Below, one piece after another: positions 1 through 64,000 of a DNA stretch of 64,000 bases. A program made the translations under genes and the position numbers. Source of the DNA: Kiritimatiellota bacterium. GTDB lineage: Bacteria > Verrucomicrobiota > Kiritimatiellia > JAAZAB01. Below the pieces are notes generated by a model. The model was given only the letters and a program-made list of their open reading frames with translations, did no database searches and was not told where the DNA came from. Within the stretch, counting starts at the first letter, position 1; each line of letters starts with the position of its first letter. The stretch lies in contig JAPLSY010000030.1 of NCBI GenBank assembly GCA_026398415.1, positions 21,306 to 85,305 on the forward strand. The letters are read 5' to 3'.

Positions 1-2019
1 CCATCGGCCCGGGGGTGTCTTGAAGACCACGGCATGTCCTGCCCCGGTTGTGCTTCGCATGTCTGTGCTGGTCCCGCCGTCATACCGCAGCAGGACGCCG
101 GCCGCGTCCTGCTCCCGGACCAGTCCGGCCACCGCCTGGTCAGTGATCTCGCGTTGCGCGACCTCCCACTTGACCTTCGAGGTCAGCATATCCTCCGGAA
201 TCAGCTTCCGCGCGGACTCGTCACCAGTACCCTTCACCAGCGCATCCATAAACCGCGTCATCAGGTCCTTGCCTTGGGGCCGACTTTCCATCGCTGCATT
301 CATGGCCTCCATCACTTTGGCCGCGCCGTAGCGCTGGTGAACGGCATAAAAGGCTACCGCAGCCCTGCTGACCGGATCCTTGAATTTTTCCGGATTCTGG
401 CTCTGCTTTTCGAGCCGGGCCAGGCCTTCGACGCTGGCATAGTCATAGGGCTCCGGCCACAGGGTCGCTCCGAGCTTCTTATAAACCTCGTCCACTACCA
501 CCGACCCCGTGTAGTGTGCCCATCCCTCGGGCACTCCTTCCGGCAGGCCGAGGGAATTGACATTACGATACATGGCCATATGGCCGAGCTCATGGCAGAT
601 TCCGTAAATGTTGAACACCCCGCTCTGCATGGACGGAGCCAGGGTGGCGATCGAGGTCACCGTAAGATTTATCTCGGACTCGCCATCGGTCCAGAGACTG
701 GTCTGGCCGTCAGGATCTTTGGTTATCCGCACGACGAATGCGTCGGGCATATTGCATTTAAATTGATCCGCGTAAACCCGGCGCGCCTCGGCCGTAAGGG
801 TTAAAATGGCCTTGGCATAGGCAGGCGGTATGCCGACGCTGACCACTTTGGCGCCCGGCGCTTCCAGCGTCTGCTCGGCGACCGCGCCCGTCTTCGGTGG
901 TTCCGGAGATTTCCATGCAACCACGCTCCGAGCCCGACCGCCATCCACCGGAATGGAGGCTATTCCGTTCCCACTCTTGACCAGGATGGCGCTGCTGTCC
1001 GGCGCCCAGGCAAAGGGCATTTTCTTATCAAAGACCTTCTTTTTGCCGGAACCATCCGAATTCATGACCCAAATCTCGTTCAGACTGAGCTTATCCTTAT
1101 CCCCCTCGCTGATGTTGTGAACCTTGATGTAGGCGATCCGTTTGCCGTCCGGCGACCAAAGCGGATTATACGCACCACTGATTTCCCAGCGCTTTGTTTT
1201 CTCGTCGTAGGTGTTTATCGCAGGTTCCGTCAGAATCCTGCTCTCATCGGTTGCGAAGTTCTTGATTATGATACTCCCGTCAATCGCAATGCCCTGCCAC
1301 CACGACCCTCCCCGGACGATCTTGCCCGTATATGCCAGCCATCTGCCGTCGGGCGACCACGCAATGCCAACGCCGTCAAGCCCTGTCTCGCTGGCGGCAG
1401 ACGTATCCACGTCCAGGATCTGGATTTTATAACTTTTTTGGTAGCCGCCTAGTCCATAGGCCAGTTTCTTGGAGTCGGGTGACCATGACGCATGGGATTT
1501 CACAATGGCCTGCGCGAGTCGCTTAACCTTGCCGGTCAGCAAATCGAGTAAAAATATCCCGCTCCCCGATTCCGTGCCCGTCTGCTGATAGCCCGTAAAT
1601 GCCGCCTGTTTGCCGTCCGGTGAAATTGAGGCATAGCCGCTAAACTCGCTAAGCGCGAATTTTTTTCCTTTACCTCCGCTAAGCGGAATAAGGTAAACGG
1701 CGTTGCCCCAGAGCTGACTGGCGGCCAGTTCGTCACGTCCGCCCCACGCTATGTCCCATTCTCCCGGCAGACTACCAACCTGCTTCTTAGCGGAACCATC
1801 CAGATTGGCAATCCACAGCGCCGTGGCCGGGTCGCCGTATTCATCATACGCCGGCACCGGATAGGCAATCTGGGTGCCATCCGGCGAAACGGCAAACTTG
1901 CAATTGATCAGGGGATCTGGCTTCTGCCCATGCGGGACTTTTGAGAGCTTACCGCATGAGGCCAATAATAGACAAAACAGTCCTATACAACTCGCTGTTA
2001 ATATGACCTGGCTTTTCAT
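1..2019 (-). CDS. Lipoprotein with TolB-like (PD40) beta-propeller and C-terminal gluzincin-type metallopeptidase domain; 3' end runs off the window
   Basis: Not in the ORF track; translated by hand from ATG at 2019: MKSQVILTASCIGLFCLLLASC (lipobox), repeated (W/I/V)SPDG motifs, then CHELGHM (HExxH at 594-580) and PEGWAHY (528-511); frame open to position 1. Confidence 0.8.
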   Translation of the reverse strand, partial: MKSQVILTASCIGLFCLLLASCGKLSKVPHGQKPDPLINCKFAVSPDGTQIAYPVPAYDEYGDPATALWIANLDGSAKKQVGSLPGEWDIAWGGRDELAASQLWGNAVYLIPLSGGKGKKFALSEFSGYASISPDGKQAAFTGYQQTGTESGSGIFLLDLLTGKVKRLAQAIVKSHASWSPDSKKLAYGLGGYQKSYKIQILDVDTSAASETGLDGVGIAWSPDGRWLAYTGKIVRGGSWWQGIAIDGSIIIKNFATDESRILTEPAINTYDEKTKRWEISGAYNPLWSPDGKRIAYIKVHNISEGDKDKLSLNEIWVMNSDGSGKKKVFDKKMPFAWAPDSSAILVKSGNGIASIPVDGGRARSVVAWKSPEPPKTGAVAEQTLEAPGAKVVSVGIPPAYAKAILTLTAEARRVYADQFKCNMPDAFVVRITKDPDGQTSLWTDGESEINLTVTSIATLAPSMQSGVFNIYGICHELGHMAMYRNVNSLGLPEGVPEGWAHYTGSVVVDEVYKKLGATLWPEPYDYASVEGLARLEKQSQNPEKFKDPVSRAAVAFYAVHQRYGAAKVMEAMNAAMESRPQGKDLMTRFMDALVKGTGDESARKLIPEDMLTSKVKWEVAQREITDQAVAGLVREQDAAGVLLRYDGGTSTDMRSTTGAGHAVVFKTPPGRW

Positions 2020-2252
2020 TGTTACCCTCGATTTCTCGCTTTGCGCCGGAGCTTCGATCCACCATTTTGCTGGTATGCGCAAAAATGGTCGCACGGCTCG
2101 TATTCAGTATCCTGACAAGCGATTACGACCTTGTCAACAATCGCCGCCCTCACGGCAGGGCCGAATTGTATATTGCCGAAACCTCAATCCCCAAAATTTA
2201 TCCCACACATAAATGTTAAATACTAATTACAGGTCTGGCCTTAATTCCTCCT

Positions 2253-2294
2253 AAATAACATTCCAACATTCTGCAGAATGTTGGAATGTTATTT
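2253..2294. repeat. Palindrome P1 (42-bp perfect inverted repeat built from 8-nt AACATTC(C/T) units)
   Basis: AAATAACATTCCAACATTCTGCAGAATGTTGGAATGTTATTT is self-complementary; contains the TAA stop of the Mrr-like gene. Confidence 0.95.
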
Positions 2295-2852
2295 CAGGAT
2301 TTTGAATGAGTCAAGCCATTGCTGGAGAATGGTCCGGTCAATGAGAATGCATTCGGTGCCACGCGCAAATTCACGGGCATCTTCTGTGAACTCGCTATTG
2401 GTAACTACCATGGCTTTGGTGCATTTGTAGTATTTCATTCCAGCCACAGCGTCGCTGATGGCTTTCCTTGTGATCTTATTCTTGGAGCGTTTGACCTGGA
2501 CCGCCATACGTTCCTTGTCCTTATTGATGATCAGGTCAACGCCATAGTCGTTAGAATCCCGCAGGTTGCCAACTTCATAGCCCTGTTGCGCCAGAAGACT
2601 GCCTACAAGTTTTTCAAAAGCCGCTCCGGACATAGCGTCCACGGCAGCCATGTCCGGCGCCGCATTGGAAGCGGCGGCATTCGTGGCGGTCTCTGCCAAG
2701 GCACAAGTTGTAATCCCAAGTGAAGCACCCCGCGGTGAGCCGCGGGGTATTTCTGCGGAATCCTGCGAAGCCATTTCTCCCTGAGGCAAAGCACAGAGTA
2801 TCCCGGCGAAGAAGGACGAAATAAGAATGGCAACGGCAACAATTCTGCTCAT
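2289..2852 (-). CDS. Mrr-like restriction endonuclease catalytic-domain protein with hydrophobic N-terminus
   Basis: FEKLVGSLLAQQGY...DYGVDLI...AVQVKR (PD-(D/E)xK-type D..QxK). Confidence 0.8.
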   Translation of the reverse strand: MSRIVAVAILISSFFAGILCALPQGEMASQDSAEIPRGSPRGASLGITTCALAETATNAAASNAAPDMAAVDAMSGAAFEKLVGSLLAQQGYEVGNLRDSNDYGVDLIINKDKERMAVQVKRSKNKITRKAISDAVAGMKYYKCTKAMVVTNSEFTEDAREFARGTECILIDRTILQQWLDSFKILK

Positions 2853-2906
2853 GACACCCCGCTTAAATATGCTGTTCCTGACCGGACTTAATGGGAGTTC
2901 CCCTTG

Positions 2907-3236
2907 TTACTTGCTTGATTCATCGACATGGAATATGTGGAGGATCCGGTGAATGAGCGGGGTGAAGAGCACTCCCGCTACCGTGATGAATACGACGCCG
3001 CTGAAGAGGGCATAAGCCGAGGCAAAGAGCTTGGCCGCCCTGCCATGCAGTTCGCCGACCGGTCCCATGCCCCCGAGGATCATGGAGGCGTTCAGCAATG
3101 AATCGATCAGACTAAAGCCGGCGATCCCAATGCCTAAGGCAAAGACGATCAGCAGGCCGGCGACTCCGGCAAAACCGGCTACCCGCCAGGCAAACTGCCG
3201 GGCAGGCAGTAGTCGCTCGTGTTTCTTCTCCAGCAT
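2907..3236 (-). CDS. Small membrane protein (potassium-channel-pore-like family)
   Basis: Two hydrophobic segments around DSLLNASMILGGMGP. Confidence 0.6.
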   Translation of the reverse strand: MLEKKHERLLPARQFAWRVAGFAGVAGLLIVFALGIGIAGFSLIDSLLNASMILGGMGPVGELHGRAAKLFASAYALFSGVVFITVAGVLFTPLIHRILHIFHVDESSK

Positions 3237-3263
3237 GCGTCACCTATTCCCTGATTGAATTCG

Positions 3264-4172
3264 TCATTTGTATTTGATGAAAGTCCCCTGTTTATATTCC
3301 TCAAAAGCGATTTGTAATTCTTCCTGGGTGTTCATCACTATGGGACCATACCAAGCGACGAGTTCACCAATGGGCTTGCCGGAAATCAGCAGGAATCTCA
3401 CGGCACGCGCCTCGGTAAAAACCCTTATCTCGTCACCGTCATCGAACATGACAATCGTCCCGTTGCCGACAAATGGATCGCGCTGAATATCGAAATAATT
3501 GCTCCCTTCCACTTCGTAAGTGAAGGGATTTTTATCCCTGCAAAAATAGCCCTGCCCGTCGATTATGTAAGCGAAGACCGTATGGCCCTGTATCGTGGGG
3601 TGTCTGAATTCTGAATTTGCAGGAACGGTAACGTCGATATACTCAGGATCGATTACAATACCCCGGACCGGACCTTTAATGCCGGCCACTTCACCGGCAA
3701 TGACCTTGATGGTCGTGCCATTGGATAGTTTGACTTCGGGTATTTGTTTGTTCGCTACGTCTCGATACCGCGGGTCCATCATTTTTTCCCGGGCCGGCAG
3801 ATTGGCCCAGAGCTGAAATCCGTACATTTTTCCGCTTGCATCGCCTTTAGGCATTTCCTGGTGGATGATCCCGCTTCCGGCGGTCATCCACTGTATATCC
3901 CCCGAGCGAATAATGCCTTTGTTTCCAAGACTATCGCCGTGTTCTACGTCTCCAGTCAGAACATAGGTGATCGTTTCGATCCCGCGATGAGGATGCCAGG
4001 GGAAACCTTGTATATAGTGGGCTGGATTGCCGGAGCGGAAATCATCAAGCAGCAGAAAAGGATCGAACATGGGCACTTCACTGAATCCAAAAGCCCTTTT
4101 CAGGTGAACGCCCGCACCTTCAATCGTTGGCTTGCTTTTAAGAACTTTCCGGATTTTCCGAATTGTAGGCAT
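3264..4172 (-). CDS. Pirin family protein
   Basis: DPFLLLD, FPWHPHRGIETITY, QWMTAGSGIIHQE, GPIVMNT motifs. Confidence 0.95.
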   Translation of the reverse strand: MPTIRKIRKVLKSKPTIEGAGVHLKRAFGFSEVPMFDPFLLLDDFRSGNPAHYIQGFPWHPHRGIETITYVLTGDVEHGDSLGNKGIIRSGDIQWMTAGSGIIHQEMPKGDASGKMYGFQLWANLPAREKMMDPRYRDVANKQIPEVKLSNGTTIKVIAGEVAGIKGPVRGIVIDPEYIDVTVPANSEFRHPTIQGHTVFAYIIDGQGYFCRDKNPFTYEVEGSNYFDIQRDPFVGNGTIVMFDDGDEIRVFTEARAVRFLLISGKPIGELVAWYGPIVMNTQEELQIAFEEYKQGTFIKYK

Positions 4173-4192
4173 AGCAATTTCTTTCCTTCAGC

Positions 4193-4223
4193 CCTCGAAA
4201 TAAAACTTAATATTATTTCAAGG
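4193..4223. promoter_or_regulatory. Imperfect inverted repeat upstream of pirin gene, possible operator
   Basis: CCTCGAAATAA-N9-TTATTTCAAGG (10/11 arm match). Confidence 0.35.
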
Positions 4224-4461
4224 ATTGCTAATCATTCAACCATGCCATCCGATGTCTGTTAAGTGTTGATTTGAGGGACCCTAAAACCTCCAACTAGCTT
4301 TAATATTTCTTGAGGAACGGGCATATTTTGACTTGAATGGCATTATAGAAGAAAACGAGGTGGAATCAATGCTTGGCTTGCTTGATTGCTCCCTACGCGG
4401 CGCGCCTCATTTTCCCGCCGCTTCCGAATATTCCGGTCCCTACCTTCCCCATTCCCAAAAT

Positions 4462-4495
4462 AACATTCTAACATTCTGCAGAATGTTAGAATGTT
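4462..4495. repeat. Palindrome P2 (34-bp perfect)
   Basis: AACATTCTAACATTCTGCAGAATGTTAGAATGTT; encodes the last codons and stop (ACA TTC TAA) of the ArsR-like gene. Confidence 0.95.
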
Positions 4496-4761
4496 CTCAT
4501 GAACTTCAGGAAGGATTTGCCGTAAGGCGAAAGGGAATGGGCCACCCGGCGGCCGCGGTATTGTTTATTCAAAAGGCCGGCCTGAACCAGCGCGCGCGTG
4601 TGTTGCGAAATGGTTTTAAAGTTGGCTCCCAGCGCGCCGGCAAGCTCTTCAACCGCAATGCCATTGTTTTTCTCAACGGCAAGCAAAATGGCAATGCGCC
4701 GATGATTGGCCGCCCCTTTAAAGTGCCGTTCCAGTTGTTTTGGCGTCTTCATTCGTTGCAA
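4486..4761 (-). CDS. ArsR-like winged helix-turn-helix protein (no cysteines)
   Basis: NHRRIAIL...VEELAGALGANFKTISQHTRALVQAGLL wHTH pattern, 91 aa. Confidence 0.8.
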   Translation of the reverse strand: MQRMKTPKQLERHFKGAANHRRIAILLAVEKNNGIAVEELAGALGANFKTISQHTRALVQAGLLNKQYRGRRVAHSLSPYGKSFLKFMRTF

Positions 4762-4775
4762 AAACGAGCATATTT

Positions 4776-4809
4776 AACATTCCAACATTCTGCAGAATGT
4801 TAGAATGTT
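4776..4809. repeat. Palindrome P3 (34 bp, one mismatched pair)
   Basis: AACATTCCAACATTCTGCAGAATGTTAGAATGTT, 15 bp upstream of the ArsR-like start. Confidence 0.95.
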
Positions 4810-4893
4810 GTCAAGAAGAATTCAACGACAGCGTTCAGCACTTTCCGGAAAATCACGGGGCGGAGTCACGCTCTAACCATTGCAAACATAGCT

Positions 4894-5505
4894 TCATTTC
4901 GCAATTTTCAGCAGCACACGCCGGCTTTTCGTCGATGCCACTTGCTTGCCCAACGCAACCGCCTGCTTGCGTATCCCCGGCTTGTGCTTGATGTCACCCG
5001 ATACGCCGGCATTGGAAACAAGGAGCGAAGCAAATTTCATGCCGGTATATTTGGCGGTCAAGGCAAACGGCTTGCTGAGGGCATCCAACCCCTCATCTTC
5101 AAAGGCGCTGGCTAGCAGAACGAGCGTCTTGCCTTTTAACGGGGTCGCCACGGTGCCGGCCTGATTGTCCCATTTGTAGAGCGAGAACATCCGGTCAAAG
5201 ACGAGCTTAAGCTGCGCGCTTGCTCCATAGAAATACAGGGGCGTGGCCATGACAATCACATCCACCTTGGCCATCCTGGCCAGGACCGGCTTGGCCTCGT
5301 CCTTAATCACGCAGGCGTACGCATCCAGTTTTTGGCAGGTCCGGCAGGCTGTGCATCCGGTGGATTTATACTTTAAGAAAGCCGTGCGCACGATCTCAAC
5401 CCGCGCGCCTTTTGAGCGCGCACCCGCGGCGAACCAATCCACGAGTGTCGCCGTGTTGCCGGCTTTCCTGGGACTTCCTGATAGTATTAAAATTTCTTTA
5501 GTCAT
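4894..5505 (-). CDS. Flavodoxin family / iron-sulfur flavoprotein (NADPH-dependent FMN reductase fold)
   Basis: GSPRKAGNT, CTACRTC...C, ATPLYF motifs. Confidence 0.85.
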   Translation of the reverse strand: MTKEILILSGSPRKAGNTATLVDWFAAGARSKGARVEIVRTAFLKYKSTGCTACRTCQKLDAYACVIKDEAKPVLARMAKVDVIVMATPLYFYGASAQLKLVFDRMFSLYKWDNQAGTVATPLKGKTLVLLASAFEDEGLDALSKPFALTAKYTGMKFASLLVSNAGVSGDIKHKPGIRKQAVALGKQVASTKSRRVLLKIAK

Positions 5506-5998
5506 AGGTTCCTAATTTTGATTTTGTCATCCTTTCAATCGAAACGAGAACGTCCTTATAAATCCGCTCCAGTTGATCCGCCAGCTCGGGCGCAAGTTCT
5601 TCGCCAAATTCGCCCGACCAGGCCACCTCGATGCCGATCAGGCTAACGCGCTCCGGCATGGGTATATGCATCGTACGCGCCAGGGCCAGCGCCTCCGGCA
5701 GGTTAATACTGTGCGCGGAAGCCCCTACCCGATACCGCTCCAAGTCGGTTTCAGTCAGCACCTTGACCGTGCCGGCCGGCACCGTTCCCGTCACCATGGC
5801 ATCCACGATCAGGACTTGCTGAAAGCCTTGCGTCTCGGATATGAAATCCAACGGCGATCCGGTGAACTCACGCACGACCACACGGGCGTCTGACTTGAAG
5901 AATTGTTCCAGGCGTCGCCCAAGCGCATATCCAATGCAGTCGTTTTTAACGATCGGATTGCCAAGATAACAGATCAGCGTCCTGCGACTTTTTTGCAT
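5498..5998 (-). CDS. Hydrogenase maturation protease
   Basis: LGNPIVKNDCIG, IVDAM, SAH motifs; directly downstream of large subunit. Confidence 0.9.
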   Translation of the reverse strand: MQKSRRTLICYLGNPIVKNDCIGYALGRRLEQFFKSDARVVVREFTGSPLDFISETQGFQQVLIVDAMVTGTVPAGTVKVLTETDLERYRVGASAHSINLPEALALARTMHIPMPERVSLIGIEVAWSGEFGEELAPELADQLERIYKDVLVSIERMTKSKLGTYD

Positions 5999-6055
5999 AT
6001 TTATATCCGGCGCCTGTCCTCCGGCTTGCCCCGCCAGCCTTCATGCGATATGGAT

Positions 6056-7558
6056 TTAGCTGCGGGTGATGTGGCGGATTTCGGCGCCGGTGTTGTCGCG
6101 AAGCACGATCTGCATGGGCATCTGCCCAATGGCCGCATGCGTGGCGCAGGAAAAGCAGGGGTCGTAGGCGCGGAACGCCATTTCCACCATGTTGAAAATG
6201 CCGTCGCTGACCATGCCGTTCTTGATCAGGGTCTTGGCCACGTTGCGCACATCCATATTCATGGCGCCATAATTCTGGGCGCTGGCCACCAACAGGTTAA
6301 GATCGGTCATCATGCCGTTGGCATCGGTCTTGTAGTGATGGAACAGCGTCCCGCGCGGCGCCTCCACGACCCCCACGCCTTCGCCCACCACTTGCTTGCT
6401 GATGGTGCGGTAGTTCCGGCTGAGGATTTCGTCATCCGCGGCCAGTTCCTGCAAGCGCTCGGCGGCGTACAGGGCTTCCACGGCACGCGCCAGGTGGTAG
6501 GTCAGCGAATGCTGCACGGGCTTAGGTCCGAACCGCTTCATAAAATGTTTGTAAGCCTGCTGGGCTTTTGGGGTCGCCATGCCGTTACAGACATTGAGCC
6601 GCGCGAGCGGCGCCACCCGATACATGCCGCTCGCTTTGCCATCCACCAATCCTTTCCAGCCCACCTGCCGCAAATACGGAAACTTTAAATAAGACCACGG
6701 CACCGGATGCTCGGCGATATAGGCAAGATAATCCTTACCCTCAAAATCCGCCACGTATTTTCCATCCGGATCCATGATTTTCAGGCGTCCGCCGTAAAAC
6801 GTGAAACGGCCGTCGGCATCCACCATGCCCATGTGATAGGAACGATGGTAATAGAGGTCTTTATTCAGGATAATCGCGACATATTCCGGATTGGCCATAA
6901 CGATCTTGTCGGCGGCCGCGATGGTAAACTCGCAGAAGTCCACCAGCTTGCCGGCCAATTCCTGGATGCGTTTGCGCTCCTCCCTGGTGACGGGATGCGA
7001 CACGCCGCCGGGCAGGCTGAACACCGGGTGCGTGGATTTTCCGCCGATGATGTCTTCGATTTCCACGGCATAGCTGCGATGTTTGATCACCTTGGTCCCG
7101 ATATCCAAACCCAACTCGGCAATGACCCCGAACACATTGCGCTTAAGCTGATCGGCTGCCGGGCCGACCACAAAATCCGGCGCCATGCCCAGCGCGTAAA
7201 TATGCTCCAGGTGACTTTCCAGCATGTGGGCGCAGTAGCCCAACTCCCGGATTTTATGCGCCGCCCGGGGCGGAGGCGCGGCAAACACCTGGTCCAGGGC
7301 CAGCGTGGAGGCCAGGTGATGCGGCCACGGGCATACCCCGCACAGCCGCGTAACGATGCGCGGAATTTCCTCGGCAGGCCGGCCTTTGCAAAACTCCTCG
7401 AACCCGCGCAGTTCCACCACCTGGAAATAGGTGTCTTCCACGTTGCCGTCGGCGTCCAGGAAAATGTCGATCTTGGCGTGACCCTCGAGGCGCGTGACCG
7501 GCTCGATGTGGATCGTCCGCGCCGTAGTTTTTTTCTTCTCATCCCAGATTTTCGGCAT
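6056..7558 (-). CDS. mvhA: [NiFe] hydrogenase large subunit, Mvh type (group 3c)
   Basis: EPVTRLEGH, L1 RLCGVC, GVVEAPRG, L2 RAYDPCFSCATH plus cleavable C-terminal tail; start trimmed to MPKIWD. Confidence 0.93.
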   Translation of the reverse strand: MPKIWDEKKKTTARTIHIEPVTRLEGHAKIDIFLDADGNVEDTYFQVVELRGFEEFCKGRPAEEIPRIVTRLCGVCPWPHHLASTLALDQVFAAPPPRAAHKIRELGYCAHMLESHLEHIYALGMAPDFVVGPAADQLKRNVFGVIAELGLDIGTKVIKHRSYAVEIEDIIGGKSTHPVFSLPGGVSHPVTREERKRIQELAGKLVDFCEFTIAAADKIVMANPEYVAIILNKDLYYHRSYHMGMVDADGRFTFYGGRLKIMDPDGKYVADFEGKDYLAYIAEHPVPWSYLKFPYLRQVGWKGLVDGKASGMYRVAPLARLNVCNGMATPKAQQAYKHFMKRFGPKPVQHSLTYHLARAVEALYAAERLQELAADDEILSRNYRTISKQVVGEGVGVVEAPRGTLFHHYKTDANGMMTDLNLLVASAQNYGAMNMDVRNVAKTLIKNGMVSDGIFNMVEMAFRAYDPCFSCATHAAIGQMPMQIVLRDNTGAEIRHITRS

Positions 7559-8576
7559 AACCTCTGGCCCCCTTTGGATTATCTTCCACCACACGACCGA
7601 GTTCGGACTTCGGCAGGGAATACCGGTAAAAGAATCCCAGCGGATCGAGAATCTGGCTCATCAGTTTTTCGATCTGCTCTTCGCTCATCTCGGCTTCATG
7701 GTCGGTCAGCCCGTATAGCGACGAAATGGCCGAAAGCATGGAGCCGCCCTGCTCGGTCACTGCTCCCGTTGGCCCCATGCAACCGCGGCAAGGCATGTTG
7801 ACCTTGGTACAGACGGCGTCGCATCCGGCGCGGGTCGCCGGACCAAGGCACAGCACCCCCTGCTCCAGAAAACATTTATCCGGATCGAAATCCAGTTCAT
7901 GCACCCTTGTAAAGCTGCCCACCGTGAGCTTTTCCGCCTTTTTCCGTTTGCACTCGTCACAGAGCGTCATTTCGGAGGCAATGACGGTGCCCTTGGGCGG
8001 CAGGGGCTTACCCTTTTCCACAAAATCCTTGACCATCTGCAGGATCTGCATGTTCATGACATGGGTCGGCGGGCAGGCCGGCACGAAATAATCCACGTCT
8101 ACCACGTCGTCCAAAGCTTTAACATCCTCGAAGAATTCAGGCAGGGTCAGTTTGTGCCCGGCAGCGTCCTGAAAATTTTCCTGCGGCTCGGCGCCGTCGG
8201 TGTTGACCGTGGAAACCGTATTTTTATAAACCTGATCGAAGATCTTGCGCTTGGTTGTAACGTTGGCCAGTCCGGGAATGCCCCCCATATGGGCGCAGGC
8301 CCCATAGGCGATCAGTATTTTGCACTTGGAGCGCATAATCCTGGCCAGTTCGGCGTTATCGGAATTGCGCACGGCCCCGTGATAGAAACCGATGGTAATG
8401 GACTGGTCCGGCATGGCGCGCAACTGGTCATACTTGACGTCCAGCAGGGTCGGCGCAAACACAATATCGGCCAGCGCCATGAGCGTCAGCAGGTCCTCGT
8501 TGAAATTGACCACGGCAATGTCGCAACCAACGCACGAAGCGCCGCGTTTCAGGGCAATCGTAATTTTTTCCGGCAT
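7539..8576 (-). CDS. mvhG: [NiFe] hydrogenase small subunit, Mvh type
   Basis: SCVGC, GACAHMGGIPG, PACPP, LCDEC, CFLEQGVLCLGPAT...C...CRGC. Confidence 0.92.
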   Translation of the reverse strand: MPEKITIALKRGASCVGCDIAVVNFNEDLLTLMALADIVFAPTLLDVKYDQLRAMPDQSITIGFYHGAVRNSDNAELARIMRSKCKILIAYGACAHMGGIPGLANVTTKRKIFDQVYKNTVSTVNTDGAEPQENFQDAAGHKLTLPEFFEDVKALDDVVDVDYFVPACPPTHVMNMQILQMVKDFVEKGKPLPPKGTVIASEMTLCDECKRKKAEKLTVGSFTRVHELDFDPDKCFLEQGVLCLGPATRAGCDAVCTKVNMPCRGCMGPTGAVTEQGGSMLSAISSLYGLTDHEAEMSEEQIEKLMSQILDPLGFFYRYSLPKSELGRVVEDNPKGARGYAENLG

Positions 8577-8588
8577 GGCTTAGTACCA

Positions 8589-8623
8589 GTTATTAGTGAT
8601 CAGTGATCAGTAATTAGTGATTT
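8589..8623 (+). repeat. In-phase heptamer array, GTGATCA family (5 units)
   Basis: GTTATTA GTGATCA GTGATCA GTAATTA GTGATTT. Confidence 0.8.
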
Positions 8624-9109
8624 ATCATCATCCACCGTCTGTTGCCCGGCTTCCAATTTCCGGCGTCCGGTTTCTGGTGTCCGTTGCCTGTCGTCCGTCT
8701 TCCGATACGGACTGGGGCCGAGTTGCTCGACTTGATTGATAAAAGCATTAATCACCCGCGCAAACTTTTCGCCTTCCGAGGCTGAGACCCACTCCAGTTT
8801 CAGGCGGCCCTCGTGCAAGCCGAACTGTTTCAGCAGGAGTTTAAGGAGCGCCATGCGCCGGCGGGTGCGGTAATTCCCGCCGATGTAATGGCAATCCCCC
8901 GGATGACAGCCGGCCACCATGACGCCATCCGCGCCCCGGCGAAATGCGCGCAGGATAAATTCGGGGTCAATCCGCGCCGAACACATGCTGCGGATCACAC
9001 GGAATTCCGGCCGGATTTTCATGCGGCTGATACCCGCAAGGTCCGCCCCGGCATAGGAACACCAGTTGCAACAAAACACCAGCACTTTTGGTTTGAATTC
9101 AGCCGCCAT
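8600..9109 (-). CDS. mvhD: Hydrogenase iron-sulfur subunit MvhD
   Basis: FCCNWCSYAGAD, MCSARIDP, GCHPGDCHY; start trimmed to MAAEFKPK; tail encoded by heptamer repeats. Confidence 0.93.
   Translation of the reverse strand: MAAEFKPKVLVFCCNWCSYAGADLAGISRMKIRPEFRVIRSMCSARIDPEFILRAFRRGADGVMVAGCHPGDCHYIGGNYRTRRRMALLKLLLKQFGLHEGRLKLEWVSASEGEKFARVINAFINQVEQLGPSPYRKTDDRQRTPETGRRKLEAGQQTVDDDKSLITDH
8635..8704 (+). repeat. In-phase heptamer array, TCGTCCG family (10 degenerate units)
   Basis: CCGTCTG TTGCCCG GCTTCCA ATTTCCG GCGTCCG GTTTCTG GTGTCCG TTGCCTG TCGTCCG TCTTCCG. Confidence 0.7.
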
Positions 9110-9122
9110 AGCCCACAATACC

Positions 9123-9164
9123 ATTTCTGATTTATGATTTCGGATTGCTGATTGCTGATTTCTC
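9123..9164 (+). repeat. In-phase heptamer array, ATT(T/G)CTG family (6 units)
   Basis: ATTTCTG ATTTATG ATTTCGG ATTGCTG ATTGCTG ATTTCTC, between hdrA and mvhD. Confidence 0.8.
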
Positions 9165-9170
9165 GCCGCT

Positions 9171-12100
9171 TTACGCTCCACTTTCTTCCAGCGCCGCATC
9201 GATCATCGCCATAATCTGGCTGGTCTTATAGCCTTTCTGCTCCATGGCGCCGCTCGGGCAGGTCGCCGCACAACAGCCGCATCCTTTGCACAAGGCCTCG
9301 GTAACCTTGACCCGCTTTTTCTTCTGCCCGTTGCGCTCGACTTCGACGATCTCCAGGGCGCCATAATCGCAGACCGGCACGCACAGGCCGCAACCATCGC
9401 ACAAATCTTCGTTCACGGCCACAATGATCGGCTCGGATTCATATTCTTTCCGTGAAATAATCGTGCCGACCCGCGCCGCCGCCGCCTGGGCCTGGGCAAT
9501 GGTTTCCTCGATCGCCTTGGGCGCGTGGGCCATGCCGGCCATGAAGACGCCCTCGGTGGCGAAATCCACCGGGCGCAGTTTGACGTGCGCCTCGAGCAGG
9601 AACTTCTCGGCATTCAACGGCACCTTGAACAATTTTCCCAGTTCGGCGTTATCGGGGTTGGCATCCACCCGCGCGCTTAAGACCAGCAAATCCGCGCCGA
9701 TATTCAGAACCGACCCGGTCAATTCATCCGGAACGGTCACATTGATTTTCCGGCCGGCGGCGGCCAGCGCCGGTTTATGTTCAACCTCGAACCGCACAAA
9801 TTGCACGCCGAGATCGCGCGCCCGGGTGTAATATTCCTCACGCAAGCCATAGGTGCGGATATCGCGATAGAGGATATAGACCTGGCAGCGCGGATTCAAC
9901 TGCTTGAGGCGGATGGCATTTTTGATGGCGGTGCTGCAGCAAACCCGGCTGCAATACATATGGTCGCTCTCGCGCGACCCGACGCACTGGATCATGACCA
10001 CGTTATCGGGAACCTTGAACGCCGAGCTGCGCATTTGTTTTTCCAGGTCCAACTGCGTAAGGACCCGTTCTGATTTTCCATAGCCGTACTCAATCGGCTT
10101 GCTTTCCTGCGCGCCCGTGGCCAGCACAACGGCCCCGTGTTTCAAGGTTTTCTTGGTGTTTTTTCCGATCTGCAGCACGGTTTCGAAATTGCCGACAAAT
10201 CCGGCGGCCTGTTTTACGGACGCGTTCAGGAACAAGGCAATGCGCGGATGGTGCCGCACGCGCGCCGCAAGCGACGCGGCCAAATCCGCCGGCGCCCGGC
10301 CGTCGAGGGTACGATCCAGCTTTAACAGATTGCCCCCCAGTATTTTTTCCTTTTCAACCAGGAAAACGTCAAAGCCCTGGTCGGCGATGTCCAGGGCCGC
10401 CGTCATGCCGGCCAGCCCGCCGCCGATCACGAGCGCTTTCGCGGTCACCGGTTGCGGCTGGGAATGCAAAGCCTCCGCCAAGTTCACCTTGGCCACCGCC
10501 ATGCGCACGAGGTCGCAGGCTTTCGCGGTGGCGGCGGCGGGATGGTCCATATGGATCCAGGAACACTGGTCGCGGATATTGGCCATTTCGAAGAGGTAAG
10601 GATTGAGCCCGATTTCCTTCAAGGTCGCCTGGAACAGCGGCTCGTGCGTGCGCGGCGAGCAGGAGGCCACCACCAGCCGGTTCAGCTTGTGCTCCCCAAT
10701 TAACTGGCTGATGTGATTTTGAGACTCCTGCGAACAGGCATAGAGGCTGGTCTCGGTATATACCACGTTCGGCAGGGACTTGGCATATTCCGCCACGCGC
10801 GCAACGTCCACCACGCCGGCAATATTGATTCCGCAGTGGCAGATAAGCACGCCCACCCGCGGCGTCTCCTGCTCCACGGCGCGCTCCGGCGGAAATTGTT
10901 TAATCCTGGTCTGGGTGCCGCGCGCGCGAGCGAGTTCCCGGCCGGCCTCGCTGGCGGCTGCGCTGGCCTGCACCACGGTTTCCGGAATATCCCGGGGACC
11001 GGACGCCACGCCAGCGACAAAAACGCCGGGCCGGGAAGTGCGCAAAGGCGCCAGGGAATCGGTCCAGACAAATCCGAAATCGTTCAAGTTCACACCCAGC
11101 CGCCCCGCCAGGCCCCGCAGGCTGGCGGAGGGTTCCAGACCGGTCGCCAGGACCACCATGTCGAACGCAGCTTCGGCCGTACCGCCGCCGGCCGGCGCAT
11201 ATTTGACCATTAACTGCTTTGTCTGCTGATCCTGCTCCACGCCATGAACCCGCGCGCGTTCGAAAACCACGCGGCTTTCGCTGCGCGCATGCTCGTAATA
11301 CTTGTCGAAATCCTTGCCGTGCGCGCGCACATCCATGAAGAAAATCGTGGCATCCACCTGCTTGAGATGCTCCCTGGCGATCACGGCTTCCTTGATGGCA
11401 TACATGCAGCAGACGGACGAGCAATAGCCGTTGCGGCAGGCCACGTCCCGTGACCCCACGCATTGCAGGAAAGCAATCCGCTTGGGCTCGCGGCCGTCGG
11501 AAGGACAGCGCACATGCCCGGCAAACGGACCGGATGCGCATAAAATGCGCTCGAATTCCATGCTGGTCACAACATCCGGGAACCGGCTGTAGCCGTATTC
11601 GTGTTTGGGATACGGCTGGAACTGATCGTAACCCGGGGCCAGAATAACGGCGCCGATCTCGATTTGCTCGATGCGATCCTTGTCGTCATAACAAATGGCG
11701 CCGGCCTGGCAGGCCTTCTGGCACAAGCCGCAGGTCCCCTTGGTCAGCTTCAGGCACATGGCCGCGTCAATGGCCGGCGCATTGGGCAGGGCCTGGGCGT
11801 AAGGGCGCGCAATGGCGCTCTTTGCGCGCAATTGCCACTCGAATGCAGAGAGCGTTTTCTTGGGCACTTCCTCGTCGGGATGGGCAGGATGCCGGACATA
11901 GCGCCGGGGACATTTTTCCAGGCAGACCCCGCAGCCCGTGCAGCGCTCGAGATCGATATAGCGGGCGCGTCGCCGGATGGTGGCCGTGAACCGACCGCTC
12001 TCCCCCTGCAAGTCCAGCACGTCGGCCATGGTCATCAGGGTCACATTGAGATGACGTCCGCACTCGACCAGCTTCGGCGATAGAATACAGAGCGAGCAGT

Positions 12101-12281
12101 CGTTGGTGGGAAACGTCTTGTCCAGCATGGCCATGTTGCCGCCAATGGCCGGACTGGATTCGACCAGATAGACCTTGAACCCGGCGTTGGCCAGGTCCAG
12201 TGAGGCTTGAATCCCGCCTACGCCGCCGCCCACCACCAGGACCGCGCCCACGGGCTTCGATTTTTTTTGCGGTGCAATCAT
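9171..12281 (-). CDS. hdrA: Large heterodisulfide reductase subunit A-like flavoprotein (two FAD modules, multiple 4Fe-4S)
   Basis: GGGVGGIQA and GGGLAGMTA FAD motifs, KTFPTNDC, two QCVGSR...CSxVCC motifs, ferredoxin CxxCxxCxxxCP motifs. Confidence 0.92.
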   Translation of the reverse strand: MIAPQKKSKPVGAVLVVGGGVGGIQASLDLANAGFKVYLVESSPAIGGNMAMLDKTFPTNDCSLCILSPKLVECGRHLNVTLMTMADVLDLQGESGRFTATIRRRARYIDLERCTGCGVCLEKCPRRYVRHPAHPDEEVPKKTLSAFEWQLRAKSAIARPYAQALPNAPAIDAAMCLKLTKGTCGLCQKACQAGAICYDDKDRIEQIEIGAVILAPGYDQFQPYPKHEYGYSRFPDVVTSMEFERILCASGPFAGHVRCPSDGREPKRIAFLQCVGSRDVACRNGYCSSVCCMYAIKEAVIAREHLKQVDATIFFMDVRAHGKDFDKYYEHARSESRVVFERARVHGVEQDQQTKQLMVKYAPAGGGTAEAAFDMVVLATGLEPSASLRGLAGRLGVNLNDFGFVWTDSLAPLRTSRPGVFVAGVASGPRDIPETVVQASAAASEAGRELARARGTQTRIKQFPPERAVEQETPRVGVLICHCGINIAGVVDVARVAEYAKSLPNVVYTETSLYACSQESQNHISQLIGEHKLNRLVVASCSPRTHEPLFQATLKEIGLNPYLFEMANIRDQCSWIHMDHPAAATAKACDLVRMAVAKVNLAEALHSQPQPVTAKALVIGGGLAGMTAALDIADQGFDVFLVEKEKILGGNLLKLDRTLDGRAPADLAASLAARVRHHPRIALFLNASVKQAAGFVGNFETVLQIGKNTKKTLKHGAVVLATGAQESKPIEYGYGKSERVLTQLDLEKQMRSSAFKVPDNVVMIQCVGSRESDHMYCSRVCCSTAIKNAIRLKQLNPRCQVYILYRDIRTYGLREEYYTRARDLGVQFVRFEVEHKPALAAAGRKINVTVPDELTGSVLNIGADLLVLSARVDANPDNAELGKLFKVPLNAEKFLLEAHVKLRPVDFATEGVFMAGMAHAPKAIEETIAQAQAAAARVGTIISRKEYESEPIIVAVNEDLCDGCGLCVPVCDYGALEIVEVERNGQKKKRVKVTEALCKGCGCCAATCPSGAMEQKGYKTSQIMAMIDAALEESGA

Positions 12282-12301
12282 AAGAAAATCGTTTTAAGAA
12301 C

Positions 12302-12350
12302 GTTCTTGGTTCTTCGTTTTTCGTTCTTCGTTAATCCGGAACGAAGAATC
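12302..12350 (+). repeat. Heptamer array GTTCTTC family (5 units) with short inverted arm
   Basis: GTTCTTG GTTCTTC GTTTTTC GTTCTTC GTTAATC followed by GAACGAAGAA; fills the hdrC-hdrA gap. Confidence 0.75.
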
Positions 12351-12359
12351 GGAAACTCT

Positions 12360-12821
12360 TTAATTCGCATTCACTTCCTCAAAGCGCTTCTTTTGGGCCG
12401 CATAGGCCGCTTTATCAGTCACCAGTTTGTTGATCAGGTTTTGTTGTATTTTAACCGCGAGCGAATTCACTTCCTTTACGTCCTTAAGCCGGTCGGCATC
12501 CACATGGCCTTCCTTGACGGCCATGGCGCGCAAAGCCTGAATGATGTCCCGGAACTTGACATTCTGAGGGCAGGTGGCATAGCAGGCGTAACACTGGATA
12601 CAGCGCCAGATCAAGGGCGATTTCAACACCTGCTGGCGCATGCCCAAAAGCACCTGGCGAATGATTTTGCGCGGATTGAATTCCTCGTCAATCCCCGCCA
12701 CCGGACAGGCCGCCGTGCATGTGCCGCAGGCATAACACAGCTTGATATTCTCGCCGCCGGGATAGGCCGCGACATCAAACTTGAACTTCGGGTCCAGATC
12801 CTTACATAAGATCGTTTCCAT
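12360..12821 (-). CDS. hdrC: Heterodisulfide reductase subunit C-like 2x[4Fe-4S] protein
   Basis: CYACGTCTAACP, FNPRKIIR, IWRCIQCYACYATCPQNV; start trimmed to METILC after AAGAGG. Confidence 0.85.
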   Translation of the reverse strand: METILCKDLDPKFKFDVAAYPGGENIKLCYACGTCTAACPVAGIDEEFNPRKIIRQVLLGMRQQVLKSPLIWRCIQCYACYATCPQNVKFRDIIQALRAMAVKEGHVDADRLKDVKEVNSLAVKIQQNLINKLVTDKAAYAAQKKRFEEVNAN

Positions 12822-12877
12822 AATTACCTCTTTCTTCAACGCATGCCCTGCTCCGCTTTCAGCGGGCCCGTCCTCTG

Positions 12878-13837
12878 TCATACCAACGGAACCGGCCTGG
12901 GCGTCAGCCCGGCCTTTTGCACGATCTCCGCCACCTTGCTTTCCCACTCAATTGCCATGAGGTGAATACCGGCCACGCCCTCGATCTGGCGCAAGGCCTG
13001 AATCTGTTCGGCACAAATAGCGATGCCCTCCGTCTTGGGCTCCTTGGATCGTTCCATCCGCTCGATATAGCTATCGGGCAATTTGATCCCGGCGACATTG
13101 TCGCGCATGTGTTTGGCCATGCCCAGGGTTCTGAGCGGGGTCAGTCCGGCCAGGATCTTGCAGCGCTTGTGCAGACCGCGGGCGCGCACAAGCTCCATCC
13201 AGCGCTGAAACCGATCCATGTCGTAAATGCATTGGGTCTGGATGAAATCCGCGCCGGCTTCCACTTTTTTCTCGAGGCGCGTGACCCGGAACTCGAACGG
13301 ATCGGCGAACGGGTTGGCGGCGGCGCCGATAAACATGCGCGGCTCATGGAGCGCGGCCTTGGCACTGGCTTTAATCTCATCCCCGCAGGCAAATATTTTT
13401 TTATCCCGCATATCCCGCACCATCCGGATCAACTGAATGGAGTCCAGGTCGAATACGTGCCGGGCCGTCGGGTGGTTGCCAAAACACTGGTGATCGCCGG
13501 TCAGGCATACCAGGTTGCGGATGCCCAGCAGGTAGGCGCCCAGAATATCGGCCTGCATGGCCAGCCGGTTGCGGTCGCGACAGGTCATCTGCATGATCGG
13601 CTCCAGCCCCAGATCCAACGCCAATTTGGAAGCGCACAGGCTGGATACCCGGACAATGGCCGTCTGGTTATCCGTGATATTGACGGCATCCACCCAGCCC
13701 CGCAGGTGATCGGCCTTGGTCTTGATGATTTCCGGGTCGGCGCTCTTAGGCGGTCCCAGCTCGGCGGTGACGATAAATTCCCCCGCCGCCATCAGTTTTT
13801 CCAGATTGCTTCCGGATTTATAGGTTGTTTCGGACAT
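12878..13837 (-). CDS. metF: Methylenetetrahydrofolate reductase, FAD subunit
   Basis: VTAELGPPK, NITDNQ, QMTCRDRNRLAMQ, LTGDH, GADFIQTQ. Confidence 0.93.
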   Translation of the reverse strand: MSETTYKSGSNLEKLMAAGEFIVTAELGPPKSADPEIIKTKADHLRGWVDAVNITDNQTAIVRVSSLCASKLALDLGLEPIMQMTCRDRNRLAMQADILGAYLLGIRNLVCLTGDHQCFGNHPTARHVFDLDSIQLIRMVRDMRDKKIFACGDEIKASAKAALHEPRMFIGAAANPFADPFEFRVTRLEKKVEAGADFIQTQCIYDMDRFQRWMELVRARGLHKRCKILAGLTPLRTLGMAKHMRDNVAGIKLPDSYIERMERSKEPKTEGIAICAEQIQALRQIEGVAGIHLMAIEWESKVAEIVQKAGLTPRPVPLV

Positions 13838-13857
13838 AATGCGTTCTTGGTTATTTA

Positions 13858-14520
13858 TCAACTATCCTGCGCAACATCTTCCCGCGTCAGCCGGCGCGGC
13901 CCGCCACAGTGGGTCTTTGACCAATCCCGCGGCGCCGCCACGGCCGTCAACGCATCCAGCTTGCCGAGGGCTTTCAGCCGGTCATGAATCAATTGCCAGC
14001 CGCACTCGATATTATCGGGGTCCACCTCGCACCTGCCGTCTTCGGACCCGCCGCAAGGGCCGTTGGAAAGCGACTTGGCGCAGCGGGTCACCGGGCAAAC
14101 CCCGCCGAACACGCCGAGCTGACAATCGCCACAGGCCAGGCAGTTTTCCGCCCATTTGCCGGCGGCTTCGTTCGTGCCCATGAATTTTGTATTCAGCGCC
14201 GGATACACCGGCTTGTCGCCGAAAAGCCGCGCCGCCAGCTGGACCCCCACCCCACAGGCCAGCGAAAGAATGGCGTCACAGGCGGTCGCCACTTCGCGCA
14301 CGGACTCGAAAAACTCGGCATCGCACTGGCGCTCGATGGTCTGCTCCACCGCCTCAAGCTTTCCGCCCAGGCGCAAGACCGACGTCAGGGTGGCCACTTC
14401 ACGTTCGCCGCCGGCCAGGCAGACCGTGACACAAGTTCCACAGCCCAGCACCAGCACCTTCCGGTGGCCCTGGAGCAATCCCATGATTTCATCCATTGGT
14501 TTTTGTTCGGCAATAATCAT
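13858..14520 (-). CDS. metV: Methylenetetrahydrofolate reductase small Fe-S/Zn subunit
   Basis: GCGTCVTVC, ERQCD, ACGVG, CLACGDC, CPVTRCAKSLSNGPCGGS..GRCE, CGW. Confidence 0.92.
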   Translation of the reverse strand: MIIAEQKPMDEIMGLLQGHRKVLVLGCGTCVTVCLAGGEREVATLTSVLRLGGKLEAVEQTIERQCDAEFFESVREVATACDAILSLACGVGVQLAARLFGDKPVYPALNTKFMGTNEAAGKWAENCLACGDCQLGVFGGVCPVTRCAKSLSNGPCGGSEDGRCEVDPDNIECGWQLIHDRLKALGKLDALTAVAAPRDWSKTHCGGPRRLTREDVAQDS

Positions 14521-14526
14521 GACGCA

Positions 14527-16581
14527 TCATTCCTTCACAAACTGCAGGAACCGGCCGGATTCGAACTCGGTCAGGTGGCCTATTCTTAGCCGCGCCCCGT
14601 CAATACCGGCCTTGGTCAACATCGCGCGCAAACGCGCCACCCGCTTGGCGCCATGATCGGCGCCAACCAGATAGCGGCAATTTTCACGATGGCATCCCAG
14701 GAGCGTAACGTTTTTGGCGCCCCGTTCGAGCGCCTGCAGAACCTGACGGGCATCTACTTTTCCCAGGCAGGGCACACGAATCAAACGCACCGCGGAACTG
14801 TATTCCGCCCGGTTGACACCGGCCAGCGTGGCGGCCGGCCAGGCGGAATGCTCGCAGGCGAACACCGTCATATCCGGTTCCACGCCGATATCAGCCCGCA
14901 TCTGCTCGTCGGTAAAACGCGGCATCTGGATCGCAACCGCCGGACACATTGTGGTGCATAATCCACAGCGCCGGCAGGCCGGCGCCGAAACGGCCGCGGT
15001 TTTGTTGGCCGCATCCACACGGATGGCGCCATGCGGACACGTGCGCAGGCACGTCAGGCACAAAACGCACCGATCGGGGTCTACCGTGGCCGCATCCTGG
15101 GGCATGGTCACGCGCCCGGAGGCGAGCAAGGCCTGAATCGCGGCAGCGGTCGCGGCGGCATCGTTCAGCGCCTCGCGGAACTCGCTGTTGCCGCGCGCCA
15201 AGCCAACCACAAACAGACCCGGTCGATTGGCAAGCACCGGGGTCAGCCAGACATTATCCGCCTGCGCCGCGCCGCCGGGCCCGCGCCGGATCAGATTTCC
15301 CGGCGCAGACAATCCATCGCCGGGACACAAGCGCGCATCCGCCATGATCGCGCATTCCACGGATTCCGTCACAACGGCCCCCGACTGAATATCCTGGTAT
15401 TCAATGTCAACTTGATTCCCGGCAGCATTGATTTTCGGCTTGGTTTTATACCGCATGATCAGGACACCGGCTTCCCGCGCCCGGCGATATAGCGCTTCCA
15501 AGCCCCAGGCCGCAACGCGGATATGCCGCGCAAAGAGCAGGACTCGGCACCGCCGGCTGCGGGCCAACCGTTCGGCGGCGGTCAGCGCCAGGGCATTGAT
15601 GATCCGTCCCTGCTCCGCGGCAAGGTCGAGAAAAATCGCCACCGATTTCGGGAAGGATTGGGCGTGCAACCGCTCAGCCAATCCGGCCAAATTCATCACC
15701 GCGCTCTTACCAGTCAGATGCTCCGGGAATGGGAACGACTCGAGTTCGCCGCAGGCCAGCGCCACCGCGCCCGCCGTTATATTCCGCGCTTGCTCCCCGG
15801 TCGTGAATGCGGCAACAAAGCGGCCGACATCCCCGCTCAACGATCGCAAGGCGGCGTTGCCGATAAAGGTAATGGCCGGATCATGGCGAACCGCTTCCAT
15901 CGTGGCGGCCATGACCTGCCGCACCGCTTGCGCGGTTTCGGCGTCCCGGTTCTCCGACTTGTCGGACGAGTCCGAGAGGCCGGTGTCATCCAGGTAACCG
16001 AAGAAATCGATCATCCGGGCGGCGCTCCCGCCCAAGTCCGGTCTGCGGCTGGCCAGCGTAACCTTGTGTCCCATGCGCGCCAGGCACAGTGCCGTTTGCA
16101 TCGCCACCAGGTCGCCGCCCAGGATAAGAACGTCGCGATTCATGGGTTCGCGTTTGGAGGCAATCGGCTCCAACAGGACGGCGCGTTCCACGGCCGCGTT
16201 AATTAACGCATTCGCCTTACGGGTGGCCGCGGCAGGATCGGCGTGTACCCAGGCGCACTGCTCGCGGATATTGAGGAACGTTGCGAGGCCATCGCCGATA
16301 CGAACACGCTTAAGCGCCGGATTCAACGCCGGGTCGAAAATTTCGCGCTCACAGGCCGCCAGCACAAGGCGACGGCAGCCCTTGGCGGCAACGGCCTTGA
16401 CCGCCTGAAGGCATCCCTTGGCATTGCACAAGCGCGATGTCACCTGCACGGCGGCCACGCCTTCCCGCGCGGCAGCAGCCTTGGCCAGCGCCTGAAAATC
16501 CAGGCGCTTGGCGAGGGTCCCGGCACAATCGCACAGGATCACGCCGACACCGTTTTTGTCTTTTTTAACAGATGGGCTCAT
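14527..16581 (-). CDS. HdrA-like (degenerate FAD module) / ferredoxin / MvhD fusion protein (QmoB-like architecture)
   Basis: N-terminal LCDC...LC...AC...NIREQCAWVH; CVLCLTCLRTCP and CRRCGLCTTMCP; C-terminal MvhD-like FACEHS, PCLGK, GCHRENCRY. Confidence 0.85.
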   Translation of the reverse strand: MSPSVKKDKNGVGVILCDCAGTLAKRLDFQALAKAAAAREGVAAVQVTSRLCNAKGCLQAVKAVAAKGCRRLVLAACEREIFDPALNPALKRVRIGDGLATFLNIREQCAWVHADPAAATRKANALINAAVERAVLLEPIASKREPMNRDVLILGGDLVAMQTALCLARMGHKVTLASRRPDLGGSAARMIDFFGYLDDTGLSDSSDKSENRDAETAQAVRQVMAATMEAVRHDPAITFIGNAALRSLSGDVGRFVAAFTTGEQARNITAGAVALACGELESFPFPEHLTGKSAVMNLAGLAERLHAQSFPKSVAIFLDLAAEQGRIINALALTAAERLARSRRCRVLLFARHIRVAAWGLEALYRRAREAGVLIMRYKTKPKINAAGNQVDIEYQDIQSGAVVTESVECAIMADARLCPGDGLSAPGNLIRRGPGGAAQADNVWLTPVLANRPGLFVVGLARGNSEFREALNDAAATAAAIQALLASGRVTMPQDAATVDPDRCVLCLTCLRTCPHGAIRVDAANKTAAVSAPACRRCGLCTTMCPAVAIQMPRFTDEQMRADIGVEPDMTVFACEHSAWPAATLAGVNRAEYSSAVRLIRVPCLGKVDARQVLQALERGAKNVTLLGCHRENCRYLVGADHGAKRVARLRAMLTKAGIDGARLRIGHLTEFESGRFLQFVKE

Positions 16582-16587
16582 GAAAAA

Positions 16588-17862
16588 TTATGCCTGTTTC
16601 AAAATCTCGGCGCACACGGCTTCCGCCTGGCCGATGGTTGCGGCGATGTCCTGCGGGTTGCCGCAGGTTCCGGCGACAAATATGTTTCGGCAATGCGTCT
16701 GCGGCAAGCCCGCCGTACCCTTGATCCCCAGAAAACCCTCTTGATCCACGGCCAGCCGCAGGCAATCAGCCAGCGCGCGCGCCGCCGGCGCGGGGCGGAT
16801 GCCGATGGAAAGAATGACCAGGTCAAACTCCGCCTTATTGACGGCGCCTTTCTCCTGATCTTCATATGCAATGACAACCGCACCCTCCGAACCGGCAACA
16901 ATCTCCACCGGCCGCGCGCGCACAAAGGTCATCGTTTTCTGGCAGGCTGCAAAAAAAGATTCGAAGTCTTTGCCGAAATTCTGGATGTCCATGTAAAAGA
17001 CCGTGACGCTCGTATCCGGTGCGTCATGCTGAATGCGCCGAGCCATGCGCAGGGCGTAAGCGCAGCAGACCGTCGAACAATAGTTGGTGTCTTCCGGCCG
17101 GCGATGGGCGTGTTCGCTGCGCGACCCGACGCACTGGATAAACGCCACGCGGCGGGGCGCGCTTCCGTCGGACAAGCGCGTGATGCGGTGCTGGCCGGCC
17201 AATTGATGCTCGGCATCCAACCCGGAGATGACATTGGGAATCACGCCGTAACCGAAAGTTCCCATCGGCCCGGGATGGAAGGGCTCATGGCCCGTAGCCA
17301 CCACAACGGCATCCACGTCCAGTTCCCGGTTTTGGGTCGGCTCTTTCCAATCGATCGCCTGGACCGGGCAGGCCTTGGCACACCGATCACAGGCCTTGTC
17401 ACGGGTGCGGCGGCAAAGCGGCAAATCCAGCACCGGCACGCCGCCATGCAAGGCCGGGTATTTGACGGAAATGCAATGCTCAGGACAAACAGCCACGCAA
17501 AGACCGCAGCCGATGCATCGCTCGCGGCGGATAATGTTCGGTTCCGTTCGCAGGGTAACACGATAGGCGGCGCCATTATTTCCCGGCACCAGCGCCACCA
17601 GTTTGGAACGGGTATTGAGCCGCACACGCGGAGCGTGGAGCGCGGCCTTGAGCCGATCGGTGGCCACGCAAACGTGACACCGCAAACAGACATCGGCGGC
17701 TTTACAGCCCATGGCCGCCGCCTGGCCGCCAATTACCGGCTCCTTTTCAACCCACTGCACGTCGAGACCAGCGCGTCCCAGGCGTTCCGCCACCGTCGCA
17801 CCGGCAATGCCTCCGCCGAGAACCAGCACGCACCGAATGGGTTTGTTGGATTTCGTTGTCAT
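16588..17862 (-). CDS. Short HdrA-like FAD/Fe-S protein (QmoA-like architecture)
   Basis: GGGIAG, VEKE..IGG, CIGCGLCVAVCP, QCVGSR...YCSTVCC. Confidence 0.85.
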   Translation of the reverse strand: MTTKSNKPIRCVLVLGGGIAGATVAERLGRAGLDVQWVEKEPVIGGQAAAMGCKAADVCLRCHVCVATDRLKAALHAPRVRLNTRSKLVALVPGNNGAAYRVTLRTEPNIIRRERCIGCGLCVAVCPEHCISVKYPALHGGVPVLDLPLCRRTRDKACDRCAKACPVQAIDWKEPTQNRELDVDAVVVATGHEPFHPGPMGTFGYGVIPNVISGLDAEHQLAGQHRITRLSDGSAPRRVAFIQCVGSRSEHAHRRPEDTNYCSTVCCAYALRMARRIQHDAPDTSVTVFYMDIQNFGKDFESFFAACQKTMTFVRARPVEIVAGSEGAVVIAYEDQEKGAVNKAEFDLVILSIGIRPAPAARALADCLRLAVDQEGFLGIKGTAGLPQTHCRNIFVAGTCGNPQDIAATIGQAEAVCAEILKQA

Positions 17863-17896
17863 GACGCTTGACGATCCTCAGCCGTGAACAGTATTA

Positions 17897-18003
17897 AATG
17901 TGCCAGATTATTGGCCAGCCAATCTTGCATATTCCTGCAATTATTTAGTATATTACTGCATTACCTGGCCAATGAATGACGAGTTTTCAAAGAGAATCAG
18001 GTC
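17897..18003 (+). promoter_or_regulatory. Diverged inverted copy of the araC/metF2 intergenic region including a remnant of the araC 5' end; upstream of the hdr-met-mvh operon
   Basis: Aligns with the reverse complement of 19360-19457; remnant reads MNDEFSKRI from ATG 17972 versus MNEDFSKRI in the intact regulator; ATTCCTGC-N13-ATTACTGC repeat. Confidence 0.8.
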
Positions 18004-18065
18004 CAACGGGGCCATAGCCGCTGGCTATGCCTCCCACGTCACTACGCTTGCGTTCCGCCTTCCGA

Positions 18066-18103
18066 ACAACATTCTAACATTCTGCAGAATGTTGGAATGT
18101 TGT
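18066..18103. repeat. Palindrome P4 (38 bp, one mismatched pair)
   Basis: ACAACATTCTAACATTCTGCAGAATGTTGGAATGTTGT. Confidence 0.95.
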
Positions 18104-18149
18104 CGGCATTCGGATGCCATTGGTGAAAGAGAAATGCATAATCCCATTC

Positions 18150-19391
18150 TTAATGCTCATGATTCAACAGATAACGGAATTTGCCGGGGGTAAGGTTGAC
18201 GGCATCCTTGAAGGTACGGGTAAAGTGGCTTTGATCCGTGAAGCCGCAGCACAGGGCAATGTCGCTGACTTTCATAGTCGTGGTGGATAGCAGGCGCCGG
18301 GCTTCCGCGATGCGCTTTTCGTGAAGCAACTGGTGAAAAGTCTTGCCGGTTTCCCGGCGCAACGTATGCGCCAGGGAGGAAACACTGGCGCCCGTGGCGC
18401 GCGCGGCGGAGGCCAGGATTGCTTTGCCGGAGTAATGACACTGGATCCAGTTCAACGCCCGATCAGGAAGCGAGCCCTCCTTCTCGGAGTACTCTTCAGC
18501 GACCAGATGCTGCTGAATCATGTCCGCCACTTCACAGCAAGCGGCTTCGATGGTGTCGGCCTTTTCAAGGCGATGCATGGAACGCAGCTCACGGTTGACG
18601 GCGGTCTCCCACGGCATACCGCGGAGCACATCCTGGCTGGTTATCACGGCCAGCAGTATGCGCAAATGCGCTTTGAGCTTGGTCAGATCCCAGTTGCTGG
18701 CCATGAGCAGTTTGGCGAGAAAAATCGAGACTAACTGACGCGTGCGCTCCCGGTCCTGCCGGTTCAAATGCAAAACCATCCGGCATGTATCCACCATGAG
18801 ATCCGACGGCGGCTGGGCAGCGTTGCGCAAAACTTCCGCTTCCTCGGCAATTTCGCGCTGTTGCAGGTAACGGGCATTCTGCCGGGCAAAGAACGCAGAA
18901 GAATTCAAGCCCGACGAGAAGGTGGCATCCATGACATACTGGCCCAGGCCGCGCAGGGCGCTCGGCGTGATCGGCTTCAGCGAATCCAACGTCTTGCGCA
19001 GCGCCGGCACATCCCGCCGGGGCAACATGTTCAGACGTTCGCCAACTGTTTCGCGGATATCCGATTCCGGGGAATAGAATCCGCCCAGCGAAATTCCACC
19101 ACGCCCGATATTGCGCGGCGCCACCGCCACGGTGACAAAGAGCAATCCCGCCCAGCATTCCGAGTAAAACGGCTCGCCGGACGATAACGCGTTCAATGCC
19201 GCGTTACAGCAGGTATGGCGGCAAAATGAACGGGCGGACGGATGCTCCAGACATTGCCGGCAAAAGTCACAGAGCGCCCCATTGCGCAATGGACCTTGCT
19301 CGCTCAGATCATGATAGACCGCACCCTGCCGGCTCACCGATCCGATTTCGTTCAGTAACGACCCGATGCGCTTTGAAAAATCTTCATTCAT
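18150..19391 (-). CDS. AraC-family regulator with PocR sensor domain
   Basis: FC...C...GEP...CWAGL PocR pattern; C-terminal KVSDIALCCGFTDQSHFTRTFK...TPGKFR. Confidence 0.9.
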   Translation of the reverse strand: MNEDFSKRIGSLLNEIGSVSRQGAVYHDLSEQGPLRNGALCDFCRQCLEHPSARSFCRHTCCNAALNALSSGEPFYSECWAGLLFVTVAVAPRNIGRGGISLGGFYSPESDIRETVGERLNMLPRRDVPALRKTLDSLKPITPSALRGLGQYVMDATFSSGLNSSAFFARQNARYLQQREIAEEAEVLRNAAQPPSDLMVDTCRMVLHLNRQDRERTRQLVSIFLAKLLMASNWDLTKLKAHLRILLAVITSQDVLRGMPWETAVNRELRSMHRLEKADTIEAACCEVADMIQQHLVAEEYSEKEGSLPDRALNWIQCHYSGKAILASAARATGASVSSLAHTLRRETGKTFHQLLHEKRIAEARRLLSTTTMKVSDIALCCGFTDQSHFTRTFKDAVNLTPGKFRYLLNHEH

Positions 19392-19457
19392 CTGCGCAAG
19401 AATGTACCATATAATTGCAGGAATATACAAGATTGATCGCCGATAATCTGGCACATT
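19360..19457 (-). promoter_or_regulatory. Divergent promoter region between araC and metF-like gene
   Basis: 21-bp-spaced direct repeat (minus strand ATTCCTGC at 19424-19417, ATTCTTGC at 19403-19396); duplicated at 17897-18003. Confidence 0.7.
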
Positions 19458-19525
19458 GCGTCACTTGCCATCGCTCGCTTTTGCAGGCAGAATGGAGCAG
19501 GCAGCATTCAGGAATTGCCAGCACC

Positions 19526-20323
19526 ATGCAACATCATATCGACAATAAAATCTATCACATCGAGATCCTGACCCCGAAGCAAAACACCGAAAAGCTCGAC
19601 GAGGATCTGGCAAAGTTCGCGGAAAAGTACACCGCCGTGGTTGGGGCTGGCTATGCGGCGTGCATCACGGATAATCCCATGGGCCATCTCAGCTTCCAGG
19701 CCACGGACATCATTCCGGAATTAGCGCTTCCCGTAAAACCCGATCAACTCATGATCCATCTCAACACCTTTCACACCAAGGATGCGATGGATCAGATTCT
19801 GGATACGGCTTCCCGGATGGGCGTAAAGTACCTGCTGGTTGTCTCCGGCGATGGCAACGAGCGGCTACCCAGACTCAAGCCCGAGGCCATTGGCGCGAAG
19901 AGCCAGGTCGTCACCTCGGTTGAGTTGCTGCGCTACATTCACCAACGTCATCCAGGGACTTTCACCTGCGGCGTGGTCTTCAATCCCTACGAGCCGCAGG
20001 ATCATGAACTGGGAAAAATGCGCCGCAAGGTGGATGCCGGGGCAAAGTTTGTGTGCACCCAGCCGGTGATCGGCAAGGATGAGCGCGTGGACGCGCTCCG
20101 GCCCTTCGGTCTGCCCATCATCATTAATGCATGGATGTCCAAGAACATTCATCTGCTTTCCGAGTGCGTGGGCTACACCATCCCGGAGAATACGCCTTAC
20201 GATCCGATGGCGAACCTTCGTCAATTGCACAGGCACTACCCGGATTGCGGCCTGTACCTTGCGCTCTTGGGCTACAAGACGCAGTTCCCGCTGCTCAAGG
20301 AAGTATTAGGAAACACGCGCTGA
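19526..20323 (+). CDS. Second, short and divergent methylenetetrahydrofolate reductase-like flavoprotein
   Basis: ACITDNPMG, LLVVSGDG, RRKVDAGAKFVCTQPV; start uncertain. Confidence 0.75.
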   Translation: MQHHIDNKIYHIEILTPKQNTEKLDEDLAKFAEKYTAVVGAGYAACITDNPMGHLSFQATDIIPELALPVKPDQLMIHLNTFHTKDAMDQILDTASRMGVKYLLVVSGDGNERLPRLKPEAIGAKSQVVTSVELLRYIHQRHPGTFTCGVVFNPYEPQDHELGKMRRKVDAGAKFVCTQPVIGKDERVDALRPFGLPIIINAWMSKNIHLLSECVGYTIPENTPYDPMANLRQLHRHYPDCGLYLALLGYKTQFPLLKEVLGNTR

Positions 20324-20381
20324 GGAAGCTGACAAAAAAGGAGGCATCATTACCACACCTTGGAAGAGATGGCGGATCGCA

Positions 20382-21605
20382 TTGATGGGGGTGCTGTTGC
20401 AACTCTGCCTGGGCACGGTTTATGCCTGGAGCTATTTCCAGAAACCGCTGGTAGCCGTCTACGGGTGTTCAAACAGCCAGATCGCTTGGGGCTTTTCGCT
20501 GGCTATTTGTTTCCTGGGCCTGTCCGCCGCCTGGGGCGGCCTTAACCTGGAACGTTTCGGACCCCGACGATTGGCCATGACGGGTGGATTCCTTTACGCC
20601 CTCGGCTACCTGATCGCCGGCTGGGCCATTGCCTCAAAATCCCTGGTCTGGCTGTATCTGGGGTTTGGCGTGATCGGCGGGATCGGCCTCGGGTTGGGCT
20701 ACGTCACGCCCGTCGCCACGGTCGCTAAGTGGTTCCCGGACAAAAAGGGACTTGTCACCGGAATGGTGGTGATGGGGTTCGGTTTCGGCGCCCTGATCAT
20801 GGCCAAGATCATTGCCCCGCTCTTGATGACGGCGACCGGACAGAATCTGCCGCAAGTTTTCTTTTGGATTTGCGGCATAATGCTTGTCATGACATTGCCG
20901 GCGGCCGCTTGTTTGCAGAATGTCCCTGCGGCCCAGTCCGGCCGGCAATCCGGCGCAACACCGGTGGCATCCGCCAAAACAGCCTTGAAATCCAGCGCCT
21001 TTAGGCTGATGTGGCTTGTATTTTTCATCAACATCACAGCCGGAATAATGTTCATCGGCTTTCAATCGCCAATGTTGCAGGATCTCATGCATGCCAAAAA
21101 TACGGAATTGACGGCAGGAGTATTGAGCGCAGCCGGCGCCACGCTCATTGCCATCAGCTCATTGTTCAATGGTTTTGGGCGGCTGTTCTGGGGCGCGATT
21201 TCCGATAAGCTGGGACAAATCCGGGTGTTCCGGCTGATTCTGATCAGCCAGATATTCGTGTTTGCCGGGCTCATCGTCGTGCGGGAACCATGGCTGTTCG
21301 GCGTATTGGTCTGTTACGTACTGCTGTGCTATGGCGGCGGATTCGGCGTCATGCCGTCGTTTACCGGAGTCATGTTCGGGCAGTCGGTCATGCCCACAGT
21401 TTATGGCACGATTCTTACGGCCTGGTCGGCCGCGGGGATTGTGGGGCCCCAGCTGGCCGCTTTCATCAAGGACCATTACGCCGAACAGGCCGGACGGCTG
21501 ACGTTCAGCGTGGCGGTACTATTACTGTTGGTGGGCGCGGCCTTGTCGTTTCGGCTTCGCCCGCCTACACCCCCCGGCAAAGGGGACAGGCCGGATTGCG
21601 GTTGA
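20382..21605 (+). CDS. OFA family (oxalate/formate antiporter-like) MFS transporter
   Basis: QLCLGTVYAWS, KWFPDKKGLVTG..VMGFG, FNGFGRLFWGAISDK, YGGGFG; start may be further upstream (ATT at 20349). Confidence 0.9.
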   Translation: MMGVLLQLCLGTVYAWSYFQKPLVAVYGCSNSQIAWGFSLAICFLGLSAAWGGLNLERFGPRRLAMTGGFLYALGYLIAGWAIASKSLVWLYLGFGVIGGIGLGLGYVTPVATVAKWFPDKKGLVTGMVVMGFGFGALIMAKIIAPLLMTATGQNLPQVFFWICGIMLVMTLPAAACLQNVPAAQSGRQSGATPVASAKTALKSSAFRLMWLVFFINITAGIMFIGFQSPMLQDLMHAKNTELTAGVLSAAGATLIAISSLFNGFGRLFWGAISDKLGQIRVFRLILISQIFVFAGLIVVREPWLFGVLVCYVLLCYGGGFGVMPSFTGVMFGQSVMPTVYGTILTAWSAAGIVGPQLAAFIKDHYAEQAGRLTFSVAVLLLLVGAALSFRLRPPTPPGKGDRPDCG

Positions 21606-22317
21606 TGCGCACCGAGCGGAACTCCAGACGCAAGGCGTTATAGGTCAGCAGGCGGTTGGTCAAAAGCTCGCCGAGCCCGAGCAGATATTTGATGGCTTCC
21701 GTGGCCTGGATGGTTCCAATCACTCCCGGCACAACACCCAGCGGACCCTGCGGCGGTTCTTTGTTGCCCGGCGGCAGCTCGTCAAACACGCACCGCAGGC
21801 AGGCGGTTTTACCCGGAATTACGGTCAGCGTCTGGCCAATGAATTTAAGTATACCGGCATGCGAATATGGTTTGCCAATGGCGTGACAGGTCCCGGCAAT
21901 CATAAATTTGGATTCGAAATTATCGGTGGCATCAATGATAAAATCATATTCCTTAAACAACCCCGGCGCATTTCCAGCGGTCAGGCGCAGATTGTGGGCA
22001 TTGATCCGAACATCCGGATTGAGTGCCGCAAAGGCGCGCGCCGCCGATTCTATTTTGAATCGCCCCAGGTCGGCGGTGGTATGCGCAATCTGGCGCTGAA
22101 GATTGCTGAGTTCAAGGGTATCGCCATCCACAAGACCAAGCGTGCCGATTCCCGCCGCCGCCAGGTAATAACCGGCGGGCGAACCCAGGCCCCCCACCCC
22201 GATCAGCAGGACGCGGCTCGCCAGCAGCTTTTTTTGTCCCGCCGCGCCAATTTCCGGCAGGCTGATTTGCCGGGCATAGCGCTGGCGTTGCGCTTTACTC
22301 AATAGTTCCACACTCAT
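21565..22317 (-). CDS. thiF: ThiF/MoeB family adenylyltransferase
   Basis: RYARQISLPEIG..GQKKL, GVGGLG, DGDTLELSNLQRQ, CLRC, RNPACPLC. Confidence 0.88.
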   Translation of the reverse strand: MSVELLSKAQRQRYARQISLPEIGAAGQKKLLASRVLLIGVGGLGSPAGYYLAAAGIGTLGLVDGDTLELSNLQRQIAHTTADLGRFKIESAARAFAALNPDVRINAHNLRLTAGNAPGLFKEYDFIIDATDNFESKFMIAGTCHAIGKPYSHAGILKFIGQTLTVIPGKTACLRCVFDELPPGNKEPPQGPLGVVPGVIGTIQATEAIKYLLGLGELLTNRLLTYNALRLEFRSVRINRNPACPLCRGV

Positions 22318-22514
22318 CCTCCTCCCGCGAGACTGAGCAACTCGATCCGGTCTCCTTCGCGCAGGATGACGTCGCCGACCTTCTGCCGACTGATAACTTC
22401 GTCATTAACTACGGCAACCATTCGGGTCCCGGGGCTCCAGCGTTCGAGAAACGCCTGGAGCGTCAGGGGTTCTTCGTAACGGCACGTTTCGCCATTGACT
22501 GTTAATGTAATCAT
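22314..22514 (-). CDS. thiS: Sulfur carrier protein ThiS
   Basis: 66 aa, VNGE...VAVVNDEVI...GDRIE..., C-terminal GG. Confidence 0.88.
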   Translation of the reverse strand: MITLTVNGETCRYEEPLTLQAFLERWSPGTRMVAVVNDEVISRQKVGDVILREGDRIELLSLAGGG

Positions 22515-22517
22515 ATT

Positions 22518-25500
22518 TTATCTGCTTGCGTCGTTTAACCGTCGCGAGCGCCAGATGAAAAAGATCGCGGGATAAACCACCAGTTCCATGATCGTGGAGG
22601 TTATAACGCCGCCGATCATGGGCAAGGCAATGCGTTTCATAACATCGGCGCCGGCGCCGTGGCTCCACATGATAGGAAGCAAACCGGCAATAATGACTGA
22701 AGCCGTCATGGCCTTCGGACGCACGCGCTTGACTGCGCCGTGATAGATGGCATCGCGCAGGTCGGCGAGATTACGCATGAGACCTTTTCGCTGCCATTCA
22801 CCGTATGCCAGGTCGAGATAAAGGAGCATCACGACGCCCGTTTCGGCGTCGAGACCGGCCAGCGCGATGATGCCAATCCAGACGGCAACGCTCAGGTTAT
22901 AGTGGAACAAGGCGAGGGCCCCAAAGGCGCCCACGAGCGAAAAAGGCACCGCCAGCATGACAATAATCGTTTTGACTGCGGACCGCGTGTTCAGATAGAT
23001 GATCAGGATGATGATGAGCAGCGTCACGGGCACCACGATCATCAGCCGTTGTTTGGCCCGGAGCATGTATTCATACTGGCCGCTCCAGAAGATGTTGTAG
23101 CCGGAAGACAGTTTGATCGCACCCCTGGCAATGGCTGCGTTGACGGCGCGCTGCGCCATTTGCACATAGGTACCGACATCCATGCCTTTAACGTCCACGT
23201 AAATCCAGGCATTGGGCACGGCGGCCTCGCTCTTGATGCCCATCGGGGCATGCACCGTCTCAATGGTTGCCAATTGGCCAAGAGGAATTTGCGCCCCCAT
23301 GGGGGTAGGCACGACTATTTCGCGCAAAGCGCCGAGATTTTCCCGGAAATCGCGACTATAGCGAAGGTTGATGGCGTATCGCTCCAAACCTTCGACCGTG
23401 GTGGTCAGAGGCATGCCGCCCAAGGCCACTTCCAGGATATCCTGAACGTCGCCAACCTTAAGGCCGTAGCGGGCAATGGCGTCGCGGTCGATCGTGAACT
23501 GGATGTAGTTGCCGCCCATGGTGCGCTCGGCGAACGCGCTTAGCGTGCCGGGCACGGTTTTCACCACGGCCTCGATCTCGGAAGCGATGCGCTCCAGTTC
23601 GCCCAGATCCGCTCCCGCCACTTTGATACCAACCGGGGTCTTGATGCCGGTGGCGAGCATGTCAATGCGCGTCTTGATGGGCATCGTCCAGGCATTGTTG
23701 AGGCCGGGAAACTGGATCGCTGCATTCAGGGCGTCAACCAGTTCGTCCGGCGTGCGTCGGCGATGAGCAATGATCTTTCCCTCGGCATCCTTGATATCCA
23801 CGACCGGCCACGTCTTTTCGTCTTTAAGCATGATCGTGGTTTCGAGCATATCGAACGGCGCCGGGTCCGTGGCGGTCTCGGCGCGGCCAATTTTGCCGAA
23901 GACACGATGCACCTCCGGAAACGTCTTGATAATTTTGTCCGTCTGTTGAAGCAGCTCACGCGCTTTGGTGGGCGAAATACCCGGGAACGTGGTCGGCATG
24001 TACAGCAAATCGCCCTCATAAAGCGGGGGCATGAACTCCGAGCCGATGTTTTGATAGGGAAAGAACTTACCCGCTTTGAAGGCCAGTTCCTTGACGCGGC
24101 CGTCCGGCAGCCGTTGCGCCGCCAAGCGGTTCCAGGGAAGAAATACCCAGATGATGAGCGCGGCCGCGGTAACGATGACCGCCCAGCGCCATTTGATGAC
24201 AAAATCAATGACGGGATGATAGAGCCAGATGAGAAAGCGATTAATGGGGTTCTGCTCTTCGTGCGGGATCCTGCCCCGGATGAAGAAGCCCATCAGGATC
24301 GGCGCCAGCGTGATGGAGAGTATGGCGGCCGCGGCCATCGAATAGGTCTTGGTGAAGGCCAAGGGCTTGAACAGCCGCCCCTCCTGGGCCTGGAGCGTGA
24401 ACACGGGCAGGAACGAGACCGTGATGACCAGCAGGGAGTAGAACAAGGTGGGCCCCACTTCGACGGCCGCGTCACGGATGATCGCCCAGTGGGGTTTTGC
24501 GCCCTGGTCGCGCTCCATGTGCTTGTGGGCGTTTTCGATCATGATGATGGCCGCATCCACCATCGCGCCGATGGCAATGGCGATCCCGCCGAGCGACATG
24601 ATGTTGGAACTGATGCCCTGGCCAAACATGATCAGGAACGAAATCAGCACGGCCATCGGCAGAATGGCGATAGCGACCAGTGCGCTGCGCAAGTGCATCA
24701 GGAATACGATGCACACCAGCGCCACGACGATGCTTTCCTCGATCAGTTTCTCTGCCAGCGTCTTGACGGCGCGATCAATCAGCGCGCTGCGGTCATAAGC
24801 GACGGTATAGCGCACGTCCGGCGGCAGCCCTTGCATGGCCTGGTCGAGCTTCTTCTTCACATCAAGAATGACCTGGCGGGCATTGGCGCCGTAGCGGACC
24901 ACGACGATGCCGCCCACGGTTTCACCCTCGCCGTTCAACTCGGCAATGCCGCGCCGCATGTCCGGGCCGAACTCCACGTTGGCAACCTGCCCAAGGAGAA
25001 TCGGCACGCCCTGGCCATCCACGCCGAGCGCGACTTTACGCAAGTCATCTAATTGCTGCACGTAACCGCGCACACGGAGGATGAATTCCTTCTCCGCCAA
25101 CTCGATGGAACGACCGCCTACCTCCCCATTGCTGCGCCGGATGGCCATGGCCACATCCGAGATCGAAAGGTTGTAGGCGCGCAGTTTGGTCGGATCCACG
25201 GTCACTTGGTATTGCTTGACAAAGCCGCCGAGGGAGGCGACCTCGGACACGCCCTCCACGGCGGAAAGTTGGTATTTTAAATACCAGTCCTGCATGGAGC
25301 GCAGTTCGGCAAGGCTACGGTTGGTAGAGTTGATGGCGTACATAAACGCCCACCCGACGCCCGTGGCATCCGGGCCGAGACTGGGCGTTACGCCGGCTGG
25401 GAGCCGGCCGCTCAAGCCGCTCAGGTACTCGAGCACCCGGCTGCGCGCCCAATACGGATCGGTTCCGTCCGCGAAGATCACATATACAAAGGAAAAACCG

Positions 25501-25763
25501 TAGAACGAGTAGCCGCGCACCACCTTCGCTTTGGGCACCGAGAGCATCTTGGTCGTGATCGGGTAAGTGACCTGGTCCTGGATGATCTGCGGCGCCTGAC
25601 CCGACCACTCGGTATAGATAATGACCTGCACATCCGACAGATCGGGAATCGCGTCGAGCGGAATGTTGCACACCGCGTAAACACCGCCTAACGCCAGTGC
25701 GATCGTTCCCAGCAAGACGATGAATTTGTTCTTGAGCGAAAAATCGATGATTCCTTGGAGCAT
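22518..25763 (-). CDS. cusA: CusA/CzcA family heavy-metal RND efflux permease
   Basis: LDAIPDLSDVQVII, GYSFYGFSFVYVIF, GAMVDAAIIMIEN, RVRPKAMT; start trimmed to MLQGIID. Confidence 0.93.
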   Translation of the reverse strand: MLQGIIDFSLKNKFIVLLGTIALALGGVYAVCNIPLDAIPDLSDVQVIIYTEWSGQAPQIIQDQVTYPITTKMLSVPKAKVVRGYSFYGFSFVYVIFADGTDPYWARSRVLEYLSGLSGRLPAGVTPSLGPDATGVGWAFMYAINSTNRSLAELRSMQDWYLKYQLSAVEGVSEVASLGGFVKQYQVTVDPTKLRAYNLSISDVAMAIRRSNGEVGGRSIELAEKEFILRVRGYVQQLDDLRKVALGVDGQGVPILLGQVANVEFGPDMRRGIAELNGEGETVGGIVVVRYGANARQVILDVKKKLDQAMQGLPPDVRYTVAYDRSALIDRAVKTLAEKLIEESIVVALVCIVFLMHLRSALVAIAILPMAVLISFLIMFGQGISSNIMSLGGIAIAIGAMVDAAIIMIENAHKHMERDQGAKPHWAIIRDAAVEVGPTLFYSLLVITVSFLPVFTLQAQEGRLFKPLAFTKTYSMAAAAILSITLAPILMGFFIRGRIPHEEQNPINRFLIWLYHPVIDFVIKWRWAVIVTAAALIIWVFLPWNRLAAQRLPDGRVKELAFKAGKFFPYQNIGSEFMPPLYEGDLLYMPTTFPGISPTKARELLQQTDKIIKTFPEVHRVFGKIGRAETATDPAPFDMLETTIMLKDEKTWPVVDIKDAEGKIIAHRRRTPDELVDALNAAIQFPGLNNAWTMPIKTRIDMLATGIKTPVGIKVAGADLGELERIASEIEAVVKTVPGTLSAFAERTMGGNYIQFTIDRDAIARYGLKVGDVQDILEVALGGMPLTTTVEGLERYAINLRYSRDFRENLGALREIVVPTPMGAQIPLGQLATIETVHAPMGIKSEAAVPNAWIYVDVKGMDVGTYVQMAQRAVNAAIARGAIKLSSGYNIFWSGQYEYMLRAKQRLMIVVPVTLLIIILIIYLNTRSAVKTIIVMLAVPFSLVGAFGALALFHYNLSVAVWIGIIALAGLDAETGVVMLLYLDLAYGEWQRKGLMRNLADLRDAIYHGAVKRVRPKAMTASVIIAGLLPIMWSHGAGADVMKRIALPMIGGVITSTIMELVVYPAIFFIWRSRRLNDASR

Positions 25764-25795
25764 AAAACCGTTTCCTGTTCGACTTAGTGCTGATG

Positions 25796-27550
25796 TTACG
25801 GCGCAACCGGTCCCGGAGCGATGGCCGGATGCTGTTGCCGCCATTCAGCCGGCGTCGGCTTCGGAGCTTCCATCACCGGGATGAGGGTCATGCCGCATGC
25901 CGGACACTTGCCCGGTTTGTCCAAGTGGACATCGCTGTGTTCAGGCATGGGACAGGCATAATAAAGCAGCTTGCCGCCCGGTGGCAGCTTGCTTAACGTC
26001 GCCGGTGAAATCGGCACCAGCGTCATCCCGCAAATAGGACATTGGCCCGGATGATCGTATTCGATCGAGACATGTTCGGGCATTGGACAGAGGTAAACCA
26101 GCTTTTCCGGTTTCGCCGGCATCGCCATGGCGGTTTGGGCGGGAGCTGTCTCGCGAACCGCTGCCGGGGCGGTGGCGGCCGGCTGGCCGGGCTTGATCAT
26201 TTTCTGGATGGCCTCGCGCAGTTGACTTTCTGAATCAAGCATGAACTGGCCTGAGGTGACAATTTTTTCGCCTTCATTCAGCCCGCTGAGGACCTGGTAA
26301 TAATCGTTCTCCGCCTGCGGACCGAGCGTGACGGTGCGCGGGTCGAAACGTCCGCCTGCCAGGGCCACAAAAACAGTGTTCTTTTCGCCGCTGCGGAGGA
26401 TGGCCGAGTCGGGCACCAGCAGGACCGAGGGCTCCAATTCAGAGGTGACGGTGACCGAGGCAAACATACCCGGTTTGAGGAAAAATCCCGGGTTATGGAA
26501 CTCCATGCGCACGCGGGCAGTGCGGGTCTTTTCATCCACATTCGGATAGATGTAGGTCACGCGGCCGCGGAACTGGCGACCCGGCAGGTAAGAGAGTGCC
26601 ATGGCCGCTTCCTGGCCCAGTTTGAGATAGACGATATCCTGTTCGTAAATCTGCGCATAGACCCAGACCAGCGCCAGGTCGGCCAAACGATAGATTTTCA
26701 TGCCGGGATCCACCATCTGGCCCTCAACCACATTTTTTTCGACGACAAAACCATCAATGGGCGAAAGGATGCGCAGGGTTTTCCTGGGCTGGAGCGTTTT
26801 CTCCAGTTCGGCAATCTGTTCGTCCGAGATATCGAAGTATTTCAACTTGGTGAAGGCACTGGTTCTCAGCACATCTTTCTTCAGCACGGCGTTGACGGGA
26901 GAAGCAAGTGCCGTCAGATATTCGGCTTGTGCGCTGTAAAGTTCCGGCGAGTAGATTTCGAAGAGCGGTTCGCCGCGGTGCACCTGCTGGCCGGTGGCGT
27001 CCACATATAACTTTTCAATCCAACCTTTGAACTTGGTGGTCACGTCAGCCAAGGACGGCTCGTTATAATCGATCGTCGCCACGCTGCGTATCGTCCGACG
27101 CAACGGGCCGCGGATAACCTCGGCGGTGCGGATACCCATATTCTGGATTGTCACCGGGTCAATCGTAATGGTGGACGATTCGGCTGTGGCCGCCTCGTCT
27201 GCATACACCGGCAGCATGTCCATGCCCATGCTGTCCTTACCCGGCGTCTGGCGCACTTCGCACGGGAGCATAGTGGATTTGTAGTACTTGACCTCTCGCT
27301 CAGTGGAACCGGCGCCGACGCCGACCTGCTTGCGAATCCTGGTCAGTTTCATCCCGCAGATGGGGCAGTTGCCCGGTTTGTTTTGAATCACCTGGGGGTG
27401 CATGCCGCACGTGTAGAGCTGTTCGGATTTTGCTTCGCGTGCGCTCCTGTGGTCCGGAACGGATGGTTTCAGGAAGAGTACCCCGGCGGCGACAATAAGC
27501 GCCGCCACAACCACCGTAAAAGTTAGCGTGAGTTTTATTTTTGTTTTCAT
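25796..27550 (-). CDS. cusB: CusB family RND periplasmic adaptor with four heavy-metal-binding modules
   Basis: YTCGMHP..PGNCPICGMKL, PGKDSMGMD, YSPELYSAQAEY, two C-terminal CPMPEH...PG.CP.CGM modules. Confidence 0.9.
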   Translation of the reverse strand: MKTKIKLTLTFTVVVAALIVAAGVLFLKPSVPDHRSAREAKSEQLYTCGMHPQVIQNKPGNCPICGMKLTRIRKQVGVGAGSTEREVKYYKSTMLPCEVRQTPGKDSMGMDMLPVYADEAATAESSTITIDPVTIQNMGIRTAEVIRGPLRRTIRSVATIDYNEPSLADVTTKFKGWIEKLYVDATGQQVHRGEPLFEIYSPELYSAQAEYLTALASPVNAVLKKDVLRTSAFTKLKYFDISDEQIAELEKTLQPRKTLRILSPIDGFVVEKNVVEGQMVDPGMKIYRLADLALVWVYAQIYEQDIVYLKLGQEAAMALSYLPGRQFRGRVTYIYPNVDEKTRTARVRMEFHNPGFFLKPGMFASVTVTSELEPSVLLVPDSAILRSGEKNTVFVALAGGRFDPRTVTLGPQAENDYYQVLSGLNEGEKIVTSGQFMLDSESQLREAIQKMIKPGQPAATAPAAVRETAPAQTAMAMPAKPEKLVYLCPMPEHVSIEYDHPGQCPICGMTLVPISPATLSKLPPGGKLLYYACPMPEHSDVHLDKPGKCPACGMTLIPVMEAPKPTPAEWRQQHPAIAPGPVAP

Positions 27551-27557
27551 AAAGCGA

Positions 27558-29012
27558 TCAGGGCTTTGGGTTTTGCGTGGCGGCGGACGAAGGGACCAGG
27601 AGCGGCGCATTTACCGGCGGCGTTCCCAGGATAATAAGACTGAGTTCGGCAAGGACGAGTTCGCGTTGGGTGTGCGCTTCAATCTCGGCCAGTTGAAAAT
27701 TAAGCAGGGTTCGCTCGGCATCAATCAGGTTGAAAAAATCAATCCGGCCAGCCAGGTAGCCGGAGCGGGCAACTTCCAGCGACTGCCGCGCTTTGGGGAT
27801 CAGTTGTTCCTGCAACAGGGCCAGATTGCGGCTGATCTCGCGGAAGGCAAACGTTTGTTCGGCGAAATCCATGGCCAATGTAATCTGTTCTCCGGTGAGC
27901 CGGGCTTGGGCCGCGCGTTTGTCGGACTGCGCGGCAGCAATTTCAGCGGCGATTTTGTCGCGCCAAACGGGCAGGGTCATGCCGAACAAAGGGCGGAACA
28001 TCGTGGGCGCGGCTTTGACGTCGGCCATGAGGCCCAAGCCAAAATCCGGCACGCGCGTCTTATAGGCCAGGTCCAGCGCTGCTTCGGCACGCCGCACATC
28101 GGCCTCCATTGCTTTGAGACGAGGGTTCCGGACAAAGGCTTCCGCCAACAACCGGTCGGAAGTCAAGTCAAGCGGTGTGGATTCAAAGCGCGCCGGCACC
28201 GGCGGATTGGATTGTTCCGCCGTCAAGCCCAAGGCTGCCTTCAGCCGGGCCAGGAGCGGCTCTCTCGAGTCTTCCAGATTAGCAATGTCGGTCGCGAGCC
28301 GATCCTCTTCAATCTGGGCGCGCAACACGTCTTGCAACGTCACCCGGCCCACGTCATTCTGTGCACGGGCAATTTGTTCCAATTCCATCAGCAGGTTCAA
28401 CATCTGGCGGTTGATGCGGATGCGCTCATCCAGGAAATACGATTGATAATAGGCCCGTTTGAAGGCAAAGGCGGTCTGCAGGACGACGGATTCAAAGGTG
28501 AAGTATTTCGTCTGGCTCTCCGCCGAAGCCGCCTGGGCGCGCAAGCCAAGCTTGCCGGGACCCGGAAATTCCTGCATCAGCCCCGGCATGACGGTCATCA
28601 CCACGTCGGCAATATCGCTCTGGAACGTCAACTGGGGATCGGGCAGGGAACGTTCGACCGTAATGCGCTCGACCGATGCGACCCAATCATAATACGCCGA
28701 CTCTACTTGCGGGTGGTTCAACATGGCGAACCGCAAGAAGTCGTTCAGCGGCGAGTTGGTCGAGAGCGTCGGCATCGCCGGCCGCTGACCGTTGGGCCGG
28801 TAAATTGTTTCGATCGCTTGTTGATTCCGATGCGCCGCTTTCTCCCCGGGCGACTGAACACCCACACAACCGACCAGCAGGAAAACCATAGCAAAACCGC
28901 CGAGAACCAAGCATAGCCAGGACCCGCCGCGCATCGCATCCACGCTGAGGACGGCATCCATTCCCCGGCATGGGTCCCACGGTCTTTTTCCAATCCCTTT
29001 CTTCGTTTTCAT
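27558..29012 (-). CDS. TolC family outer-membrane efflux lipoprotein (CusC-like)
   Basis: Lipobox LLVGC, SLPDP, GYLAGRIDFFNLIDAER; start uncertain. Confidence 0.85.
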   Translation of the reverse strand: MKTKKGIGKRPWDPCRGMDAVLSVDAMRGGSWLCLVLGGFAMVFLLVGCVGVQSPGEKAAHRNQQAIETIYRPNGQRPAMPTLSTNSPLNDFLRFAMLNHPQVESAYYDWVASVERITVERSLPDPQLTFQSDIADVVMTVMPGLMQEFPGPGKLGLRAQAASAESQTKYFTFESVVLQTAFAFKRAYYQSYFLDERIRINRQMLNLLMELEQIARAQNDVGRVTLQDVLRAQIEEDRLATDIANLEDSREPLLARLKAALGLTAEQSNPPVPARFESTPLDLTSDRLLAEAFVRNPRLKAMEADVRRAEAALDLAYKTRVPDFGLGLMADVKAAPTMFRPLFGMTLPVWRDKIAAEIAAAQSDKRAAQARLTGEQITLAMDFAEQTFAFREISRNLALLQEQLIPKARQSLEVARSGYLAGRIDFFNLIDAERTLLNFQLAEIEAHTQRELVLAELSLIILGTPPVNAPLLVPSSAATQNPKP

Positions 29013-29436
29013 CGTTGCACCAGTCGGCCGTTTCGGCTTGGATTTCCAAATGATCGATTTCAATCCTGATTCGTGTTGACAAGATAAACTGACTATGGTC
29101 CGGGCAATGCCACATGCCATAGGCTTATTCGAGCATATCACCTTTCCTGTTTTCGTCAATTACCGGGCGCACTTCAAAAAAACTTTGTTCAATATGCAAA
29201 CTGTTTTGCTTGACTGTTAATCGCCTGCTTTTGTCAGATGCTCCAGCGAGCCAATTCTTTATCCTTCAGACTTGACCTCCCGGCCACCCTTTAACATATT
29301 ACCGCCATTAATAGTTTCATCAGGTCGGTTCCGAGTGGCGAGTATTGGATTACTGCGGCTGAAGCCGAACCTGCAAAGTGGTTCTCCGGGAAGATTCAGG
29401 AGTGGCTGGCAAAGATCGGCACAAAGGCGAGCAAAC

Positions 29437-30369
29437 ATGAAACAAACATGGATTGACACGCACATACACGTGTCTGATGTCGGGCCGGACGGAACGCGCC
29501 GCGAGAGGATGCTCGAGAACCTGCTGAACGTGCTCGACCGCTGTGACGCGGATCTGCGCTTTGTGATCAGTTGCGATAGTCCGTACACATGGCATATGAT
29601 TCAAGATCCGGTTGGGATGATGGAGGGGAACCGTTTCATTTACGAACTGGTCCGCCGCGCGCCCGGGCGGCTTTACGGAAGCTGCACGATCAACCCCAAC
29701 TTACTCGAGGAGTCGCTACGGGTGATGGACGTCTGCTTCAGTGAATGGGGATTCGTGCAGTTGGGCGAGATGCTGCAGTACATGATGAACTACCGCATGG
29801 ACAGCGATGCCGGAGAGGCGGTCGTGCGGCACGCCGTCAAGTACAACGTCCCGGTGCAAGTCCACCTGGGAACCTACTGCCGGCCCAAACACCAGGGCGG
29901 CCGGTATCGGGATGAGACCTCTGGCGACGGCATTTTCCATATCGCGGACCTTCTGGGAGTCGCGCAGCGTGTGCCGGAGGCCAAGTACGTCCTCGCCCAC
30001 GCCATCGGATGCGGACCCACTCCAGATTACATCTCTTGGGCCGATATGTTCCTGGACGTCATCCAGGGGTCGTATGACACGTATCCCGACAATTTCTGGA
30101 TCGAGATCAGGGACTTTCAGTGCAAAGCGTTACCGCGAACGATCCGCGACGTACCGACCAACCGCCTGCTCGCCGGAACAGACTGGGTGACACGGGTTGG
30201 TCCACCGTTCCAGCCATACGGAACCATGTTTGATGTGAAGGCGGGCCAGAATCCCTTCCCGCCAAAGGTGTCGTCCTTCGTGGAATTCCTCCGTGCCGCC
30301 GGGGCAACGGAGAACGATATTCAGCGCATCGGAGCCGAGAACGCCAGGGAACTTTTCCGCCTTCCGTGA
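29437..30369 (+). CDS. Amidohydrolase family metal-dependent hydrolase
   Basis: IDTHIH, QVHLG, LAHAIG, LAGTDW, GAENARELF. Confidence 0.85.
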   Translation: MKQTWIDTHIHVSDVGPDGTRRERMLENLLNVLDRCDADLRFVISCDSPYTWHMIQDPVGMMEGNRFIYELVRRAPGRLYGSCTINPNLLEESLRVMDVCFSEWGFVQLGEMLQYMMNYRMDSDAGEAVVRHAVKYNVPVQVHLGTYCRPKHQGGRYRDETSGDGIFHIADLLGVAQRVPEAKYVLAHAIGCGPTPDYISWADMFLDVIQGSYDTYPDNFWIEIRDFQCKALPRTIRDVPTNRLLAGTDWVTRVGPPFQPYGTMFDVKAGQNPFPPKVSSFVEFLRAAGATENDIQRIGAENARELFRLP

Positions 30370-30531
30370 AAAGTCTCCTGCTTGTCATCCGGTACTCGTG
30401 CGTGGCATATCCTGGAGAACGGTCGCCAGATTGTGCCGCCCTCCCGGGTTGCACAAAAGCCAACATAATTGAGGGACGGAATTCTTCCCTGGTTCTCTCG
30501 CCTGGGCGAAGCGCTTCGGCGGAGCCTGGTC

Positions 30532-30566
30532 GTTCTTTGTTCTTTGTTCCGCACGCTTCACGTGCT
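30532..30566 (+). repeat. Short heptamer array at thiG 3' end
   Basis: GTTCTTT GTTCTTT GTTCCGC ACGCTTC ACGTGCT. Confidence 0.5.
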
Positions 30567-31343
30567 TCCGGCATTCGAAAGGAACGAGGTCAGCGGACTG
30601 GTGGGGACGGCCTCCTCGCTCTGGGACATGATCCCGGCCAGACGCGCGGAATGACCGGCCTGCACGGCTAAAGCAAAGGCGGCGGCCATAGCCACGGGAT
30701 CGCCGGCGATGGCAATGGCGCTATTGACCAGCACGGCATCGCACCCGATTTCCATGGCCAGGGCGGCATCGGCAGGCGAACGCAATCCCGCATCCACAAT
30801 CACCGGCACGCGACTGTCGCGGATAATGATTTTAAGCAGGTCGGCCGTGGCCAGGCCGTGGCCCGTGCCGATCCCCGACCCCAAGGGCATGACCGACGCA
30901 CAGCCGACATCTTCCAGACGCTTGGCCAGGACCGGATCGGCCGGCATGTAGGGCATGACCACAAAACCTTCCGCCGCCAGGATCCTGGTGGCCTCCAGGG
31001 TTTCAATCGCATCCGGCATCAGGTGATGGGGATTGGGATGGATTTCCACCTTGATAAACTTGCTGCCGCTGAGTTCCCGGGCGATGCGGGCGGCCTTGAC
31101 GGCCTCCTGCGCGTTGCAGGCCCCGGACGTGTTCGGCATGAGCGTCAGGCCCTTGATGGTCAACAACGGGCCCAGCAGATCATCCGAGGGCCGTTCCCGA
31201 TTGAACCGGCGCAAAGCCACGGTCACAAGCTGGGCGCCGGAAGCCTGAATGGCTTTCAGCATGGTTTCGGCATCCGAAAACTTACCCGTCCCCAGGATCA
31301 GGCGCGAGGTGAAGGTGTGTTGGCCTAATGTTAAAGAATCCAT
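30558..31343 (-). CDS. thiG: Thiazole synthase
   Basis: [49 protein letters not shown]. Confidence 0.95.
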
Positions 31344-31353
31344 GGCAAAACCA

Positions 31354-31479
31354 GTGATCAGTGATTAGTAATCAGTTATCAGTTCTTCGTTCTTGGTTCT
31401 TCGTTTTTGGTTCTTCGTTTTTTGTTCTTCGTTTTGCATTCGACGTTAAGCGTTTGACGTTGGGCATTGAGCGTTTGCT
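31354..31479 (+). repeat. Composite array of 18 in-phase heptamers from three motif families
   Basis: 4x GT(G/A/T)AT(C/T)A, 8x GTT(C/T)TT(C/G/T)-like, 6x (G/A)TTnnnC-like, all in one 7-nt register. Confidence 0.85.
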
Positions 31480-31514
31480 TCTTCCCTTTTCAGACTGTCG
31501 TCCGTTGTCTGGCC

Positions 31515-31895
31515 TCACGTCTTCATCAATTTCCGGCGCTGGACGGCAACGATTTCATTGATCCGTTTGGGATTCGGCAAGCCGCGGGCAACCAGTTCAT
31601 AGCCTTCCACACCCGAGGTGGCCATCTTGATATCGCCAATCCGGCACAGCCGCTGGAAAAACGACTGGCTAATTTCAACCGTGTTGATGTCCGTTATCGC
31701 CAGATCTACAACGCGCTTGCTGACGAGCCCGGTTTCCAGAACTACCCGGTCCGGATATACACGCAAAGTCAGACTGGCCTGCTTCCAGAGCGCGATCACC
31801 AGCGGGATCAACAGCCACCCGAACACCAGGTACCCGAAGTAATGCCACCAGGATGGCTCCACTTCCAGCAGGAGGTCTTCCGTATCTTCAAACAC
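31515..31895 (-). CDS. Bacterial PH-domain membrane protein
   Basis: One hydrophobic segment then YPDRVVLETGLVSK...I.TVEISQSFFQRL..IGDI. Confidence 0.75.
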   Translation of the reverse strand: MFEDTEDLLLEVEPSWWHYFGYLVFGWLLIPLVIALWKQASLTLRVYPDRVVLETGLVSKRVVDLAITDINTVEISQSFFQRLCRIGDIKMATSGVEGYELVARGLPNPKRINEIVAVQRRKLMKT

Positions 31896-31985
31896 CTCTT
31901 CATCCTCCGGATCTTATGTCCGCATGGGGCATGGTTCACGGTTCCAAGGTTATCGGATCATATGACAAGGGCGATCTTGACGGAT

Positions 31986-32034
31986 TTGTCCGGCGTCTGT
32001 CGTCTGTCATCCGTCGTCGGGCTTCCGTCCCCCG
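31986..32034 (+). repeat. Heptamer array, TCGTCCG family (7 units) immediately after methyltransferase stop
   Basis: TTGTCCG GCGTCTG TCGTCTG TCATCCG TCGTCGG GCTTCCG TCCCCCG. Confidence 0.7.
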
Positions 32035-32036
32035 CC

Positions 32037-33050
32037 CTACCCAAGCTTGCCTGCGCGATGAGCGGCAATAAAATTCATGCCAAAATCGTCCGTGCCCAGC
32101 AGGAGCGCCTTGGCCAGCTGGAACGGCTCCGCGTTTGCGTCCAGACCCTGAAGGATTTTGGCATTGATCTGGAGCGGGTCCACAATACCGCCATCGCCGC
32201 CGGCTTCCACCGCCAGATAAGCGAAGACCTGGTTGATCAGCTTGCGGGCGGGCATGCCAAAGGACACATTGCTCAAGCCGCCGATAATGTGAACGGCGGG
32301 ACCGTACTTTGCCCGGATCGCTTGCACGGCGGCCAAAAACATCTTGCCGTTGTTCGCTTCCGTGGAAATTGTATAAACAAGCGGGTCCACGTGAATCCAA
32401 TCCATCTGGATGCCCTTGGCCGTCAACTGCGGGATCAGCCGTCCCAAATTATCCAGGCGTTCCTCCGTGTTAGCAGGCAGGCCTTTTTCACCGGCGGCGG
32501 AGGCCACCACGGCCGGTTTATACTCGGCCACCGCGCCCAGGAGCCCGATGCGCTCCAGGGAAATGGAGTTCACCATCGGCCGACCGCGGGCTTTTTCGCA
32601 GGCTTTCAGGCCGGCGCGCATGATATCGCTGTTGGAGGAATCGATGCTGAGCGGCAGGCGGGAGGCGCCCTGGACCAGCGCCGCCGTCCACTGCACAGCC
32701 TTGATCCGTTCCGGCAAATCCATGCTGAATTCATCCACGTTTACATCGAGGAACGAAGCCCCGGCCTTCTCCTGCTTGGCCGCCATGACCCGCAGGTAAT
32801 CGCAACCGGCTTCCTGCGCGGGTCCCTGTCCGTAAAGCCCCTGCCAGATCGCCGCAACGCAGTGCTTGATTTTTCCGTTTTCCCAGTCGGCGCTTTTCAA
32901 TAAAATTTCGGGAATGGGCAATGTTTTCTTCTTGCCGCCATCGTCATAGCGAATGACGCGCGCAGCGGCATCCACCAGGTTGCCATCGCGCTTCAGCACG
33001 CGCGTGCAATGAATGTTCTCACCGATCACAATAAAGGTTTTGATCTGCAT
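32037..33050 (-). CDS. Methyltetrahydrofolate:corrinoid methyltransferase (pterin-binding TIM barrel, AcsE/MT2 type)
   Basis: VIGENIH, LDVN, PLSIDS, MVNSI, VDPLV, GGLSNVSFGMP, IVDP. Confidence 0.88.
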   Translation of the reverse strand: MQIKTFIVIGENIHCTRVLKRDGNLVDAAARVIRYDDGGKKKTLPIPEILLKSADWENGKIKHCVAAIWQGLYGQGPAQEAGCDYLRVMAAKQEKAGASFLDVNVDEFSMDLPERIKAVQWTAALVQGASRLPLSIDSSNSDIMRAGLKACEKARGRPMVNSISLERIGLLGAVAEYKPAVVASAAGEKGLPANTEERLDNLGRLIPQLTAKGIQMDWIHVDPLVYTISTEANNGKMFLAAVQAIRAKYGPAVHIIGGLSNVSFGMPARKLINQVFAYLAVEAGGDGGIVDPLQINAKILQGLDANAEPFQLAKALLLGTDDFGMNFIAAHRAGKLG

Positions 33051-33153
33051 AATTCAGCCTTTCCATTGTATGGTTCCAACTCTCTTCACAACGACGCCGA
33101 TTAATATACGCCAACCGCCCGACCCGACAAGCAAAATTGGCGCACCACGACGG

Positions 33154-33191
33154 AAAAAAACCGCCCCGCTGGAGTTACCCAGCAGGGCGGC
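33154..33191 (-). terminator. Rho-independent terminator after corrinoid protein gene
   Basis: Minus strand CCGCCCTGCTGG-GTAACT-CCAGCGGGGCGG-TTTTTTT. Confidence 0.8.
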
Positions 33192-33219
33192 TTTAAATAT
33201 ACAGGACAATAGACCGAGT

Positions 33220-33858
33220 TTACTTGACGCCCGACAGCTTTTTCGCCAAATCGGCGGCCGAAGCGGCATCCGGCGCGTAACCATCGGCGCCGATCTCATC
33301 GGCAAACGCCTGGGTCACGGGCGCGCCGCCGATCATGACCTTGACTTTGCCGCTCATACCCGCCGCCTTGACGGCTTCCACGACGCTCTTCATATTGGTC
33401 ATGGTGGTCGTCAGCAGGGCGGAGGCCCCGATCAGGTTGGCGTTATTTTCCTTGGCCAACTGGACCATTTTATCGGGCTCCACGTTGATGCCCGCATCCA
33501 CGATCTTGAAACCAGCCCCTTCCAGCATCATGCACACCAGGTTTTTGCCAATGTCATGCAGATCGCCCTTGACGGTTCCCACAACGACCGTGCCCTTCGG
33601 CTGAACACCGGCGGCGGCCAGGAGCGGCTTCAACTGTTCCATACCCGCTTTCATAGCGCGGGCGGCAATCAGCACTTCCGGCACATAGACTTCGTTCTTC
33701 TTGAACCGCTCGCCGATAATGCTCATGCCGGACAGCAAGCCCTTATTCAGAATGTCGGCCGGTTTGATCTTTTCCGCGACGGCCTTCGCGACTAGTTCCT
33801 TAACGTCCTTGGCCTTACCCTTGATCAAGTTCTCCGTGATTTGCTCCAATACGCTCAT
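33220..33858 (-). CDS. Corrinoid (cobalamin-binding) protein, MtbC/MttC/MtvC type
   Basis: N-terminal cap (GLLSGM..IGERF..NEVYVPE), GDLHDIGKNLV (DxHxxG), SALLTTT, GGAP; RBS AGGAGG. Confidence 0.93.
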   Translation of the reverse strand: MSVLEQITENLIKGKAKDVKELVAKAVAEKIKPADILNKGLLSGMSIIGERFKKNEVYVPEVLIAARAMKAGMEQLKPLLAAAGVQPKGTVVVGTVKGDLHDIGKNLVCMMLEGAGFKIVDAGINVEPDKMVQLAKENNANLIGASALLTTTMTNMKSVVEAVKAAGMSGKVKVMIGGAPVTQAFADEIGADGYAPDAASAADLAKKLSGVK

Positions 33859-34010
33859 GTAACCCTCCTGTTTGCCCGCCTGCATCCGGCAGTTGCCGGA
33901 AGCATTGCGGGCAGTTTATTACCCGGCTTGTTTACGACGTTGATCCCTTTGCCCAATTCGATCTAAAAACACAGCCTTACCATACGGGAACCCCGGTTAA
34001 AAGATAGACA

Positions 34011-34039
34011 AATAATGCTTGATTTTATAACATTCTTGC
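34011..34039 (+). promoter_or_regulatory. Third instance of the 21-bp-spaced AnTnnTGC direct repeat, between corrinoid gene and second PocR-AraC
   Basis: AATAATGC (34011-34018) and ATTCTTGC (34032-34039). Confidence 0.45.
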
Positions 34040-34069
34040 TGTATTTAAAAAAATAGTGCCGAATATTGA

Positions 34070-35395
34070 ATGTTTTTCAAGCCGGCAAGGCCTGGTTTTA
34101 TGACAATTCTATCCAAACGCATGATCGCGGAAGTTAGCCGATCCTACCACCAAACTTTCGGTTTGTACGCCCTGCCCATCACCATCAGCGGCGAACGCTG
34201 GCCGGACCGGCCATCGCCGGCGGACCGCTCATCAGCAGCGGACCGGGCACACCGCTTGTCAGCGGCGCACCGCTCGTTAGTGGAGCGCCTGCCGACGGCC
34301 GTGCAGACGCGAGCCTACAGTTTGCAGGAAGCATTGCATTGGGGCGAACCGTACCTGTTTTATCCCGTGGCCGGCCTGATGAGCTGGGTGGTGGCCTTGG
34401 TGGACCAGCATGCCGTGCGGGGCGGCCTGCTGGGCGGCGAGGTGCGCCCCCAGGGTCAACCACTGGCCGAAAGCATACAGGGCCTGGTAGGCCAGGGCAT
34501 TGCTCTGTCGGCCGCGCGGCAATACATCGCCCGCCTGCCGATCTGGAACGCCGCGCGTATTCGGGAAGCGGCCGTGGCCCTGGAAAAAACATTTTATCAG
34601 GTCAGCGGCTGGAAGCCGCTGCTCCTGGAGGAAAACCGGCTCAAGGCCGCCCAACAGCGGCAAATCGCGGAAGCCATCGAAGATCAGAAAAAAAACGGCA
34701 AGACCGCCTACCCGATTGACAAGGAACGCATGTTGCTCTCGCTGATCCGCGCAGGCGATCAGAACGGCGCGCGGCGCGTGCTTAATGAAATGTTAGGCGC
34801 CATGTACCTGTTTTCGCCCAAGCTGGCGGTCCTGCGCGCGCGGAGCATCGAAATGATGGGCTACCTTACGCGGGCCGCCGTCGAGGACAGCCCGCTCATG
34901 GAGCCGCTCATCGAGCGCAACCACCACTGGATGCAAAAGCTCATCAGCGCACCCGATTTTGAAATGCTGTCCCACGTGCTGATGCAGGCCCTGGACGACT
35001 TCATGCAGGGCATTTATGCACATGGCTTCAACGTCTATAACCCCAAGGTCAGCCGCATCCTCGACTTTGTCGCCCAGCATTATACCAAGCCGATCACGCT
35101 GGAGCAGATCGCCACGGCCACGGACCTGAGCGTTTTCCGCGTAAGTCACCTGGTGAAGCAAAACACAGGCAAGTCCGTCCTCCAGCACGTCATGCAGTTG
35201 CGCATCCAGAAGGCGCGGCAGTTGCTGGAACGCTCGTCTCTCAGTTGTTCGGAAATCGCCTACGAGTTGGGATTCTGCGATCAGAGCTATTTCATCAAGC
35301 ATTTCAAGCGCCTGACCGGAATCACCCCCCGGCGTTATCGCCGCGCGCCCTCGACGTTCGGGCCTGCGGTTCAAACACCACCCTTGCGCTCCTAA
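34070..35395 (+). CDS. AraC-family regulator with PocR-like sensor domain
   Basis: GEPYLF..VAGL...RGGLLGGEV; CSEIAYELGFCDQSYFIKHFKRLTGITPRRYR; start may be 34100. Confidence 0.88.
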   Translation: MFFKPARPGFMTILSKRMIAEVSRSYHQTFGLYALPITISGERWPDRPSPADRSSAADRAHRLSAAHRSLVERLPTAVQTRAYSLQEALHWGEPYLFYPVAGLMSWVVALVDQHAVRGGLLGGEVRPQGQPLAESIQGLVGQGIALSAARQYIARLPIWNAARIREAAVALEKTFYQVSGWKPLLLEENRLKAAQQRQIAEAIEDQKKNGKTAYPIDKERMLLSLIRAGDQNGARRVLNEMLGAMYLFSPKLAVLRARSIEMMGYLTRAAVEDSPLMEPLIERNHHWMQKLISAPDFEMLSHVLMQALDDFMQGIYAHGFNVYNPKVSRILDFVAQHYTKPITLEQIATATDLSVFRVSHLVKQNTGKSVLQHVMQLRIQKARQLLERSSLSCSEIAYELGFCDQSYFIKHFKRLTGITPRRYRRAPSTFGPAVQTPPLRS

Positions 35396-35523
35396 TCCGG
35401 TTTTGGCATCCTCCCCCATGCAAGCGCTCTTTCAGGCTGGTTTTAATGGGTGCGTATCCGTACCGCCCGAAAAGCGCTTTCTTATCACCCGGACAAACAG
35501 TGCAAATTAATAAAAAAGAAAAT

Positions 35524-36480
35524 ATGAAGGCGGCGCTTGAACGTCGCCAGCCTGAATGGGCGGTGCCCATATGGGAACTTGAATTCCATATTTGGAATTT
35601 ATTTTCAGACAAAAAAATAATTCTGGGCACAGAGTTTGTCTCGCTGACGGCCGGCGAACAGGAACGTGCCCTGCATATGAACGCCGCGGTCATGGCCGAC
35701 GTTGCCGCGAAAATGCATTTTTCGGCGATGACGGTTCCCGGCGGTTACTGGGAAATTGCGCCCGGCAAACCGGCCTATTACTGGCTACCGCCTGAGGCGC
35801 GCTTACGGCAAACCGCAATCCTTGTTGAGGCGGTTGGTGCTGAAATCCTGCTGATCGCCAATACCGGCGGTGTTATAAGCATGCCGGGTTCCAACGACTA
35901 CGTGGAATTTTCCTACAAACTCTTCGATGCCCCGGAAGAAATCGATGCGCGGGCCCGCAACACGTTAGCGTCGGGCCTGGATAGTGCAAAACGTTTACGG
36001 GATTTAGGGGTCGAGGGCATGTGTTCCCCGTCGGACATTGCGGATAACAAGGGGCTGTTTTTCAATCCGGAGCAAATGCGGCGTTTTATTCTGCCCTATC
36101 TCGGCGAGTGGGCGCGGGAGGTCAAAAAGCTCGGCGCTTACAGCATTCTGCACACGGACGGCAATCTATCTGCGTGCCTGGAAGATATTGCCGCCAGCGG
36201 CATTGACGCGCTCCAGGCAATCGATCCGGTTGCCGGAATGGATATTCGCAAAGTAAAAATCCAAGCAGGTAAACGGCTGTGCCTCTGCGGCAACGTTGAC
36301 TGCGGTTTGTTGCTGTCCGGAATGCCCGCTGATGTGTACCAGGCAACGCGCGATCTGCTGTTGGACTGCAAGCAAGGTGGCGGACTTGTGCTGGGAGCAT
36401 CTAATGCCATCCAACAGGAAGTTTCCAGAGCTAACTATTGCGCCATGATCGAAGCATGGAAAGATTATGGCCGGTATTAA
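35524..36480 (+). CDS. UroD/MtaA-fold (methylcobamide methyltransferase-like) protein
   Basis: SDIADNKGLFFNPE.MRRFILPY, ILHTDGN, LCGNVD, GGGLVLGASN; lacks HemE MRQAGR motif; start uncertain (GTG 35500). Confidence 0.85.
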   Translation: MKAALERRQPEWAVPIWELEFHIWNLFSDKKIILGTEFVSLTAGEQERALHMNAAVMADVAAKMHFSAMTVPGGYWEIAPGKPAYYWLPPEARLRQTAILVEAVGAEILLIANTGGVISMPGSNDYVEFSYKLFDAPEEIDARARNTLASGLDSAKRLRDLGVEGMCSPSDIADNKGLFFNPEQMRRFILPYLGEWAREVKKLGAYSILHTDGNLSACLEDIAASGIDALQAIDPVAGMDIRKVKIQAGKRLCLCGNVDCGLLLSGMPADVYQATRDLLLDCKQGGGLVLGASNAIQQEVSRANYCAMIEAWKDYGRY

Positions 36481-36576
36481 GATTCATAAAACGATGATTT
36501 TACACAAACATCAGCGTTGCGGTGATTACCTCAATAAAGACGGTGTATAAACTATTCACCCTGTTGGAGAAAATTA

Positions 36577-37614
36577 ATGAAAAAGTACCGTGTTGCAATT
36601 ATTGGCTGCGGAAATCGCGGCAGAGATCATGCAAAATCGTATAAATGGTTGCCGGAAGCTGAAGTCGTCGCCGGATGCGATGTAGCTTCGGAGAAAAGCC
36701 ATAAATTTGCCGGGGAATTCGGAATACTTCCGTATACTGACCCCGAAAAAATGCTGAAAGAAGTGAAGCCGGACCTGGTGCATATCACCACCTATCCGGA
36801 TGTGCGTGTTCCATTGATGATGCTGGTCTCGGATTGTAATGTTCCGGCCTGCACAACCGAAAAACCGGTTGCTGCAAGGGTTGCCGACTGGAAACAGCTG
36901 TGCGCGTTGGAGGCCCGCAGCAAAACCCGCTTTGCCGTGAGTCATCAGTGCCGCTGGCAAAAGAATTTTGTCAAGTGTCACAATGCCCTCGAATCAGGAC
37001 AACTGGGGCAGGTAAAATTTCTGGATATGTCCGCAGGCATGAACATTTCCGGGCAGGGCACCCATATTTTGAACTATGCCATGGCGTTTAATAATAACGT
37101 TCCCGTAAAGAGTGTCTTCGGCGCGGCAAGCGGAACCGCGGAAATGTCCGCCGTTCATCCCGGACCGGACACCACTATCGGCTATTTGACCTTTGAAAAT
37201 GGAGTGCGCGCCCTGTGGAATAACGGTCCGACCGCTCCGCGTTGCGGCGACCCGGATGTCTTCTGGAAGCATGTGCGGGTGGCGGCTTATGCCGAATTGG
37301 GACGGGTCAGTTGGGAAGAGTTCAATCACTGGGAAATTGTATCGCCAAAAGGGGTTGAATCCGGAGACTACGGCGGCATGGATACCTGGACAGAGAATAA
37401 TCTCAAATCCCAGGCTGATTTTCATCGGGCCATGCTCAAGTGGATTAAGGATCCCGGCAAAATACCGGGAACAAATCTCAAACAATCACTGCATGAATGG
37501 AAGGTTGTCCTGGCGCTTTATGCCAGCGCGCTGGAGCGGAGGCCGGTCCAGCTCGACAGTTTCAATCCGCAGGACAATCTTTTCGAATGCCTGGAAAAAG
37601 CCCTGAAAAACTGA
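36577..37614 (+). CDS. Gfo/Idh/MocA family oxidoreductase
   Basis: VAIIGCGNRG..H, VAGCD, EKPVA, VSHQCRW, QGTH. Confidence 0.9.
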   Translation: MKKYRVAIIGCGNRGRDHAKSYKWLPEAEVVAGCDVASEKSHKFAGEFGILPYTDPEKMLKEVKPDLVHITTYPDVRVPLMMLVSDCNVPACTTEKPVAARVADWKQLCALEARSKTRFAVSHQCRWQKNFVKCHNALESGQLGQVKFLDMSAGMNISGQGTHILNYAMAFNNNVPVKSVFGAASGTAEMSAVHPGPDTTIGYLTFENGVRALWNNGPTAPRCGDPDVFWKHVRVAAYAELGRVSWEEFNHWEIVSPKGVESGDYGGMDTWTENNLKSQADFHRAMLKWIKDPGKIPGTNLKQSLHEWKVVLALYASALERRPVQLDSFNPQDNLFECLEKALKN

Positions 37615-37703
37615 CCATTGGAATGTCGGCGGGAATGGCGGAATTTCCGCAATGCGAAGGTTGGTATGCTGTGGTCGCATGAAACGAACAAAGGAATAAC
37701 TAA

Positions 37704-38741
37704 ATGAAAGTCGTCGGCATCATCGGAGAACGTCAAAGCCAATTAGTGGAAAAACCTGACCCGCACGCCCGGGGGGAGTTGGCGCTCGTCAAGATTATTG
37801 CGGTCCCCATGTGCACGGAGTACAAGGGATTTGAATCCGGAGGGAAGACCTGCTGCCTGGGGCATGAGGCGGCCGGAGAAGTTGTCGAAGTTGCCCAACC
37901 CTCGCGGGTAAAAGTGGGCGATCGTGTAGTCGTCATGCCCCTTTATGCTTGCGGTCAATGCCCGCTTTGTCTGAAGGGCGACTACATTTATTGTCAGCAC
38001 CAGCTTGATTTCCCAAAAGTCACCGGGCAGGCCACGGGCAACGTCACCTACGCGCAATATCTGCTGAAACAAGATTGGCTGCTTGTTCCAATTCCAGACA
38101 AAGTCTCTTACGATCACGCCAGCATGGCCTGCTGCGGGTTGGGCCCGACTTTCGGGGCCATGCAACGCATGCAGGCGGATGCTTTCGATACGATCCTGAT
38201 TGCCGGCATGGGGCCCGTGGGCTTGGGCGGTATTATCAACGGCTTATTCAGGGGCATGCGCGTTATTGCCGTGGAATCACATCCTTATCGGGCCAAGCTT
38301 GCCCTGAAGCTTGGCGCAACGGCGGTCATTAATCCACAGGAAGCCGATCCGCTCGGACAGATCATGGATTTGACGCATGGCCTGGGTGTGGACAAATTCA
38401 TCGACTGTACCGGCATCCCGGCTGCCCAGCGGCTTGGCATTGACGCCGTTCGCCGCAGAGGCCAGGTTGCTTTTGTGGGCGAAGGCGGCAACCTGAATAT
38501 TCACGTCGGCAATGATATGCTGCGCAAGGGCTTGACCCTGCACGGTTCCTGGCACTTCAACCTTGGCGATGTTCCGCGGCTGATGCAGGTCATAATTAAA
38601 TCGGCCAAATTGCTGGACGAACTGATCACGCACAAATTTGCCATGGAAGATATCCAGCGCGCATTTGAACTCCAGTCGACTAAAAACTGCGGGAAAGTAA
38701 TCCTGTATCCGTGGCAAAAATCCGGTTCATTGGCAACATAG
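37704..38741 (+). CDS. Zinc-binding (MDR) alcohol/sugar dehydrogenase
   Basis: MCTE, GHEAAGEV, CGQCPLC..GDYIYC, GMGPVG. Confidence 0.9.
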   Translation: MKVVGIIGERQSQLVEKPDPHARGELALVKIIAVPMCTEYKGFESGGKTCCLGHEAAGEVVEVAQPSRVKVGDRVVVMPLYACGQCPLCLKGDYIYCQHQLDFPKVTGQATGNVTYAQYLLKQDWLLVPIPDKVSYDHASMACCGLGPTFGAMQRMQADAFDTILIAGMGPVGLGGIINGLFRGMRVIAVESHPYRAKLALKLGATAVINPQEADPLGQIMDLTHGLGVDKFIDCTGIPAAQRLGIDAVRRRGQVAFVGEGGNLNIHVGNDMLRKGLTLHGSWHFNLGDVPRLMQVIIKSAKLLDELITHKFAMEDIQRAFELQSTKNCGKVILYPWQKSGSLAT

Positions 38742-38842
38742 ATATTTTTACCGCCAAAGCGGATTTACTGAACTCATACAGTCATAAGTTCGCGCACCTC
38801 TCTGACCGCCGTCTGTTGAGGCCAACAATCGTTCTTTGAGCG

Positions 38843-38998
38843 TCATTTTTTGTTTCCCGTGGCTGGGGGATTCGAGTCCAGAACCTGTTTGACGATATCC
38901 ATGCCCACCAACCGGCTCCAGGCTTCGGTCAGGCGCTTGAACATCGGGCCGGGACGGCCGTCGCCAATGGAGACCCCATTGATGCGGGTCACCGGCGC
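38843..38998 (-). pseudogene. Duplicate 3' end of the class IV aminotransferase gene
   Basis: 38874-38998 matches 43496-43620 at 123/125 nt; reads ...RLVGMDIVKQVLDSNPPATGNKK-stop. Confidence 0.9.
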
Positions 38999-39175
38999 GG
39001 GCAACGACTTCGATCAGATTGGTGTGCGCCCATCCCCAATTGGTCCACGGCGGGGTCGGCGACGGTTGTTGGCTCGACGTCACCACGTAATAATTCGTTG
39101 CGCTGCCCAGGGCGTTATCAGGGTCATCGCCAGTCCCAACCCGAGAAACATCCGTTGCAAGTATTGCGTTTTCAT
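38999..39175 (-). pseudogene. Frameshifted 5' fragment of a secreted protein paralogous to the 60838-62235 gene
   Basis: MKTQYLQRMFLGLGLAMTLITPWAA(-1 nt)...PTPPWTNWGWAHTNLIEVVA aligns with 60841-61017; fused to aminotransferase 3' end. Confidence 0.88.
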
Positions 39176-39257
39176 CGTGCGCCTCACTTTATCTTATGTG
39201 CTTCGCTTTGTTTTTCGAACATATTGACAAGAGTCTGTTGCCGCAGTAGCCACCCAT

Positions 39258-40880
39258 CTATGAACCCTTGAAGTAGAACTCAACCCAGTTCACAGTGACG
39301 GCTTTGAGCGCGCGAATCTCGATCAGGTTATAGCCTTCGTTCATTGCGGACTTTGGCACGCTGTACCCGCAGACAGGGCCGGTCGGCGCGGGATTCTGCA
39401 ACTTGACATCGCCGGAAAACGCACAGACGAAACCATTGACTCTGACTGTCAGCGTGGATGCGTCGAATGCGCCTGTTTCACTGCCCAACATCACGCTGAC
39501 TTCCTCGGTGTCCGGCTTTGGCCCCGTGTGAATGCGGAATCTGTAGTGCGCCCCCGGATAGGTGGTTACGGGAAGCTGATAAATTTTGGGCTCGCCGGGG
39601 GCGGCAACGTCGTGATACGTAAGCACGTGACGCCTGGTCTTCCCGCGTATCGTCTTGAGGTCCCCAATTTCCGACATAACTTTGTGGTGCCTCGGGTCTG
39701 CCGGAACGCTGTCAAACATGTTGAACGTGTATATTCTGTCGGCCCCGCGAACCAGGTATGAAGCGGCGCTGCCGCGGAGGGTCTCGATAGAATTGCCCTG
39801 CCTTGGAAACGACAGGGTTGGGCTTATCCCGGCCTCCAGGCCGGCGGCGATTTTCACCTTGGTCTTCAGCAGCAGCCGCTTCCAGATGTCTATGGGCATG
39901 TCGTTGTCAATGGTTTGGAAAAACGGGGTCGGCACGATCCAGTCGATCAGCCCTTCTTGCGCCCATGTCGCGACATCGTAGCCCATCAGCAGCGCCGTTT
40001 CTGGGCGATAGGGAACGCGCGCAGAAAGCGCTATGCGATGCCCAACACGCTTCTCGGCGGCGTCCATCACACGGCGCGCCTCGCGGATGAACTCAGTGAG
40101 CTGTTTGGCGCCCTCGGCCTCGTGTCCCGGCCGGAACAGATAACCAAACCGCATGAAGTCCATTTCGAAGCCGTCGAAATCATAGCGCTGGGCCAGTTCG
40201 CGAATCAGCTTCATATGGTATTCGCGAACTTCGGGATGCCCGTAGTCGAGCGCGTTATCGCTCCAGTCGCCGACCATGCCTTCCGTGTAGTTGACGCGCC
40301 GGAATTCAGGATGTGCGCGCCAGAAATCGCCGTGCAGATAGTAGTTTGGATCGTGGACGCCGTGGATATCGTTCATGCGCATACTGATCCAGGGAGCTAT
40401 GCCCAGCTTGCGACAGCGCTCCGTCCACACCTTGTAAGGATCAATGCCGTCCTGGTTCAGTTGCCAGGCCAACTGAATCCACGCCCGAGCGCTCTTCTGC
40501 TCATTCGTGGGCACGCTGGCAAACAGCGGCTGATTGTCCGGACCGTTGGGGTCCAGACCCTTCCAAACAGGCGTCCACACTTTGCTGTCGTAGCTCGTGC
40601 GCTGACAGTTCGGGTTGAAGAGCATGGCCTTGATCTGCGTGTCGGCGTACTGGTCGACAAACGCCTCCACTTCAGCCAAAGACAGTTTTTTCATTGCACG
40701 GCGGGCGTGGAAGAAGTGGGAAGCATCCTCATTGAACATTATCCCGGTTACTCCCGCCGGGTGCTCGACGCTCTTGAGCACGAGACCGCGCTCCTTTTCT
40801 CCCGGCCCATTTGCGCGCCAGAACAACAACATCAGGGCGGCGATACAGACCACTAAAATAAGGAAACCGAGTTTCATCAT
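39258..40880 (-). CDS. Putative glycoside hydrolase (GHL10/DUF187-like TIM barrel) with N-terminal anchor
   Basis: SMRMNDIH, LDYGHPEVREY, YDFDGFEMDFMR, QEGLIDWIV. Confidence 0.6.
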   Translation of the reverse strand: MMKLGFLILVVCIAALMLLFWRANGPGEKERGLVLKSVEHPAGVTGIMFNEDASHFFHARRAMKKLSLAEVEAFVDQYADTQIKAMLFNPNCQRTSYDSKVWTPVWKGLDPNGPDNQPLFASVPTNEQKSARAWIQLAWQLNQDGIDPYKVWTERCRKLGIAPWISMRMNDIHGVHDPNYYLHGDFWRAHPEFRRVNYTEGMVGDWSDNALDYGHPEVREYHMKLIRELAQRYDFDGFEMDFMRFGYLFRPGHEAEGAKQLTEFIREARRVMDAAEKRVGHRIALSARVPYRPETALLMGYDVATWAQEGLIDWIVPTPFFQTIDNDMPIDIWKRLLLKTKVKIAAGLEAGISPTLSFPRQGNSIETLRGSAASYLVRGADRIYTFNMFDSVPADPRHHKVMSEIGDLKTIRGKTRRHVLTYHDVAAPGEPKIYQLPVTTYPGAHYRFRIHTGPKPDTEEVSVMLGSETGAFDASTLTVRVNGFVCAFSGDVKLQNPAPTGPVCGYSVPKSAMNEGYNLIEIRALKAVTVNWVEFYFKGS

Positions 40881-40935
40881 AATTACCTTTCATAAGTACG
40901 CCTCGCCGGCCCGTGTTCCATATTCGTCTTACTTT

Positions 40936-42102
40936 CTATTTTTTCTGCCAGCACGTTTGGACGGCCCGGCTCAGCGCATACAAGCATTCCTCGGGAGTAT
41001 CGGGACCAAAAGCTTCCGCCGTTCCCACAACCAACCCACGGCCATCGGGTGCCTGGGTGAAAAGTGCTTCAACCGCTTGCTGGATGGTCTGTTGATTTCC
41101 TCGTTCAAAAACATAAATGGGGTCCAGTGCGCCCATGAGGCAGATTTTATTTCCCCACTTTTTTCGGATCTCTCCAAAGACGCAGTCGCCGACCGGCGGG
41201 GGTTGCAGTCCGCTGACAATATCGACCCCCAGGTCCGCCAGAAATGGGAAAATGTCGGTCATCCTGCCGTCGTCTTGATAGCGGTAATAAGCCCCATAAT
41301 TTTTCACCAGCTGAACGCTTTCGCGGATGAGGGGATGGAAAAATTCCTTAATATGATCAGGTGACCAGCCGACCGACGGCCCGCATTGGAACCAACTGAC
41401 GGCGATGTGCCGATGACCGGACTCCAAAACGGTTTTCAGGAGACGAAGATGCTGATCCTGGCAGACGCGGAGCACGGCATGTAAAAGGGGCTTATTATCC
41501 ACGGCACAGATGAGCATGTTTTCCGGTCCCAGCGCTTCCATACCCCAGGTCCCGGCATTGGAACCTTCGAGAAATTCAACCACGCCCCGTTCGCCGACAA
41601 TTTGCGAAAACAGTTTCAGGTCAGTGACGAAGTTTTTTCGCGGCGCCGGGTAAAGATGCTTTAACGCGGGAATGTCGTCCAGGGATTTGACCAGGGGTTC
41701 TTCCCGATGGGGGTTGGGACCATCGCCATAGCCCATGTCCGGCCGTGCCCAGGCAATCCGGTCGGTCAACGTACCATCCGGGGTGTGGAATTGGCGGATA
41801 TGAATGGTTTGGTCCGTTGCATTTTCCACCCGAATATCGATTTTAACCCCGGGCAAATCCCGGTATCCGCCGTCGGGGCGATAGACGTAATCGGTGGCCA
41901 TCGGATGATTTAAATACAACCCGTACATGATCATGGCATCGAATCCGAACGTTTCGCAGGCCTGCAGTTGGTGCATTTCGCAGGGACAGCCCCATCGTCC
42001 GCGTATCCAGCGAATAAGGTTGGGCATTACCGCGGGGCGGTCCGTGTCCTTCCTCGAAAAAGCGGCCAGCAAACGTTGCCGCGGCGTCATTGTTATAGTC
42101 AT
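40936..42102 (-). CDS. UroD/MtaA-fold protein
   Basis: MTPRQRLLAAF, TPDGTL, YQDDG, ICLMGALDP, GLVVGTAE. Confidence 0.82.
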   Translation of the reverse strand: MTITMTPRQRLLAAFSRKDTDRPAVMPNLIRWIRGRWGCPCEMHQLQACETFGFDAMIMYGLYLNHPMATDYVYRPDGGYRDLPGVKIDIRVENATDQTIHIRQFHTPDGTLTDRIAWARPDMGYGDGPNPHREEPLVKSLDDIPALKHLYPAPRKNFVTDLKLFSQIVGERGVVEFLEGSNAGTWGMEALGPENMLICAVDNKPLLHAVLRVCQDQHLRLLKTVLESGHRHIAVSWFQCGPSVGWSPDHIKEFFHPLIRESVQLVKNYGAYYRYQDDGRMTDIFPFLADLGVDIVSGLQPPPVGDCVFGEIRKKWGNKICLMGALDPIYVFERGNQQTIQQAVEALFTQAPDGRGLVVGTAEAFGPDTPEECLYALSRAVQTCWQKK

Positions 42103-42134
42103 TATTGAAATCCTTTCAGTATCATCACCAAAAG

Positions 42135-43310
42135 TTAATATCCATGTGAAGTATTGATAAGCAGGTCGATTCTTTCCGGATCCGTATGCATTGTCACGCA
42201 ACTGCCTGTCGAAGTGATAAAACGTCCATCCTTTCCCGCGACATCGATCTGATGTTTGACTTTTTTTATAATATCCTCTTTAAGCCCTTTTTCCAAAAGA
42301 TTAATAGCATCTAGATTGCCAACAAGCGCAATGTCATTTCCTACTCTTTTTCGCACATCGGCAATATCAATGTTGAATGTTTCTTCAACATGCAGGGCAT
42401 CAATATCCATCTCCAATAATTTTTCAAGCCTGGGCACAACATTACCCGTAAGGTAATATTTCACCATAAGCCCTAAATGTTTTGCTTCTGCAACCAGTTC
42501 TTTCTGGTACGGGAAACTGAATTCATCATAGACCTGAGGTGAAATCATGTCGGAACCGGTCCAGATTTCGCCTGTATGTATGCCGTCAGCTCCATAATCT
42601 TTGACTACTTTCAGATATTCCATTTCCTGTTCCATCATTCTATTAAGCAAATATTTCAAAAGCTCCGGATTTTCATTTATCATTATAAAACCGCTATTGA
42701 GCCCCAAAATCCCCACAGCCAGGCGGAATACAGAACCGACCCCACCCGCTTCTACGTATAAGCCGGGGTCGCATTGCTTTTTAAAAAGCTTGAGTGTATC
42801 CCAAAATCCTCTTTGCTTGACCGAGGCTGCTTGCTCAAGCGGAAACAACCGGTCAATATCTTCTTTGGAACTAATCGGGTACTTGTCATCCATGGTCATG
42901 AACTGCTGCCCGTTGACAATGACTTCAATCTCACCGTGCATTATAAATGGCTTTTCACGAGGGGGGATTGAATCTCTGTACTGGGCATGGTAATTGCTGC
43001 CCAGTTTGTATTTCTTACCGCTTTCCTTCTCTATTAAATATGCCTCGCCGTTATTTTTTATTTCGACATCATGGTTTTTTATCCAATTACTGGTACGGCC
43101 TTTAGCCCACAAAATAAAACTGTCGGGTTTAAATCTTTCAACACACGCAAGCTGCGCCCTGGTGCGGTAATTCACGTCCTGGTAAAGAAATTTATAGGGC
43201 GGTATGCCGGATACCCCACAGATCGCTTCTGTACTGAAAAACAGTTCAACAGGAACAACATCTGTTTCTTTGCCTTCCATGACGGAAATTATTCTTTCCC
43301 TGGAATTCAT
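42135..43310 (-). CDS. UroD/MtaA-fold protein (AT-rich gene)
   Basis: MNSRERIISVMEGKE.DVVP, GSDMISPQVYDEFSFPY, YLTG, LVGNLD, GRFITSTG. Confidence 0.85.
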   Translation of the reverse strand: MNSRERIISVMEGKETDVVPVELFFSTEAICGVSGIPPYKFLYQDVNYRTRAQLACVERFKPDSFILWAKGRTSNWIKNHDVEIKNNGEAYLIEKESGKKYKLGSNYHAQYRDSIPPREKPFIMHGEIEVIVNGQQFMTMDDKYPISSKEDIDRLFPLEQAASVKQRGFWDTLKLFKKQCDPGLYVEAGGVGSVFRLAVGILGLNSGFIMINENPELLKYLLNRMMEQEMEYLKVVKDYGADGIHTGEIWTGSDMISPQVYDEFSFPYQKELVAEAKHLGLMVKYYLTGNVVPRLEKLLEMDIDALHVEETFNIDIADVRKRVGNDIALVGNLDAINLLEKGLKEDIIKKVKHQIDVAGKDGRFITSTGSCVTMHTDPERIDLLINTSHGY

Positions 43311-43485
43311 TCCTATTATCCTCAGTTAAATTTTAACAAATGACTTTACTTCTGCGTTTCTTCAACGACCATGGCGCCGTGCGGCGGCCACATAGGCGTT
43401 CAAACAATCGACCGGTGTTGTCGGATCAACAGCTTCGGCGGTGCACAGGACAAAACCGGGTGCCGGCCCAGCCGCCTCCAAGGTC

Positions 43486-44439
43486 TCACATACTAGAGTC
43501 CAGAATCTGTTTGACGATATCCATGCCCACCAACCGGCTCCAGGCTTCGGTCAGGCGCTTGAACATCGGGCCGGAACGGCCGTCGCCAATGGAGACCCCA
43601 TTGATGCGGGTCACCGGCGCCAGGGAATAGGGCGTGGTCGGCAAAAAGGCCTCATCGGCGTTCATGACGTCATGAACCTGAAAATCGCGCTCGACGAATG
43701 GGATTTGCATCTCGCGACACAGGTCCATCACGGTCAGCATGCTGATGCCCGGGAGAATATTGCGGGGCAAGGGCGAGATTACACTCCCGTTTTTGACGAT
43801 CAGGAAATTGGAGCCGCCGGTCTCGGTAACATTGCCGTCCAGGTCTAGGCACAGGGCCACCGCCTTCGGGTCCGTCAAGTGCGCCTCCTGATCCGCCAGC
43901 CACCAGTGCATCCGACTGCGGCATTTGATTTTTGGGTCCACGCATTGCGGCGGCACGTGACGAATGGAGGGCGTGACCACATGAATGCCGTCCGTAAAAG
44001 CCTGCTTCCAAAGATAAAACGGGATCGGAAATGTGTGCATGCAGAAGGTCGGTTCCATCTTGCCCGACATCCCGGCGCCGCCGGCATAAATTTTCAATTC
44101 GCCCGGCGAGAGAAATAAAACCAGCGACAGGTCTTCCTCGGGTTTCAACAGAGCGGCATTGCGCTCGGTCAACTCGCGGCAGATCCGCGTTGTTTCGTCG
44201 GCCGATTCCACGGGATAAATGCGCGTATATTTACACGAACGATAAAACCGCGCAATGTGATCTTCCAACCGGAAAAGCCGGTGGCGGAACGTTCGCACCA
44301 GGTCCGTGACGGTCGCGCCGAGCACGACGGACGCGTCGTAGATGGCCACATGCGCCTGCGATGCCGGGATCATTTTGCCTTTCAGATAAACCAAGGGTTC
44401 CTGGGCGTTAAGCTTGGCTGCTTTTCCTTTTGCCTGCAT
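43486..44439 (-). CDS. Class IV PLP-dependent aminotransferase (IlvE/PabC/Dat family)
   Basis: LFRLEDHIARF, KIKCRSR (PLP lysine), TETGGSNF, LPGIS, DEAFLPTT. Confidence 0.9.
   Translation of the reverse strand: MQAKGKAAKLNAQEPLVYLKGKMIPASQAHVAIYDASVVLGATVTDLVRTFRHRLFRLEDHIARFYRSCKYTRIYPVESADETTRICRELTERNAALLKPEEDLSLVLFLSPGELKIYAGGAGMSGKMEPTFCMHTFPIPFYLWKQAFTDGIHVVTPSIRHVPPQCVDPKIKCRSRMHWWLADQEAHLTDPKAVALCLDLDGNVTETGGSNFLIVKNGSVISPLPRNILPGISMLTVMDLCREMQIPFVERDFQVHDVMNADEAFLPTTPYSLAPVTRINGVSIGDGRSGPMFKRLTEAWSRLVGMDIVKQILDSSM
43496..43620. repeat. 125-bp direct repeat partner of 38874-38998
   Basis: Two mismatches by direct comparison. Confidence 0.95.
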
Positions 44440-44529
44440 GGTTTTTCTCCTTTGCCTTCAGGGGTTAAGCCTTCTGCAATATTCCTAACTATTTATCGAA
44501 CAACAACATGCGTTGATTGTTTCCTTGAA

Positions 44530-44598
44530 TTATCCTCCATCTCCGCGTAGGATGCAAGTCGTTAAACACAAAACACCTGCAACGAAAATGGAGGATAA
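44530..44598 (+). promoter_or_regulatory. 11-bp inverted repeat able to sequester the transposase RBS
   Basis: TTATCCTCCAT (44530-44540) / ATGGAGGATAA (44588-44598); ATG at 44601. Confidence 0.55.
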
Positions 44599-44600
44599 AA

Positions 44601-45035
44601 ATGCAACAAATCCGTCTCCCGCTTTTCTATAATCTTCAGGACGTCATTCGAAAATCAGACTTCCATCGCAAATATGATCTGCTCTTTCAGTCGCTGGATC
44701 TGTCCGCTGTTCGCGACACCAACACGGGCCTTGACCGCACCGGCTACTCACGCCATGCCATCCTGCGAGCCTTCATTGTCAAACATCTCGAAGAAATTAA
44801 ATCCGTGCCCCGCTTAATCGAGTTCCTCGACGCTCATCCGGTGCTCACCGAAATGTGCGGATTCGACATGGGCGCTCTGCCCGATGAGTCTCAGTTCTAC
44901 AAGTTCCTCTCTCAAACCAACACCTCCGCAATCGAAACCCTCCACCATGCCGTCAATCAGAAACTCATTGATGCGGACGTGGTTTCTCTTTCCCATTTCA
45001 TCATGGATTCCAAACCCGTCATGGCCGCCACCCGC
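44601..45035 (+). mobile_element. Truncated DDE transposase (IS5/IS1182-like, DUF772-type N-terminus)
   Basis: GYSRHAILRAFIVKHL, LIEFL, MCGF, PDESQF, FIMDSKPV (first catalytic Asp); similarity appears to stop near 45035. Confidence 0.75.
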
Positions 45036-45249
45036 CGCAATAGCAACCGGCCGCGAGCCGGATGCCGCTTCCGATGTGCAACGCAACTCGACGAATCCGC
45101 TATAGACAAGGTTGGAATGGTCGGGAGCGACCGCCAGGGGAAGGGACTCGGCATTCGTTATCGTCGCGATTTCTTTCAGACCGACCGCGTTGCCTTTCTG
45201 ATACGCCACTTTCATGGTATCATTCCCCGATCATAGCGTATCGAGACTT

Positions 45250-45281
45250 CTCGAGGGCCACATCCGTAGGTGACCCTCGAG
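45250..45281. other. Stem-loop (12-bp stem, 8-nt loop) downstream of the kelch-repeat gene
   Basis: CTCGAGGGCCAC-ATCCGTAG-GTGACCCTCGAG. Confidence 0.5.
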
Positions 45282-45414
45282 CTCATTCGTCCGTTTATGA
45301 CTCACAACCCTTAGTTTAGCCAAGGGAGGGGGGGTATGATGTACCCCACCTCGCCCACAATATTCAGGGATTATCTTGACGTTATGACCTATTACGGAAG
45401 CAACGGAATAGTGC

Positions 45415-47875
45415 TCACCGGCGCATAACCCGCCCTGGACATCCAGACTTTCCACACACCATTGGCGTCCACCATGGCGGGATCCGCCAGACCATCGCCG
45501 TCAAAGTCGCCCGCCACCGGGAACCCGCCCACCACATAGAGCGGGATCGCAGACACCACCGGAACATATTCGTTGCCCGACAGCCAAACTTTCCAGATTC
45601 CATTGGTATCCACCATGGCGGGGTCCGCCAGACCATCACCATCAAAGTCGCCCGCCACCGGCAGTCCGTCCGCCACATGCATCGAAATCGAAGTCACCGG
45701 CGCAACATATTCGCCGTTCGACAGCCAACCTGTCCAGAAAATGCAATCGGCATCCCTCATGGCCGCATCCGTCTTGCCATCGCCATCAAAGTCGCCCGCC
45801 ACCGGAAATCCGTCCGCCACATGCAGTGAAATCGCAGACACCACCGGAACATATTCGTTGCCCGACAGCCATCCCGTCCAGACGTCATCGGCGCCCACTA
45901 TAGCTGGATCTGCCAGGCCATCGCCGTCAAAGTCGCCCGCCACCGGGAACCCGCCCACCACATAGAGCGGGATCGCAGACACCACCGGAACATATTCGTT
46001 GCCCGACAGCCAAACTTTCCAGATTCCATTGGCATCCACCATGGCGGGGTCCGCCAGACCATCACCATCAAAGTCGCCCGCCACCGGCGGCATACCAACC
46101 GTCAGCGTGGCTACTATAATTTGCGGACTGTTCGTCGTGTCAGCGGAAGTAATCCGGTTGGTCGCGTAATATGTGCCGGCGCCAAGTCCGGCAATGTTGA
46201 TCTGGTTGGTCAACACGACGGCGCCTTTCACGGCGACAGTTTCGGCCGACGGCAACACCGTCAGCCATCCCGATGCCCCCGCGCTGTAGGTGATCGCATT
46301 CGTGTAAGTGAACGTTCCCGCGCCGACGTTGCTCATCCCCGCCATCTGTGCGGCTGGGTTAAATCCCTTATACGTGGCGCTGAAAACAAGCTCATTCGTA
46401 TCAATGAGCATCCCGCCAGCCATGGTGTATTTCCACAGGTCGTTAAGGATGCCAATGCCTGCACTGCTGGCATAGCCATAGCCGCCGAAGAGCCAGAACG
46501 CGCCGGAGTCGTCTCTCCACGATGCCGCGTAAAGGTGCGCGCTGGGCATGTTGGCCGGGTCCGGCACGCCCTGCGTGCCGTAGATCCCTAATTGGTTGGT
46601 TGTATTCGAACCCTTCATCCAAGTCCAATTTGTTGTGGACTGATCGAATTTCCACAGGTCGCTTAAATAGGCGCCCGCCATGCCTGTCGTGCTGAAGCCA
46701 TAGCCGCCGAAGAGCCACAACGCACCTTGGCCATCCGTCCACGAGACCATATCGTGTCGCGCGCCGGGCATGTTTGCCGGGTCCGGCACGCCCTGCGTGC
46801 CGTAGGTCCCTGACTGGTTGCCATTCGTTGAGCCCTTCATCCAAGTCCAGTTGGTTGTGATCGGATCGAATTTCCACAGGTCGTTAAGGACGTCGACGCT
46901 TGCACTGCTGGCATAGCCATAGCCGCCGAAGAGCCACAACGCACCGGAGTCGTCTCTCCACGATGCCCCGGTATAGTGCGCGCCGGGCATGTTGGCCGGG
47001 TCCGGCACGCCCTGCGTGCCGTAGATCCCTAATTGGTTGGTTGTATTCGAACCCTTCATCCAAGTCCAATTTGTTGTGGACGGATCGAATTTCCACAGGT
47101 CGCTTAAATAGGCTTTCGCCATGCCTGTCGTGCTGAAGCCATAGCCGCCGAAGAGCCACAACGCACCGGAGCCATCCGTCCACGACATTGAGCCATAACG
47201 GGTGCCGGGCGTGTTGACCGGGTCCGGCACGCCCTGCGTGCCGTAGATCCCAAACTGGTTGGTTGTATTCGAACCCTTCATCCAAGTCCAATTTGTTGTG
47301 GACGGATCGAATTTCCACAGGTCGTTAAGTATGCCACTGGATGCAAGATCCGTGCTGCCGCCGAAGAGCCACAACGCACCTTGGCCATCCGTCCATGACG
47401 TTGCGAAAAAGCGCGCGCCGGGCATGTTGGCCGGGTCCGGCACACCCTGCGTACCGTAGGTCCCTAACTGGTTTTTTGTATTCGAACCCTTCATCCAAGT
47501 CCAGTTGGTTGTGATCGGATCGAATTTCCACAGGTCGTTAAGGACGCCTGCATTGCTGGTATAGACATAGCCATAGCCGCCGAAGAGCCAGAACGCACCT
47601 TGGCCATCCGTCCATGACGTTGCGCGCATGTGCGCGCCGGGCATGTTGGCCGGGTCCGGCACGCCCTGCGTGCCGTAGATCCCAAACTGGTTTTTTGTAT
47701 TCGAACCCTTCATCCAAGTCCAGTTGGTTATGAAAACGCCGTCGCCGACCGTTGGAACCGACGACGGCGGCGCCGGATAATCAAAACTTCCACTGCGCAC
47801 GGGTGTCACCATCAATCCCAGGCAAATCGCCGATGCAATGATTAACAATCTATCCCTACATGTAGTTTTAAACAT
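45415..47875 (-). CDS. Secreted kelch/galactose-oxidase-like beta-propeller protein with BACON-like linker and C-terminal FG-GAP-like repeats
   Basis: Signal peptide, six ~72-aa WLFGG-containing repeats, five ~47-aa PVAGDFDGDG repeats. Confidence 0.85.
45418..46087 (-). repeat. Five intragenic ~141-bp FG-GAP-like repeats
   Basis: PVAGDFDGDGxxDPA units; units 1 and 4 nearly identical in DNA. Confidence 0.9.
46428..47728 (-). repeat. Six intragenic ~216-bp kelch-like repeats
   Basis: TNWTWMKGSN...YGTQGVPDP.N.P...W.D..GA.WLFGG...L.DLWK units, highly similar in DNA. Confidence 0.92.
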
Positions 47876-48374
47876 ATTTAATCCTGAATCAGTGACGGCA
47901 AATACCGTTACTGATATTTTTATCCGGTATATTGTTGTAGCATGGACCACCGCCTGATTTTTCGATGGCCACACTTTTTTACGCCGCTTCAAATCAATTT
48001 TATGCTCTGATTAAACTCTACCCCTCCTTTTTTCTGGCGTGTCAATGCCGTTTTGGATTTTTTTTGACAGACCCCTCCCATCATTTCGACCCCAGACAAT
48101 CCGTCGTATCTATTTAGCCATTTGCAGAAGACTTTTTTACGATAAAATCCTCGCAAAACCGCATTCAAGGGCAACCTCGCTGCGCTCGGTTGCTTTCAGA
48201 CGGGGATGACTGCGAGATATAGCCCTTATATTCTTTTTACAATACCCCCTTATAAGTTCTCTTGCATTTATGCGCCCAGTCTGCCGTTCTTCACGGCCGG
48301 ACACAAACGTATTGTTCTGGTAATTTATTTTTACCAGGGAGGTTGGCCCGTAATTTTGCAGGGGCTGCCTTGCA

Positions 48375-49460
48375 TCAGGCGGGAGGAGCCACCGTTCCGC
48401 CCGGTATGAATTGGGATGGGATTGGAGTCAAACGACGCAAGCACCGCTCGCCCGTCGCCAACCGGATCAAAGCGCGCACACTGCGGAGCGCATACAGATC
48501 GTCATCCACCTTGTAACGCGCTATCGGCGGCAGATACCAGTCTAAAAAATCATCGTCGTCGCGGCAGATCACGGAAACGTCGTTTGGGACCCGCAATCCT
48601 TTTTGCGCTAAATAACCGGCCAACGTTAAAGCGTGATACGGATGAGAGACTAAAAATGCGGTTGGGGCATCAGGCCTGGTCAGGGCCGGCTCCAGCACGC
48701 GCCGTATATTCGGCACACTGCCGTCATGGTACAGGATGCGCGGGAGGGAGCCGGGCCAGGACCCGCATTGAAATGCGCTGATAAATCCCTGTTCGCCAAG
48801 GAGATCTCCGGCAAATTTTGTTTTTAAGGTCAGCATGGCGATTCGGCGATGGCCCAACCTCAGCAACGTTGCGGCCGCATGCCGACAAACCGCCTCGTAA
48901 TCCACATCAAATTCAACCAGGTTCATTCCGGGATAGCACGAACCCATAACCAGGGCCGGAATATGGCGCCGCATGAACCATGCCTGAATCTCCCTGGTTA
49001 CGGAACATAGCACCCAACTTGCCGCCCGATTCGAAGACACAAGTTCTTCCAAACGCTTCGTAATCGAACGGCCGCGCTGGCACACCATAACATTGACCAA
49101 TAGCTCAAAGCCGGCCACATGTAAATGATGTTCGATCCCGCGGATCAGGAGCTGTAATTGAGACGGGAGGGCATGCAACGGATTGCTGGTCAATACGCCA
49201 ATGACCCGGTTGGCCGATTTCCAACGTGCGCCGGACGCATAGGGCGCGATGAATATCCCCTGACGCGCAACAGGCCGCAAAAGACCCTTGCGGCAAAGAA
49301 TGCTTAGCGCCGCACGTAAAATCGGGCGGCTTACGCCCAGCCGGACACACAATTCGCGCTCAGCGGGCAAGCGTCCGCGCCATTCCTTTGCCCGCAATCC
49401 GGAGGCCACTCCGGCCGCCACCTGCGCCACGAGCGACTGGCGTTGAAATCGTCCGTTCAT
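48375..49460 (-). CDS. Transcriptional regulator, GntR-type HTH plus LacI/PBP-type sensor domain
   Basis: LPAERELCVRLGVSRPILRAAL; LLRLGHRRIA, PTAFL, GLRVPNDVSVIC. Confidence 0.88.
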   Translation of the reverse strand: MNGRFQRQSLVAQVAAGVASGLRAKEWRGRLPAERELCVRLGVSRPILRAALSILCRKGLLRPVARQGIFIAPYASGARWKSANRVIGVLTSNPLHALPSQLQLLIRGIEHHLHVAGFELLVNVMVCQRGRSITKRLEELVSSNRAASWVLCSVTREIQAWFMRRHIPALVMGSCYPGMNLVEFDVDYEAVCRHAAATLLRLGHRRIAMLTLKTKFAGDLLGEQGFISAFQCGSWPGSLPRILYHDGSVPNIRRVLEPALTRPDAPTAFLVSHPYHALTLAGYLAQKGLRVPNDVSVICRDDDDFLDWYLPPIARYKVDDDLYALRSVRALIRLATGERCLRRLTPIPSQFIPGGTVAPPA

Positions 49461-49524
49461 AATTGCTTAGCCGCCCTTGCATGTGTCGCGGAGCAATCAA
49501 TATCCCGGCCTCGATCAAGACGGC

Positions 49525-50358
49525 TCAGGAAATAGCTTGCGGCGCGCAAACAAAATGATAAGGCCGCCGGATATCATAAAATTCGCAGGGCAGATCAGGA
49601 TAAGCATCCTTAAGCATCCGGACAAAGTGCCGCAATCCGATATTTTCGCTGGCCGCATGCGATGTTTCAATTAACACCGTGCCGTTATATTCCTGCGCAA
49701 AGATTTCAGCGTACTCATCCGATTCGCCGCCGATAATGGCTTCCGCGCCATACTCGATCTGCTTGCGCATCCAGTAGCGGTTTGAGGACAGCGCCACGCC
49801 TCCCCAGGCATTACCCACGCGGGTAATCATCTTCCGGCCGTCACCCGTCAAGCGCACACAATCCAATCCGATTTTGCCGGCAACCTGCCGGGCCAGAGCA
49901 TCAGCCGTTTGCGGAGCCGGAAGAGCATACACCTTCTCGTAACCGCCGCCGGCAACGACCTGCGTAATCCCCAACTGCCGCATAAAGTCATCACCGATGC
50001 AGAGCCGATCCAGGCCATAATGAATCTGAACCACAACCAGGTTGTTCTGCTCGGCCAAGCGCAGGCGGACCGAATTCGGATGATCAGGGCGCTCATAGGG
50101 CTGTTCGGCGGGCGGCGAGGTCCATCTATAAATCGGGGGCTGCGGTATTTCTTCAAATCGAAAACACTCATGGCAAACCACCAGATTATACCCCAGACTT
50201 GCTGCCTTTTTCAAAACCTCGGCTGTGGCCATCCAGGTTATCAGTATGCCCTGGACCTCCGTCTCCGCGGCGCCGACGATAACGCCGCCATCGGGAAGCA
50301 TGTCGGCCGAAAGGCCTATCTTGGCGGCCACCCATTCGATAATTTCACCTGCTTTCAT
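49525..50358 (-). CDS. NIF3-like dinuclear metal-center protein
   Basis: EVQGILITWMAT, LVVCHE, QIHYGLD, IIGGE, ETSHAASENIG. Confidence 0.82.
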   Translation of the reverse strand: MKAGEIIEWVAAKIGLSADMLPDGGVIVGAAETEVQGILITWMATAEVLKKAASLGYNLVVCHECFRFEEIPQPPIYRWTSPPAEQPYERPDHPNSVRLRLAEQNNLVVVQIHYGLDRLCIGDDFMRQLGITQVVAGGGYEKVYALPAPQTADALARQVAGKIGLDCVRLTGDGRKMITRVGNAWGGVALSSNRYWMRKQIEYGAEAIIGGESDEYAEIFAQEYNGTVLIETSHAASENIGLRHFVRMLKDAYPDLPCEFYDIRRPYHFVCAPQAIS

Positions 50359-50447
50359 CGTTCTTGTGCCTTTCGGTTGTTGCCCAGGTATTCATCAACG
50401 GCCATTGTCTGCCAATTGCCACATCCTCAGGGGACCGGCCCAGCACA

Positions 50448-52622
50448 TCAATGCGATCCGGAGCGGAGCGCCCGGCGGTATTGGGGAATATCGGACCGCA
50501 GCACGCCCTGCACCTGGGCGATTTTCCACCGCAAATGCGCAGCATCCGTCATGTATTCCATGCTGGGTTCCCAGCCCAGCCGCGAATCCTGTTCGACCAG
50601 CGGTATCGTCGCGCGCGCGTTTTCAATCTCACGCCGCGCGAGTGATTCCAGCGCGTCCAAAATGGCGTGCAGTTTCCGCGGCTGATCGGTAACCAGCAGC
50701 CGTTGATTCAACATCCACCACTCTTTGACATGGATGACGGTGTTGATGGTATTGAGGATAAAACGGCCGAGATTCAACAGGTTCTCGCCGGCGGGCCGTT
50801 TAGGCATCGGCATGCGCGCCAAGGCCTTTTCCAGCGAATGCAGGCCGGAGCGCCAACGCGCCGCCATGCGGCGCAACGCCCGGATTTCCACAGCAACGCG
50901 GCATGATCCGGGCGATTGCCGGGGATCATCCAAGGGCTGATATAGGCTGAAGACGATATTGCTTCCGCTCCACGCATTCCAGGCTGATGGAATTTTCAGG
51001 TCCTTGGTTGAAAAGGATCTCGAAAAATTCGGATGAAAAATCAGAGGATAGGAAGGTCCCACGCGGAACGGCCCGTATTGGTCTTCATTGGTGGGGATAT
51101 AGTCGTGCCGAATGGCATCGCTCCAATCGCGCCAGGCCTTCACGACCAGCGGCGCCGCCCGCGCGCCGTAATCCCGTTGCGCAATGGCCTTGGCCAGGAC
51201 TTCCACCGAAGGACTCGGCGTCCAGAACGACCATTTGGCCAGTTCGCTCACAAACGACGGCCACCACCCGTAATGGTGTGATTCCATTAATCCGGAAAGA
51301 TTCCAGCGCCGACGCGCCGCATGGAGCGCGGCATGACGCCGGGCCCACTGAAATGGGGCGGGCTCATAGGGAATGACGCCGCAATCCCACGTCAGCCCTC
51401 CCGTATTGCTCATCGTGTAGAGCCGCAAATGCCGTTTCTTCGCCACGGCCGCCTCGGATTTGAAATAATGCCCCGGCCCCGCATACGACAACGTGTAATC
51501 AACGCAGACATTGGTCACATTTTCGTGCCGTATCTGGTCAAACATCTCAAAGGTGACCAGCAGGGTAATATCCGTCGGCAAGGCACGGAGCAGGGCCAGG
51601 CGGTCCTTTTCCGGGGCCCACCCCCAGTTATACGTCCAGAACACGATATCGGCCTGCGGACTGTATTTGCGGATCGTGTTTTTAACCAGGTTGATCCATT
51701 GAGGATAATCGCGGCAGGGCCACCATCCGGGACTGGGCTTGGTCGGCGGCAATCCATCGGTCAACGGCGCATCATAGGGCCGTCCCGTGGTCCTTTGATC
51801 GTGACTGGGAAATTCCACGGACTCGCCGACCAGGACCACGCCTTTGGCCCGGGGGCAGGCTTTGAATAACGCGCCGTAGGTGCTGTCATAATACGATGCG
51901 GCATCGGGATCGGACGGATGCTTGGTACTCTTGAGGAGGCTGTACAAATAGACGTCCAACCCGAATCCGGCGGCGCGTTCAACGAGATCGTTGAAATCCA
52001 GGTAACCCTGCGTGGTGTGATCAACCCCGCGCGTAAAGACCAGGATGGAATCGAACCCGTGATGAGCCATGGCATTCAAATGGCTGTCCGGCAACTGGTC
52101 AATGCCCCATCCGGAATGCACCATGCGCGGGGAAAACAGGGGTTCCCGAACAACATCCAGGTTGCGGAGAATGGGCGCTTCCCGCAGATTCATCAGATCT
52201 TCCAGATAGAAGGCCCCTTGGCTGACGCCCCGCTCGTCATGCCCGCAGATTATCACGCGGCCAGGCACGCACAGCAGCCGATAACTGCCCGGCCGCGTAA
52301 CCGGCCCCAAAAAGGCACGCAAGTCGGCCCTGGTCCCCAGGATGATCGTGGAACGCTCGTCCTTGCAGGCCCGGGCTAAGTTGTCCATTTTGATCAACAG
52401 GGTCGAGATGTGCATGCTCGTGAACAGGTAATCCTGAAGATCCTGGGCAGTATTCACGATCAAGGCCGAAGCCGATGCGCTGATGATAATCCGCCCACCG
52501 TTTTCAATCATCCATTCATTGGCGGTTGGCACGGCGTGAATATTTCGCCGGTTGGGCGCATGCACCTGGTTGAGTCGTTGCCGGAATTGATAATTTCGCT
52601 CGATCGCAGAATTGGTTTTCAT
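50448..52622 (-). CDS. Uncharacterised glycoside-hydrolase-like protein (GH20-like N-terminal domain plus TIM-barrel-like core)
   Basis: GSYRL...GRVIICGHDERGVSQGAFYLEDLM, FSPRMVHSG; cytoplasmic-looking N-terminus. Confidence 0.5.
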   Translation of the reverse strand: MKTNSAIERNYQFRQRLNQVHAPNRRNIHAVPTANEWMIENGGRIIISASASALIVNTAQDLQDYLFTSMHISTLLIKMDNLARACKDERSTIILGTRADLRAFLGPVTRPGSYRLLCVPGRVIICGHDERGVSQGAFYLEDLMNLREAPILRNLDVVREPLFSPRMVHSGWGIDQLPDSHLNAMAHHGFDSILVFTRGVDHTTQGYLDFNDLVERAAGFGLDVYLYSLLKSTKHPSDPDAASYYDSTYGALFKACPRAKGVVLVGESVEFPSHDQRTTGRPYDAPLTDGLPPTKPSPGWWPCRDYPQWINLVKNTIRKYSPQADIVFWTYNWGWAPEKDRLALLRALPTDITLLVTFEMFDQIRHENVTNVCVDYTLSYAGPGHYFKSEAAVAKKRHLRLYTMSNTGGLTWDCGVIPYEPAPFQWARRHAALHAARRRWNLSGLMESHHYGWWPSFVSELAKWSFWTPSPSVEVLAKAIAQRDYGARAAPLVVKAWRDWSDAIRHDYIPTNEDQYGPFRVGPSYPLIFHPNFSRSFSTKDLKIPSAWNAWSGSNIVFSLYQPLDDPRQSPGSCRVAVEIRALRRMAARWRSGLHSLEKALARMPMPKRPAGENLLNLGRFILNTINTVIHVKEWWMLNQRLLVTDQPRKLHAILDALESLARREIENARATIPLVEQDSRLGWEPSMEYMTDAAHLRWKIAQVQGVLRSDIPQYRRALRSGSH

Positions 52623-52688
52623 GATCCTTTTTTAAAATCCTTTCGTTATTTCTCAACCGCAGGCGTTTAAAGTTTTCGATGCCGTTAA

Positions 52689-52757
52689 CCCTGAGTGAAG
52701 GCCTGTCTTCAGGCCGTAGTCGAAGCCCGCCTGCCCTGAGCTAAGTCGAAGGGCAGG
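52689..52757. repeat. REP-like tandem CCCTGAG...GTCGAAG hairpin elements
   Basis: CCCTGAGTGAAGGCCTGTCTTCAGGCCGTAGTCGAAG and CTGCCCTGAGCTAAGTCGAAGGGCAG. Confidence 0.6.
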
Positions 52758-52792
52758 GTGATCTATTCATGGCTTTGCATGAATAGATCAGG

Positions 52793-53725
52793 TCAAATGC
52801 TGCAACCGGTTTTAACTGCCGCCCAGCGGGCGTTTTCTTCGATCGTTGCTTCCGTGGTATGACGCGGCTGAAATCCCAGCTGGGTCCTGGCTTTGCTGAT
52901 ATCAAAACACATATGCGCGGCCATAAAACGCAGGCCGGTTTCGTTGATTTTACCCTGATATTTTTTCAGCATGGCTTCCAGGGGCAGATAATTAATGGCG
53001 GCTTTGCGCCCCAAGGCGGCCGCGGTAATTTCAAGGTAGCGCGTCAGGGTGACCGCTTTTTCCAGGCAGATGTTGTAAATCTGCCCGATGCTCCGGCTCG
53101 TTTCCGCGGCAAGCAGAAATGACCATCCCAGGTCGGCGATATGGATGGGCTGTAAAAGGGCCAGCCCGTCATTGGGCAGGTCCAGGGCAATATTGTTGAC
53201 GATGTCCTTGATGAAATCGTTGCGTCGATCGCCTTGATTGTCGAGCGGCAGCATGCCCGGCCCGCTGATATAACAGGGACGGATAACGGTCGCCGGAAAT
53301 CCCTGTTCGTGAAATAAACGCATGACCTTGGCATCGACAATGCATTTTTGCTTCCATCCGGCGCCGGATGAACCCAGGTAAGGCATGGTTTCATCGCCCG
53401 GGATGAATGGCAAAGGGGCATAGCCGCCGGTGGAACTGCAGTGAATATACTGCTTCAGCCGCGAGGCATATTTGACGATTAAATCAATCGTTGCTTCGGT
53501 GGGGACGGTATCTACGATGATATCATAGGCGGTTTTCAAAACAGCCGCCATCTCGGGTTCGCGGGTTTTATCAAGGGAAAGGCGCACAATATCCCGCGGC
53601 AGTTCTGAAATGAATTCCTGCTTTTTGCCGCGCGCGGCCACGGTCACCTGGTAACCGGCGCGATGAAATTGTATGGCGCAATGATGACCAACCCAACCCG
53701 TCCCGCCTAAAATCAGAATTTTCAT
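52793..53725 (-). CDS. NAD-dependent epimerase/dehydratase family protein
   Basis: ILGGTGWVG, YIHCSSTGGY, TVIRP..ISGPG, GQIYN. Confidence 0.88.
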   Translation of the reverse strand: MKILILGGTGWVGHHCAIQFHRAGYQVTVAARGKKQEFISELPRDIVRLSLDKTREPEMAAVLKTAYDIIVDTVPTEATIDLIVKYASRLKQYIHCSSTGGYAPLPFIPGDETMPYLGSSGAGWKQKCIVDAKVMRLFHEQGFPATVIRPCYISGPGMLPLDNQGDRRNDFIKDIVNNIALDLPNDGLALLQPIHIADLGWSFLLAAETSRSIGQIYNICLEKAVTLTRYLEITAAALGRKAAINYLPLEAMLKKYQGKINETGLRFMAAHMCFDISKARTQLGFQPRHTTEATIEENARWAAVKTGCSI

Positions 53726-53937
53726 ACAAGCACGCTTTCCACCGTATGCAGAATAATCCCAAATGGGTCTCATCCTACCCTTGGCCTTCCGATTCCGCAA
53801 GCAAACAACAGCTGTTTGCGCGGTCCCGCCTATGAGATCGTGCGTCCGGCCTTGCGGTTGCGCCTTGCGTTATCATCCGTTTTGCGATAGAAAAAGACGC
53901 AACCAGCAGACGTATTCCTTCACAATCCGGATTTCAT

Positions 53938-55575
53938 ATGCTGACAATTATTTTCATCGGCGTGTTGCTCGTTTTTCTGGCCGCCTATTTTATTTACGGC
54001 CGGTTCCTGGATCGCCGCTTTGACGTGGACGACAAGCGGCCGACGCCCAGCCATACGGATTACGACGGCATTGACTGGATACCGACGCATCCTGTCGTCC
54101 TTTTCGGCCATCATTTCTCGGCTATTGCCGGGGCCGGACCGATCGTTGGCCCGATCATTGCCTCACTGGCTTTCGGCTGGGGTCCCCCATTGCTATGGAT
54201 TCTGATCGGGGCCATTTTTGTCGGCGGCGTGCAGGATTTTTCCGCCCTGATTGCCTCCATCCGCCGCGGAGGGCGCTCGATCGCGCAAATCGCGCGCGAA
54301 ACCATGTCGCCCCTGGCCTTCCACCTATTGTTGTTGTTCATCTGGTTAAGCCTGGTTTATGTGCTGACCGTTTTCACGGACCTGACGGCAGTCACGTTTG
54401 TAGAGGACGGCGGCATCGCGACTGCATCGGTGTTGTTCATTGCGTTGGCAATCGGCTTCGGTATGTGCGTCTATCGCCTGAAAATGTCGGTATGGATGGC
54501 TTCGCTGATTTTCGTGCCCCTGGTCTTCCTGGGGGTCTGGGTCGGCCAGGAGTTCCCGATTTTGCCCGCATGGATTAACAACACCTTGGGATGCGATCCC
54601 AAGAAAGCGTGGTGCCTGTTGCTCATCGTGTATTGCTTTGTGGCCTCTACGGTGCCGGTTTGGATCCTGTTACAGCCCCGCGATTATCTTTCCTCTTACC
54701 TGTTGTATTCCTCGATACTGGGCGCATTTTTAGGCATCCTGCTCGGCGGGTTTCCGATCCAATACCCGGCATTCAAGGGCTGGCAGAATCCCCAATTGGG
54801 AATGTTGTTCCCGATTCTGTTCATTACAATAGCCTGTGGGGCCTGCTCGGGGTTCCATTCGCTGGTATCATCCGGCACCACGGCCAAACAGTTGAACAAG
54901 GAAACGGACGCGCGTAAAATCGGCTATGGCGCCATGCTGGTGGAGGGCATGGTGGCGGTCATCGGGCTCATCGTGGTGGCCATGCTGCCAAAAACCGGCG
55001 CACTCACCAGCCAGGATCCAATGATTATTTACGGCAACGGCATGGCTAAGTTTCTCGGCGTGTTCGGCGTGCCCGCCAAAATCGGTTTTTCGTTCGGGCT
55101 CCTGGCGCTCTCCACGTTCATCCTGACGACCCTTGACGCGGCCACCCGGCTGGGCCGTTATATCTTCGAGGAATTTTTAGGCCTCAAAGGTCACTATGTA
55201 CGATATCTTTCCACAATCCTGACACTGGCGCTGCCGACGCTTTTTGTGCTGATTCCGTTCAAGGATGCCGCCGGCAACCCGATCTCCGCCTGGAAAGCGA
55301 TCTGGCCGGTCTTTGGCGCCACCAACCAGATGCTGGCCGGACTGGCCCTGCTGGTCATCCTGGTCTGGCTGAAAAAAATCGGCAAACCGATCGGGTTCAT
55401 TCTCTGGCCCATGATCTTCATGCTCGGCATGACCGTCTGGGCGCTGGTCATGCTGATCGGCCAATACCGCTTGTCACTGATCGGTATTATTGCCATGCTG
55501 CTGTTTGCGCTGGCCCTGCTTTTAATCGTGGAAGCCGCGCGGGCGCTCAAGACCAAACCGGCTGCGGAATTATAG
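53938..55575 (+). CDS. cstA: Carbon starvation protein A family transporter
   Basis: VLFGHHFSAIAGAGPIVGPI, LQPRDYL, FITIACGACSGFH, TTLDAATRLGRY, WPVFGATNQMLA. Confidence 0.93.
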   Translation: MLTIIFIGVLLVFLAAYFIYGRFLDRRFDVDDKRPTPSHTDYDGIDWIPTHPVVLFGHHFSAIAGAGPIVGPIIASLAFGWGPPLLWILIGAIFVGGVQDFSALIASIRRGGRSIAQIARETMSPLAFHLLLLFIWLSLVYVLTVFTDLTAVTFVEDGGIATASVLFIALAIGFGMCVYRLKMSVWMASLIFVPLVFLGVWVGQEFPILPAWINNTLGCDPKKAWCLLLIVYCFVASTVPVWILLQPRDYLSSYLLYSSILGAFLGILLGGFPIQYPAFKGWQNPQLGMLFPILFITIACGACSGFHSLVSSGTTAKQLNKETDARKIGYGAMLVEGMVAVIGLIVVAMLPKTGALTSQDPMIIYGNGMAKFLGVFGVPAKIGFSFGLLALSTFILTTLDAATRLGRYIFEEFLGLKGHYVRYLSTILTLALPTLFVLIPFKDAAGNPISAWKAIWPVFGATNQMLAGLALLVILVWLKKIGKPIGFILWPMIFMLGMTVWALVMLIGQYRLSLIGIIAMLLFALALLLIVEAARALKTKPAAEL

Positions 55576-55584
55576 GAGTCAATT

Positions 55585-56559
55585 ATGAAAATGGTTAAAC
55601 GGGCCCGGAAAATTCTGGACATTGAAATCAAGGAGTTGCAGCGCGTCCGCGCGCAACTCGGTAAAGGCTTTTCGCGCGCCGTGCAGGTCATCCTGGATGG
55701 CCTGAACCGGGACGGCAAGATCGTGGTCGCCGGCGTGGGCAAGAGTTTTCACATCGGCCAGAAGATCGCCGCCACGCTGGCCAGCACCGGCTCGCCCAGC
55801 GTGACCCTGCATCCCTCGCAGGCCATGCATGGGGATATCGGCATCCTCGGAAGCCGCGACGTCCTTTTGGCCTTAAGCCACAGCGGGGAGTCCGCCGAGA
55901 TCCTGGAAATCCTGCCGGTCGTCAAGCGTCTGGGCGCGACGATCGTGGCCATGACCGGCGTGGCCGAAAGCGCGCTGGCCCGGGCCAGTGACGAAGTCAT
56001 CCTGATTCCCGTCCGCCGCGAAGCCTGCCCCTTCAACATGGCGCCGACCGCCAGCACGACCGCCATGCTGGCCGTGGGCGACGCGCTGGCCATCGTGCTC
56101 CTGGAGACACGCGGGTTCCGCAAGGAGGATTTCGCCAAGCTCCATCCCGGGGGCGCCATCGGACGGACCCTGCTTCTGCGCGTGGCCGACATCATGCGCA
56201 AGGATAAACGCCTGGCGCGCATCGGCACGCACGCCAAAGTCAAGGATGCGATTCTGGCCATGACCAGCGCCCGCGCGGGCGCGGTCGGCATCGTGGACAA
56301 GGACGGTAAACTTGCCGGTATTTTCACGGATGGCGACCTGCGCCGGCTCATCACCCAGCGGAGCGGGGCAATCGCCAACCTGCCCATCCGCACCGTAATG
56401 ACCCGCGCACCTATCACCGTCCGGACAGAGGACCTGGCCGTCGAAGTGCTGAAAATCTTTGAGGACCACACCATTGACGACCTGCTCGTGGTGGACGGCA
56501 AACACCGCCTCGTTGGCATGGTGGATATCCAGGATTTGCCGAAGTTCAAGATTATGTAA
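55585..56559 (+). CDS. kdsD: Arabinose 5-phosphate isomerase (KdsD/GutQ; SIS plus CBS)
   Basis: GVGKSFHIGQKIAATLASTG, HPSQAMHGDIG, APTASTT, LHPGG, FTDGDLRR. Confidence 0.9.
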   Translation: MKMVKRARKILDIEIKELQRVRAQLGKGFSRAVQVILDGLNRDGKIVVAGVGKSFHIGQKIAATLASTGSPSVTLHPSQAMHGDIGILGSRDVLLALSHSGESAEILEILPVVKRLGATIVAMTGVAESALARASDEVILIPVRREACPFNMAPTASTTAMLAVGDALAIVLLETRGFRKEDFAKLHPGGAIGRTLLLRVADIMRKDKRLARIGTHAKVKDAILAMTSARAGAVGIVDKDGKLAGIFTDGDLRRLITQRSGAIANLPIRTVMTRAPITVRTEDLAVEVLKIFEDHTIDDLLVVDGKHRLVGMVDIQDLPKFKIM

Positions 56560-56580
56560 GTTGAATCTCGGCAACAACTC

Positions 56581-56671
56581 ACCACGGATTACACGGATAG
56601 CACGGATACAGACGAAGCTATATAAATACATGGATTTCCATCTTATCAGTGTTATCCGTGATATCCGCGGT
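56581..56671. repeat. REP-like hairpin with arms made of three 9-nt units each
   Basis: CACGGATTA CACGGATAG CACGGATAC ... TTATCAGTG TTATCCGTG ATATCCGCG. Confidence 0.75.
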
Positions 56672-56695
56672 AAAAAATGTCTTTAGGAATCTCGT

Positions 56696-57853
56696 ATGAA
56701 AATCGTTTGCTCCACCAATATTCCCTATGCCGAAGAGGCTTTCCGACCGCTGGGCGACCTGACAATCCTAGCGCCGCAGGAAATAACGGCCGCTCGCGTC
56801 CGGGACGCGGATGTGCTCGTGATTCGCTCCACCCTGCGCGCGAACCGCGCCCTGCTGGAGGGCAGTCGCGTCCGGTTTGTCGGTACGGCCACGATCGGGA
56901 CCGACCACCTGGACCAGGCTTACCTCAATCAGGCCGGCATCACTTGGTGTGCGGCGCCCGGCTGTAACGCCAACAGCGTCTCGGAATACGTGACCACCGC
57001 CCTGCTGTGCCTGGGTCAGCGTCACGGCTTTACATTGGAGGGTAAAACGATTGGCGTGGTGGGCATCGGCAATGTGGGCCGGCTCGTGGTGCAAAAGGCG
57101 CAGGCCCTGGGTCTGCGCGTCCTGCAGAACGATCCGCCCCGGCGCGCGGCCGAAAATAATCCGATCTTCCTGCCGTTGGAGCAGTTGCTGGCCGAAGCCG
57201 ATATCCTGACCTTGCACGTGCCTCTGACCAAAACCGGCCCCTACCCCACCTGGCACCTGGCCGATCGGCGTTTATTCGAACGGCTTAAACCTGGCATCGT
57301 ATGGCTTAACGCGGCGCGCGGCGCTGCCATGGATTCGGATGCATTTTTAGAAGCGCGCGCGAATGGCAGGATGGCCTGTGCCGTGCTGGATACTTGGGAA
57401 GGCGAACCCGCGTTCCGGACCGACGTGCTGGCAAAGGCGGATATCGCCACGCCGCATATTGCCGGTCATTCCTTCGAGGGCAAGGTCATGGGCACCGTCA
57501 TGATGTATCAGGCCGTGTGCCGGTTCCTGGGCATTGAGCCGACCTGGACACCGGAAGGCCTATTGCCGCCGCCAATCGTTCCGGAAATTCGCCTGGACCC
57601 CGCGGGCTTAAGCGAGGAAGCGGCCTTGTGGCGGATTGTGCGGCCGGTTTACGATATCGAGGCCGATGACCAGTGCCTGCGCGCGGGCGCCGCAGCGGAT
57701 CCCAAGACGCGCGGCAAGCACTTTGAACAGTTGCGTAAGAATTATCCCATCCGCCGGGAGTTCCGGTTCACGCGCGTGGTGCTTCCCCAGGGATATCTCC
57801 GGCTGGAAGCCAAAATCCGCGACCTGGGCTTTATGCTGGCCAAGCGCACCTAA
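56696..57853 (+). CDS. pdxB: 4-phosphoerythronate dehydrogenase
   Basis: VRFVGTATIGTDHLD, APGCNANSVSEY, GIGNVG, TLHVPL, NAARG, LDTWEGEP, TPHIAGHSFEGK. Confidence 0.92.
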   Translation: MKIVCSTNIPYAEEAFRPLGDLTILAPQEITAARVRDADVLVIRSTLRANRALLEGSRVRFVGTATIGTDHLDQAYLNQAGITWCAAPGCNANSVSEYVTTALLCLGQRHGFTLEGKTIGVVGIGNVGRLVVQKAQALGLRVLQNDPPRRAAENNPIFLPLEQLLAEADILTLHVPLTKTGPYPTWHLADRRLFERLKPGIVWLNAARGAAMDSDAFLEARANGRMACAVLDTWEGEPAFRTDVLAKADIATPHIAGHSFEGKVMGTVMMYQAVCRFLGIEPTWTPEGLLPPPIVPEIRLDPAGLSEEAALWRIVRPVYDIEADDQCLRAGAAADPKTRGKHFEQLRKNYPIRREFRFTRVVLPQGYLRLEAKIRDLGFMLAKRT

Positions 57854-58038
57854 CCGCAAACATCTTGCATTGCCCTGGAAAAATATCAGGCATGCAAAAT
57901 AATGTTCACAATCGACTTGTTATGGTTGCGGGATATGATAATTTGTTATCTGTTTTGAATAAAAAAAGCCTTTGGCCATAAATACACGGCATGGAAACGA
58001 AAAACGGAAGCCGCCTGATGGCATGAAGGAGGAGCAGC

Positions 58039-60768
58039 TTGAAAAGACAGTTGATAACCAGAGGATTTAACGATTTTTCCAAGGGTACACTCGGTAATGG
58101 TGGACATAACCTCTATGTGTCCCGCAAAGGAATATTGCAGCGCATCCACCAGACCGATGTTACCCGCAATGGTTATGTTGATTTAGTCTTCTGCAATTCC
58201 CAGAAGCACGAGGAGAATGTCCCGGTATATCTTTATCCCGACCCGGTCCATTTTCCCGAACAAAGGCAAGAACTTTTCATCCGCGGGTCATGGTGCGCGG
58301 AAGTCGCGGATATCAGCGGCGCCGGTTATGATGATCTGGTTGTCGGCTGCGCATGGGACGGGGTAAACCCGCAACTTAACGCGGCCATCCTCTATGGCGC
58401 CAAGGAAGGCCTGACCAATAAATACCTGGATTTTTTACCGGCGCCCAAATCATCCGCGGTAGCCGCGGGTGATTTCAAAGGCACCGGCAAAACAAGCCTG
58501 GCGTTCATTTCGGAGGGGAAAATCAAGGTTTTTTACCAGGGGGACAAGGGGTTCCCAATCGGCGTATACGAGGCACATGACTTCCCCGAGGCGGAGCAAA
58601 TTGCCGCCGTTTGGGACGTTAAAGGCAGAACACATCATCTTTTAATTAAAAAAGCCGACGGCAGTTGTTTCATAATCAAAGCATCATCAAATGGTCTCGA
58701 TTTTAAAAACGGTCCCGCAAAATTATGCGATAAAGACCCGGATTATAAGCCGGTTGTCAGACCCGATGAAACATATCTCCAGGTAGTGAAAGATTGTTCT
58801 TCCCGGCTCCAGACACTGGCGCTAAAACTGAAAGATACAGGTGAAACACAAACTTATGTATTCGTTGCCCATAAGAACAAGTGTTTTCTCTATCCCTATG
58901 CAGACTTCAAATTTGGCGCGCCCTTGGTTTTCAACTGTGAAAACGCGCGCGCCGTAGCGAGTGGCGACATCGACAAAAACGGTTTTACCGATCTTGTTTT
59001 TGCCTGCCGGGATACCACGATCGGCAAGGAGGTGTCCTGGATTTATTATGGAGATGAAAGCGGCTGGAATGAAAAAAACCGGCGTGCCTTGAACACATTT
59101 AATGCTTGCGATGTTGCCGTGGCTAATTTCAGCGGCCAGGGCTATCAGGACATTGTAATCGGCCAGGGCAATACGGACGAGTCTTATACCTGCCAAACGC
59201 TCATTTTCTGTACGAATGCCAGCGGACTTTCAAAGGAGCCGCTACGGCTTCTGGCCCATAATCCCACACGCGCACTGGTTGTCCGTGCAGGCAAGGAAAA
59301 GAAACCGCAACTGGTTGTTCTAAACCGGCACAGCGGGTCGCGGATTGGCAATGGCGATATATTCATTTATCCCGGTGGGCCCGCGGGATTTACCAAAGCG
59401 AATCGCATCAGCCTCCAATCCTGGGGCGCCAGCGATATGGTTTGCTGTGATTTAAATGATAGCGGGCACCCCGACTTAGTATTTGCGAATACTGCCGAAC
59501 TTTCACCGTGGCTCGACCCGGGCTCCTACATATTCAAAGGCTCGCAAAAAGGATATAGTTATACTCCCGACTTTATTCTGCCCACCGCAAGAGCAACAAA
59601 TTTAATTGCCGGAGACTTTAATCGAGACGGGTTTCTCGATCTGGCGATTACCGGTTTCGATAACTCCCACATGGCGATATTTTATGGATCAGAAAAGGGG
59701 TTCCTTCCTGAAAACAGCGTTAAAGTAAAGCTGGAATACAAGGGGAAAAAATATAAAGAACCACACGGAACATTTTGCGCCGATCTGAATAATGACGGCT
59801 GGCTGGATATTTTCATTCCCATGATTGATGGAAATGAGAGTTTCATATTATGGGGCGGCCCGAAGGGGTATAGTTTTGACAATACCCAGGTTCTCAATAT
59901 CCGCCATGCTACTAATGTAAAAGTTGCCGATCTTAATAAAGATGGTTATCCCGAGCTCATAGTTGGCGGATTTGTCCATGCCCTTACCGCTCTTCAGGAG
60001 GCCTTCGTATATATATACTGGGGGTCAGCCGAGGGGTACAGCGAAAACAGGAAAACACTTCTGCCGGCCTACGCTGTGGGGTCTTTAGCAATAGCCGACT
60101 TTGATAATGACGGCTGGCTGGATATTTTTGTGTCTTCGTACCAGGACGGCAAGATGCGAGACCTTGATTCCTTCATCTACTGGAACCAGAAGGAAAAGGG
60201 GTTCTTGCCGCATAAACGGAAATTACTGCGTACCCATGCGGGGACGGGTAATATTGCCGCCGATTTTAACGAAGACGGTTGGATTGATCTGGCCGTTGCC
60301 AATCATAAAGTCGACGGCGATCATATCTGTAACTCCACGGTCTGGTATAACGGCCCCGACGGGTTTGATGAAAAAAACACGATCAACCTGCCATCCGAAG
60401 GCATTCACGGCATGGGTAATGTTGACGTCGGCAATGTCATGGACCGGGGCCCGGACGAGTATTATACATCCATGCCATTTGAGCTCGACGAGGAATGCGG
60501 CATTACTTCGTTCGAATGTGTTGCCGATATTCCGCCTAAGACCTGGGTGAAAGCGCAATTCCGCCTGGCCGATTCCAGGGACACATTGGAAAGAACTTTC
60601 TGGCAGGGCCCTGTCGGCAGAGGCAGTTGGTTCAACATCGGGGAGCGGGTAGATAAAACATTGTTTCGAGGAAAATGGGTGCAGTACCGGCTGGCTGTTG
60701 GAGCCTATAATTCGCTCAATACGCCGCGGATCAGTCAAATCATTGTAAATCTGGAAACAATGCAATGA
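58039..60768 (+). CDS. FG-GAP/VCBS repeat beta-propeller protein with C-terminal beta domain
   Basis: Many D(L/F)NxDGxxDL repeats; no obvious signal peptide. Confidence 0.85.
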   Translation: MKRQLITRGFNDFSKGTLGNGGHNLYVSRKGILQRIHQTDVTRNGYVDLVFCNSQKHEENVPVYLYPDPVHFPEQRQELFIRGSWCAEVADISGAGYDDLVVGCAWDGVNPQLNAAILYGAKEGLTNKYLDFLPAPKSSAVAAGDFKGTGKTSLAFISEGKIKVFYQGDKGFPIGVYEAHDFPEAEQIAAVWDVKGRTHHLLIKKADGSCFIIKASSNGLDFKNGPAKLCDKDPDYKPVVRPDETYLQVVKDCSSRLQTLALKLKDTGETQTYVFVAHKNKCFLYPYADFKFGAPLVFNCENARAVASGDIDKNGFTDLVFACRDTTIGKEVSWIYYGDESGWNEKNRRALNTFNACDVAVANFSGQGYQDIVIGQGNTDESYTCQTLIFCTNASGLSKEPLRLLAHNPTRALVVRAGKEKKPQLVVLNRHSGSRIGNGDIFIYPGGPAGFTKANRISLQSWGASDMVCCDLNDSGHPDLVFANTAELSPWLDPGSYIFKGSQKGYSYTPDFILPTARATNLIAGDFNRDGFLDLAITGFDNSHMAIFYGSEKGFLPENSVKVKLEYKGKKYKEPHGTFCADLNNDGWLDIFIPMIDGNESFILWGGPKGYSFDNTQVLNIRHATNVKVADLNKDGYPELIVGGFVHALTALQEAFVYIYWGSAEGYSENRKTLLPAYAVGSLAIADFDNDGWLDIFVSSYQDGKMRDLDSFIYWNQKEKGFLPHKRKLLRTHAGTGNIAADFNEDGWIDLAVANHKVDGDHICNSTVWYNGPDGFDEKNTINLPSEGIHGMGNVDVGNVMDRGPDEYYTSMPFELDEECGITSFECVADIPPKTWVKAQFRLADSRDTLERTFWQGPVGRGSWFNIGERVDKTLFRGKWVQYRLAVGAYNSLNTPRISQIIVNLETMQ

Positions 60769-60837
60769 TTAACTGAATGCATGCTTGTCCAAAGCAACTT
60801 TCAAAAACAATAATAAGCATCATTAGCTCTGTGCCGT

Positions 60838-62235
60838 ATGATGAAAACACAATCTTTGCAACGGATGTTGATCGGGTTGGTGCTGGCGATGACTTTGGTG
60901 GCACCGTGGGCATCGGCATCGACAAATTATTACGTGGTGGCGCCGGGCCAATCGACGCCGACCCCGCCGTGGACCAACTGGGGATGGGCCCACACCAATC
61001 TGATCGAAGTCGTTGCCGCCGCCCGCGACAACGACACGGTGTATGTTACCAACAACGCCACCTATTGGCTCACTAATCAAATAGCCGTCACATATGCCAT
61101 TACGGTGCGCAGTTGGGGGCCGGGCGGAATCCTGGACCCGACCAATACGATCCTGAGTGGCAGATATCCCGGCGCAACCAACCGACATTTTCAGCTTAAC
61201 AATGCAGGGGCCGCCGTGGCGGGTTTTACGCTCAAGAAGGGGTGCGAGATCTACGGCGGGTCAATCTGGTTGCAGAATGGAATGGTAACGAATTGCACGA
61301 TCGTGAGCAACTTTGCGTATACCTCCCTGGAGGTTCAGGGTAACGACAAAAGGGGTGGAGGTGGTGTGCATATGGAAGGCAGTAGTGGCGGCGTGTGGAA
61401 TTGTGTATTTAGCGGCAACACGGCAACAAACTCGGGAGCAGGGATTTGTATCAAGTCTGGGGGGCCTTGGCGGATTGCAAGTTGCAGAATCTCCGGCGGT
61501 AACGCACTAATAAGTGGCGGCGGAATTTATGCCGGTCCGGGAGGCGCCGGTGCGATAATCAGCAATTGCTGGGTTGTATCCAATTACTCGCCCTGGTACG
61601 CCGGCGGTATACATCTGGCTAATTGCGCGGAATGCCATAATTCCTTTATCATGGGAAATTCGGTTGATCTCTATGAAGGGGGTGGCATTCGTATGAGCGC
61701 GGGTGCCTTGGTCAGAAATTGCTTGATTGTTAATAATATTACGCAAAAAAGTCATGGTGGCGGCGTCGATGCTAGAGTTAATGCTTCAATTCAAAACTGC
61801 ACGATTGCCAGTAACGAAGCGACACTTAAGGAGGGCGGTGGAATCAATCTTGACGGTTCATATTCAGCGCAGCTCGAAAACACCATAATATGGGGCAATA
61901 GTGGAAGCGGAACTGCCTCTAACTGGTACATATATCCGACTGGTAGTGGCACGAATACATTTACCAACTGCTGCACCGCGCCGGATATTGCTGGTGTCGG
62001 TGCTTATACTGCCACCGAGGTCAATACCATCACCAACGATCCGCGATTTGTGAATAACGCCACTGATTTCCGCCTGCAACCGGATTCGCCCTGTATCAAT
62101 GCCGGGGTAAATCGGGCCTGGATGGATGGTGCACAGGACTTGGACGGCTATCGGCGTATTGATAATTTCCGTAAAACCGTTGATATCGGCGCCTATGAAC
62201 ACCTTGGTCGAGGCACAGTATTCAAAATCCATTAA
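60838..62235 (+). CDS. Secreted right-handed beta-helix protein with choice-of-anchor-Q-like C-terminus
   Basis: Signal peptide, GGG-x-x-x...NC repeats, DPRFV...DFRLQPDSPCINAG, VDIGAYE. Confidence 0.85.
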   Translation: MMKTQSLQRMLIGLVLAMTLVAPWASASTNYYVVAPGQSTPTPPWTNWGWAHTNLIEVVAAARDNDTVYVTNNATYWLTNQIAVTYAITVRSWGPGGILDPTNTILSGRYPGATNRHFQLNNAGAAVAGFTLKKGCEIYGGSIWLQNGMVTNCTIVSNFAYTSLEVQGNDKRGGGGVHMEGSSGGVWNCVFSGNTATNSGAGICIKSGGPWRIASCRISGGNALISGGGIYAGPGGAGAIISNCWVVSNYSPWYAGGIHLANCAECHNSFIMGNSVDLYEGGGIRMSAGALVRNCLIVNNITQKSHGGGVDARVNASIQNCTIASNEATLKEGGGINLDGSYSAQLENTIIWGNSGSGTASNWYIYPTGSGTNTFTNCCTAPDIAGVGAYTATEVNTITNDPRFVNNATDFRLQPDSPCINAGVNRAWMDGAQDLDGYRRIDNFRKTVDIGAYEHLGRGTVFKIH

Positions 62236-62333
62236 TGATCTATAAGCCGTTCCGTTACGGACTATGGAGTGAACGATTTAATTCTTATAACTGCTCGGGC
62301 ATCTTTTCCGGAGAATAGGACAAGGAGCACGCA

Positions 62334-63746
62334 ATGAAACAGAAATCCATTTTGATAATCGTTATCCTGGTCGGCCTGATCGTATTCTGGTTGGCAGGCC
62401 GTGACCTGCGTCACGAACAGGGACGGATTATTGGCGCGGCCAGGCGCATTTTCATGGTCGCGGCCGACAAAAAACCAGTTGCTGTCGCCTCGTCGCTCAA
62501 AACTAACTACGACTTGCGCATCCTGGACCGGGAAATTCACTATCCCTTCGGGCCGCAATCAGCTGTTCGTCCGATACCAATGCCGGAAACCGCCCTGTTG
62601 CCGAGCTTGCCCCCTCTTCCGAAAACCATTTCTTCGCCATATCCGTGGGAGAGCATCGAAAATGTTTATTTGAATAACGCCCGCCATCTTTCGGCCGGTA
62701 AATACCAGGAACCGGATAAACCCTGGATTCTCCAGTTGGGTGAACTTTGTCCGGGCGTTACCGATACGCCGACTTCCGGACACTACAAAATCTGGTACCG
62801 GGTCTCCCGTGATGGCGGCAAAACTTCCGGGGAGTTAAAACCGCTTGTCCAACAAGGCAAGCCATACAACCCGGTACATCCCCTGGATGGTATTTGGGCG
62901 GACAAAAATCCCGCCTGCACTAGCGCTTTCGGACCAATCGTGCGCGCCACCAACGGCGAGATCATGGTGCCGATAACTTCCAGTGTACTCGGCAAGGACG
63001 GCTTGCCGGAAAACCCCTTGAATGCCTTTTTCTTCAGTTATGCCGGCGTGCTCATCGGCCGCTGGGTTGAAGACGGGAGCGACCTGACCTGGAATTACAG
63101 CCGGGTGGGCATAGATGCCCGACTCTCCACCCGCGGACTTTACGAACCAACGATTGTCGAACTGAAACGCAAAGGTGAATTTATGATGGTTGCCCGCGGC
63201 TCAAACGATCGGGGGATTTACAAATACGAGGCGTTTCCCGGCGGCCGTTTCAAATATACCTGTACCGGTGTCCGCGATCTAAAATCCAGAGTTGCCGGAC
63301 GCAAGTGGATCAGTTTTTCAAAAGATTACTGCCGGACCTGGAGCGAACCGAAGCATTTAACCTACTCCGACGGCACGGAATTCTTCAGCCCCAGTGCTTG
63401 TTCTACGCTGATCCGTTCCCGAAAAAACGATCGGATTTACTGGATCGGCAATATTTGCCCGGAAAACCCGGACGGTAACAACCCGCGTTACCCGCTGATT
63501 ATAGGAAAAATTGACGAGAAAAGCTGCGGCCTGATCAAGGCAAGCGTGCTGGTCCTGGACACCCTGAACCCGGAGCACGATACGCCGAGGATGGAATTAT
63601 CCAACTTCCTTGTTTACGAAGACCCCCAGACCGGTAATATTTGTGTGGAATTATACCGCTTGGACTATACGCAGGCGGAGGCGTACACGGAGTCATGGCA
63701 GAAACTGGCCCGCTGCTGGTATCTGATCGGTGTGCCTGCTTCATAA
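62334..63746 (+). CDS. Sialidase/BNR (Asp-box) family protein with N-terminal anchor
   Basis: SRDGGKT and SKDYCRTWS Asp-boxes, RGLYEPT, PRYPL. Confidence 0.75.
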   Translation: MKQKSILIIVILVGLIVFWLAGRDLRHEQGRIIGAARRIFMVAADKKPVAVASSLKTNYDLRILDREIHYPFGPQSAVRPIPMPETALLPSLPPLPKTISSPYPWESIENVYLNNARHLSAGKYQEPDKPWILQLGELCPGVTDTPTSGHYKIWYRVSRDGGKTSGELKPLVQQGKPYNPVHPLDGIWADKNPACTSAFGPIVRATNGEIMVPITSSVLGKDGLPENPLNAFFFSYAGVLIGRWVEDGSDLTWNYSRVGIDARLSTRGLYEPTIVELKRKGEFMMVARGSNDRGIYKYEAFPGGRFKYTCTGVRDLKSRVAGRKWISFSKDYCRTWSEPKHLTYSDGTEFFSPSACSTLIRSRKNDRIYWIGNICPENPDGNNPRYPLIIGKIDEKSCGLIKASVLVLDTLNPEHDTPRMELSNFLVYEDPQTGNICVELYRLDYTQAEAYTESWQKLARCWYLIGVPAS

Positions 63747-63768
63747 CGCCGAAAGTACGATTAAAAAA

Positions 63769-64000
63769 ATGAAGCCCGCCATGAACCGAATGGATGATTT
63801 TCGCCCGATACCTTTTTATTTCTTGAACACCACGCGCCGCAACGAGTTGAGCCGGGAAGGCGCCGCCGCCGGCATGCAGCAGCTTAAATCCGAAGGTTTC
63901 GGCGGATGCATCCTTTTCAATAAGCCGCCGACCGGTTTCAATCCGGAAGAGTATCTTTCGGACTACTGGTTCGAAGTCACGGAAAACTTCATCCTCGCCG
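63769..64000 (+). CDS. 5' fragment of a putative glycoside hydrolase (GH106/alpha-L-rhamnosidase-like N-terminus); runs off the window
   Basis: RPIPFYFLN...MQQLKSEGFGG...YLSDYWF. Confidence 0.55.
   Translation, partial: MKPAMNRMDDFRPIPFYFLNTTRRNELSREGAAAGMQQLKSEGFGGCILFNKPPTGFNPEEYLSDYWFEVTENFILA

Follow-up and report, generated by a model that had tools for sequence, protein, structure and literature searches.

Four palindromes of closely similar sequence lie at the boundaries of gene modules in a 64-kb window, the whole stretch of DNA analyzed here. They raise the question whether such copies are operator sites for one DNA-binding protein or a REP-like element at which gene modules are exchanged; a sequence-only reading of the window had proposed both.

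Palindrome copies in the window and in the genome

Direct reading confirmed four palindromes of 34-42 bp at the extents given in Table 1. The 34-nt core, which makes up the whole of P2 and P3, is a perfect palindrome in every copy. The arms had been described as tandem 8-nt units around a CTGCAG centre, and all four copies indeed carry two AACATTCY units per arm; only Y (position 8) and its partner R (position 27) vary within the 34-nt core. The 18-nt core AACATTCTGCAGAATGTT matched the window exactly four times (at 2265, 4470, 4784 and 18076). No further match was obtained in the window with up to two mismatches allowed, and 100 shuffles gave 0 matches, so that the claim of no other copy in the window was upheld. 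The whole 3.3-Mb genome contains 10 copies, identical except for Y/R, and a genome-wide scan for the core with up to three mismatches revealed no degenerate ones. An ordinary REP of hundreds of copies, as had been considered, is therefore not what is found. A link to PstI-type restriction via CTGCAG was rejected, as the genome holds 883 such sites compared with ~980 expected from base composition, which is no depletion.

It had also been noticed that a palindrome arm supplies the stop codon of the upstream minus-strand gene. This applies to P1 (TAA, 2289-2291), in which the Mrr-type gene has its stop codon, and to P2 (TAA, 4486-4488), the outer unit of which provides the winged-helix gene with its final codons, ACA TTC TAA. 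A beta-propeller gene starts 163 nt downstream of P1, and P4 is located at the junction of the Hdr operon and an AraC/PocR gene.

Table 1. Coordinates of the palindromes, the segments and the features between P2 and P3 (window positions)
Feature	Start	End	Strand	Description
P1	2253	2294	no strand	core 2257-2290, C/G variant, symmetric AAAT/ATTT extension
P1-P2 segment	2289	4172	minus	Mrr_cat nuclease 2289-2852, orf109 2907-3236, pirin 3264-4172
P2	4462	4495	no strand	T/A variant; 290 nt upstream of pirin
Winged-helix gene	4486	4752	minus	88-aa Cys-free ArsR/MarR-type protein; putative cognate partner of the palindrome
P3	4776	4809	no strand	23 nt upstream of the winged-helix gene ATG; putative auto-operator
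Best sigma70-like promoter of the region	4787	4814	minus	TTGACA-16-CAGAAT, 10/12; reads into the winged-helix gene
P3-P4 segment	4894	17862	minus	13 kb; FMN reductase, HycI, NiFe hydrogenase, MvhD, HdrA-like, MetF/MetV, HdrA-like operon
P4	18066	18103	no strand	mixed T...G variant, symmetric AC/GT extension (core 18068-18101)

A winged-helix gene between P2 and P3

The winged-helix (wHTH) gene between P2 and P3 is the partner that the sequence-only reading had left unnamed. Its 88-aa product matched Pfam HTH_5 (PF01022, E = 3e-6) and ArsR entries of the PDB (down to E = 1e-4). The predicted fold is that of a dimeric MarR/ArsR wHTH protein (pLDDT 93), and Foldseek returned MarR/ArsR structures (TM 0.7-0.86); RTP-like structures were absent from the top fold matches. 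A replication-terminator (RTP/Ter) or parS-like reading, prompted by the winged helix and the small number of sites, was set aside, as the MAG is in fragments and in-gene insertion and cassette behaviour (see below) suit a repeat element better. The recognition helix comprises residues 45-57 (NFKTISQHTRALV). Neither a Cys residue nor an obvious sensor site for metals or thiols was found in the protein, and the family alignment contains no conserved Cys/His metal ligands at the alpha3N or alpha5 positions.

The promoter listed in Table 1 overlaps P3, with its -35 element adjoining the palindrome and its -10 element at the palindrome centre. The TTGAC flank is conserved among the palindrome-gene-palindrome units of Kiritimatiellia. 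Autoregulated non-metal ArsR/SmtB repressors of the HlyU, NolR and SdpR type share the wHTH fold, the small dimeric size and the palindromic site over their own promoter, which is predicted here. Unlike in these systems, the gene has a 34-bp four-box palindrome at either end and its stop codon within the palindrome sequence, and the other copies are inserted rather than promoter-linked.

Pairing of protein and palindrome and their distribution

In Kiritimatiellia, in CPR and in a Pacearchaeota MAG alike, two copies spaced 290-455 bp apart always bracket a homologue that is 46-93% identical to the 88-aa protein. In the Kiritimatiellia family 18 genomes carry the palindrome, and 9 of them encode the wHTH protein. 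None of 43 relatives without the palindrome, or with no more than a lone two-mismatch match, encodes it. The gene was not found in nine palindrome-bearing genomes of the family. There it may have been lost during assembly, which is thinkable because perfect palindromes break short-read assemblies and many copies are located at contig ends; alternatively, palindrome copies could persist in these genomes without the protein. Most wHTH homologues were found on contigs only ~1 kb long.

Paralogues that share 33-35% identity and have another recognition helix are bracketed by a different palindrome, and in these units, too, the stop codon is located inside the downstream copy. In randomly drawn CPR genomes nearly all homologues are flanked by variant palindromes with the geometry ATTC-N4-ATTC-N4-GAAT-N4-GAAT. 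Since paralogues occur with different palindromes of the same geometry, protein and site would form cognate pairs, a link suggested by layout, co-occurrence and co-variation. Orthogonal palindrome families are found side by side in one genome.

Carriers harbor 1-13 copies per genome, and one CPR genome has just two, both around the regulator gene. Among 400 Patescibacteria sampled, one had the canonical site; the protein family occurred in ~7 of 120. The spread across Patescibacteria, one Kiritimatiellia family and at least one DPANN MAG is patchy and probably horizontal; the tree of the wHTH protein (88 columns) contained no resolved branches. In the literature neither the motif nor an account of such repeats in Patescibacteria was found, and the palindrome-wHTH pairing common to CPR and the Kiritimatiellia lineage seems to be undescribed.

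Solo copies between and within genes

Copies away from the wHTH gene were analyzed by comparison with empty sites. Of 10 congeners, 7 have an in-frame palindrome in prmC, and the remaining three, like other genera, have an empty site there; in the same way, a palindrome-containing gene of congener G006 has an empty orthologue in G000. Seven Pfam-verified CPR genes carry an in-frame copy (TsaD twice, FAD-oxidase twice, PGK, MiaA and GT4), with the two TsaD copies at different positions in the gene. These filled/empty comparisons fall in variable protein loops, in which exact junctions are unreadable, and direct flank repeats, as expected of target-site duplications, were at null level. In the prmC copy of six species, 1 of 34 palindrome columns varies compared with 92 of 263 flanking columns (p = 4e-5). 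Solo copies comprised 31 convergent, 13 divergent and 50 tandem cases; with a baseline of 16/16/68%, convergent contexts are about twofold more frequent than expected and divergent contexts show no enrichment. These comparisons indicate that solo copies insert between genes, preferentially convergent ones, and in frame inside genes, and that they are kept almost invariant afterwards. The term mobile is based on the filled/empty comparisons, because neither a transposase or recombinase nor target-site duplications came to light.

If the copies formed a classical regulon, an ArsR-type repressor would control pirin, the Hdr/hydrogenase operon, the beta-propeller gene and hypF upon some signal. 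The overlap of P3 with the regulator's own promoter fits this idea, as do P2, P4, P1 and a further copy (C16) that are located 140-290 nt upstream of gene starts. Where R is A, the arm sequence becomes TGTTAGAAT and corresponds to an extended -10 that points outward, so that a bound protein could gate transcription. However, no regulon is conserved within or across lineages: the 374 flanking proteins fell into 247 clusters, of which the wHTH protein alone recurs, and the 69 start-facing genes matched 70 Pfam families, each of which was found in at most two genes, so that no recurrent function emerged. A promoter toggle by the A/G base (TGTTAGAAT versus the alternative G form TGTTGGAAT) was dismissed, as the base showed no significant tie to facing gene starts (p = 0.09-0.45). 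The twofold excess of convergent contexts, the in-frame copies in housekeeping genes and the CPR genome with its two copies around the regulator itself also argue against a regulon, as do the congeners' same operon, which has no P4 upstream, and the missing sensor site of the protein. A classical regulon is thus considered unlikely. Of the proposed operator for one protein, a candidate cognate gene with P3 over its promoter stands, whereas the other copies do not constitute a promoter-linked regulon. A regulatory role at a subset of copies is possible, as some are located upstream of genes (P2 and pirin, P4 and the Hdr operon, the hypF copy).

The palindrome is predicted to form a strong DNA hairpin (dG -18 kcal/mol, z = -11). 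Across copies, the arm state was GG in 108, AA in 62 and mixed in 17, and 20 copies have a copy-specific symmetric flank extension of at least 4 nt, compared with 3.5 under the null. The arm-to-arm covariation and these flanks suggest a role for the hairpin or cruciform form, but the covariation could also be mere inheritance from symmetric master copies. An element acting at the RNA level, as a bidirectional terminator or mRNA stabiliser with an incidental wHTH link, would agree with the strong hairpin, the enrichment between convergent genes and the A/T runs that flank a few copies (C49, C23). Yet the flank profile shows no consistent T-tract and a terminator scan flagged no copy, by which an intrinsic terminator was rejected, and in-frame copies would terminate essential genes. 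No Rfam family matched, with sub-threshold generic hairpin matches to miRNA models only, and such an element would leave unexplained why the sequence is the same across phyla and why paralogues have cognate palindromes of their own. We regard an RNA-level element as very improbable.

Palindromes at synteny breaks

P1, P2, P3 and P4 delimit three segments in the window. In congeners the Hdr operon and the AraC/PocR blocks are found in separate places without the palindrome, and P4 joins both here. Compared with the P1-P2 segment of the window, congener G003 has the altered order pirin-Mrr-palindrome. The neighbourhoods of the wHTH unit differ among G000, G003, G004 and G006, and at one locus a solo palindrome in G003 corresponds to palindrome-wHTH-palindrome in G004. 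Palindrome-bounded segments contain accessory and defence genes (Mrr, YhcG, DUF559, Fic/Doc-MazE, RhuM-Fic), and arrays of palindrome-bounded single-gene segments adjoin the wHTH gene. As judged from gene order, palindromes are the points at which the wHTH gene and nearby accessory genes are acquired, lost or brought into a new order in the manner of cassettes, as in the three segments of the window. A coincidence of the copies with synteny breaks was thus borne out by P4 and by the relocating wHTH unit, and together with the filled/empty sites and the gain and loss of cassettes this supports the earlier proposal of a REP-like element at recombination boundaries.

The rearrangements could be due to plain homologous recombination, as at any repeat. 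Alternatively, the palindromes might be site-specific recombination sites of a pdif- or integron-like kind, with a Xer-type host recombinase acting on the two arms around a 4-8 bp centre, the wHTH protein as accessory or directionality factor and the genes as cassettes. The locus that differs between G003 and G004, the single-gene arrays with their accessory and defence cargo next to the wHTH gene and the relocation of the unit among congeners would all be expected from such sites, and the arm contains ATGTTA, which we take to resemble the XerD arm of dif, a weak lead of only 6 nt. But no recombinase was recurrent within 4 kb at 118 loci, this mechanism does not account for copies that newly appear in coding loops, and the perfect symmetry leaves the site without orientation, making specific recombination sites improbable. 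Genes bounded by short recombination-prone palindromes, accessory/defence cargo and a cassette present or absent at one locus are shared with integron attC and Acinetobacter pdif sites. attC sites are structure-conserved and asymmetric, whereas the palindromes studied here are sequence-conserved and perfectly symmetric without a linked integrase; membership in the attC family, the sites of which have R''/R' core sites and extrahelical bases, was rejected, as no IntI was linked to the copies within 4 kb at 118 loci, no GTTRRRY cores were found and the palindromes are perfect. The dif-like sites of pdif modules consist of two 11-bp XerC/XerD arms around a 6-8 bp centre.

Search for a mobilising enzyme or carrier

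A RAYT/IS200-like TnpA or a tyrosine recombinase had been suggested to occur beside the copies. Neither was found: Y1_Tnp (PF01797) is missing in 9 of the 17 genomes with the palindrome and never adjoins a copy, which excludes a RAYT/IS200 partner, and no recombinase recurs within 4 kb of the copies at 118 loci. The palindrome was not found in IMG/VR, and searches of phage and plasmid collections with the wHTH protein gave no match except an unrelated ArsR. Membership in a MITE family was rejected, since no target-site duplication and no recurring parent IS or transposase were detected.

In REP/REPIN-RAYT systems (Bertels and Rainey; Di Nocera et al., PMC3733652), too, short palindromes bracket one single-copy gene, several orthogonal repeat-gene pairs can coexist in one genome, copies are mostly found at gene ends and persistence is long-term. 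An ordinary REP/REPIN-RAYT, mobilised by an IS200-like Y1 transposase, would account for the flanked single-copy gene, the coexisting orthogonal families and the enrichment at gene 3' ends. Its partner is a Y1 HUH transposase, whereas the gene flanked here encodes a non-catalytic 88-aa wHTH protein. REP/REPINs have tens to hundreds of copies and a GTAG or CGTC tag at one end; here 1-13 copies occur as perfect palindromes without the tag, often in frame within genes and patchily across phyla. Family membership is refuted by the missing Y1 HUH partner, the missing tag and the 10 copies, and an ordinary REP is hardly credible.

Rickettsia palindromic elements (RPE) and coding MITEs (Coxiella, PMC5896051) likewise insert in frame into housekeeping genes, where they are tolerated as additional surface peptides, and have no linked transposase. 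In-frame insertion with empty sites in relatives is thus a trait in common. RPE measure 100-150 bp, compared with 34-42 bp (about 13 aa) here, and unlike RPE the palindromes have a dedicated DNA-binding protein gene and occur in CPR, Kiritimatiellia and DPANN hosts.

Proposed model and implications

Taken together, we favor, with some confidence, a low-copy, insertion-capable palindrome family that is paired with a small wHTH DNA-binding protein and the copies of which serve as recombination junctions. The home unit would consist of P3, the wHTH gene and P2. wHTH dimers, probably two per copy, would bind the duplex via four GAAT/ATTC boxes 8 bp apart. Autorepression would result from binding to P3, the upstream copy that overlaps the promoter, and the same protein probably sits on the solo copies elsewhere in the genome. 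Being identical and symmetric throughout, the copies serve as recombination junctions. Among known systems, a REP/RAYT-like system with a non-catalytic DNA-binding partner is the best description, and we hold it to be rather probable.

A more far-reaching version is put forward only tentatively. It describes a transposase-less replicator-host pair in which the 34-bp palindrome would copy itself by hairpin or fold-back DNA, and the DNA-binding product of its only dedicated gene would be needed either for copying or for rendering the copies harmless. The pair would have many orthogonal specificities, cross phyla and domains (CPR, Kiritimatiellia, DPANN) and provide cassette junctions for accessory and defence genes.

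CPR/Patescibacteria and DPANN have tiny genomes with few regulators and few recognised mobile elements. If the model is true, it would offer a new handle on rearrangement and on the exchange of accessory and defence genes in these genomes, and the idea of a long-lived repeat-gene partnership, as in REP-RAYT, would extend to a partner without a catalytic domain. The diversified protein-site pairs would represent a natural set of orthogonal DNA-binding modules.

The palindrome in the window and its genome

A sequence scan of the window returned four occurrences of the core AACATTCTGCAGAATGTT (P1 to P4), and no further copy with up to two mismatches was present in the window, nor was one obtained in 100 shuffles. 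The observation made in the sequence-only reading was confirmed: direct reading verified that the 8-nt units are doubled around a CTGCAG centre, that P1 and P4 are extended symmetrically and that two of the palindromes contain stop codons. The conserved element consists of the 34-nt core and about 2 nt on each side, and its single strand was computed to fold at -18 kcal/mol.

The genome-wide count proposed in that reading was performed on the window's own genome (G000; 3.29 Mb in 88 contigs, 56% G+C; window at C34:21306-85305). It gave 10 copies, identical apart from the sole variable base and its partner (Y/R), and degenerate relatives were not found in this genome. Therefore, an ordinary high-copy REP was excluded. 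Four of the 10 copies lie within 16 kb of one another, which is unlikely to be due to chance (probability about 0.003 by our own arithmetic). Outside the window, two copies are located between convergent genes, one upstream of hypF and one in frame inside prmC, while the remaining two of these six are 176 bp apart with no credible ORF in between. The latter pair has the appearance of a cassette that lost its content or of a tandem insertion, and on the right side its flanks are similar to those of P2 and P3 ([GC]TCA[GA]GAAGA).

Palindrome copies, neighbouring features and loci compared (unit, palindrome-winged-helix gene-palindrome; C18-like, resembling genes of contig C18)
Feature	Position	Strand	Description
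P1	2253-2294		after Mrr-type nuclease gene
ORF	2289-2852	-	ends within P1
Repeat	2718-2829		about 100 nt in 5' part of 187-aa Mrr-type ORF
P2	4462-4495		overlaps stop codon of winged-helix gene; 290 nt upstream of pirin
Winged-helix gene	4486-4752	-	88-aa Cys-free protein, ArsR/MarR-type winged-helix signatures; ends within P2
P3	4776-4809		23 nt upstream of winged-helix gene
Hdr operon	4894-17862	-	single operon: HdrA-like proteins, MvhD, MetF/MetV (methylene-THF reductase), NiFe hydrogenase with HycI, FMN reductase
Upstream sequence	17897-18003		about 100 nt, upstream of Hdr operon
P4	18066-18103		about 200 nt upstream of 13-kb HdrA/MvhD/MetFV/NiFe-hydrogenase/FMN-reductase operon
Inverted copy of upstream sequence	19360-19457		77% identity; 5' end/upstream region of AraC/PocR gene
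Copy pair, own genome	C1:16151-16360		
L101, Saccharibacteria contig	6391-7880		adjoining type-2 and type-1 units
L119, Pacearchaeota MAG	3638-7757		canonical palindrome and winged-helix gene
G000 locus			hydrogenase operon-FMN reductase / unit / pirin
G004 locus			C18-like genes-FMN reductase / unit / Eco57I/MmeI-type gene
G003 locus			C18-like genes-FMN reductase / solo palindrome / Eco57I-type gene
G003 second locus, elsewhere			pirin-Mrr / unit / another gene
G006 locus			unit within C18-like region; no palindrome there in G000

Between positions 1 and 19454 of the window every gene is on the minus strand. Of the sigma70-like promoters in this region, the best (TTGACA-16-CAGAAT) overlaps P3 and is directed into the winged-helix gene. 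In this Kiritimatiellia MAG, the Hdr operon represents an electron-bifurcating module of the Wood-Ljungdahl type. The inverted-repeat arrangement of its upstream sequence was also detected beside the AraC orthologue in the congeners G009, G005 and G007, and the pair may be a shared regulatory region for the PocR-type regulator. The repeat within the Mrr-type ORF occurs with 74-89% identity on many contigs of G000 and congeners, most in G009, and may represent a repeat family of its own or a shared leader. As the Mrr_cat domain begins only at residue 72, the true start of this gene may lie further downstream.

A winged-helix protein co-varies with the palindrome

Every copy pair 290-455 bp apart encloses a gene for an 88-aa-protein homologue (46-93% identity), and that gene always has its stop codon within the downstream copy. 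The protein was present in 9 of the 18 palindrome-bearing genomes of the family and in none of 43 relatives with no palindrome or with a lone two-mismatch match. Its absence from the other nine may be due to assembly loss, because many copies sit at contig ends. More than 1000 clusters at 90% identity make up the protein family, all of about 88 aa and all unnamed, and members are mostly found on contigs of about 1 kb. The AlphaFold model (pLDDT 93) has a MarR/ArsR-type winged helix, and by fold and position the protein is predicted to be an ArsR/MarR-type autorepressor without a sensor site.

The recognition helix is almost invariant in homologues that retain the canonical palindrome (type 1). 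In paralogues with 33-35% identity the recognition helix is different, and their genes lie between copies of another palindrome, TTCTCTAATTCG-CT-CGAATTAGAGAA (type 2), which again contains the stop codon, is present in 4-8 copies per genome, some of them solo, and coexists with type 1. Locus L101 shows that such orthogonal palindrome-protein pairs can cluster. Homologues from randomly drawn Patescibacteria were nearly all flanked by further variant palindromes; the geometry ATTC-N4-ATTC-N4-GAAT-N4-GAAT is common to the variants, and the N4 spacers and the centre differ. That the palindrome changes with the recognition helix suggests that the protein binds it, and this co-variation is the strongest evidence available short of experiment.

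Solo copies do not form a regulon

Two alternatives had been offered from the sequence, a multi-site operator of one protein or a REP-like element at recombination boundaries of gene modules, and both were partly supported. The operator alternative agrees with the cognate winged-helix protein and the promoter position of P3 and fails at the solo copies, which are not a regulon. The 374 site-flanking proteins fell into 247 clusters, and among the loci of the matches listed only the winged-helix protein recurs. In the 69 genes with a start facing a copy, 70 Pfam families were obtained, none in more than two genes; the Eco57I/MmeI-type was found in two, one being the 1080-aa ORF of G004. Solo copies lie between convergent genes (31/94) twice as often as the 16-17% baseline from the same loci, with no enrichment in divergent regions. 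One CPR genome (608-kb contig) harbors only the two copies around the winged-helix gene. No T-tract was seen in the flank profile of the copies, the palindrome had no Rfam match, and no terminator was called at the window copies.

Palindrome copies as putative rearrangement junctions

From the recombination-boundary alternative a role at synteny breaks was retained, while an ordinary REP and a RAYT partner were not. Judged by gene order, palindrome copies appear to be rearrangement junctions. The unit has different neighbours in four congeners despite 83-93% protein identity. The sequences left and right of P4 have their matches on different contigs in G003, G005 and G009, and in G009 each side runs on past the junction point without a palindrome. 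At many loci, arrays of one-gene segments between palindromes lie next to the winged-helix gene. The genes in these segments are mostly of accessory or defence type (Mrr in the window, YhcG nucleases, DUF559/MTES endonuclease, Fic/Doc-MazE, RhuM-Fic, PIF1-WYL and MliC), and AbiEii and type-IIG R-M genes adjoin such segments.

The expected RAYT/IS200-like partner, a Y1 transposase, is missing in 9 of 17 palindrome-bearing genomes and never adjoins a copy. No other recurrent protein was detected within 4 kb of the copies (118 loci among the matches listed), nor were target-site duplications. Of 188 copies, 170 are symmetric at the variable position (GG 108, AA 62, mixed 17), and the non-conserved flanks prolong the palindrome by at least 4 nt in 20 of 152 copies (3.5 expected), the extensions being copy-specific. 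Both features suggest a role of a hairpin or fold-back form; alternative explanations are inheritance of the symmetry from symmetric master copies, selection for longer stems and insertion into pre-existing hairpins such as terminators.

Insertion and maintenance inside genes

Comparison of the fragmented MAGs indicates that copies probably arose by insertion and were then maintained. In 7 of the genus's 10 species, prmC contains an in-frame insert of 51-63 nt that includes the palindrome; three congeners and the other genera have an empty site. The palindrome is perfect or nearly so in six species and decayed in G004; across the six, 1 of 34 palindrome columns is variable versus 92 of 263 in adjacent prmC (p = 4e-5). 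A second in-frame copy is present in a G006 gene with an empty G000 orthologue. In CPR genomes, 16 ORFs of 196-701 aa hold the palindrome in frame, always read as ...HSNILQNVGM..., and seven host genes were confirmed by Pfam (TsaD and FAD-linked oxidase twice each, phosphoglycerate kinase, MiaA and GT4 glycosyltransferase). The two FAD-linked oxidase palindromes are at the same position; those in TsaD are at different positions and therefore point to independent insertions. Insertion junctions fall in variable loops. None of the three frames of the C/G variant is closed by a stop codon; the T/A variant has TAA in one, the frame used by the winged-helix gene for its stop.

Distribution and relation to known systems

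In the window's Kiritimatiellia family, 18 of 33 genomes harbor the palindrome, with 1-10 copies each. An exact 28-nt scan of species-representative genomes returned at least 118 stretches. Among those listed, Patescibacteria predominate (Saccharibacteria and many Parcubacteria groups), the other hosts being Kiritimatiellia/Verrucomicrobiota, one Pacearchaeota MAG and one MAG labelled Gammaproteobacteria. Among 400 evenly drawn Patescibacteria, one besides the seed contained the canonical 28-mer, and about 7 of 120 encoded close homologues of the protein, often with 2-4 paralogues each. Collections of viruses, phages and plasmids did not contain the element. In an unresolved protein tree, the Kiritimatiellia sequences are nested among those of Parcubacteria. 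The patchy occurrence and a protein identity of up to 84% across phyla argue for horizontal spread of the system and against an ancient universal regulator.

The MAG labelled Gammaproteobacteria (CAZVCF01; loci L074, L099 and L108) contains 13 type-1 and 8 type-2 palindromes in 1.2 Mb, its size and content suggesting a mislabelled CPR-like or symbiont genome. On the archaeal (DPANN) contig L119 the winged-helix gene (65% identity) and the palindrome lie beside a 1211-aa ORF from a four-member flanking-protein cluster; this occurrence is either cross-domain transfer or a binning artefact.

The system has three features in common with REP/REPIN-RAYT: copies of the repeat on both sides of its gene, coexistence of orthogonal families within a genome, and persistence over long times. 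It does not belong to that class, as the defining enzyme and the sequence tag are lacking and the copy number does not agree. In-frame insertion recalls Rickettsia palindromic elements, but the present copies have only a third of their size and are accompanied by a dedicated protein. The behaviour as cassettes is similar to that of integron or pdif modules, but no recombinase is linked. A literature search retrieved no report of the motif, nor of such repeats in Patescibacteria, and this class of cognate winged-helix and palindromic-repeat systems is apparently undescribed. The window is one instance of it, in an unusual host lineage, and an especially clear display of palindromes as likely gene-module junctions.

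Follow-up and report, generated by a model that had tools for sequence, protein, structure and literature searches.

A recurring HdrB-less operon that may link a MetVF-type methylene-THF reductase to H2 in a Kiritimatiellota bacterium

Which partners exchange electrons with Hdr-linked methylene-THF reductases has long been a question in anaerobic bioenergetics, and for the Moorella/Sporomusa enzyme this question includes the second acceptor and what HdrB does (PMC8760232, PMC9430772). The locus described here, found in a 64,000-nucleotide stretch (the window) of the genome of an uncultured anaerobic bacterium of the Kiritimatiellia, raises this question again, being a natural version that lacks HdrB and an NAD(P)H site and carries its own hydrogenase, which narrows the problem to H2, ferredoxin and methylene-THF; a sister version with an NADH module within the same genus serves as a built-in comparison. 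On balance, the gene content suggests that the operon probably encodes a soluble, flavin-based bifurcating or confurcating, HdrB-less methylene-THF reductase linked to H2 and run, in this host, toward methyl-THF oxidation. Beyond the gene content, we infer a single complex, its coupling to ferredoxin, its stoichiometry and direction, and the Fe-S subunit in contact with MetV.

Gene content of the operon

The operon occupies positions 4894-17862 of the minus strand and comprises eleven closely packed genes, all with verified ORFs and separated by gaps of at most 78 nt or overlapping, as the earlier note had described. Domains were assigned with Pfam and NCBIfam models. HdrA1 (16588..17862, 424 aa; NCBIfam HdrA2, E 4e-80) is followed by an HdrA2-MvhD fusion (14527..16581, 684 aa), whose C-terminal MvhD part matches FlpD (E 3e-30), and then by the two subunits of a MetVF-type methylene-THF reductase. 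MetV, the Fe-S/zinc subunit (13858..14520, 220 aa with 15 Cys), matches Pfam DUF5981 (MTHFR C-terminal, PF12225; E 1e-34) and keeps 68-93% identity across related clusters. MetF, the catalytic flavoprotein (12878..13861, 327 aa; Pfam MTHFR, PF02219, E 2e-42), shares 4 nt with the end of metV, has more than 8000 homologues, with 72-93% identity in MAGs of the PVC group, and falls into the MetF clade of HdrB-less clusters.

Immediately after metF, as in every cluster of this type seen, lies the gene for an HdrC-like electron-wire subunit with two [4Fe-4S] clusters (12360..12821; TIGR03290, E 1e-26). Its longest ORF extends to 12947, the true start being probably the ATG at 12821, giving about 153 aa and matching the homologues; residues 25-108 align with residues 29-110 of 5ODC chain C, and two CxxCxxCxxxCP motifs are present. 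A tandem HdrA follows (9171..12281, 1036 aa; 5ODC_A, E 1e-189), and then MvhD, the [2Fe-2S] protein that connects the hydrogenase to HdrA (8600..9199; FlpD, E 2e-53), with an intact Cys set and a likely start at 9109-9124.

The earlier note had claimed a complete group 3c hydrogenase with its protease, and the domain models bear this out, as VhuA, VhuG and VhuD are the top models for MvhA, MvhG and MvhD. The small subunit MvhG (7539..8576; VhuG, E 1e-55; Pfam Oxidored_q6) has 13 Cys, enough for three Fe-S clusters, and the group-3c-type large subunit MvhA (6056..7594; VhuA, E 1e-111) carries both CxxC metal-site motifs (RLCGVCPWPH at 83-92 and DPCFSCATH at 478-486), as well as the C-terminal tail for proteolytic maturation. 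The maturation endopeptidase (5498..5998; TIGR00072, E 3e-24; Pfam HycI) is kept after mvhA in related loci, and HypD is encoded on contig C16 of the same genome. The last gene encodes an iron-sulfur-flavoprotein-like FMN reductase (4894..5505, 203 aa; Pfam FMN_red, E 1e-21; CxxCxxCx7C) and shares 8 nt with the protease gene; in L085 and other related loci it does not follow the protease, and it is therefore probably accessory.

A PocR-AraC protein encoded 288 nt upstream in the same direction (18150..19454, minus strand; Pfam HTH_18/AraC and PocR) is a candidate regulator of the operon, and a paralogue with 25% identity (34070-35395, plus strand) adjoins corrinoid methyltransferase genes. Scans of the operon for promoters gave site counts not above those of shuffled sequence, and terminator-like sites between the genes were not above chance.

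HdrA modules and the absence of HdrB

Three HdrA-like genes hold four HdrA-type modules, accompanied by one fused and one free MvhD domain. [quoted passage not shown] HdrA2-MvhD, likely its heterodimer partner, combines the HdrA N-terminal cluster domain with an FAD-like domain that has neither the ferredoxin insert nor Cys197, and adds a C-terminal ferredoxin domain and the fused MvhD [2Fe-2S] domain; residues 10-198 correspond to HdrA 12-201, 346-565 to HdrA 430-649 and 568-684 to MvhD chains. Its Rossmann motif reads GGDLVA, being degenerate in this genome only, with GGGMAG or GGGMAA in relatives, and no acidic residue follows beta-2 in the HdrA2-MvhD orthologues. The earlier note had offered no explanation for this HdrA1 and HdrA2-MvhD pair.

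The tandem HdrA is a fused asymmetric HdrA heterodimer. Its N-terminal half lacks the N-terminal domain and contains the FAD domain, the ferredoxin insert and Cys197 (NDCSLC), while the C-terminal half has the N-terminal domain and lacks Cys197 (LDRTLDGRAP); the alignment with 5ODC_A runs in three stretches (14-397 with 146-510, 472-644 with 2-174 and 852-1031 with 475-650). The two FAD modules that had been ascribed to this protein are present as two Rossmann motifs, both with an intact GGGxxG, and neither domain search nor alignment found a GltD/NfnB-like or NuoF-like NAD(P)H domain in any HdrA of the window, although NAD(P)H-type inserts or modules do occur in relatives. As proposed by Chadwick et al. 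2022 (PMC9012536), the halves of asymmetric HdrA heterodimers complement each other in the N-terminal domain and Cys197, and both pairs found here, HdrA1 with HdrA2-MvhD and the two tandem halves, follow this rule. Four HdrA modules are more than one bifurcation requires.

The placement of metVF within an Hdr/Mvh operon lacking hdrB, also pointed out earlier, holds for the whole genome (93% complete), where HdrB was absent by the Pfam CCG domain (PF02754), by TIGR03288 and by tblastn with Pfam-verified HdrB seeds; the CCG/HdrB domain was likewise found in none of the family's 14 other MetV-positive genomes. Some relatives with HdrB have the gene order metF-hdrC-hdrB, and in the HdrB-less type hdrC is followed by the tandem HdrA, so that by position the input module is an equally good replacement of HdrB as the proposed MetVF. 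In addition, MetV of the Sporomusa type IV enzyme pulled down HdrA and not HdrB (PMC9430772), suggesting that MetVF may dock on HdrA/MvhD and not at the HdrB position.

Recurrence, module exchange and known systems

The earlier note had proposed searching other genomes for an HdrB-less metVF-hdrC-hdrA-mvhDGA operon. Across Kiritimatiellia, Planctomycetota and Spirochaetota, more than 15 independent contigs share the order MetV-MetF-HdrC-HdrA-MvhD-MvhG-MvhA (identical in L001, L022, L043, L085/86, L092, L096, L100, L107, L123, L129, L130, L132 and L137), and the cluster in general has a wide distribution among uncultured Planctomycetota, Kiritimatiellia, Spirochaetota, Latescibacterota and KSB3. 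In genomes of the same genus, HdrA1, HdrA2-MvhD, MetV and MetF are kept at 76-93% identity, and the position of the H2 module is taken by HdrA-N/NuoE, NuoF and a different HdrA/MvhD (56% identity), with no MvhGA. This exchange after the same MetVF-HdrC core argues for H2 as the mid-potential redox partner here, and the hydrogenase and the NADH dehydrogenase look like interchangeable plug-ins. On the MetF tree, the Mvh-linked form requires at least six gains or losses. Moreover, the hydrogenase-attached MvhDs form one cross-phylum clade with 100% SH-like support (FastTree), all followed by MvhG-MvhA wherever the contig continues, and the HdrC tree tracks the host lineage and not the downstream module, which suggests a fixed core plus a plug-in module. 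No Rosetta-stone fusions among HdrC, MetV, MetF, MvhD or Mvh subunits were found at the threshold used.

In the proposed mechanism, a vertically inherited core formed by the HdrA1/HdrA2-MvhD heterodimer, MetV, MetF and HdrC would couple the methylene-/methyl-THF pair (about -200 mV) with ferredoxin, and a laterally exchangeable input/output module of tandem HdrA, MvhD, MvhG, MvhA and protease would link this core to H2/H+, filling the place of the NuoE/NuoF-type NADH module of the sister genomes. The reaction given in the earlier note, with a single H2 for methylene-THF and oxidized ferredoxin, is unbalanced, two H2 being needed by analogy with Mvh-Hdr; following MvhADG-HdrABC, the net reaction would be 2 H2 + Fd(ox) + CH2-THF <-> Fd(red) + CH3-THF + 2 H+. 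In the host, methyl-THF and reduced ferredoxin would be confurcated to H2 at low H2 pressure, thereby channelling methyl groups released by demethylation towards formate and ATP.

The closest described enzyme is the type IV methylene-THF reductase MetFV-HdrCBA-MvhD of Moorella thermoacetica and Sporomusa ovata (PMC8760232, PMC9430772), which likewise has a MetF without NADH site together with MetV, an MvhD gene immediately preceding metV, an HdrC and a tandem HdrA in the form of a fused heterodimer, and for which flavin-based bifurcation is also proposed; MetF is about 60% identical to that of type IV clusters such as the one from Desulfovirgula (L035). Unlike type IV, the present system has no HdrB/CCG protein genome-wide, an extra HdrA1/HdrA2-MvhD pair, a tandem HdrA without NAD(P)H-binding insert, a whole MvhDGA hydrogenase with protease inside the operon, and a host from a lineage of non-acetogenic polysaccharide degraders. 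With the methanogen MvhAGD-HdrABC complex (5ODC, 8RVU) it has in common the group-3c-type MvhA/G/D, an HdrC with two [4Fe-4S] motifs and HdrA domains strongly similar to 5ODC_A. However, the heterodisulfide site is lacking here, as HdrB is missing; in place of the homodimeric four-domain HdrA there are two asymmetric heterodimers, one of them split and the other fused, and MetVF is present as a candidate high-potential terminus.

Colman et al. 2022 (PMC9586279) proposed, from genomics only, an H2-dependent MetVF-HdrA-MvhD for type I Acetothermia with MvhAG/HdrBC encoded elsewhere. As in the present genomic reading, a cytoplasmic group 3c hydrogenase would give or take the electrons of a bifurcating MetVF, but HdrBC is present there, MvhAG lies outside the metVF cluster and the metabolism is acetogenesis; here a single operon encodes all parts, HdrB is absent, and so is acetyl-CoA synthase (ACS). 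The complementary N-terminal domain/Cys197 halves resemble the asymmetric tandem or fused HdrA of ANME archaea and Moorella (PMC9012536); unlike in those fusions, the half that lacks the N-terminal domain comes first, a reversed order, and the partners are MetVF and Mvh instead of HdrBC, Fdh or NfnB-like inserts. In the type III RnfC2-MetVF of Acetobacterium woodii (PMC8760232), a MetVF core also recruits a dedicated electron-donor module, though a single NADH-binding RnfC-like subunit, with no HdrA and no bifurcation. A literature search, with subscription journals mostly outside it and absence thus not being proof, retrieved only the Moorella/Sporomusa type, hdrA-mvhD-metVF-hdrCB variants and the Acetothermia proposal, and no HdrB-less metVF-hdrC-hdrA-mvhDGA operon or H2-dependent MetVF complex. 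The HdrB-less operon is apparently a recurring, undescribed variant of the Hdr-linked folate reductases. Whether it should count as a fifth type of methylene-THF reductase, with an HdrB-less modular core of MetVF, HdrC and HdrA heterodimer and swappable H2 (MvhDGA) or NADH (NuoEF-like) modules, running backwards in ACS-free Kiritimatiellia as a methyl-THF:H+ confurcating oxidoreductase, is doubtful, although possible.

One complex or two, and its direction in the host

The C1 gene content of the host bears on the direction. Besides Fhs and FolD, the latter embedded in the operon of relatives, the genome has two clusters of Mbh/Mrp-type H2-evolving hydrogenases. The window also contains a corrinoid methyl-transfer system on mixed strands (32037..36480; Pfam and NCBIfam), which can make methyl-THF and includes a pterin-binding methyl-corrinoid:THF methyltransferase (32037-33050, minus strand), a B12-binding corrinoid protein (33220-33885, minus strand), the PocR-AraC paralogue mentioned above and a URO-D/MtaA-family methyltransferase (35245-36480, plus strand). 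Positions 40936-43310 contain two further URO-D genes, and the genome as a whole has at least 20 URO-D paralogues. A methyltransferase orthologue adjoins the cluster in L013, L023 and L148. The methyl-corrinoid:THF methyltransferase was found in 31 of the family's 33 genomes, with or without MetV, and showed no specific co-occurrence with it, so the link to demethylation is not specific. Its identification as AcsE was rejected, as in ACS-positive relatives a different, 31-35% identical paralogue adjoins ACS and the orthologues of the window gene (at least 44% identical) sit away from it. A main role of the operon in methionine biosynthesis was also discarded, a separate bifunctional homocysteine methyltransferase/MTHFR being encoded on C61 (NF006396, 663 bits).

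Instead of one complex, the operon could encode two co-transcribed enzymes coupled only via soluble ferredoxin or another diffusible carrier, namely an HdrA1/HdrA2-MvhD-MetVF-HdrC reductase using ferredoxin and/or another carrier and a stand-alone tandem-HdrA-MvhDGA hydrogenase, which seems rather unlikely. The HdrA-MvhDGA module does occur without upstream MetVF, beside Fdh-like or NuoF-like genes (L115, L122, L126 and L139), and can thus function in other contexts or alone; many loci have the core without MvhGA, some with neither hydrogenase nor NuoF-like gene in the stretch examined; unrelated small genes split the two units in L087, and MvhD/MvhGA and HdrC have different evolutionary histories. 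Nevertheless, HdrC-HdrA-MvhD-MvhG-MvhA stands right after metF in three phyla, within the same short gaps, and the NADH module swapped in at the same position implies a shared role. In addition, neither half has an obvious full set of three partners, the core lacking a mid-potential donor and the hydrogenase half a high-potential acceptor. An assembly or binning artefact, or a decaying cluster devoid of function, is very unlikely: the genome is a MAG of 88 contigs and the HdrA2-MvhD GxGxxG motif has degenerated, but the ORFs are all intact, their cofactor motifs are complete, HypD and the protease are kept, and the repetition of the arrangement on many independent contigs, one of 1.14 Mb, speaks against both chance juxtaposition and misassembly.

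Regarding direction, the operon could encode an H2-consuming reductase of the Wood-Ljungdahl or another reductive C1 pathway, ACS having been missed through incompleteness or methyl-THF being a reductant sink, which is quite improbable for this host. It would agree with the scheme for type I Acetothermia, with the 93% completeness of the genome and with the presence of ACS in three genomes of the same genus and, in other phyla, in 16 of the 26 genomes that carry this type of cluster, among them all three whose cluster contains MvhGA; in those phyla a reductive, acetogenic direction is at least as likely. Against it, CdhC gave no match in the own genome, ACS is lacking in 13 of 16 MetV-positive relatives, seven of them 90-100% complete, and the ACS-positive congeners G051 and G056 have no MetV; the host moreover possesses ferredoxin-dependent H2-evolving hydrogenases and methyl-donating corrinoid systems. 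The earlier note had placed methylene-THF reduction first and its reversal as an option, and with ACS absent here and in most MetV-positive relatives the forward reading loses and the reverse gains. The absence of ACS, together with the corrinoid methyltransferases, FolD, Fhs and Mbh-type hydrogenases, suggests that the complex most likely oxidises methyl-THF, so that methyl-THF oxidation with H2 evolution is probably its role in this host.

If the HdrB-less complex runs in reverse in ACS-free fermenters, it would account for the disposal of methyl-THF from corrinoid demethylases where a Wood-Ljungdahl pathway is lacking. In the doubtful reading as a fifth type, polysaccharide-degrading fermenters could then burn the methyl groups of O-methylated sugars or other methylated compounds to formate/CO2 and H2, which would be a methylotrophic side-metabolism not known from the phylum. 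As the cluster is widespread in uncultured members of several phyla, its function affects the modelling of H2 and C1 fluxes in sediments and digesters.

Gene content of the operon and its HdrA proteins

Eleven ORFs called on the minus strand of the window (4894-17862) either overlap or lie at most 78 nt apart, and no terminator stood out between them in an intergenic scan. As identified by Pfam and NCBIfam profile searches, they encode, in order, HdrA1 (16588-17862; 424 aa, with a FAD Rossmann fold and 4Fe-4S motifs), the HdrA2-MvhD fusion HdrA2D (14527-16581; 684 aa, FlpD E 3e-30), MetV (DUF5981, E 1e-34), MetF (methylene-THF reductase (MTHFR), E 2e-42), an HdrC-like protein (TIGR03290, E 1e-26), a double HdrA of 1036 aa, MvhD (E 2e-53), MvhG (13 Cys), MvhA (VhuA model, E 1e-111), a hydrogenase maturation protease and an FMN_red flavoprotein with an iron-sulfur-flavoprotein-type CxxCxxCx7C motif. 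The cofactor motifs are intact: MvhA carries RLCGVCPWPH and DPCFSCATH, with a tail of 27 residues behind the latter, and HdrC bears the CxxCxxCxxxCP motif twice. The true start of HdrC is probably the ATG at 12821 rather than 12947, because its homologues measure 153-156 aa. The eleven-gene Hdr/Met/Mvh cluster described in the earlier note is confirmed by these ORFs, profiles and motifs, and its account of the 1036-aa HdrA, which contains a pair of FAD modules but lacks an NAD(P)H domain, is correct according to the structure alignment.

In this alignment to solved Hdr structures, HdrA1 12-418 corresponds to HdrA 146-559, the FAD domain including the inserted ferredoxin domain, with neither the N-terminal domain nor the C-terminal ferredoxin domain. 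HdrA2D has no inserted ferredoxin domain in the same alignment and comprises the N-terminal domain (10-198, aligned to HdrA 12-201), the C-terminal ferredoxin domain (346-565, aligned to 430-649) and the fused MvhD (568-684). Residues 14-397, 472-644 and 852-1031 of the tandem HdrA align to 146-510, 2-174 and 475-650, respectively (E 1e-189), so that this protein fuses the same two kinds of half as HdrA1 and HdrA2D. Fused and tandem HdrAs have been proposed to be asymmetric heterodimers, marked by the complementary occurrence of the N-terminal domain and Cys197 (Chadwick et al., PMC9012536). Cys197 is retained in the halves without that domain (CLRCHVC in HdrA1, NDCSLC in the tandem protein's N-terminal half) and lost in both halves bearing it (HdrA2D and the second tandem half). 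Judged by sequence, both pairs follow the complementarity rule, and the operon thus encodes a split and a fused asymmetric HdrA heterodimer, both provided with an MvhD of their own.

At residues 153-158 of HdrA2D, the dinucleotide-binding motif is degenerate in this genome (GGDLVA), whereas every relative has GGGMAG or GGGMAA. The Gly-to-Asp change is specific to this lineage and may prevent the half from binding flavin; none of the HdrA2D orthologues shows the acidic residue that normally follows beta-2, and FAD binding may be lost here. Where canonical HdrA has DKTFPTxDCSxC, all HdrA1 orthologues carry a conserved GCKAx[DE]xCxxCxxC, whose four cysteines could hold an extra or different Fe-S cluster.

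Divergently from the PocR-AraC regulator gene located upstream of the operon, the plus strand encodes a 302-aa protein and then an MFS transporter (19415-21605). The former has a weak, partial match to the MTHFR family (Pfam E 1e-9; TIGR00677 E 2.5e-7), and a homologue was seen in none of the related loci. The window also holds an Mrr-family restriction endonuclease gene (2289-2852, minus strand) and a DUF772 transposase-domain gene (44601-45236, plus strand).

HdrB, distribution of the cluster and module exchange

In the genome carrying the operon (3.29 Mb, 93% complete), HdrB was absent by three approaches: Pfam CCG gave zero matches, TIGR03288 gave none even with the cut-off relaxed to E <= 1, and tblastn with Pfam-verified HdrB seeds from related loci reached only E = 0.17. 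Among 60 relatives, the family includes 14 further MetV-positive genomes, and all of these likewise lack the CCG domain, which was detected in 12 of 14 reference genomes serving as controls. The independence of the MetVF/Hdr/Mvh system from HdrB is well supported by these genome-wide searches, in agreement with the lack of hdrB in the operon noted earlier.

A MetF-seeded scan of species-representative genomes, followed by tblastn mapping, separated two cluster types. Type A, HdrA1-HdrA2D-(FolD)-MetV-MetF-HdrC-..., has no HdrB and occurs in Planctomycetota, Verrucomicrobiota/Kiritimatiellia, Spirochaetota, Latescibacterota, KSB3 and some Desulfobacterota, while HdrB-containing clusters of the Moorella type make up type B. 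The HdrB-less combination of metVF, hdrC, hdrA and mvhDGA recurs, as the whole order through MvhD-MvhG-MvhA is present in loci L001, L022 and L043, in assembly contigs L085/86 (within a 1.14-Mb contig, with FolD inserted in the cluster) and in ten MvhA-seeded metagenome loci.

Other type A clusters are of an NADH type, where HdrC is followed by a fusion of the HdrA N-terminus with NuoE and a NuoF-like protein. Four congeneric genomes share 86-88% identity with the window in HdrA1, 76-81% in HdrA2D, 89-93% in MetV and 87-91% in MetF; the NuoE/NuoF module then follows, HdrA/MvhD are just 56% identical and MvhGA are missing. The NADH-type module, composed of the HdrA-N-terminus/NuoE fusion, the NuoF-like protein, MvhD and a fusion of a NuoG-like part with HdrA, without MvhGA, was seen behind the same MetVF core in L146, L155, L150 and L145 from same-genus genomes and in L141, L148, L149 and L152. 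This sister cluster, for which no published description was found, resembles the window operon in an NADH-linked version.

In the MetF tree, the window is nested among these Nuo-type congeners, and the Mvh-linked state requires at least six gains or losses, while the HdrC tree tracks host lineage. Free-standing MvhDs form two clades, one of 12 proteins from three phyla, with strong support and MvhGA next in all wherever the contig continues, and a separate one without hydrogenase. These patterns point to a vertically inherited core of MetVF, HdrC and HdrA1/A2D, and to tandem HdrA, MvhD and MvhGA as a swappable module occupying the same slot as the NADH-dehydrogenase module. The apparent Mvh/Nuo swap at one slot is the strongest available evidence for H2 as the redox partner of the MetVF system.

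Relatives also have HdrA forms split by NuoE/NuoF/NuoG-like parts and forms of ~1480-1690 aa with a GltD/NfnB-like insert. The latter, seen in L107, L115 and L117 and in proteins P0133-P0168, precede MvhDGA, following FolD-MetV-MetF-HdrC in L107 and a formate-dehydrogenase-like gene in L115; such systems make up a big modular HdrA-Mvh family of uncultured bacteria and archaea.

Assembly and wiring

Comparative genomics upholds the H2 linkage and HdrB independence proposed in the earlier note, whereas assembly into one complex, coupling to ferredoxin, docking of HdrC on MetV and the direction of reaction are points that we infer. The operon could instead encode two separate enzymes, the MetVF core and an HdrA-MvhDGA hydrogenase. 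HdrA-MvhDGA occurs without MetVF in L115 (behind the formate-dehydrogenase-like gene), L139 (behind NuoF), L122 and L126 and is therefore not exclusive to MetVF, but two enzymes are considered rather unlikely.

For the single complex, the earlier wiring proposal runs from HdrA through HdrC to MetV, with MetVF replacing HdrB. Three observations fit an alternative, where MetVF would sit on MvhD/HdrA and be connected to the input module by HdrC: in both cluster types, an MvhD gene or domain lies immediately upstream of metV or folD-metV; some HdrB-containing clusters read metF-hdrC-hdrB, and type A has the tandem HdrA at the hdrB position; and Sporomusa MetV pulled down HdrA, not HdrB (PMC9430772).

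Physiological direction and significance

Among the genes named earlier for this genome, those for HypD, Fhs and FolD (on contig C53; inside the operon in relatives) are present, while acetyl-CoA synthase (ACS) was not detected. This lack is probably real, because ACS is also missing in 13 of 16 MetV-positive relatives, seven of them 90-100% complete. A distinct bifunctional homocysteine methyltransferase/MTHFR is available for biosynthesis. The MetF proteins most similar to that of the window carry Planctomycetota and Kiritimatiellia names, in keeping with an uncultured Kiritimatiellia host. The genome also has two membrane-bound Mbh/Mrp-type group-4 [NiFe] hydrogenase clusters, in opposite orientation at ~17-41 kb of contig C48, both of which include a dedicated protease besides a NuoD-like large subunit (404-408 aa), a NuoB-like small subunit and antiporter-like subunits.

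At 32037-43310, the window encodes a corrinoid (B12-binding) protein, a pterin-binding methyl-corrinoid:THF methyltransferase and three URO-D/MtaA-family methyltransferases, adjoined by a second PocR-AraC regulator. Together with at least 20 URO-D paralogues in the genome, this system suggests a broad demethylation capacity. These genes lie amid sugar-processing genes (Gfo/Idh/MocA oxidoreductase, Zn-dehydrogenase and glycoside-hydrolase-like protein), and between them and the operon are an RND efflux system (22518-29159) and the thiamine genes thiF (21565-22317) and thiG (30558-31343). In another locus, L089, an alpha-L-fucosidase gene (~15.3-16.8 kb) is enclosed by the NuoF-like gene on one side and additional Fe-S/MvhD genes on the other, with GH3/GH4 glycosidase genes upstream, physically tying that cluster to polysaccharide degradation.

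The most economical reading of the gene content would be methyl-THF oxidation with H2 release: THF would receive methyl groups, the complex would oxidise methyl-THF while co-oxidising reduced ferredoxin and releasing H2, and FolD and Fhs would yield formate and ATP. Ferredoxin potentials lie at ~-450 to -500 mV. For methylene-/methyl-THF and H+/H2, E0' values of -200 and -414 mV, respectively, are quoted (PMC9430772). Calculated from E0' values, the confurcation would be endergonic at 1 bar H2 and exergonic around 1-10 Pa H2, a plausible regime in sediments having H2 scavengers. This reading is weakened by the near-universal presence of the methyltransferase in the family, with or without MetV, and by ACS in most cluster-bearing genomes of other phyla, including all three others with in-cluster MvhGA. 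In those phyla the reductive direction is likely, as H2-driven methylene-THF reduction in the Wood-Ljungdahl pathway; the reaction is expected to run either way.

Acetogen MTHFRs are sorted into types I-IV, where type IV is MetFV-HdrCBA-MvhD, oxidising NADH at HdrA, with an unknown second acceptor (PMC8760232). The window cluster has neither HdrB nor the NADH site in HdrA that define type IV, and has a hydrogenase and an HdrA heterodimer in addition. From type I Acetothermia genomes, a bifurcating MetVF reaction dependent on H2 was proposed (PMC9586279), where HdrBC is present and MvhAG is encoded elsewhere. Neither the operon without HdrB nor the exchange of Mvh and Nuo modules was found described in the literature covered, largely outside subscription journals. 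The operon recasts the unresolved type IV problem as a testable three-substrate hypothesis, of real interest for anaerobic bioenergetics.

Follow-up and report, generated by a model that had tools for sequence, protein, structure and literature searches.

The window, by which we mean the whole stretch of 64,000 nucleotides that was analysed, contains two genes for PocR-AraC regulators and three spacers with similar pairs of octamers, and the question raised by this locus is whether both regulators read one motif or each of them has its own operator. PocR domains sense small alcohols or diols, and AraC/XylS regulators bind direct repeats about 21 bp apart. The preliminary description of this DNA proposed a single methyl-group regulon, in which the two paralogues, here Reg1 and Reg2, would read one motif at three promoters and together switch on methyl capture and methyl-THF oxidation. 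The six octamers indeed lie at 17931/17952 (site 1, plus strand), 19424/19403 (site 2, minus strand) and 34011/34032 (site 3, plus strand), each pair being 21 bp apart and pointing away from its presumed target. We consider it likely, nevertheless, that sites 1 and 2 are two copies of a Reg1 operator and that site 3 is a separate operator of Reg2 or a promoter element.

Three groups of genes annotated through Pfam surround these sites. Target operon 1 (hdr-metVF-mvh; 9171..17862, minus strand, continuing leftwards) encodes an FAD/Fe-S oxidoreductase (16588-17862), an HdrA/MvhD fusion (14527-16581), MetV (13858-14520), MetF (12878-13861) and a large HdrA-like protein (9171-12281). Reg1 (413 aa; 18150..19391, minus strand; Pfam HTH_18, HTH_AraC and PocR) likely starts at the ATG at 19391, from which the N-termini of its orthologues align, and is divergent from target operon 2 (metF2-MFS; 19526..21605, plus strand), consisting of a short, MTHFR-like MetF2 (19526-20323) and an MFS transporter (20382-21605); this divergent pairing is kept in at least seven genomes. 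Reg2 (431 aa, 28% identical to Reg1; 34100..35395, plus strand) is divergent from a corrinoid module (32037..33885, minus strand) with genes for a corrinoid protein (33220-33885) and a pterin-binding methyltransferase (32037-33050), a pairing kept in more than 25 genomes. Both regulators have an N-terminal PocR domain and a C-terminal AraC DNA-binding domain; their PocR matches (PF10114; 25.6 and 24.8 bits) are just above the cut-off of 23.9, and HTH_18 is also present. In an Rfam scan of positions 8000-42000 (E <= 0.1), isrK was the sole match, below threshold and within coding sequence, and none of the three spacers gave a riboswitch. The window also carries further repeat families, including palindromes, for example at 18062-18106.

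Sites 1 and 2 represent one event and are not independent, because both are inside an inverted duplication of 107 bp, in which 17897-18003 (plus strand) aligns with 19457-19360 (minus strand). The duplication contains two 15-nt direct repeats, with a conserved block towards the target, and also takes in the start of the Reg1 gene up to codon 11. The real repeat unit thus exceeds the octamer; it is TTGyATATTCnTGCA, corresponding to TGCA-N6-TAyxA on the target strand. At site 1, unit 1 (17925..17939, plus strand, TTGCATATTCCTGCA) is nearer the hdr promoter and is kept upstream of hdr in two other genomes, G009 and G005; unit 2 (17946..17960, plus strand, TAGTATATTACTGCA) is 21 bp past it, and is followed by a stub (17972..18003, plus strand) that copies Reg1 codons 1-11 (MNDEFSKRIRS), with unrelated sequence beyond. 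At site 2, unit 1 (19416..19430, minus strand, TTGTATATTCCTGCA) is nearer the metF2 promoter and is -35-like for Reg1, and unit 2 (19395..19409, minus strand, TGGTACATTCTTGCG), in which the extended -10-like TGGTACATT is found, stops 4 nt short of the Reg1 ATG. The two units of a pair (17925/17946 and 19430/19409) agree at 11-12 of 15 positions and have the same direction, as in operators of the AraC/XylS type, and none of the 13 sites compared departs from the 21-bp period. On the target side, a conserved TAATCTGGCAC block follows unit 1 at a distance of about 10 nt, and the target-proximal blocks (17897..17914, minus strand, CCAATAATCTGGCACATT, on the hdr side; 19440..19457, plus strand, CCGATAATCTGGCACATT, on the metF2 side) recur in every control region of hdr or metF2 within the genus. 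These blocks are putative -10 and start regions of the hdr and metF2 promoters, respectively.

The repeat pair is found directly before the start codon in every member of the Reg1 family examined, five from the genus (77-100% amino acid identity) and six distant ones (about 40-44%). Between lineages both units vary in concert, as in ATATTCTGAyA twice or ATAAyCAGG twice, always with the 21-bp period; this covariation is suggestive only (52/720 permutations over six lineages, p = 0.07). A 29-nt pattern (up to 3 mismatches) occurs in all five genomes with a close Reg1 and in none of 28 others, and a reversed control gave no match; the pattern was derived from the sites that it recovers, and the independent information consists only of the absences and copy numbers. 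Within the genus (10 genomes, several of them incomplete MAGs, which makes the counts small), the pattern is confined to Reg1 genomes, with two copies where hdr-metVF is present and one otherwise, and no third copy was found in the relatives. The hdr operons of G009 and G005 carry the same repeat pair on other contigs than Reg1, with no regulator gene beside it, while the pair is absent from the hdr operons of the Reg1-less G002 and G008. In G006, reg1 has been cut down to a stub and both TGCA boxes are mutated, with metF2 retained. A double-HTH AraC-family regulator, Reg1, is therefore both near the site and co-occurring with it. Two candidates for further sites were rejected. First, in the spacer C35:42181-42212, ATATTC-TGCC and ATATTCTTGCA are 20 bp apart, and this is probably no Reg1 site because the period is not 21 bp and the variable base is missing from one unit. 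Second, the relaxed-pattern matches TTCTTGCCGCATAAACGGAAATTACTGC (window position 60202, C12 and C21), within coding sequence at 60202 and paralogue-like, were regarded as not regulatory.

Weight models trained on relatives only single out the same two places. With a 44-mer model, sites 1 and 2 score 60.6 and 53.2 bits and nowhere else in the genome reaches 12; with a 32-mer core model they score 45.8 and 45.1 bits, followed by 14.8 for the next best place. Likewise, a search of the 3.29-Mb genome for the strict pattern ATTMYTGC-N13-ATTMYTGC gave just two occurrences, the expectation for such pairs being about 0.03 given 432 single octamers in 6.6 M positions. The genome-wide scan that the preliminary description had proposed as a check yielded no further sites in the 3.29-Mb genome, so that there is no motif before folD, fhs or any other gene; above-background matches at these candidate members and at the corrinoid activator were missing under the Reg1 and the Reg2 model alike.

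Site 3 behaves differently. It is part of a conserved Reg2-type element (34003..34042, plus strand, GATAGACAAATAATGCTTGATTTTATAACATTCTTGCTGT) with the layout TAGACAAA-N14/15-TATAACAnTCTTGCTGT, and has only ATTCTTGC in common with sites 1 and 2, a match at the level of the octamer alone. Its first octamer, AATAATGC, is in the least conserved part of the surrounding element, and the distance from there to the second block shifts by 1 nt among orthologues. The 32-mer Reg1 model gives site 3 -3.5 bits, which is below background, and an 11-mer unit model from relatives does not include it among 96 places of at least 8 bits. Conversely, a 20-nt Reg2 block model, whose 18-mer core is TTATAACATTCTTGCTGT, gives 37.6 bits to site 3, 18.9 to the next best place and -3 to sites 1 and 2, so that each long model rejects the other class. 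Of 33 family genomes, 23 have an 18-nt Reg2 pattern (up to 2 mismatches) next to the Reg2 gene, and extra matches are at most few, weaker and at about the control frequency. A sigma-70 scanner calls TAGACA-17-TAACAT (plus strand) and TTTAAA-16-TAAAAT (minus strand) at site 3, calls that are not decisive. A sigma-54 reading of CTGGCAC was rejected, as the GG-N10-GC spacing is not present in the sequence.

Could both regulators nevertheless read one motif at all three promoters? Octamers resembling (A)TTCTTGC are found in the same orientation and 21 bp apart at all three sites, and the modules are functionally linked in that one makes methyl-THF and the other oxidises it. An octamer-only model built from sites 1 and 2 ranks site 3 21st of 6.6 M positions, equivalent to about p = 1.4e-3 for a 214-bp spacer, which is the spacer of the only paralogue; the second recognition helices of Reg1 and Reg2 (DQSHFTRTFK and DQSYFIKHFK) are also related. 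However, among the models based on Reg1-type sites this one alone favours site 3, and no one weight model fits all three sites above background. Furthermore, the DNA-recognition helices of the two regulators differ, and their distributions do not coincide among 61 relatives (Reg2 in 34, Reg1 in 10), the hdr operons of Reg2-only genomes having neither motif. Their sensor domains are also unlike; a four-cysteine motif, formed in Reg1 by C44, C47, C57 and C79, is conserved in the Reg1 family and missing from Reg2, so the two signals may differ. We therefore regard a single regulon over the three promoters as unlikely. What survives from the preliminary description is a 21-bp AraC-type operator before hdr-metVF-mvh and metF2-MFS, tied to the adjacent Reg1, whereas its extension to the corrinoid module is not supported; site 3 belongs to a distinct Reg2-associated element. 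The TTCTTGC core common to both operators probably reflects common descent of the regulator-operator pairs, and the octamer-level likeness leaves some room for cross-recognition.

The other serious alternative concerns the promoter of reg1 itself. The direct repeats coincide with a weak -35 (TTGyAT) and an extended -10 (TGnTATATT) separated by an 18-bp spacer, so the operator would overlap the Reg1 promoter. The consensus sigma-70 scanner leaves this promoter uncalled because its -35 fits only 3 of 6 positions. The -10 hexamer is separated from the ATG or GTG by exactly 7 nt in each of five distant lineages and, within the genus, by 9 nt, and no Shine-Dalgarno sequence precedes the Reg1 start across the lineages compared. 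With the -10 abutting the start, the Reg1 mRNA is therefore probably leaderless or nearly so, and the spacing in the genus would allow a leader of 0-2 nt. Leaderless regulator genes whose -10 abuts the start codon include lambda cI and many actinobacterial regulators; these resemble reg1 in having an extended -10 7 nt before the ATG or GTG without a Shine-Dalgarno sequence, although the Reg1 transcription start is placed here from sequence and the spacing in the genus is 9 nt. The conserved 45 bp could then be simply a strong extended -10 promoter of leaderless reg1, with incidental repeats, and the hdr copies would be leftovers, without a regulatory role, from a reg1 paralogue that has since been lost. 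A promoter alone would keep TTG and TGnTATAnT, the bases whose conservation reaches deepest, the reg1 stub is retained at the hdr site in this genome, and the covariation is not significant. However, canonical -35 and -10 hexamers are dissimilar, yet the units agree with each other at 11-13 of 15 positions, including the TTCnTGCA part outside the hexamers. In addition, G009 and G005 lack a gene on that side of their hdr copies, which are nevertheless mutually identical across both units, with homology stopping exactly at unit 2, and the element decays upon loss of Reg1 even where metF2 remains and is missing from hdr operons without Reg1. This explanation thus seems improbable, to about the same degree as the single regulon. 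Finally, chance similarity or a mobile repeat element without any regulatory link, which the other repeat families in the window might suggest, is very improbable, because there are just two copies in the genome, their orthologous positions are fixed in other species and their presence strictly tracks Reg1.

If sites 1 and 2 are Reg1 operators, the ancestral one would be that between Reg1 and the divergent metF2-MFS operon, on the promoter of Reg1 itself, where bound Reg1 would autoregulate its own gene and at the same time touch the -35 region of the promoter on the divergent side. This control region would then have been copied to a place before hdr-metVF-mvh, with the 11-codon reg1 stub still attached in this genome, and the copy would have brought the Hdr-linked methylene-THF reductase under Reg1 too. 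Reg1 thus probably co-controls hdr-metVF-mvh and metF2-MFS, and Reg2 would act locally, on its own operon and on the genes for the corrinoid protein and the methyltransferase divergent from it. What the sequences show is how the sites are built, how they are conserved and with which genes they co-occur, whereas binding, the sign of regulation, transcription starts and ligands are inferred. Were the conserved TAAT box the -10 of the target, unit 1 would span about -38 to -24. Classical class II sites of the AraC family are farther from the start, so repression instead of activation is possible.

The inferred layout can be compared with known operators. XylS at Pm of the Pseudomonas putida TOL plasmid recognizes the unit TGCA-N6-GGNTA. 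Both this system and AraC at araI1-araI2 of E. coli share with Reg1 a double-HTH AraC-family regulator, two direct-repeat units with a 21-bp period, TGCA-N6 followed by 5 nt on the target strand, and an operator that adjoins the target -35, putatively so here. Unlike these, Reg1 has a PocR domain as its sensor, and its operator, known here from sequence alone, is in a divergent spacer, on top of the promoter of reg1 itself, whose transcript is probably leaderless, and may be about 10 bp closer to the target -10 than in Pm or pBAD. Among PocR-AraC regulators, MtaR activates the corrinoid methyltransferase operon for methanol (mta) in the Firmicute Eubacterium limosum, where it is the first gene of its own operon and its site was only predicted, in 2026, as an inverted repeat (PMC13602510); two PocR boxes have been reported for Pcob, according to a citation in the same paper. 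MtaR and Salmonella PocR (pdu/cob) are similar to the regulators described here in combining a PocR sensor with an AraC DNA-binding domain and, putatively, in the local control of corrinoid methyl-transfer or B12-linked genes through an upstream activating region adjoining the -35. In contrast to MtaR, Reg1 and Reg2 occur in Kiritimatiellia, are divergent from their targets and have sites that are direct repeats, and the putative Reg1 targets are the Hdr-MetVF-Mvh operon and the MetF2-MFS pair, not methyltransferases.

The picture of one regulon would thus give way to two modular regulons, and the Reg1 system would be an ordinary local gene switch seen in unusual detail. It provides a precise candidate operator, TTGyATATTCnTGCA twice at 21 bp, for a class of regulators whose sites are poorly defined. 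It would also bring under one sensor, in uncultured Kiritimatiellia, both the unusual Hdr-MetVF-hydrogenase operon, which lacks HdrB, and the stand-alone MetF2-transporter pair, a clue to the conditions in which these enzymes may serve. A bolder idea, conceivable but doubtful, is that the regulon grew when the whole cassette (leaderless reg1 promoter, operator, divergent promoter and stub) was copied before the Hdr-MetVF-[NiFe] hydrogenase operon, the four-cysteine motif perhaps sensing redox state or a metal and not an alcohol. If so, the energy-conserving Hdr-MetVF methylene-THF reductase would be under a PocR-AraC sensor, and Reg1 would switch methyl-THF oxidation in Kiritimatiellia in response to redox state or a cofactor, unlike the substrate-sensing Reg2.

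Two PocR-AraC regulators, Reg1 (18150-19391, minus strand) and Reg2 (34100-35395, plus strand), are the only ones encoded in this genome and share 28% identity. By Pfam assignment, Reg1 stands between a minus-strand operon for an FAD/Fe-S oxidoreductase, an HdrA/MvhD fusion, MetV, MetF and a large HdrA-like protein (hdr-metVF-mvh, 9171-17862) and plus-strand genes for MetF2, a short MTHFR-like protein (19526-20323), and an MFS transporter (20382-21605). Reg2 is accompanied by genes for a pterin-binding methyltransferase (32037-33050, minus), a corrinoid protein (33220-33885, minus) and a URO-D-like protein (35245-36480, plus). In the preliminary description, octamer pairs before hdr-metVF-mvh (site 1), metF2-MFS (site 2) and the corrinoid protein gene (site 3) were taken as one 21-bp-period repeat marking a single methyl-group regulon. 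All six octamers lie exactly where they had been placed: ATTCCTGC and ATTACTGC at 17931 and 17952 (plus), ATTCCTGC and ATTCTTGC at 19424 and 19403 (minus), and AATAATGC and ATTCTTGC at 34011 and 34032 (plus), and each pair reads away from its target gene. Across the 3.29-Mb assembly, the strict pattern ATTMYTGC-N13-ATTMYTGC has just two matches; since single octamers number 432 in 6.6 million positions, about 0.03 such pairs are expected by chance.

Sites 1 and 2 proved to be real, conserved products of one duplication; the conserved element at site 3 is of another kind. A segment of 107 bp, in which 17897-18003 (plus) aligns with 19457-19360 (minus), contains the conserved block AATGTGCCAGATTAT, a pair of 15-nt units with a 21-bp period (TTGCATATTCCTGCA and TAGTATATTACTGCA in site 1, TTGTATATTCCTGCA and TGGTACATTCTTGCG in site 2; unit 1 is nearer the target promoter) and the first 11 codons of reg1. 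The two sites thus represent one evolutionary event, and the repeats of both point toward a reg1 start codon. No extended homology of site 3 to sites 1 and 2 was found. At site 1, the reg1 codons are a mere stub (MNDEFSKRIRS, 17972-18003), beyond which the sequence is unrelated and includes a long palindrome. This 45-nt near-perfect palindrome, CCGAACAACATTCTAACATTCTGCAGAATGTTGGAATGTTGTCGG (18062-18106), lies between the stub and the Reg1 3′ end and may act as a bidirectional terminator. The stub frame stays open for about 73 codons past the 11 reg1-like codons (17972-18193), reaching the 3′ part of Reg1, which is on the opposite strand. This frame is unlikely to be a gene, but a leaderless RNA started at the site 1 promoter, if made, would be antisense to Reg1.

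Close relatives are recorded as Kiritimatiellaeota or Kiritimatiellae MAGs. Reg1 has orthologues in four further members of the genus (77-93% identity) and relatives in other genera (~40-44%), and all those found carry two units with a 21-bp period directly before the start codon. The genus sequence there is TTGCATATTCnTGCAAT.AT.TGGTATATTCnTGC; in distant lineages the layout is kept and both units are altered together, units 1 and 2 being TTGAATATTCTGACA and TTGTATATTCTGATA at locus L061, ATAATCAGGCA and ATAACCAGGTA in genome G010, and GTATATTC twice in G021. Unit-to-unit likeness (5.3/8 matches within a site vs 4.0/8 between lineages; 52/720 permutations, six lineages) is only suggestive of such co-change, and the hdr operon sites are stronger evidence for an operator. 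In two genomes (G009 and G005), this operon is on a contig other than that of Reg1, with no regulator gene alongside, yet this unit pair (GCAAGAATataccacttaattGCAGGAAT) again precedes it together with the target-proximal block, and the similarity ends precisely at the outer boundary of unit 2. A 29-nt pattern, allowing up to three mismatches, is present in 5/5 genomes with a close Reg1 and 0/28 other family genomes, with two copies exactly in those having hdr; its reversed control gave no matches. The element is absent from G002 and G008, which have the hdr operon and lack Reg1. In G006, metF2-MFS is kept, reg1 is cut to a stub and the operator has decayed, its TGCA boxes having become CGCG and CGCA. 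At one locus (L004, G003:C38), a GC-rich palindromic insert between operator and metF2 accompanies a metF2-Reg1 spacer of ~430 bp vs the usual ~135 bp. Two metF2 matches, L077 (G005) and L076 (G007), have one in-frame stop codon each (TAA and TAG), and may be pseudogenes or assembly errors.

When trained on relatives' sites alone, Reg1-type PWMs recovered no genome position other than sites 1 and 2. Sites 1 and 2 scored 60.6 and 53.2 bits with the 44-mer model (no other match ≥12 bits), 45.8 and 45.1 bits with the 32-mer (next best, 14.8), and 34.2 and 30.7 with the unit model (next best, 20.9). The genome scan that had been proposed in support of a wider regulon thus gave no further Reg1 site. 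A spacer flanked by a TIM-barrel-like and a regulator gene (contig C35:42181-42212) has two ATATTC units 20 bp apart, TAATATTCTGCCA and TAATATTCTTGCA, which look like Reg1 units, but it is probably no Reg1 site: one unit is one base short, the variable base being missing. Matches to the relaxed pattern, such as the 28-mer TTCTTGCCGCATAAACGGAAATTACTGC, seem to come from coding sequence of paralogues; the three near-identical genome copies of this 28-mer (window 60202-60229, C12:27468 and C21:107908) look like paralogues mimicking the relaxed motif, and the first is inside coding sequence with aspartate/glycine-rich repeats. No Rfam family accounts for any of the spacers.

Unit 1 begins with TTGyAT and unit 2, 18 bp later, with TGnTATATT, an extended -10, whose hexamer ends exactly 7 nt before ATG/GTG in five distant lineages and 9 nt in the genus. 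Since this distance is so short and no Shine-Dalgarno sequence precedes the Reg1 start codons, reg1 mRNA is probably leaderless; a consensus scanner misses the promoter because its -35 fits only 3/6 positions. A promoter and nothing more would account neither for the likeness of the units outside the hexamers, nor for the element being kept at hdr sites having no gene on that side, nor for its decay upon Reg1 loss. In the favored reading, an operator overlapping the promoter, bound Reg1 would cover its own core promoter. Sites 1 and 2 are laid out like AraC/XylS-family direct-repeat operators. Read on the target strand, the unit is TGCA-N6-TAyxA, resembling the XylS half-site, TGCA-N6-GGNTA, and both have a 15+6 layout. 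If the conserved block TAATCTGGCAC, ~10 nt beyond unit 1, is the target -10 and start region, unit 1 would span about -38 to -24, a position that would fit class II-like activation, or else repression.

Site 3 lies in an element associated with Reg2, which is far more widespread than Reg1 (34/61 vs 10/61 relatives) and from which the corrinoid protein gene is almost always divergent. Nearly all Reg2 orthologues have TATAGACAAA-N-GCT-N-TTTTATAACAnTCTTGCTGT upstream, with a distance between the two blocks that varies by 1 nt. The best-conserved block contains the second octamer of site 3; the first falls in the variable part and mostly retains no more than the final GC of its TGC. Beside Reg2, 23/33 family genomes match the 18-mer TTATAACANTCTTGCTGT; extra matches with two mismatches occur in a few genomes, at about the reversed-control frequency. 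With a 20-nt PWM block built from 27 relatives, site 3 scores 37.6 bits, the next genome match 18.9 and sites 1 and 2 about -3; Reg1 models give site 3 -3.5 bits (32-mer) and <8 bits (unit model). One motif for all three sites is therefore not supported. Site 3 ranks high with a single model, an octamer-level PWM built on sites 1 and 2, which puts it 21st among 6.6 million positions (p of roughly 1.4e-3 given a 214-bp spacer). Given this rank, the common TTCTTGC core is probably not pure chance, and would be explained most simply if the two paralogous pairs of regulator and operator share an ancestor.

The recognition helices, located by alignment to MarA, are SVSSLAHTLRRET and DQSHFTRTFK in Reg1 and SVFRVSHLVKQNT and DQSYFIKHFK in Reg2, related yet different at base-contacting positions. 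Both proteins are of the PocR-AraC class, other examples of which are Salmonella PocR and MtaR. The latter is a methanol-responsive activator of a corrinoid methyltransferase operon in Eubacterium limosum, and for its binding site only a prediction was available as of 2026 (PMC13602510). Reg1-like regulators of more distant genomes adjoin methyltransferase genes instead of metF2: a pterin-binding methyltransferase gene at L009 (G056:C266) and, at L061 (CAIJXV010000032.1), a gene whose product has an N-terminus that, on visual inspection, resembles homocysteine S-methyltransferase; further upstream there lies a pterin-binding methyltransferase gene. The Reg1-type family seems tied to methyl-folate metabolism in general. 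As for the proposed single regulon, joint control of hdr-metVF-mvh and metF2-MFS by Reg1 is very likely, whereas inclusion of the corrinoid module is not supported. The Reg1 family sensor (PocR) domain has a conserved four-cysteine motif, FCRxC-x9-CR-x21-CW (Reg1 residues about 41-80), kept down to ~40% identity and lacking in Reg2. Since this motif might bind a metal or an Fe-S cluster, the signal for Reg1 may be redox state or a cofactor and not an alcohol, and its restriction to the Reg1 family makes it plausible that Reg1 and Reg2 respond to different signals.
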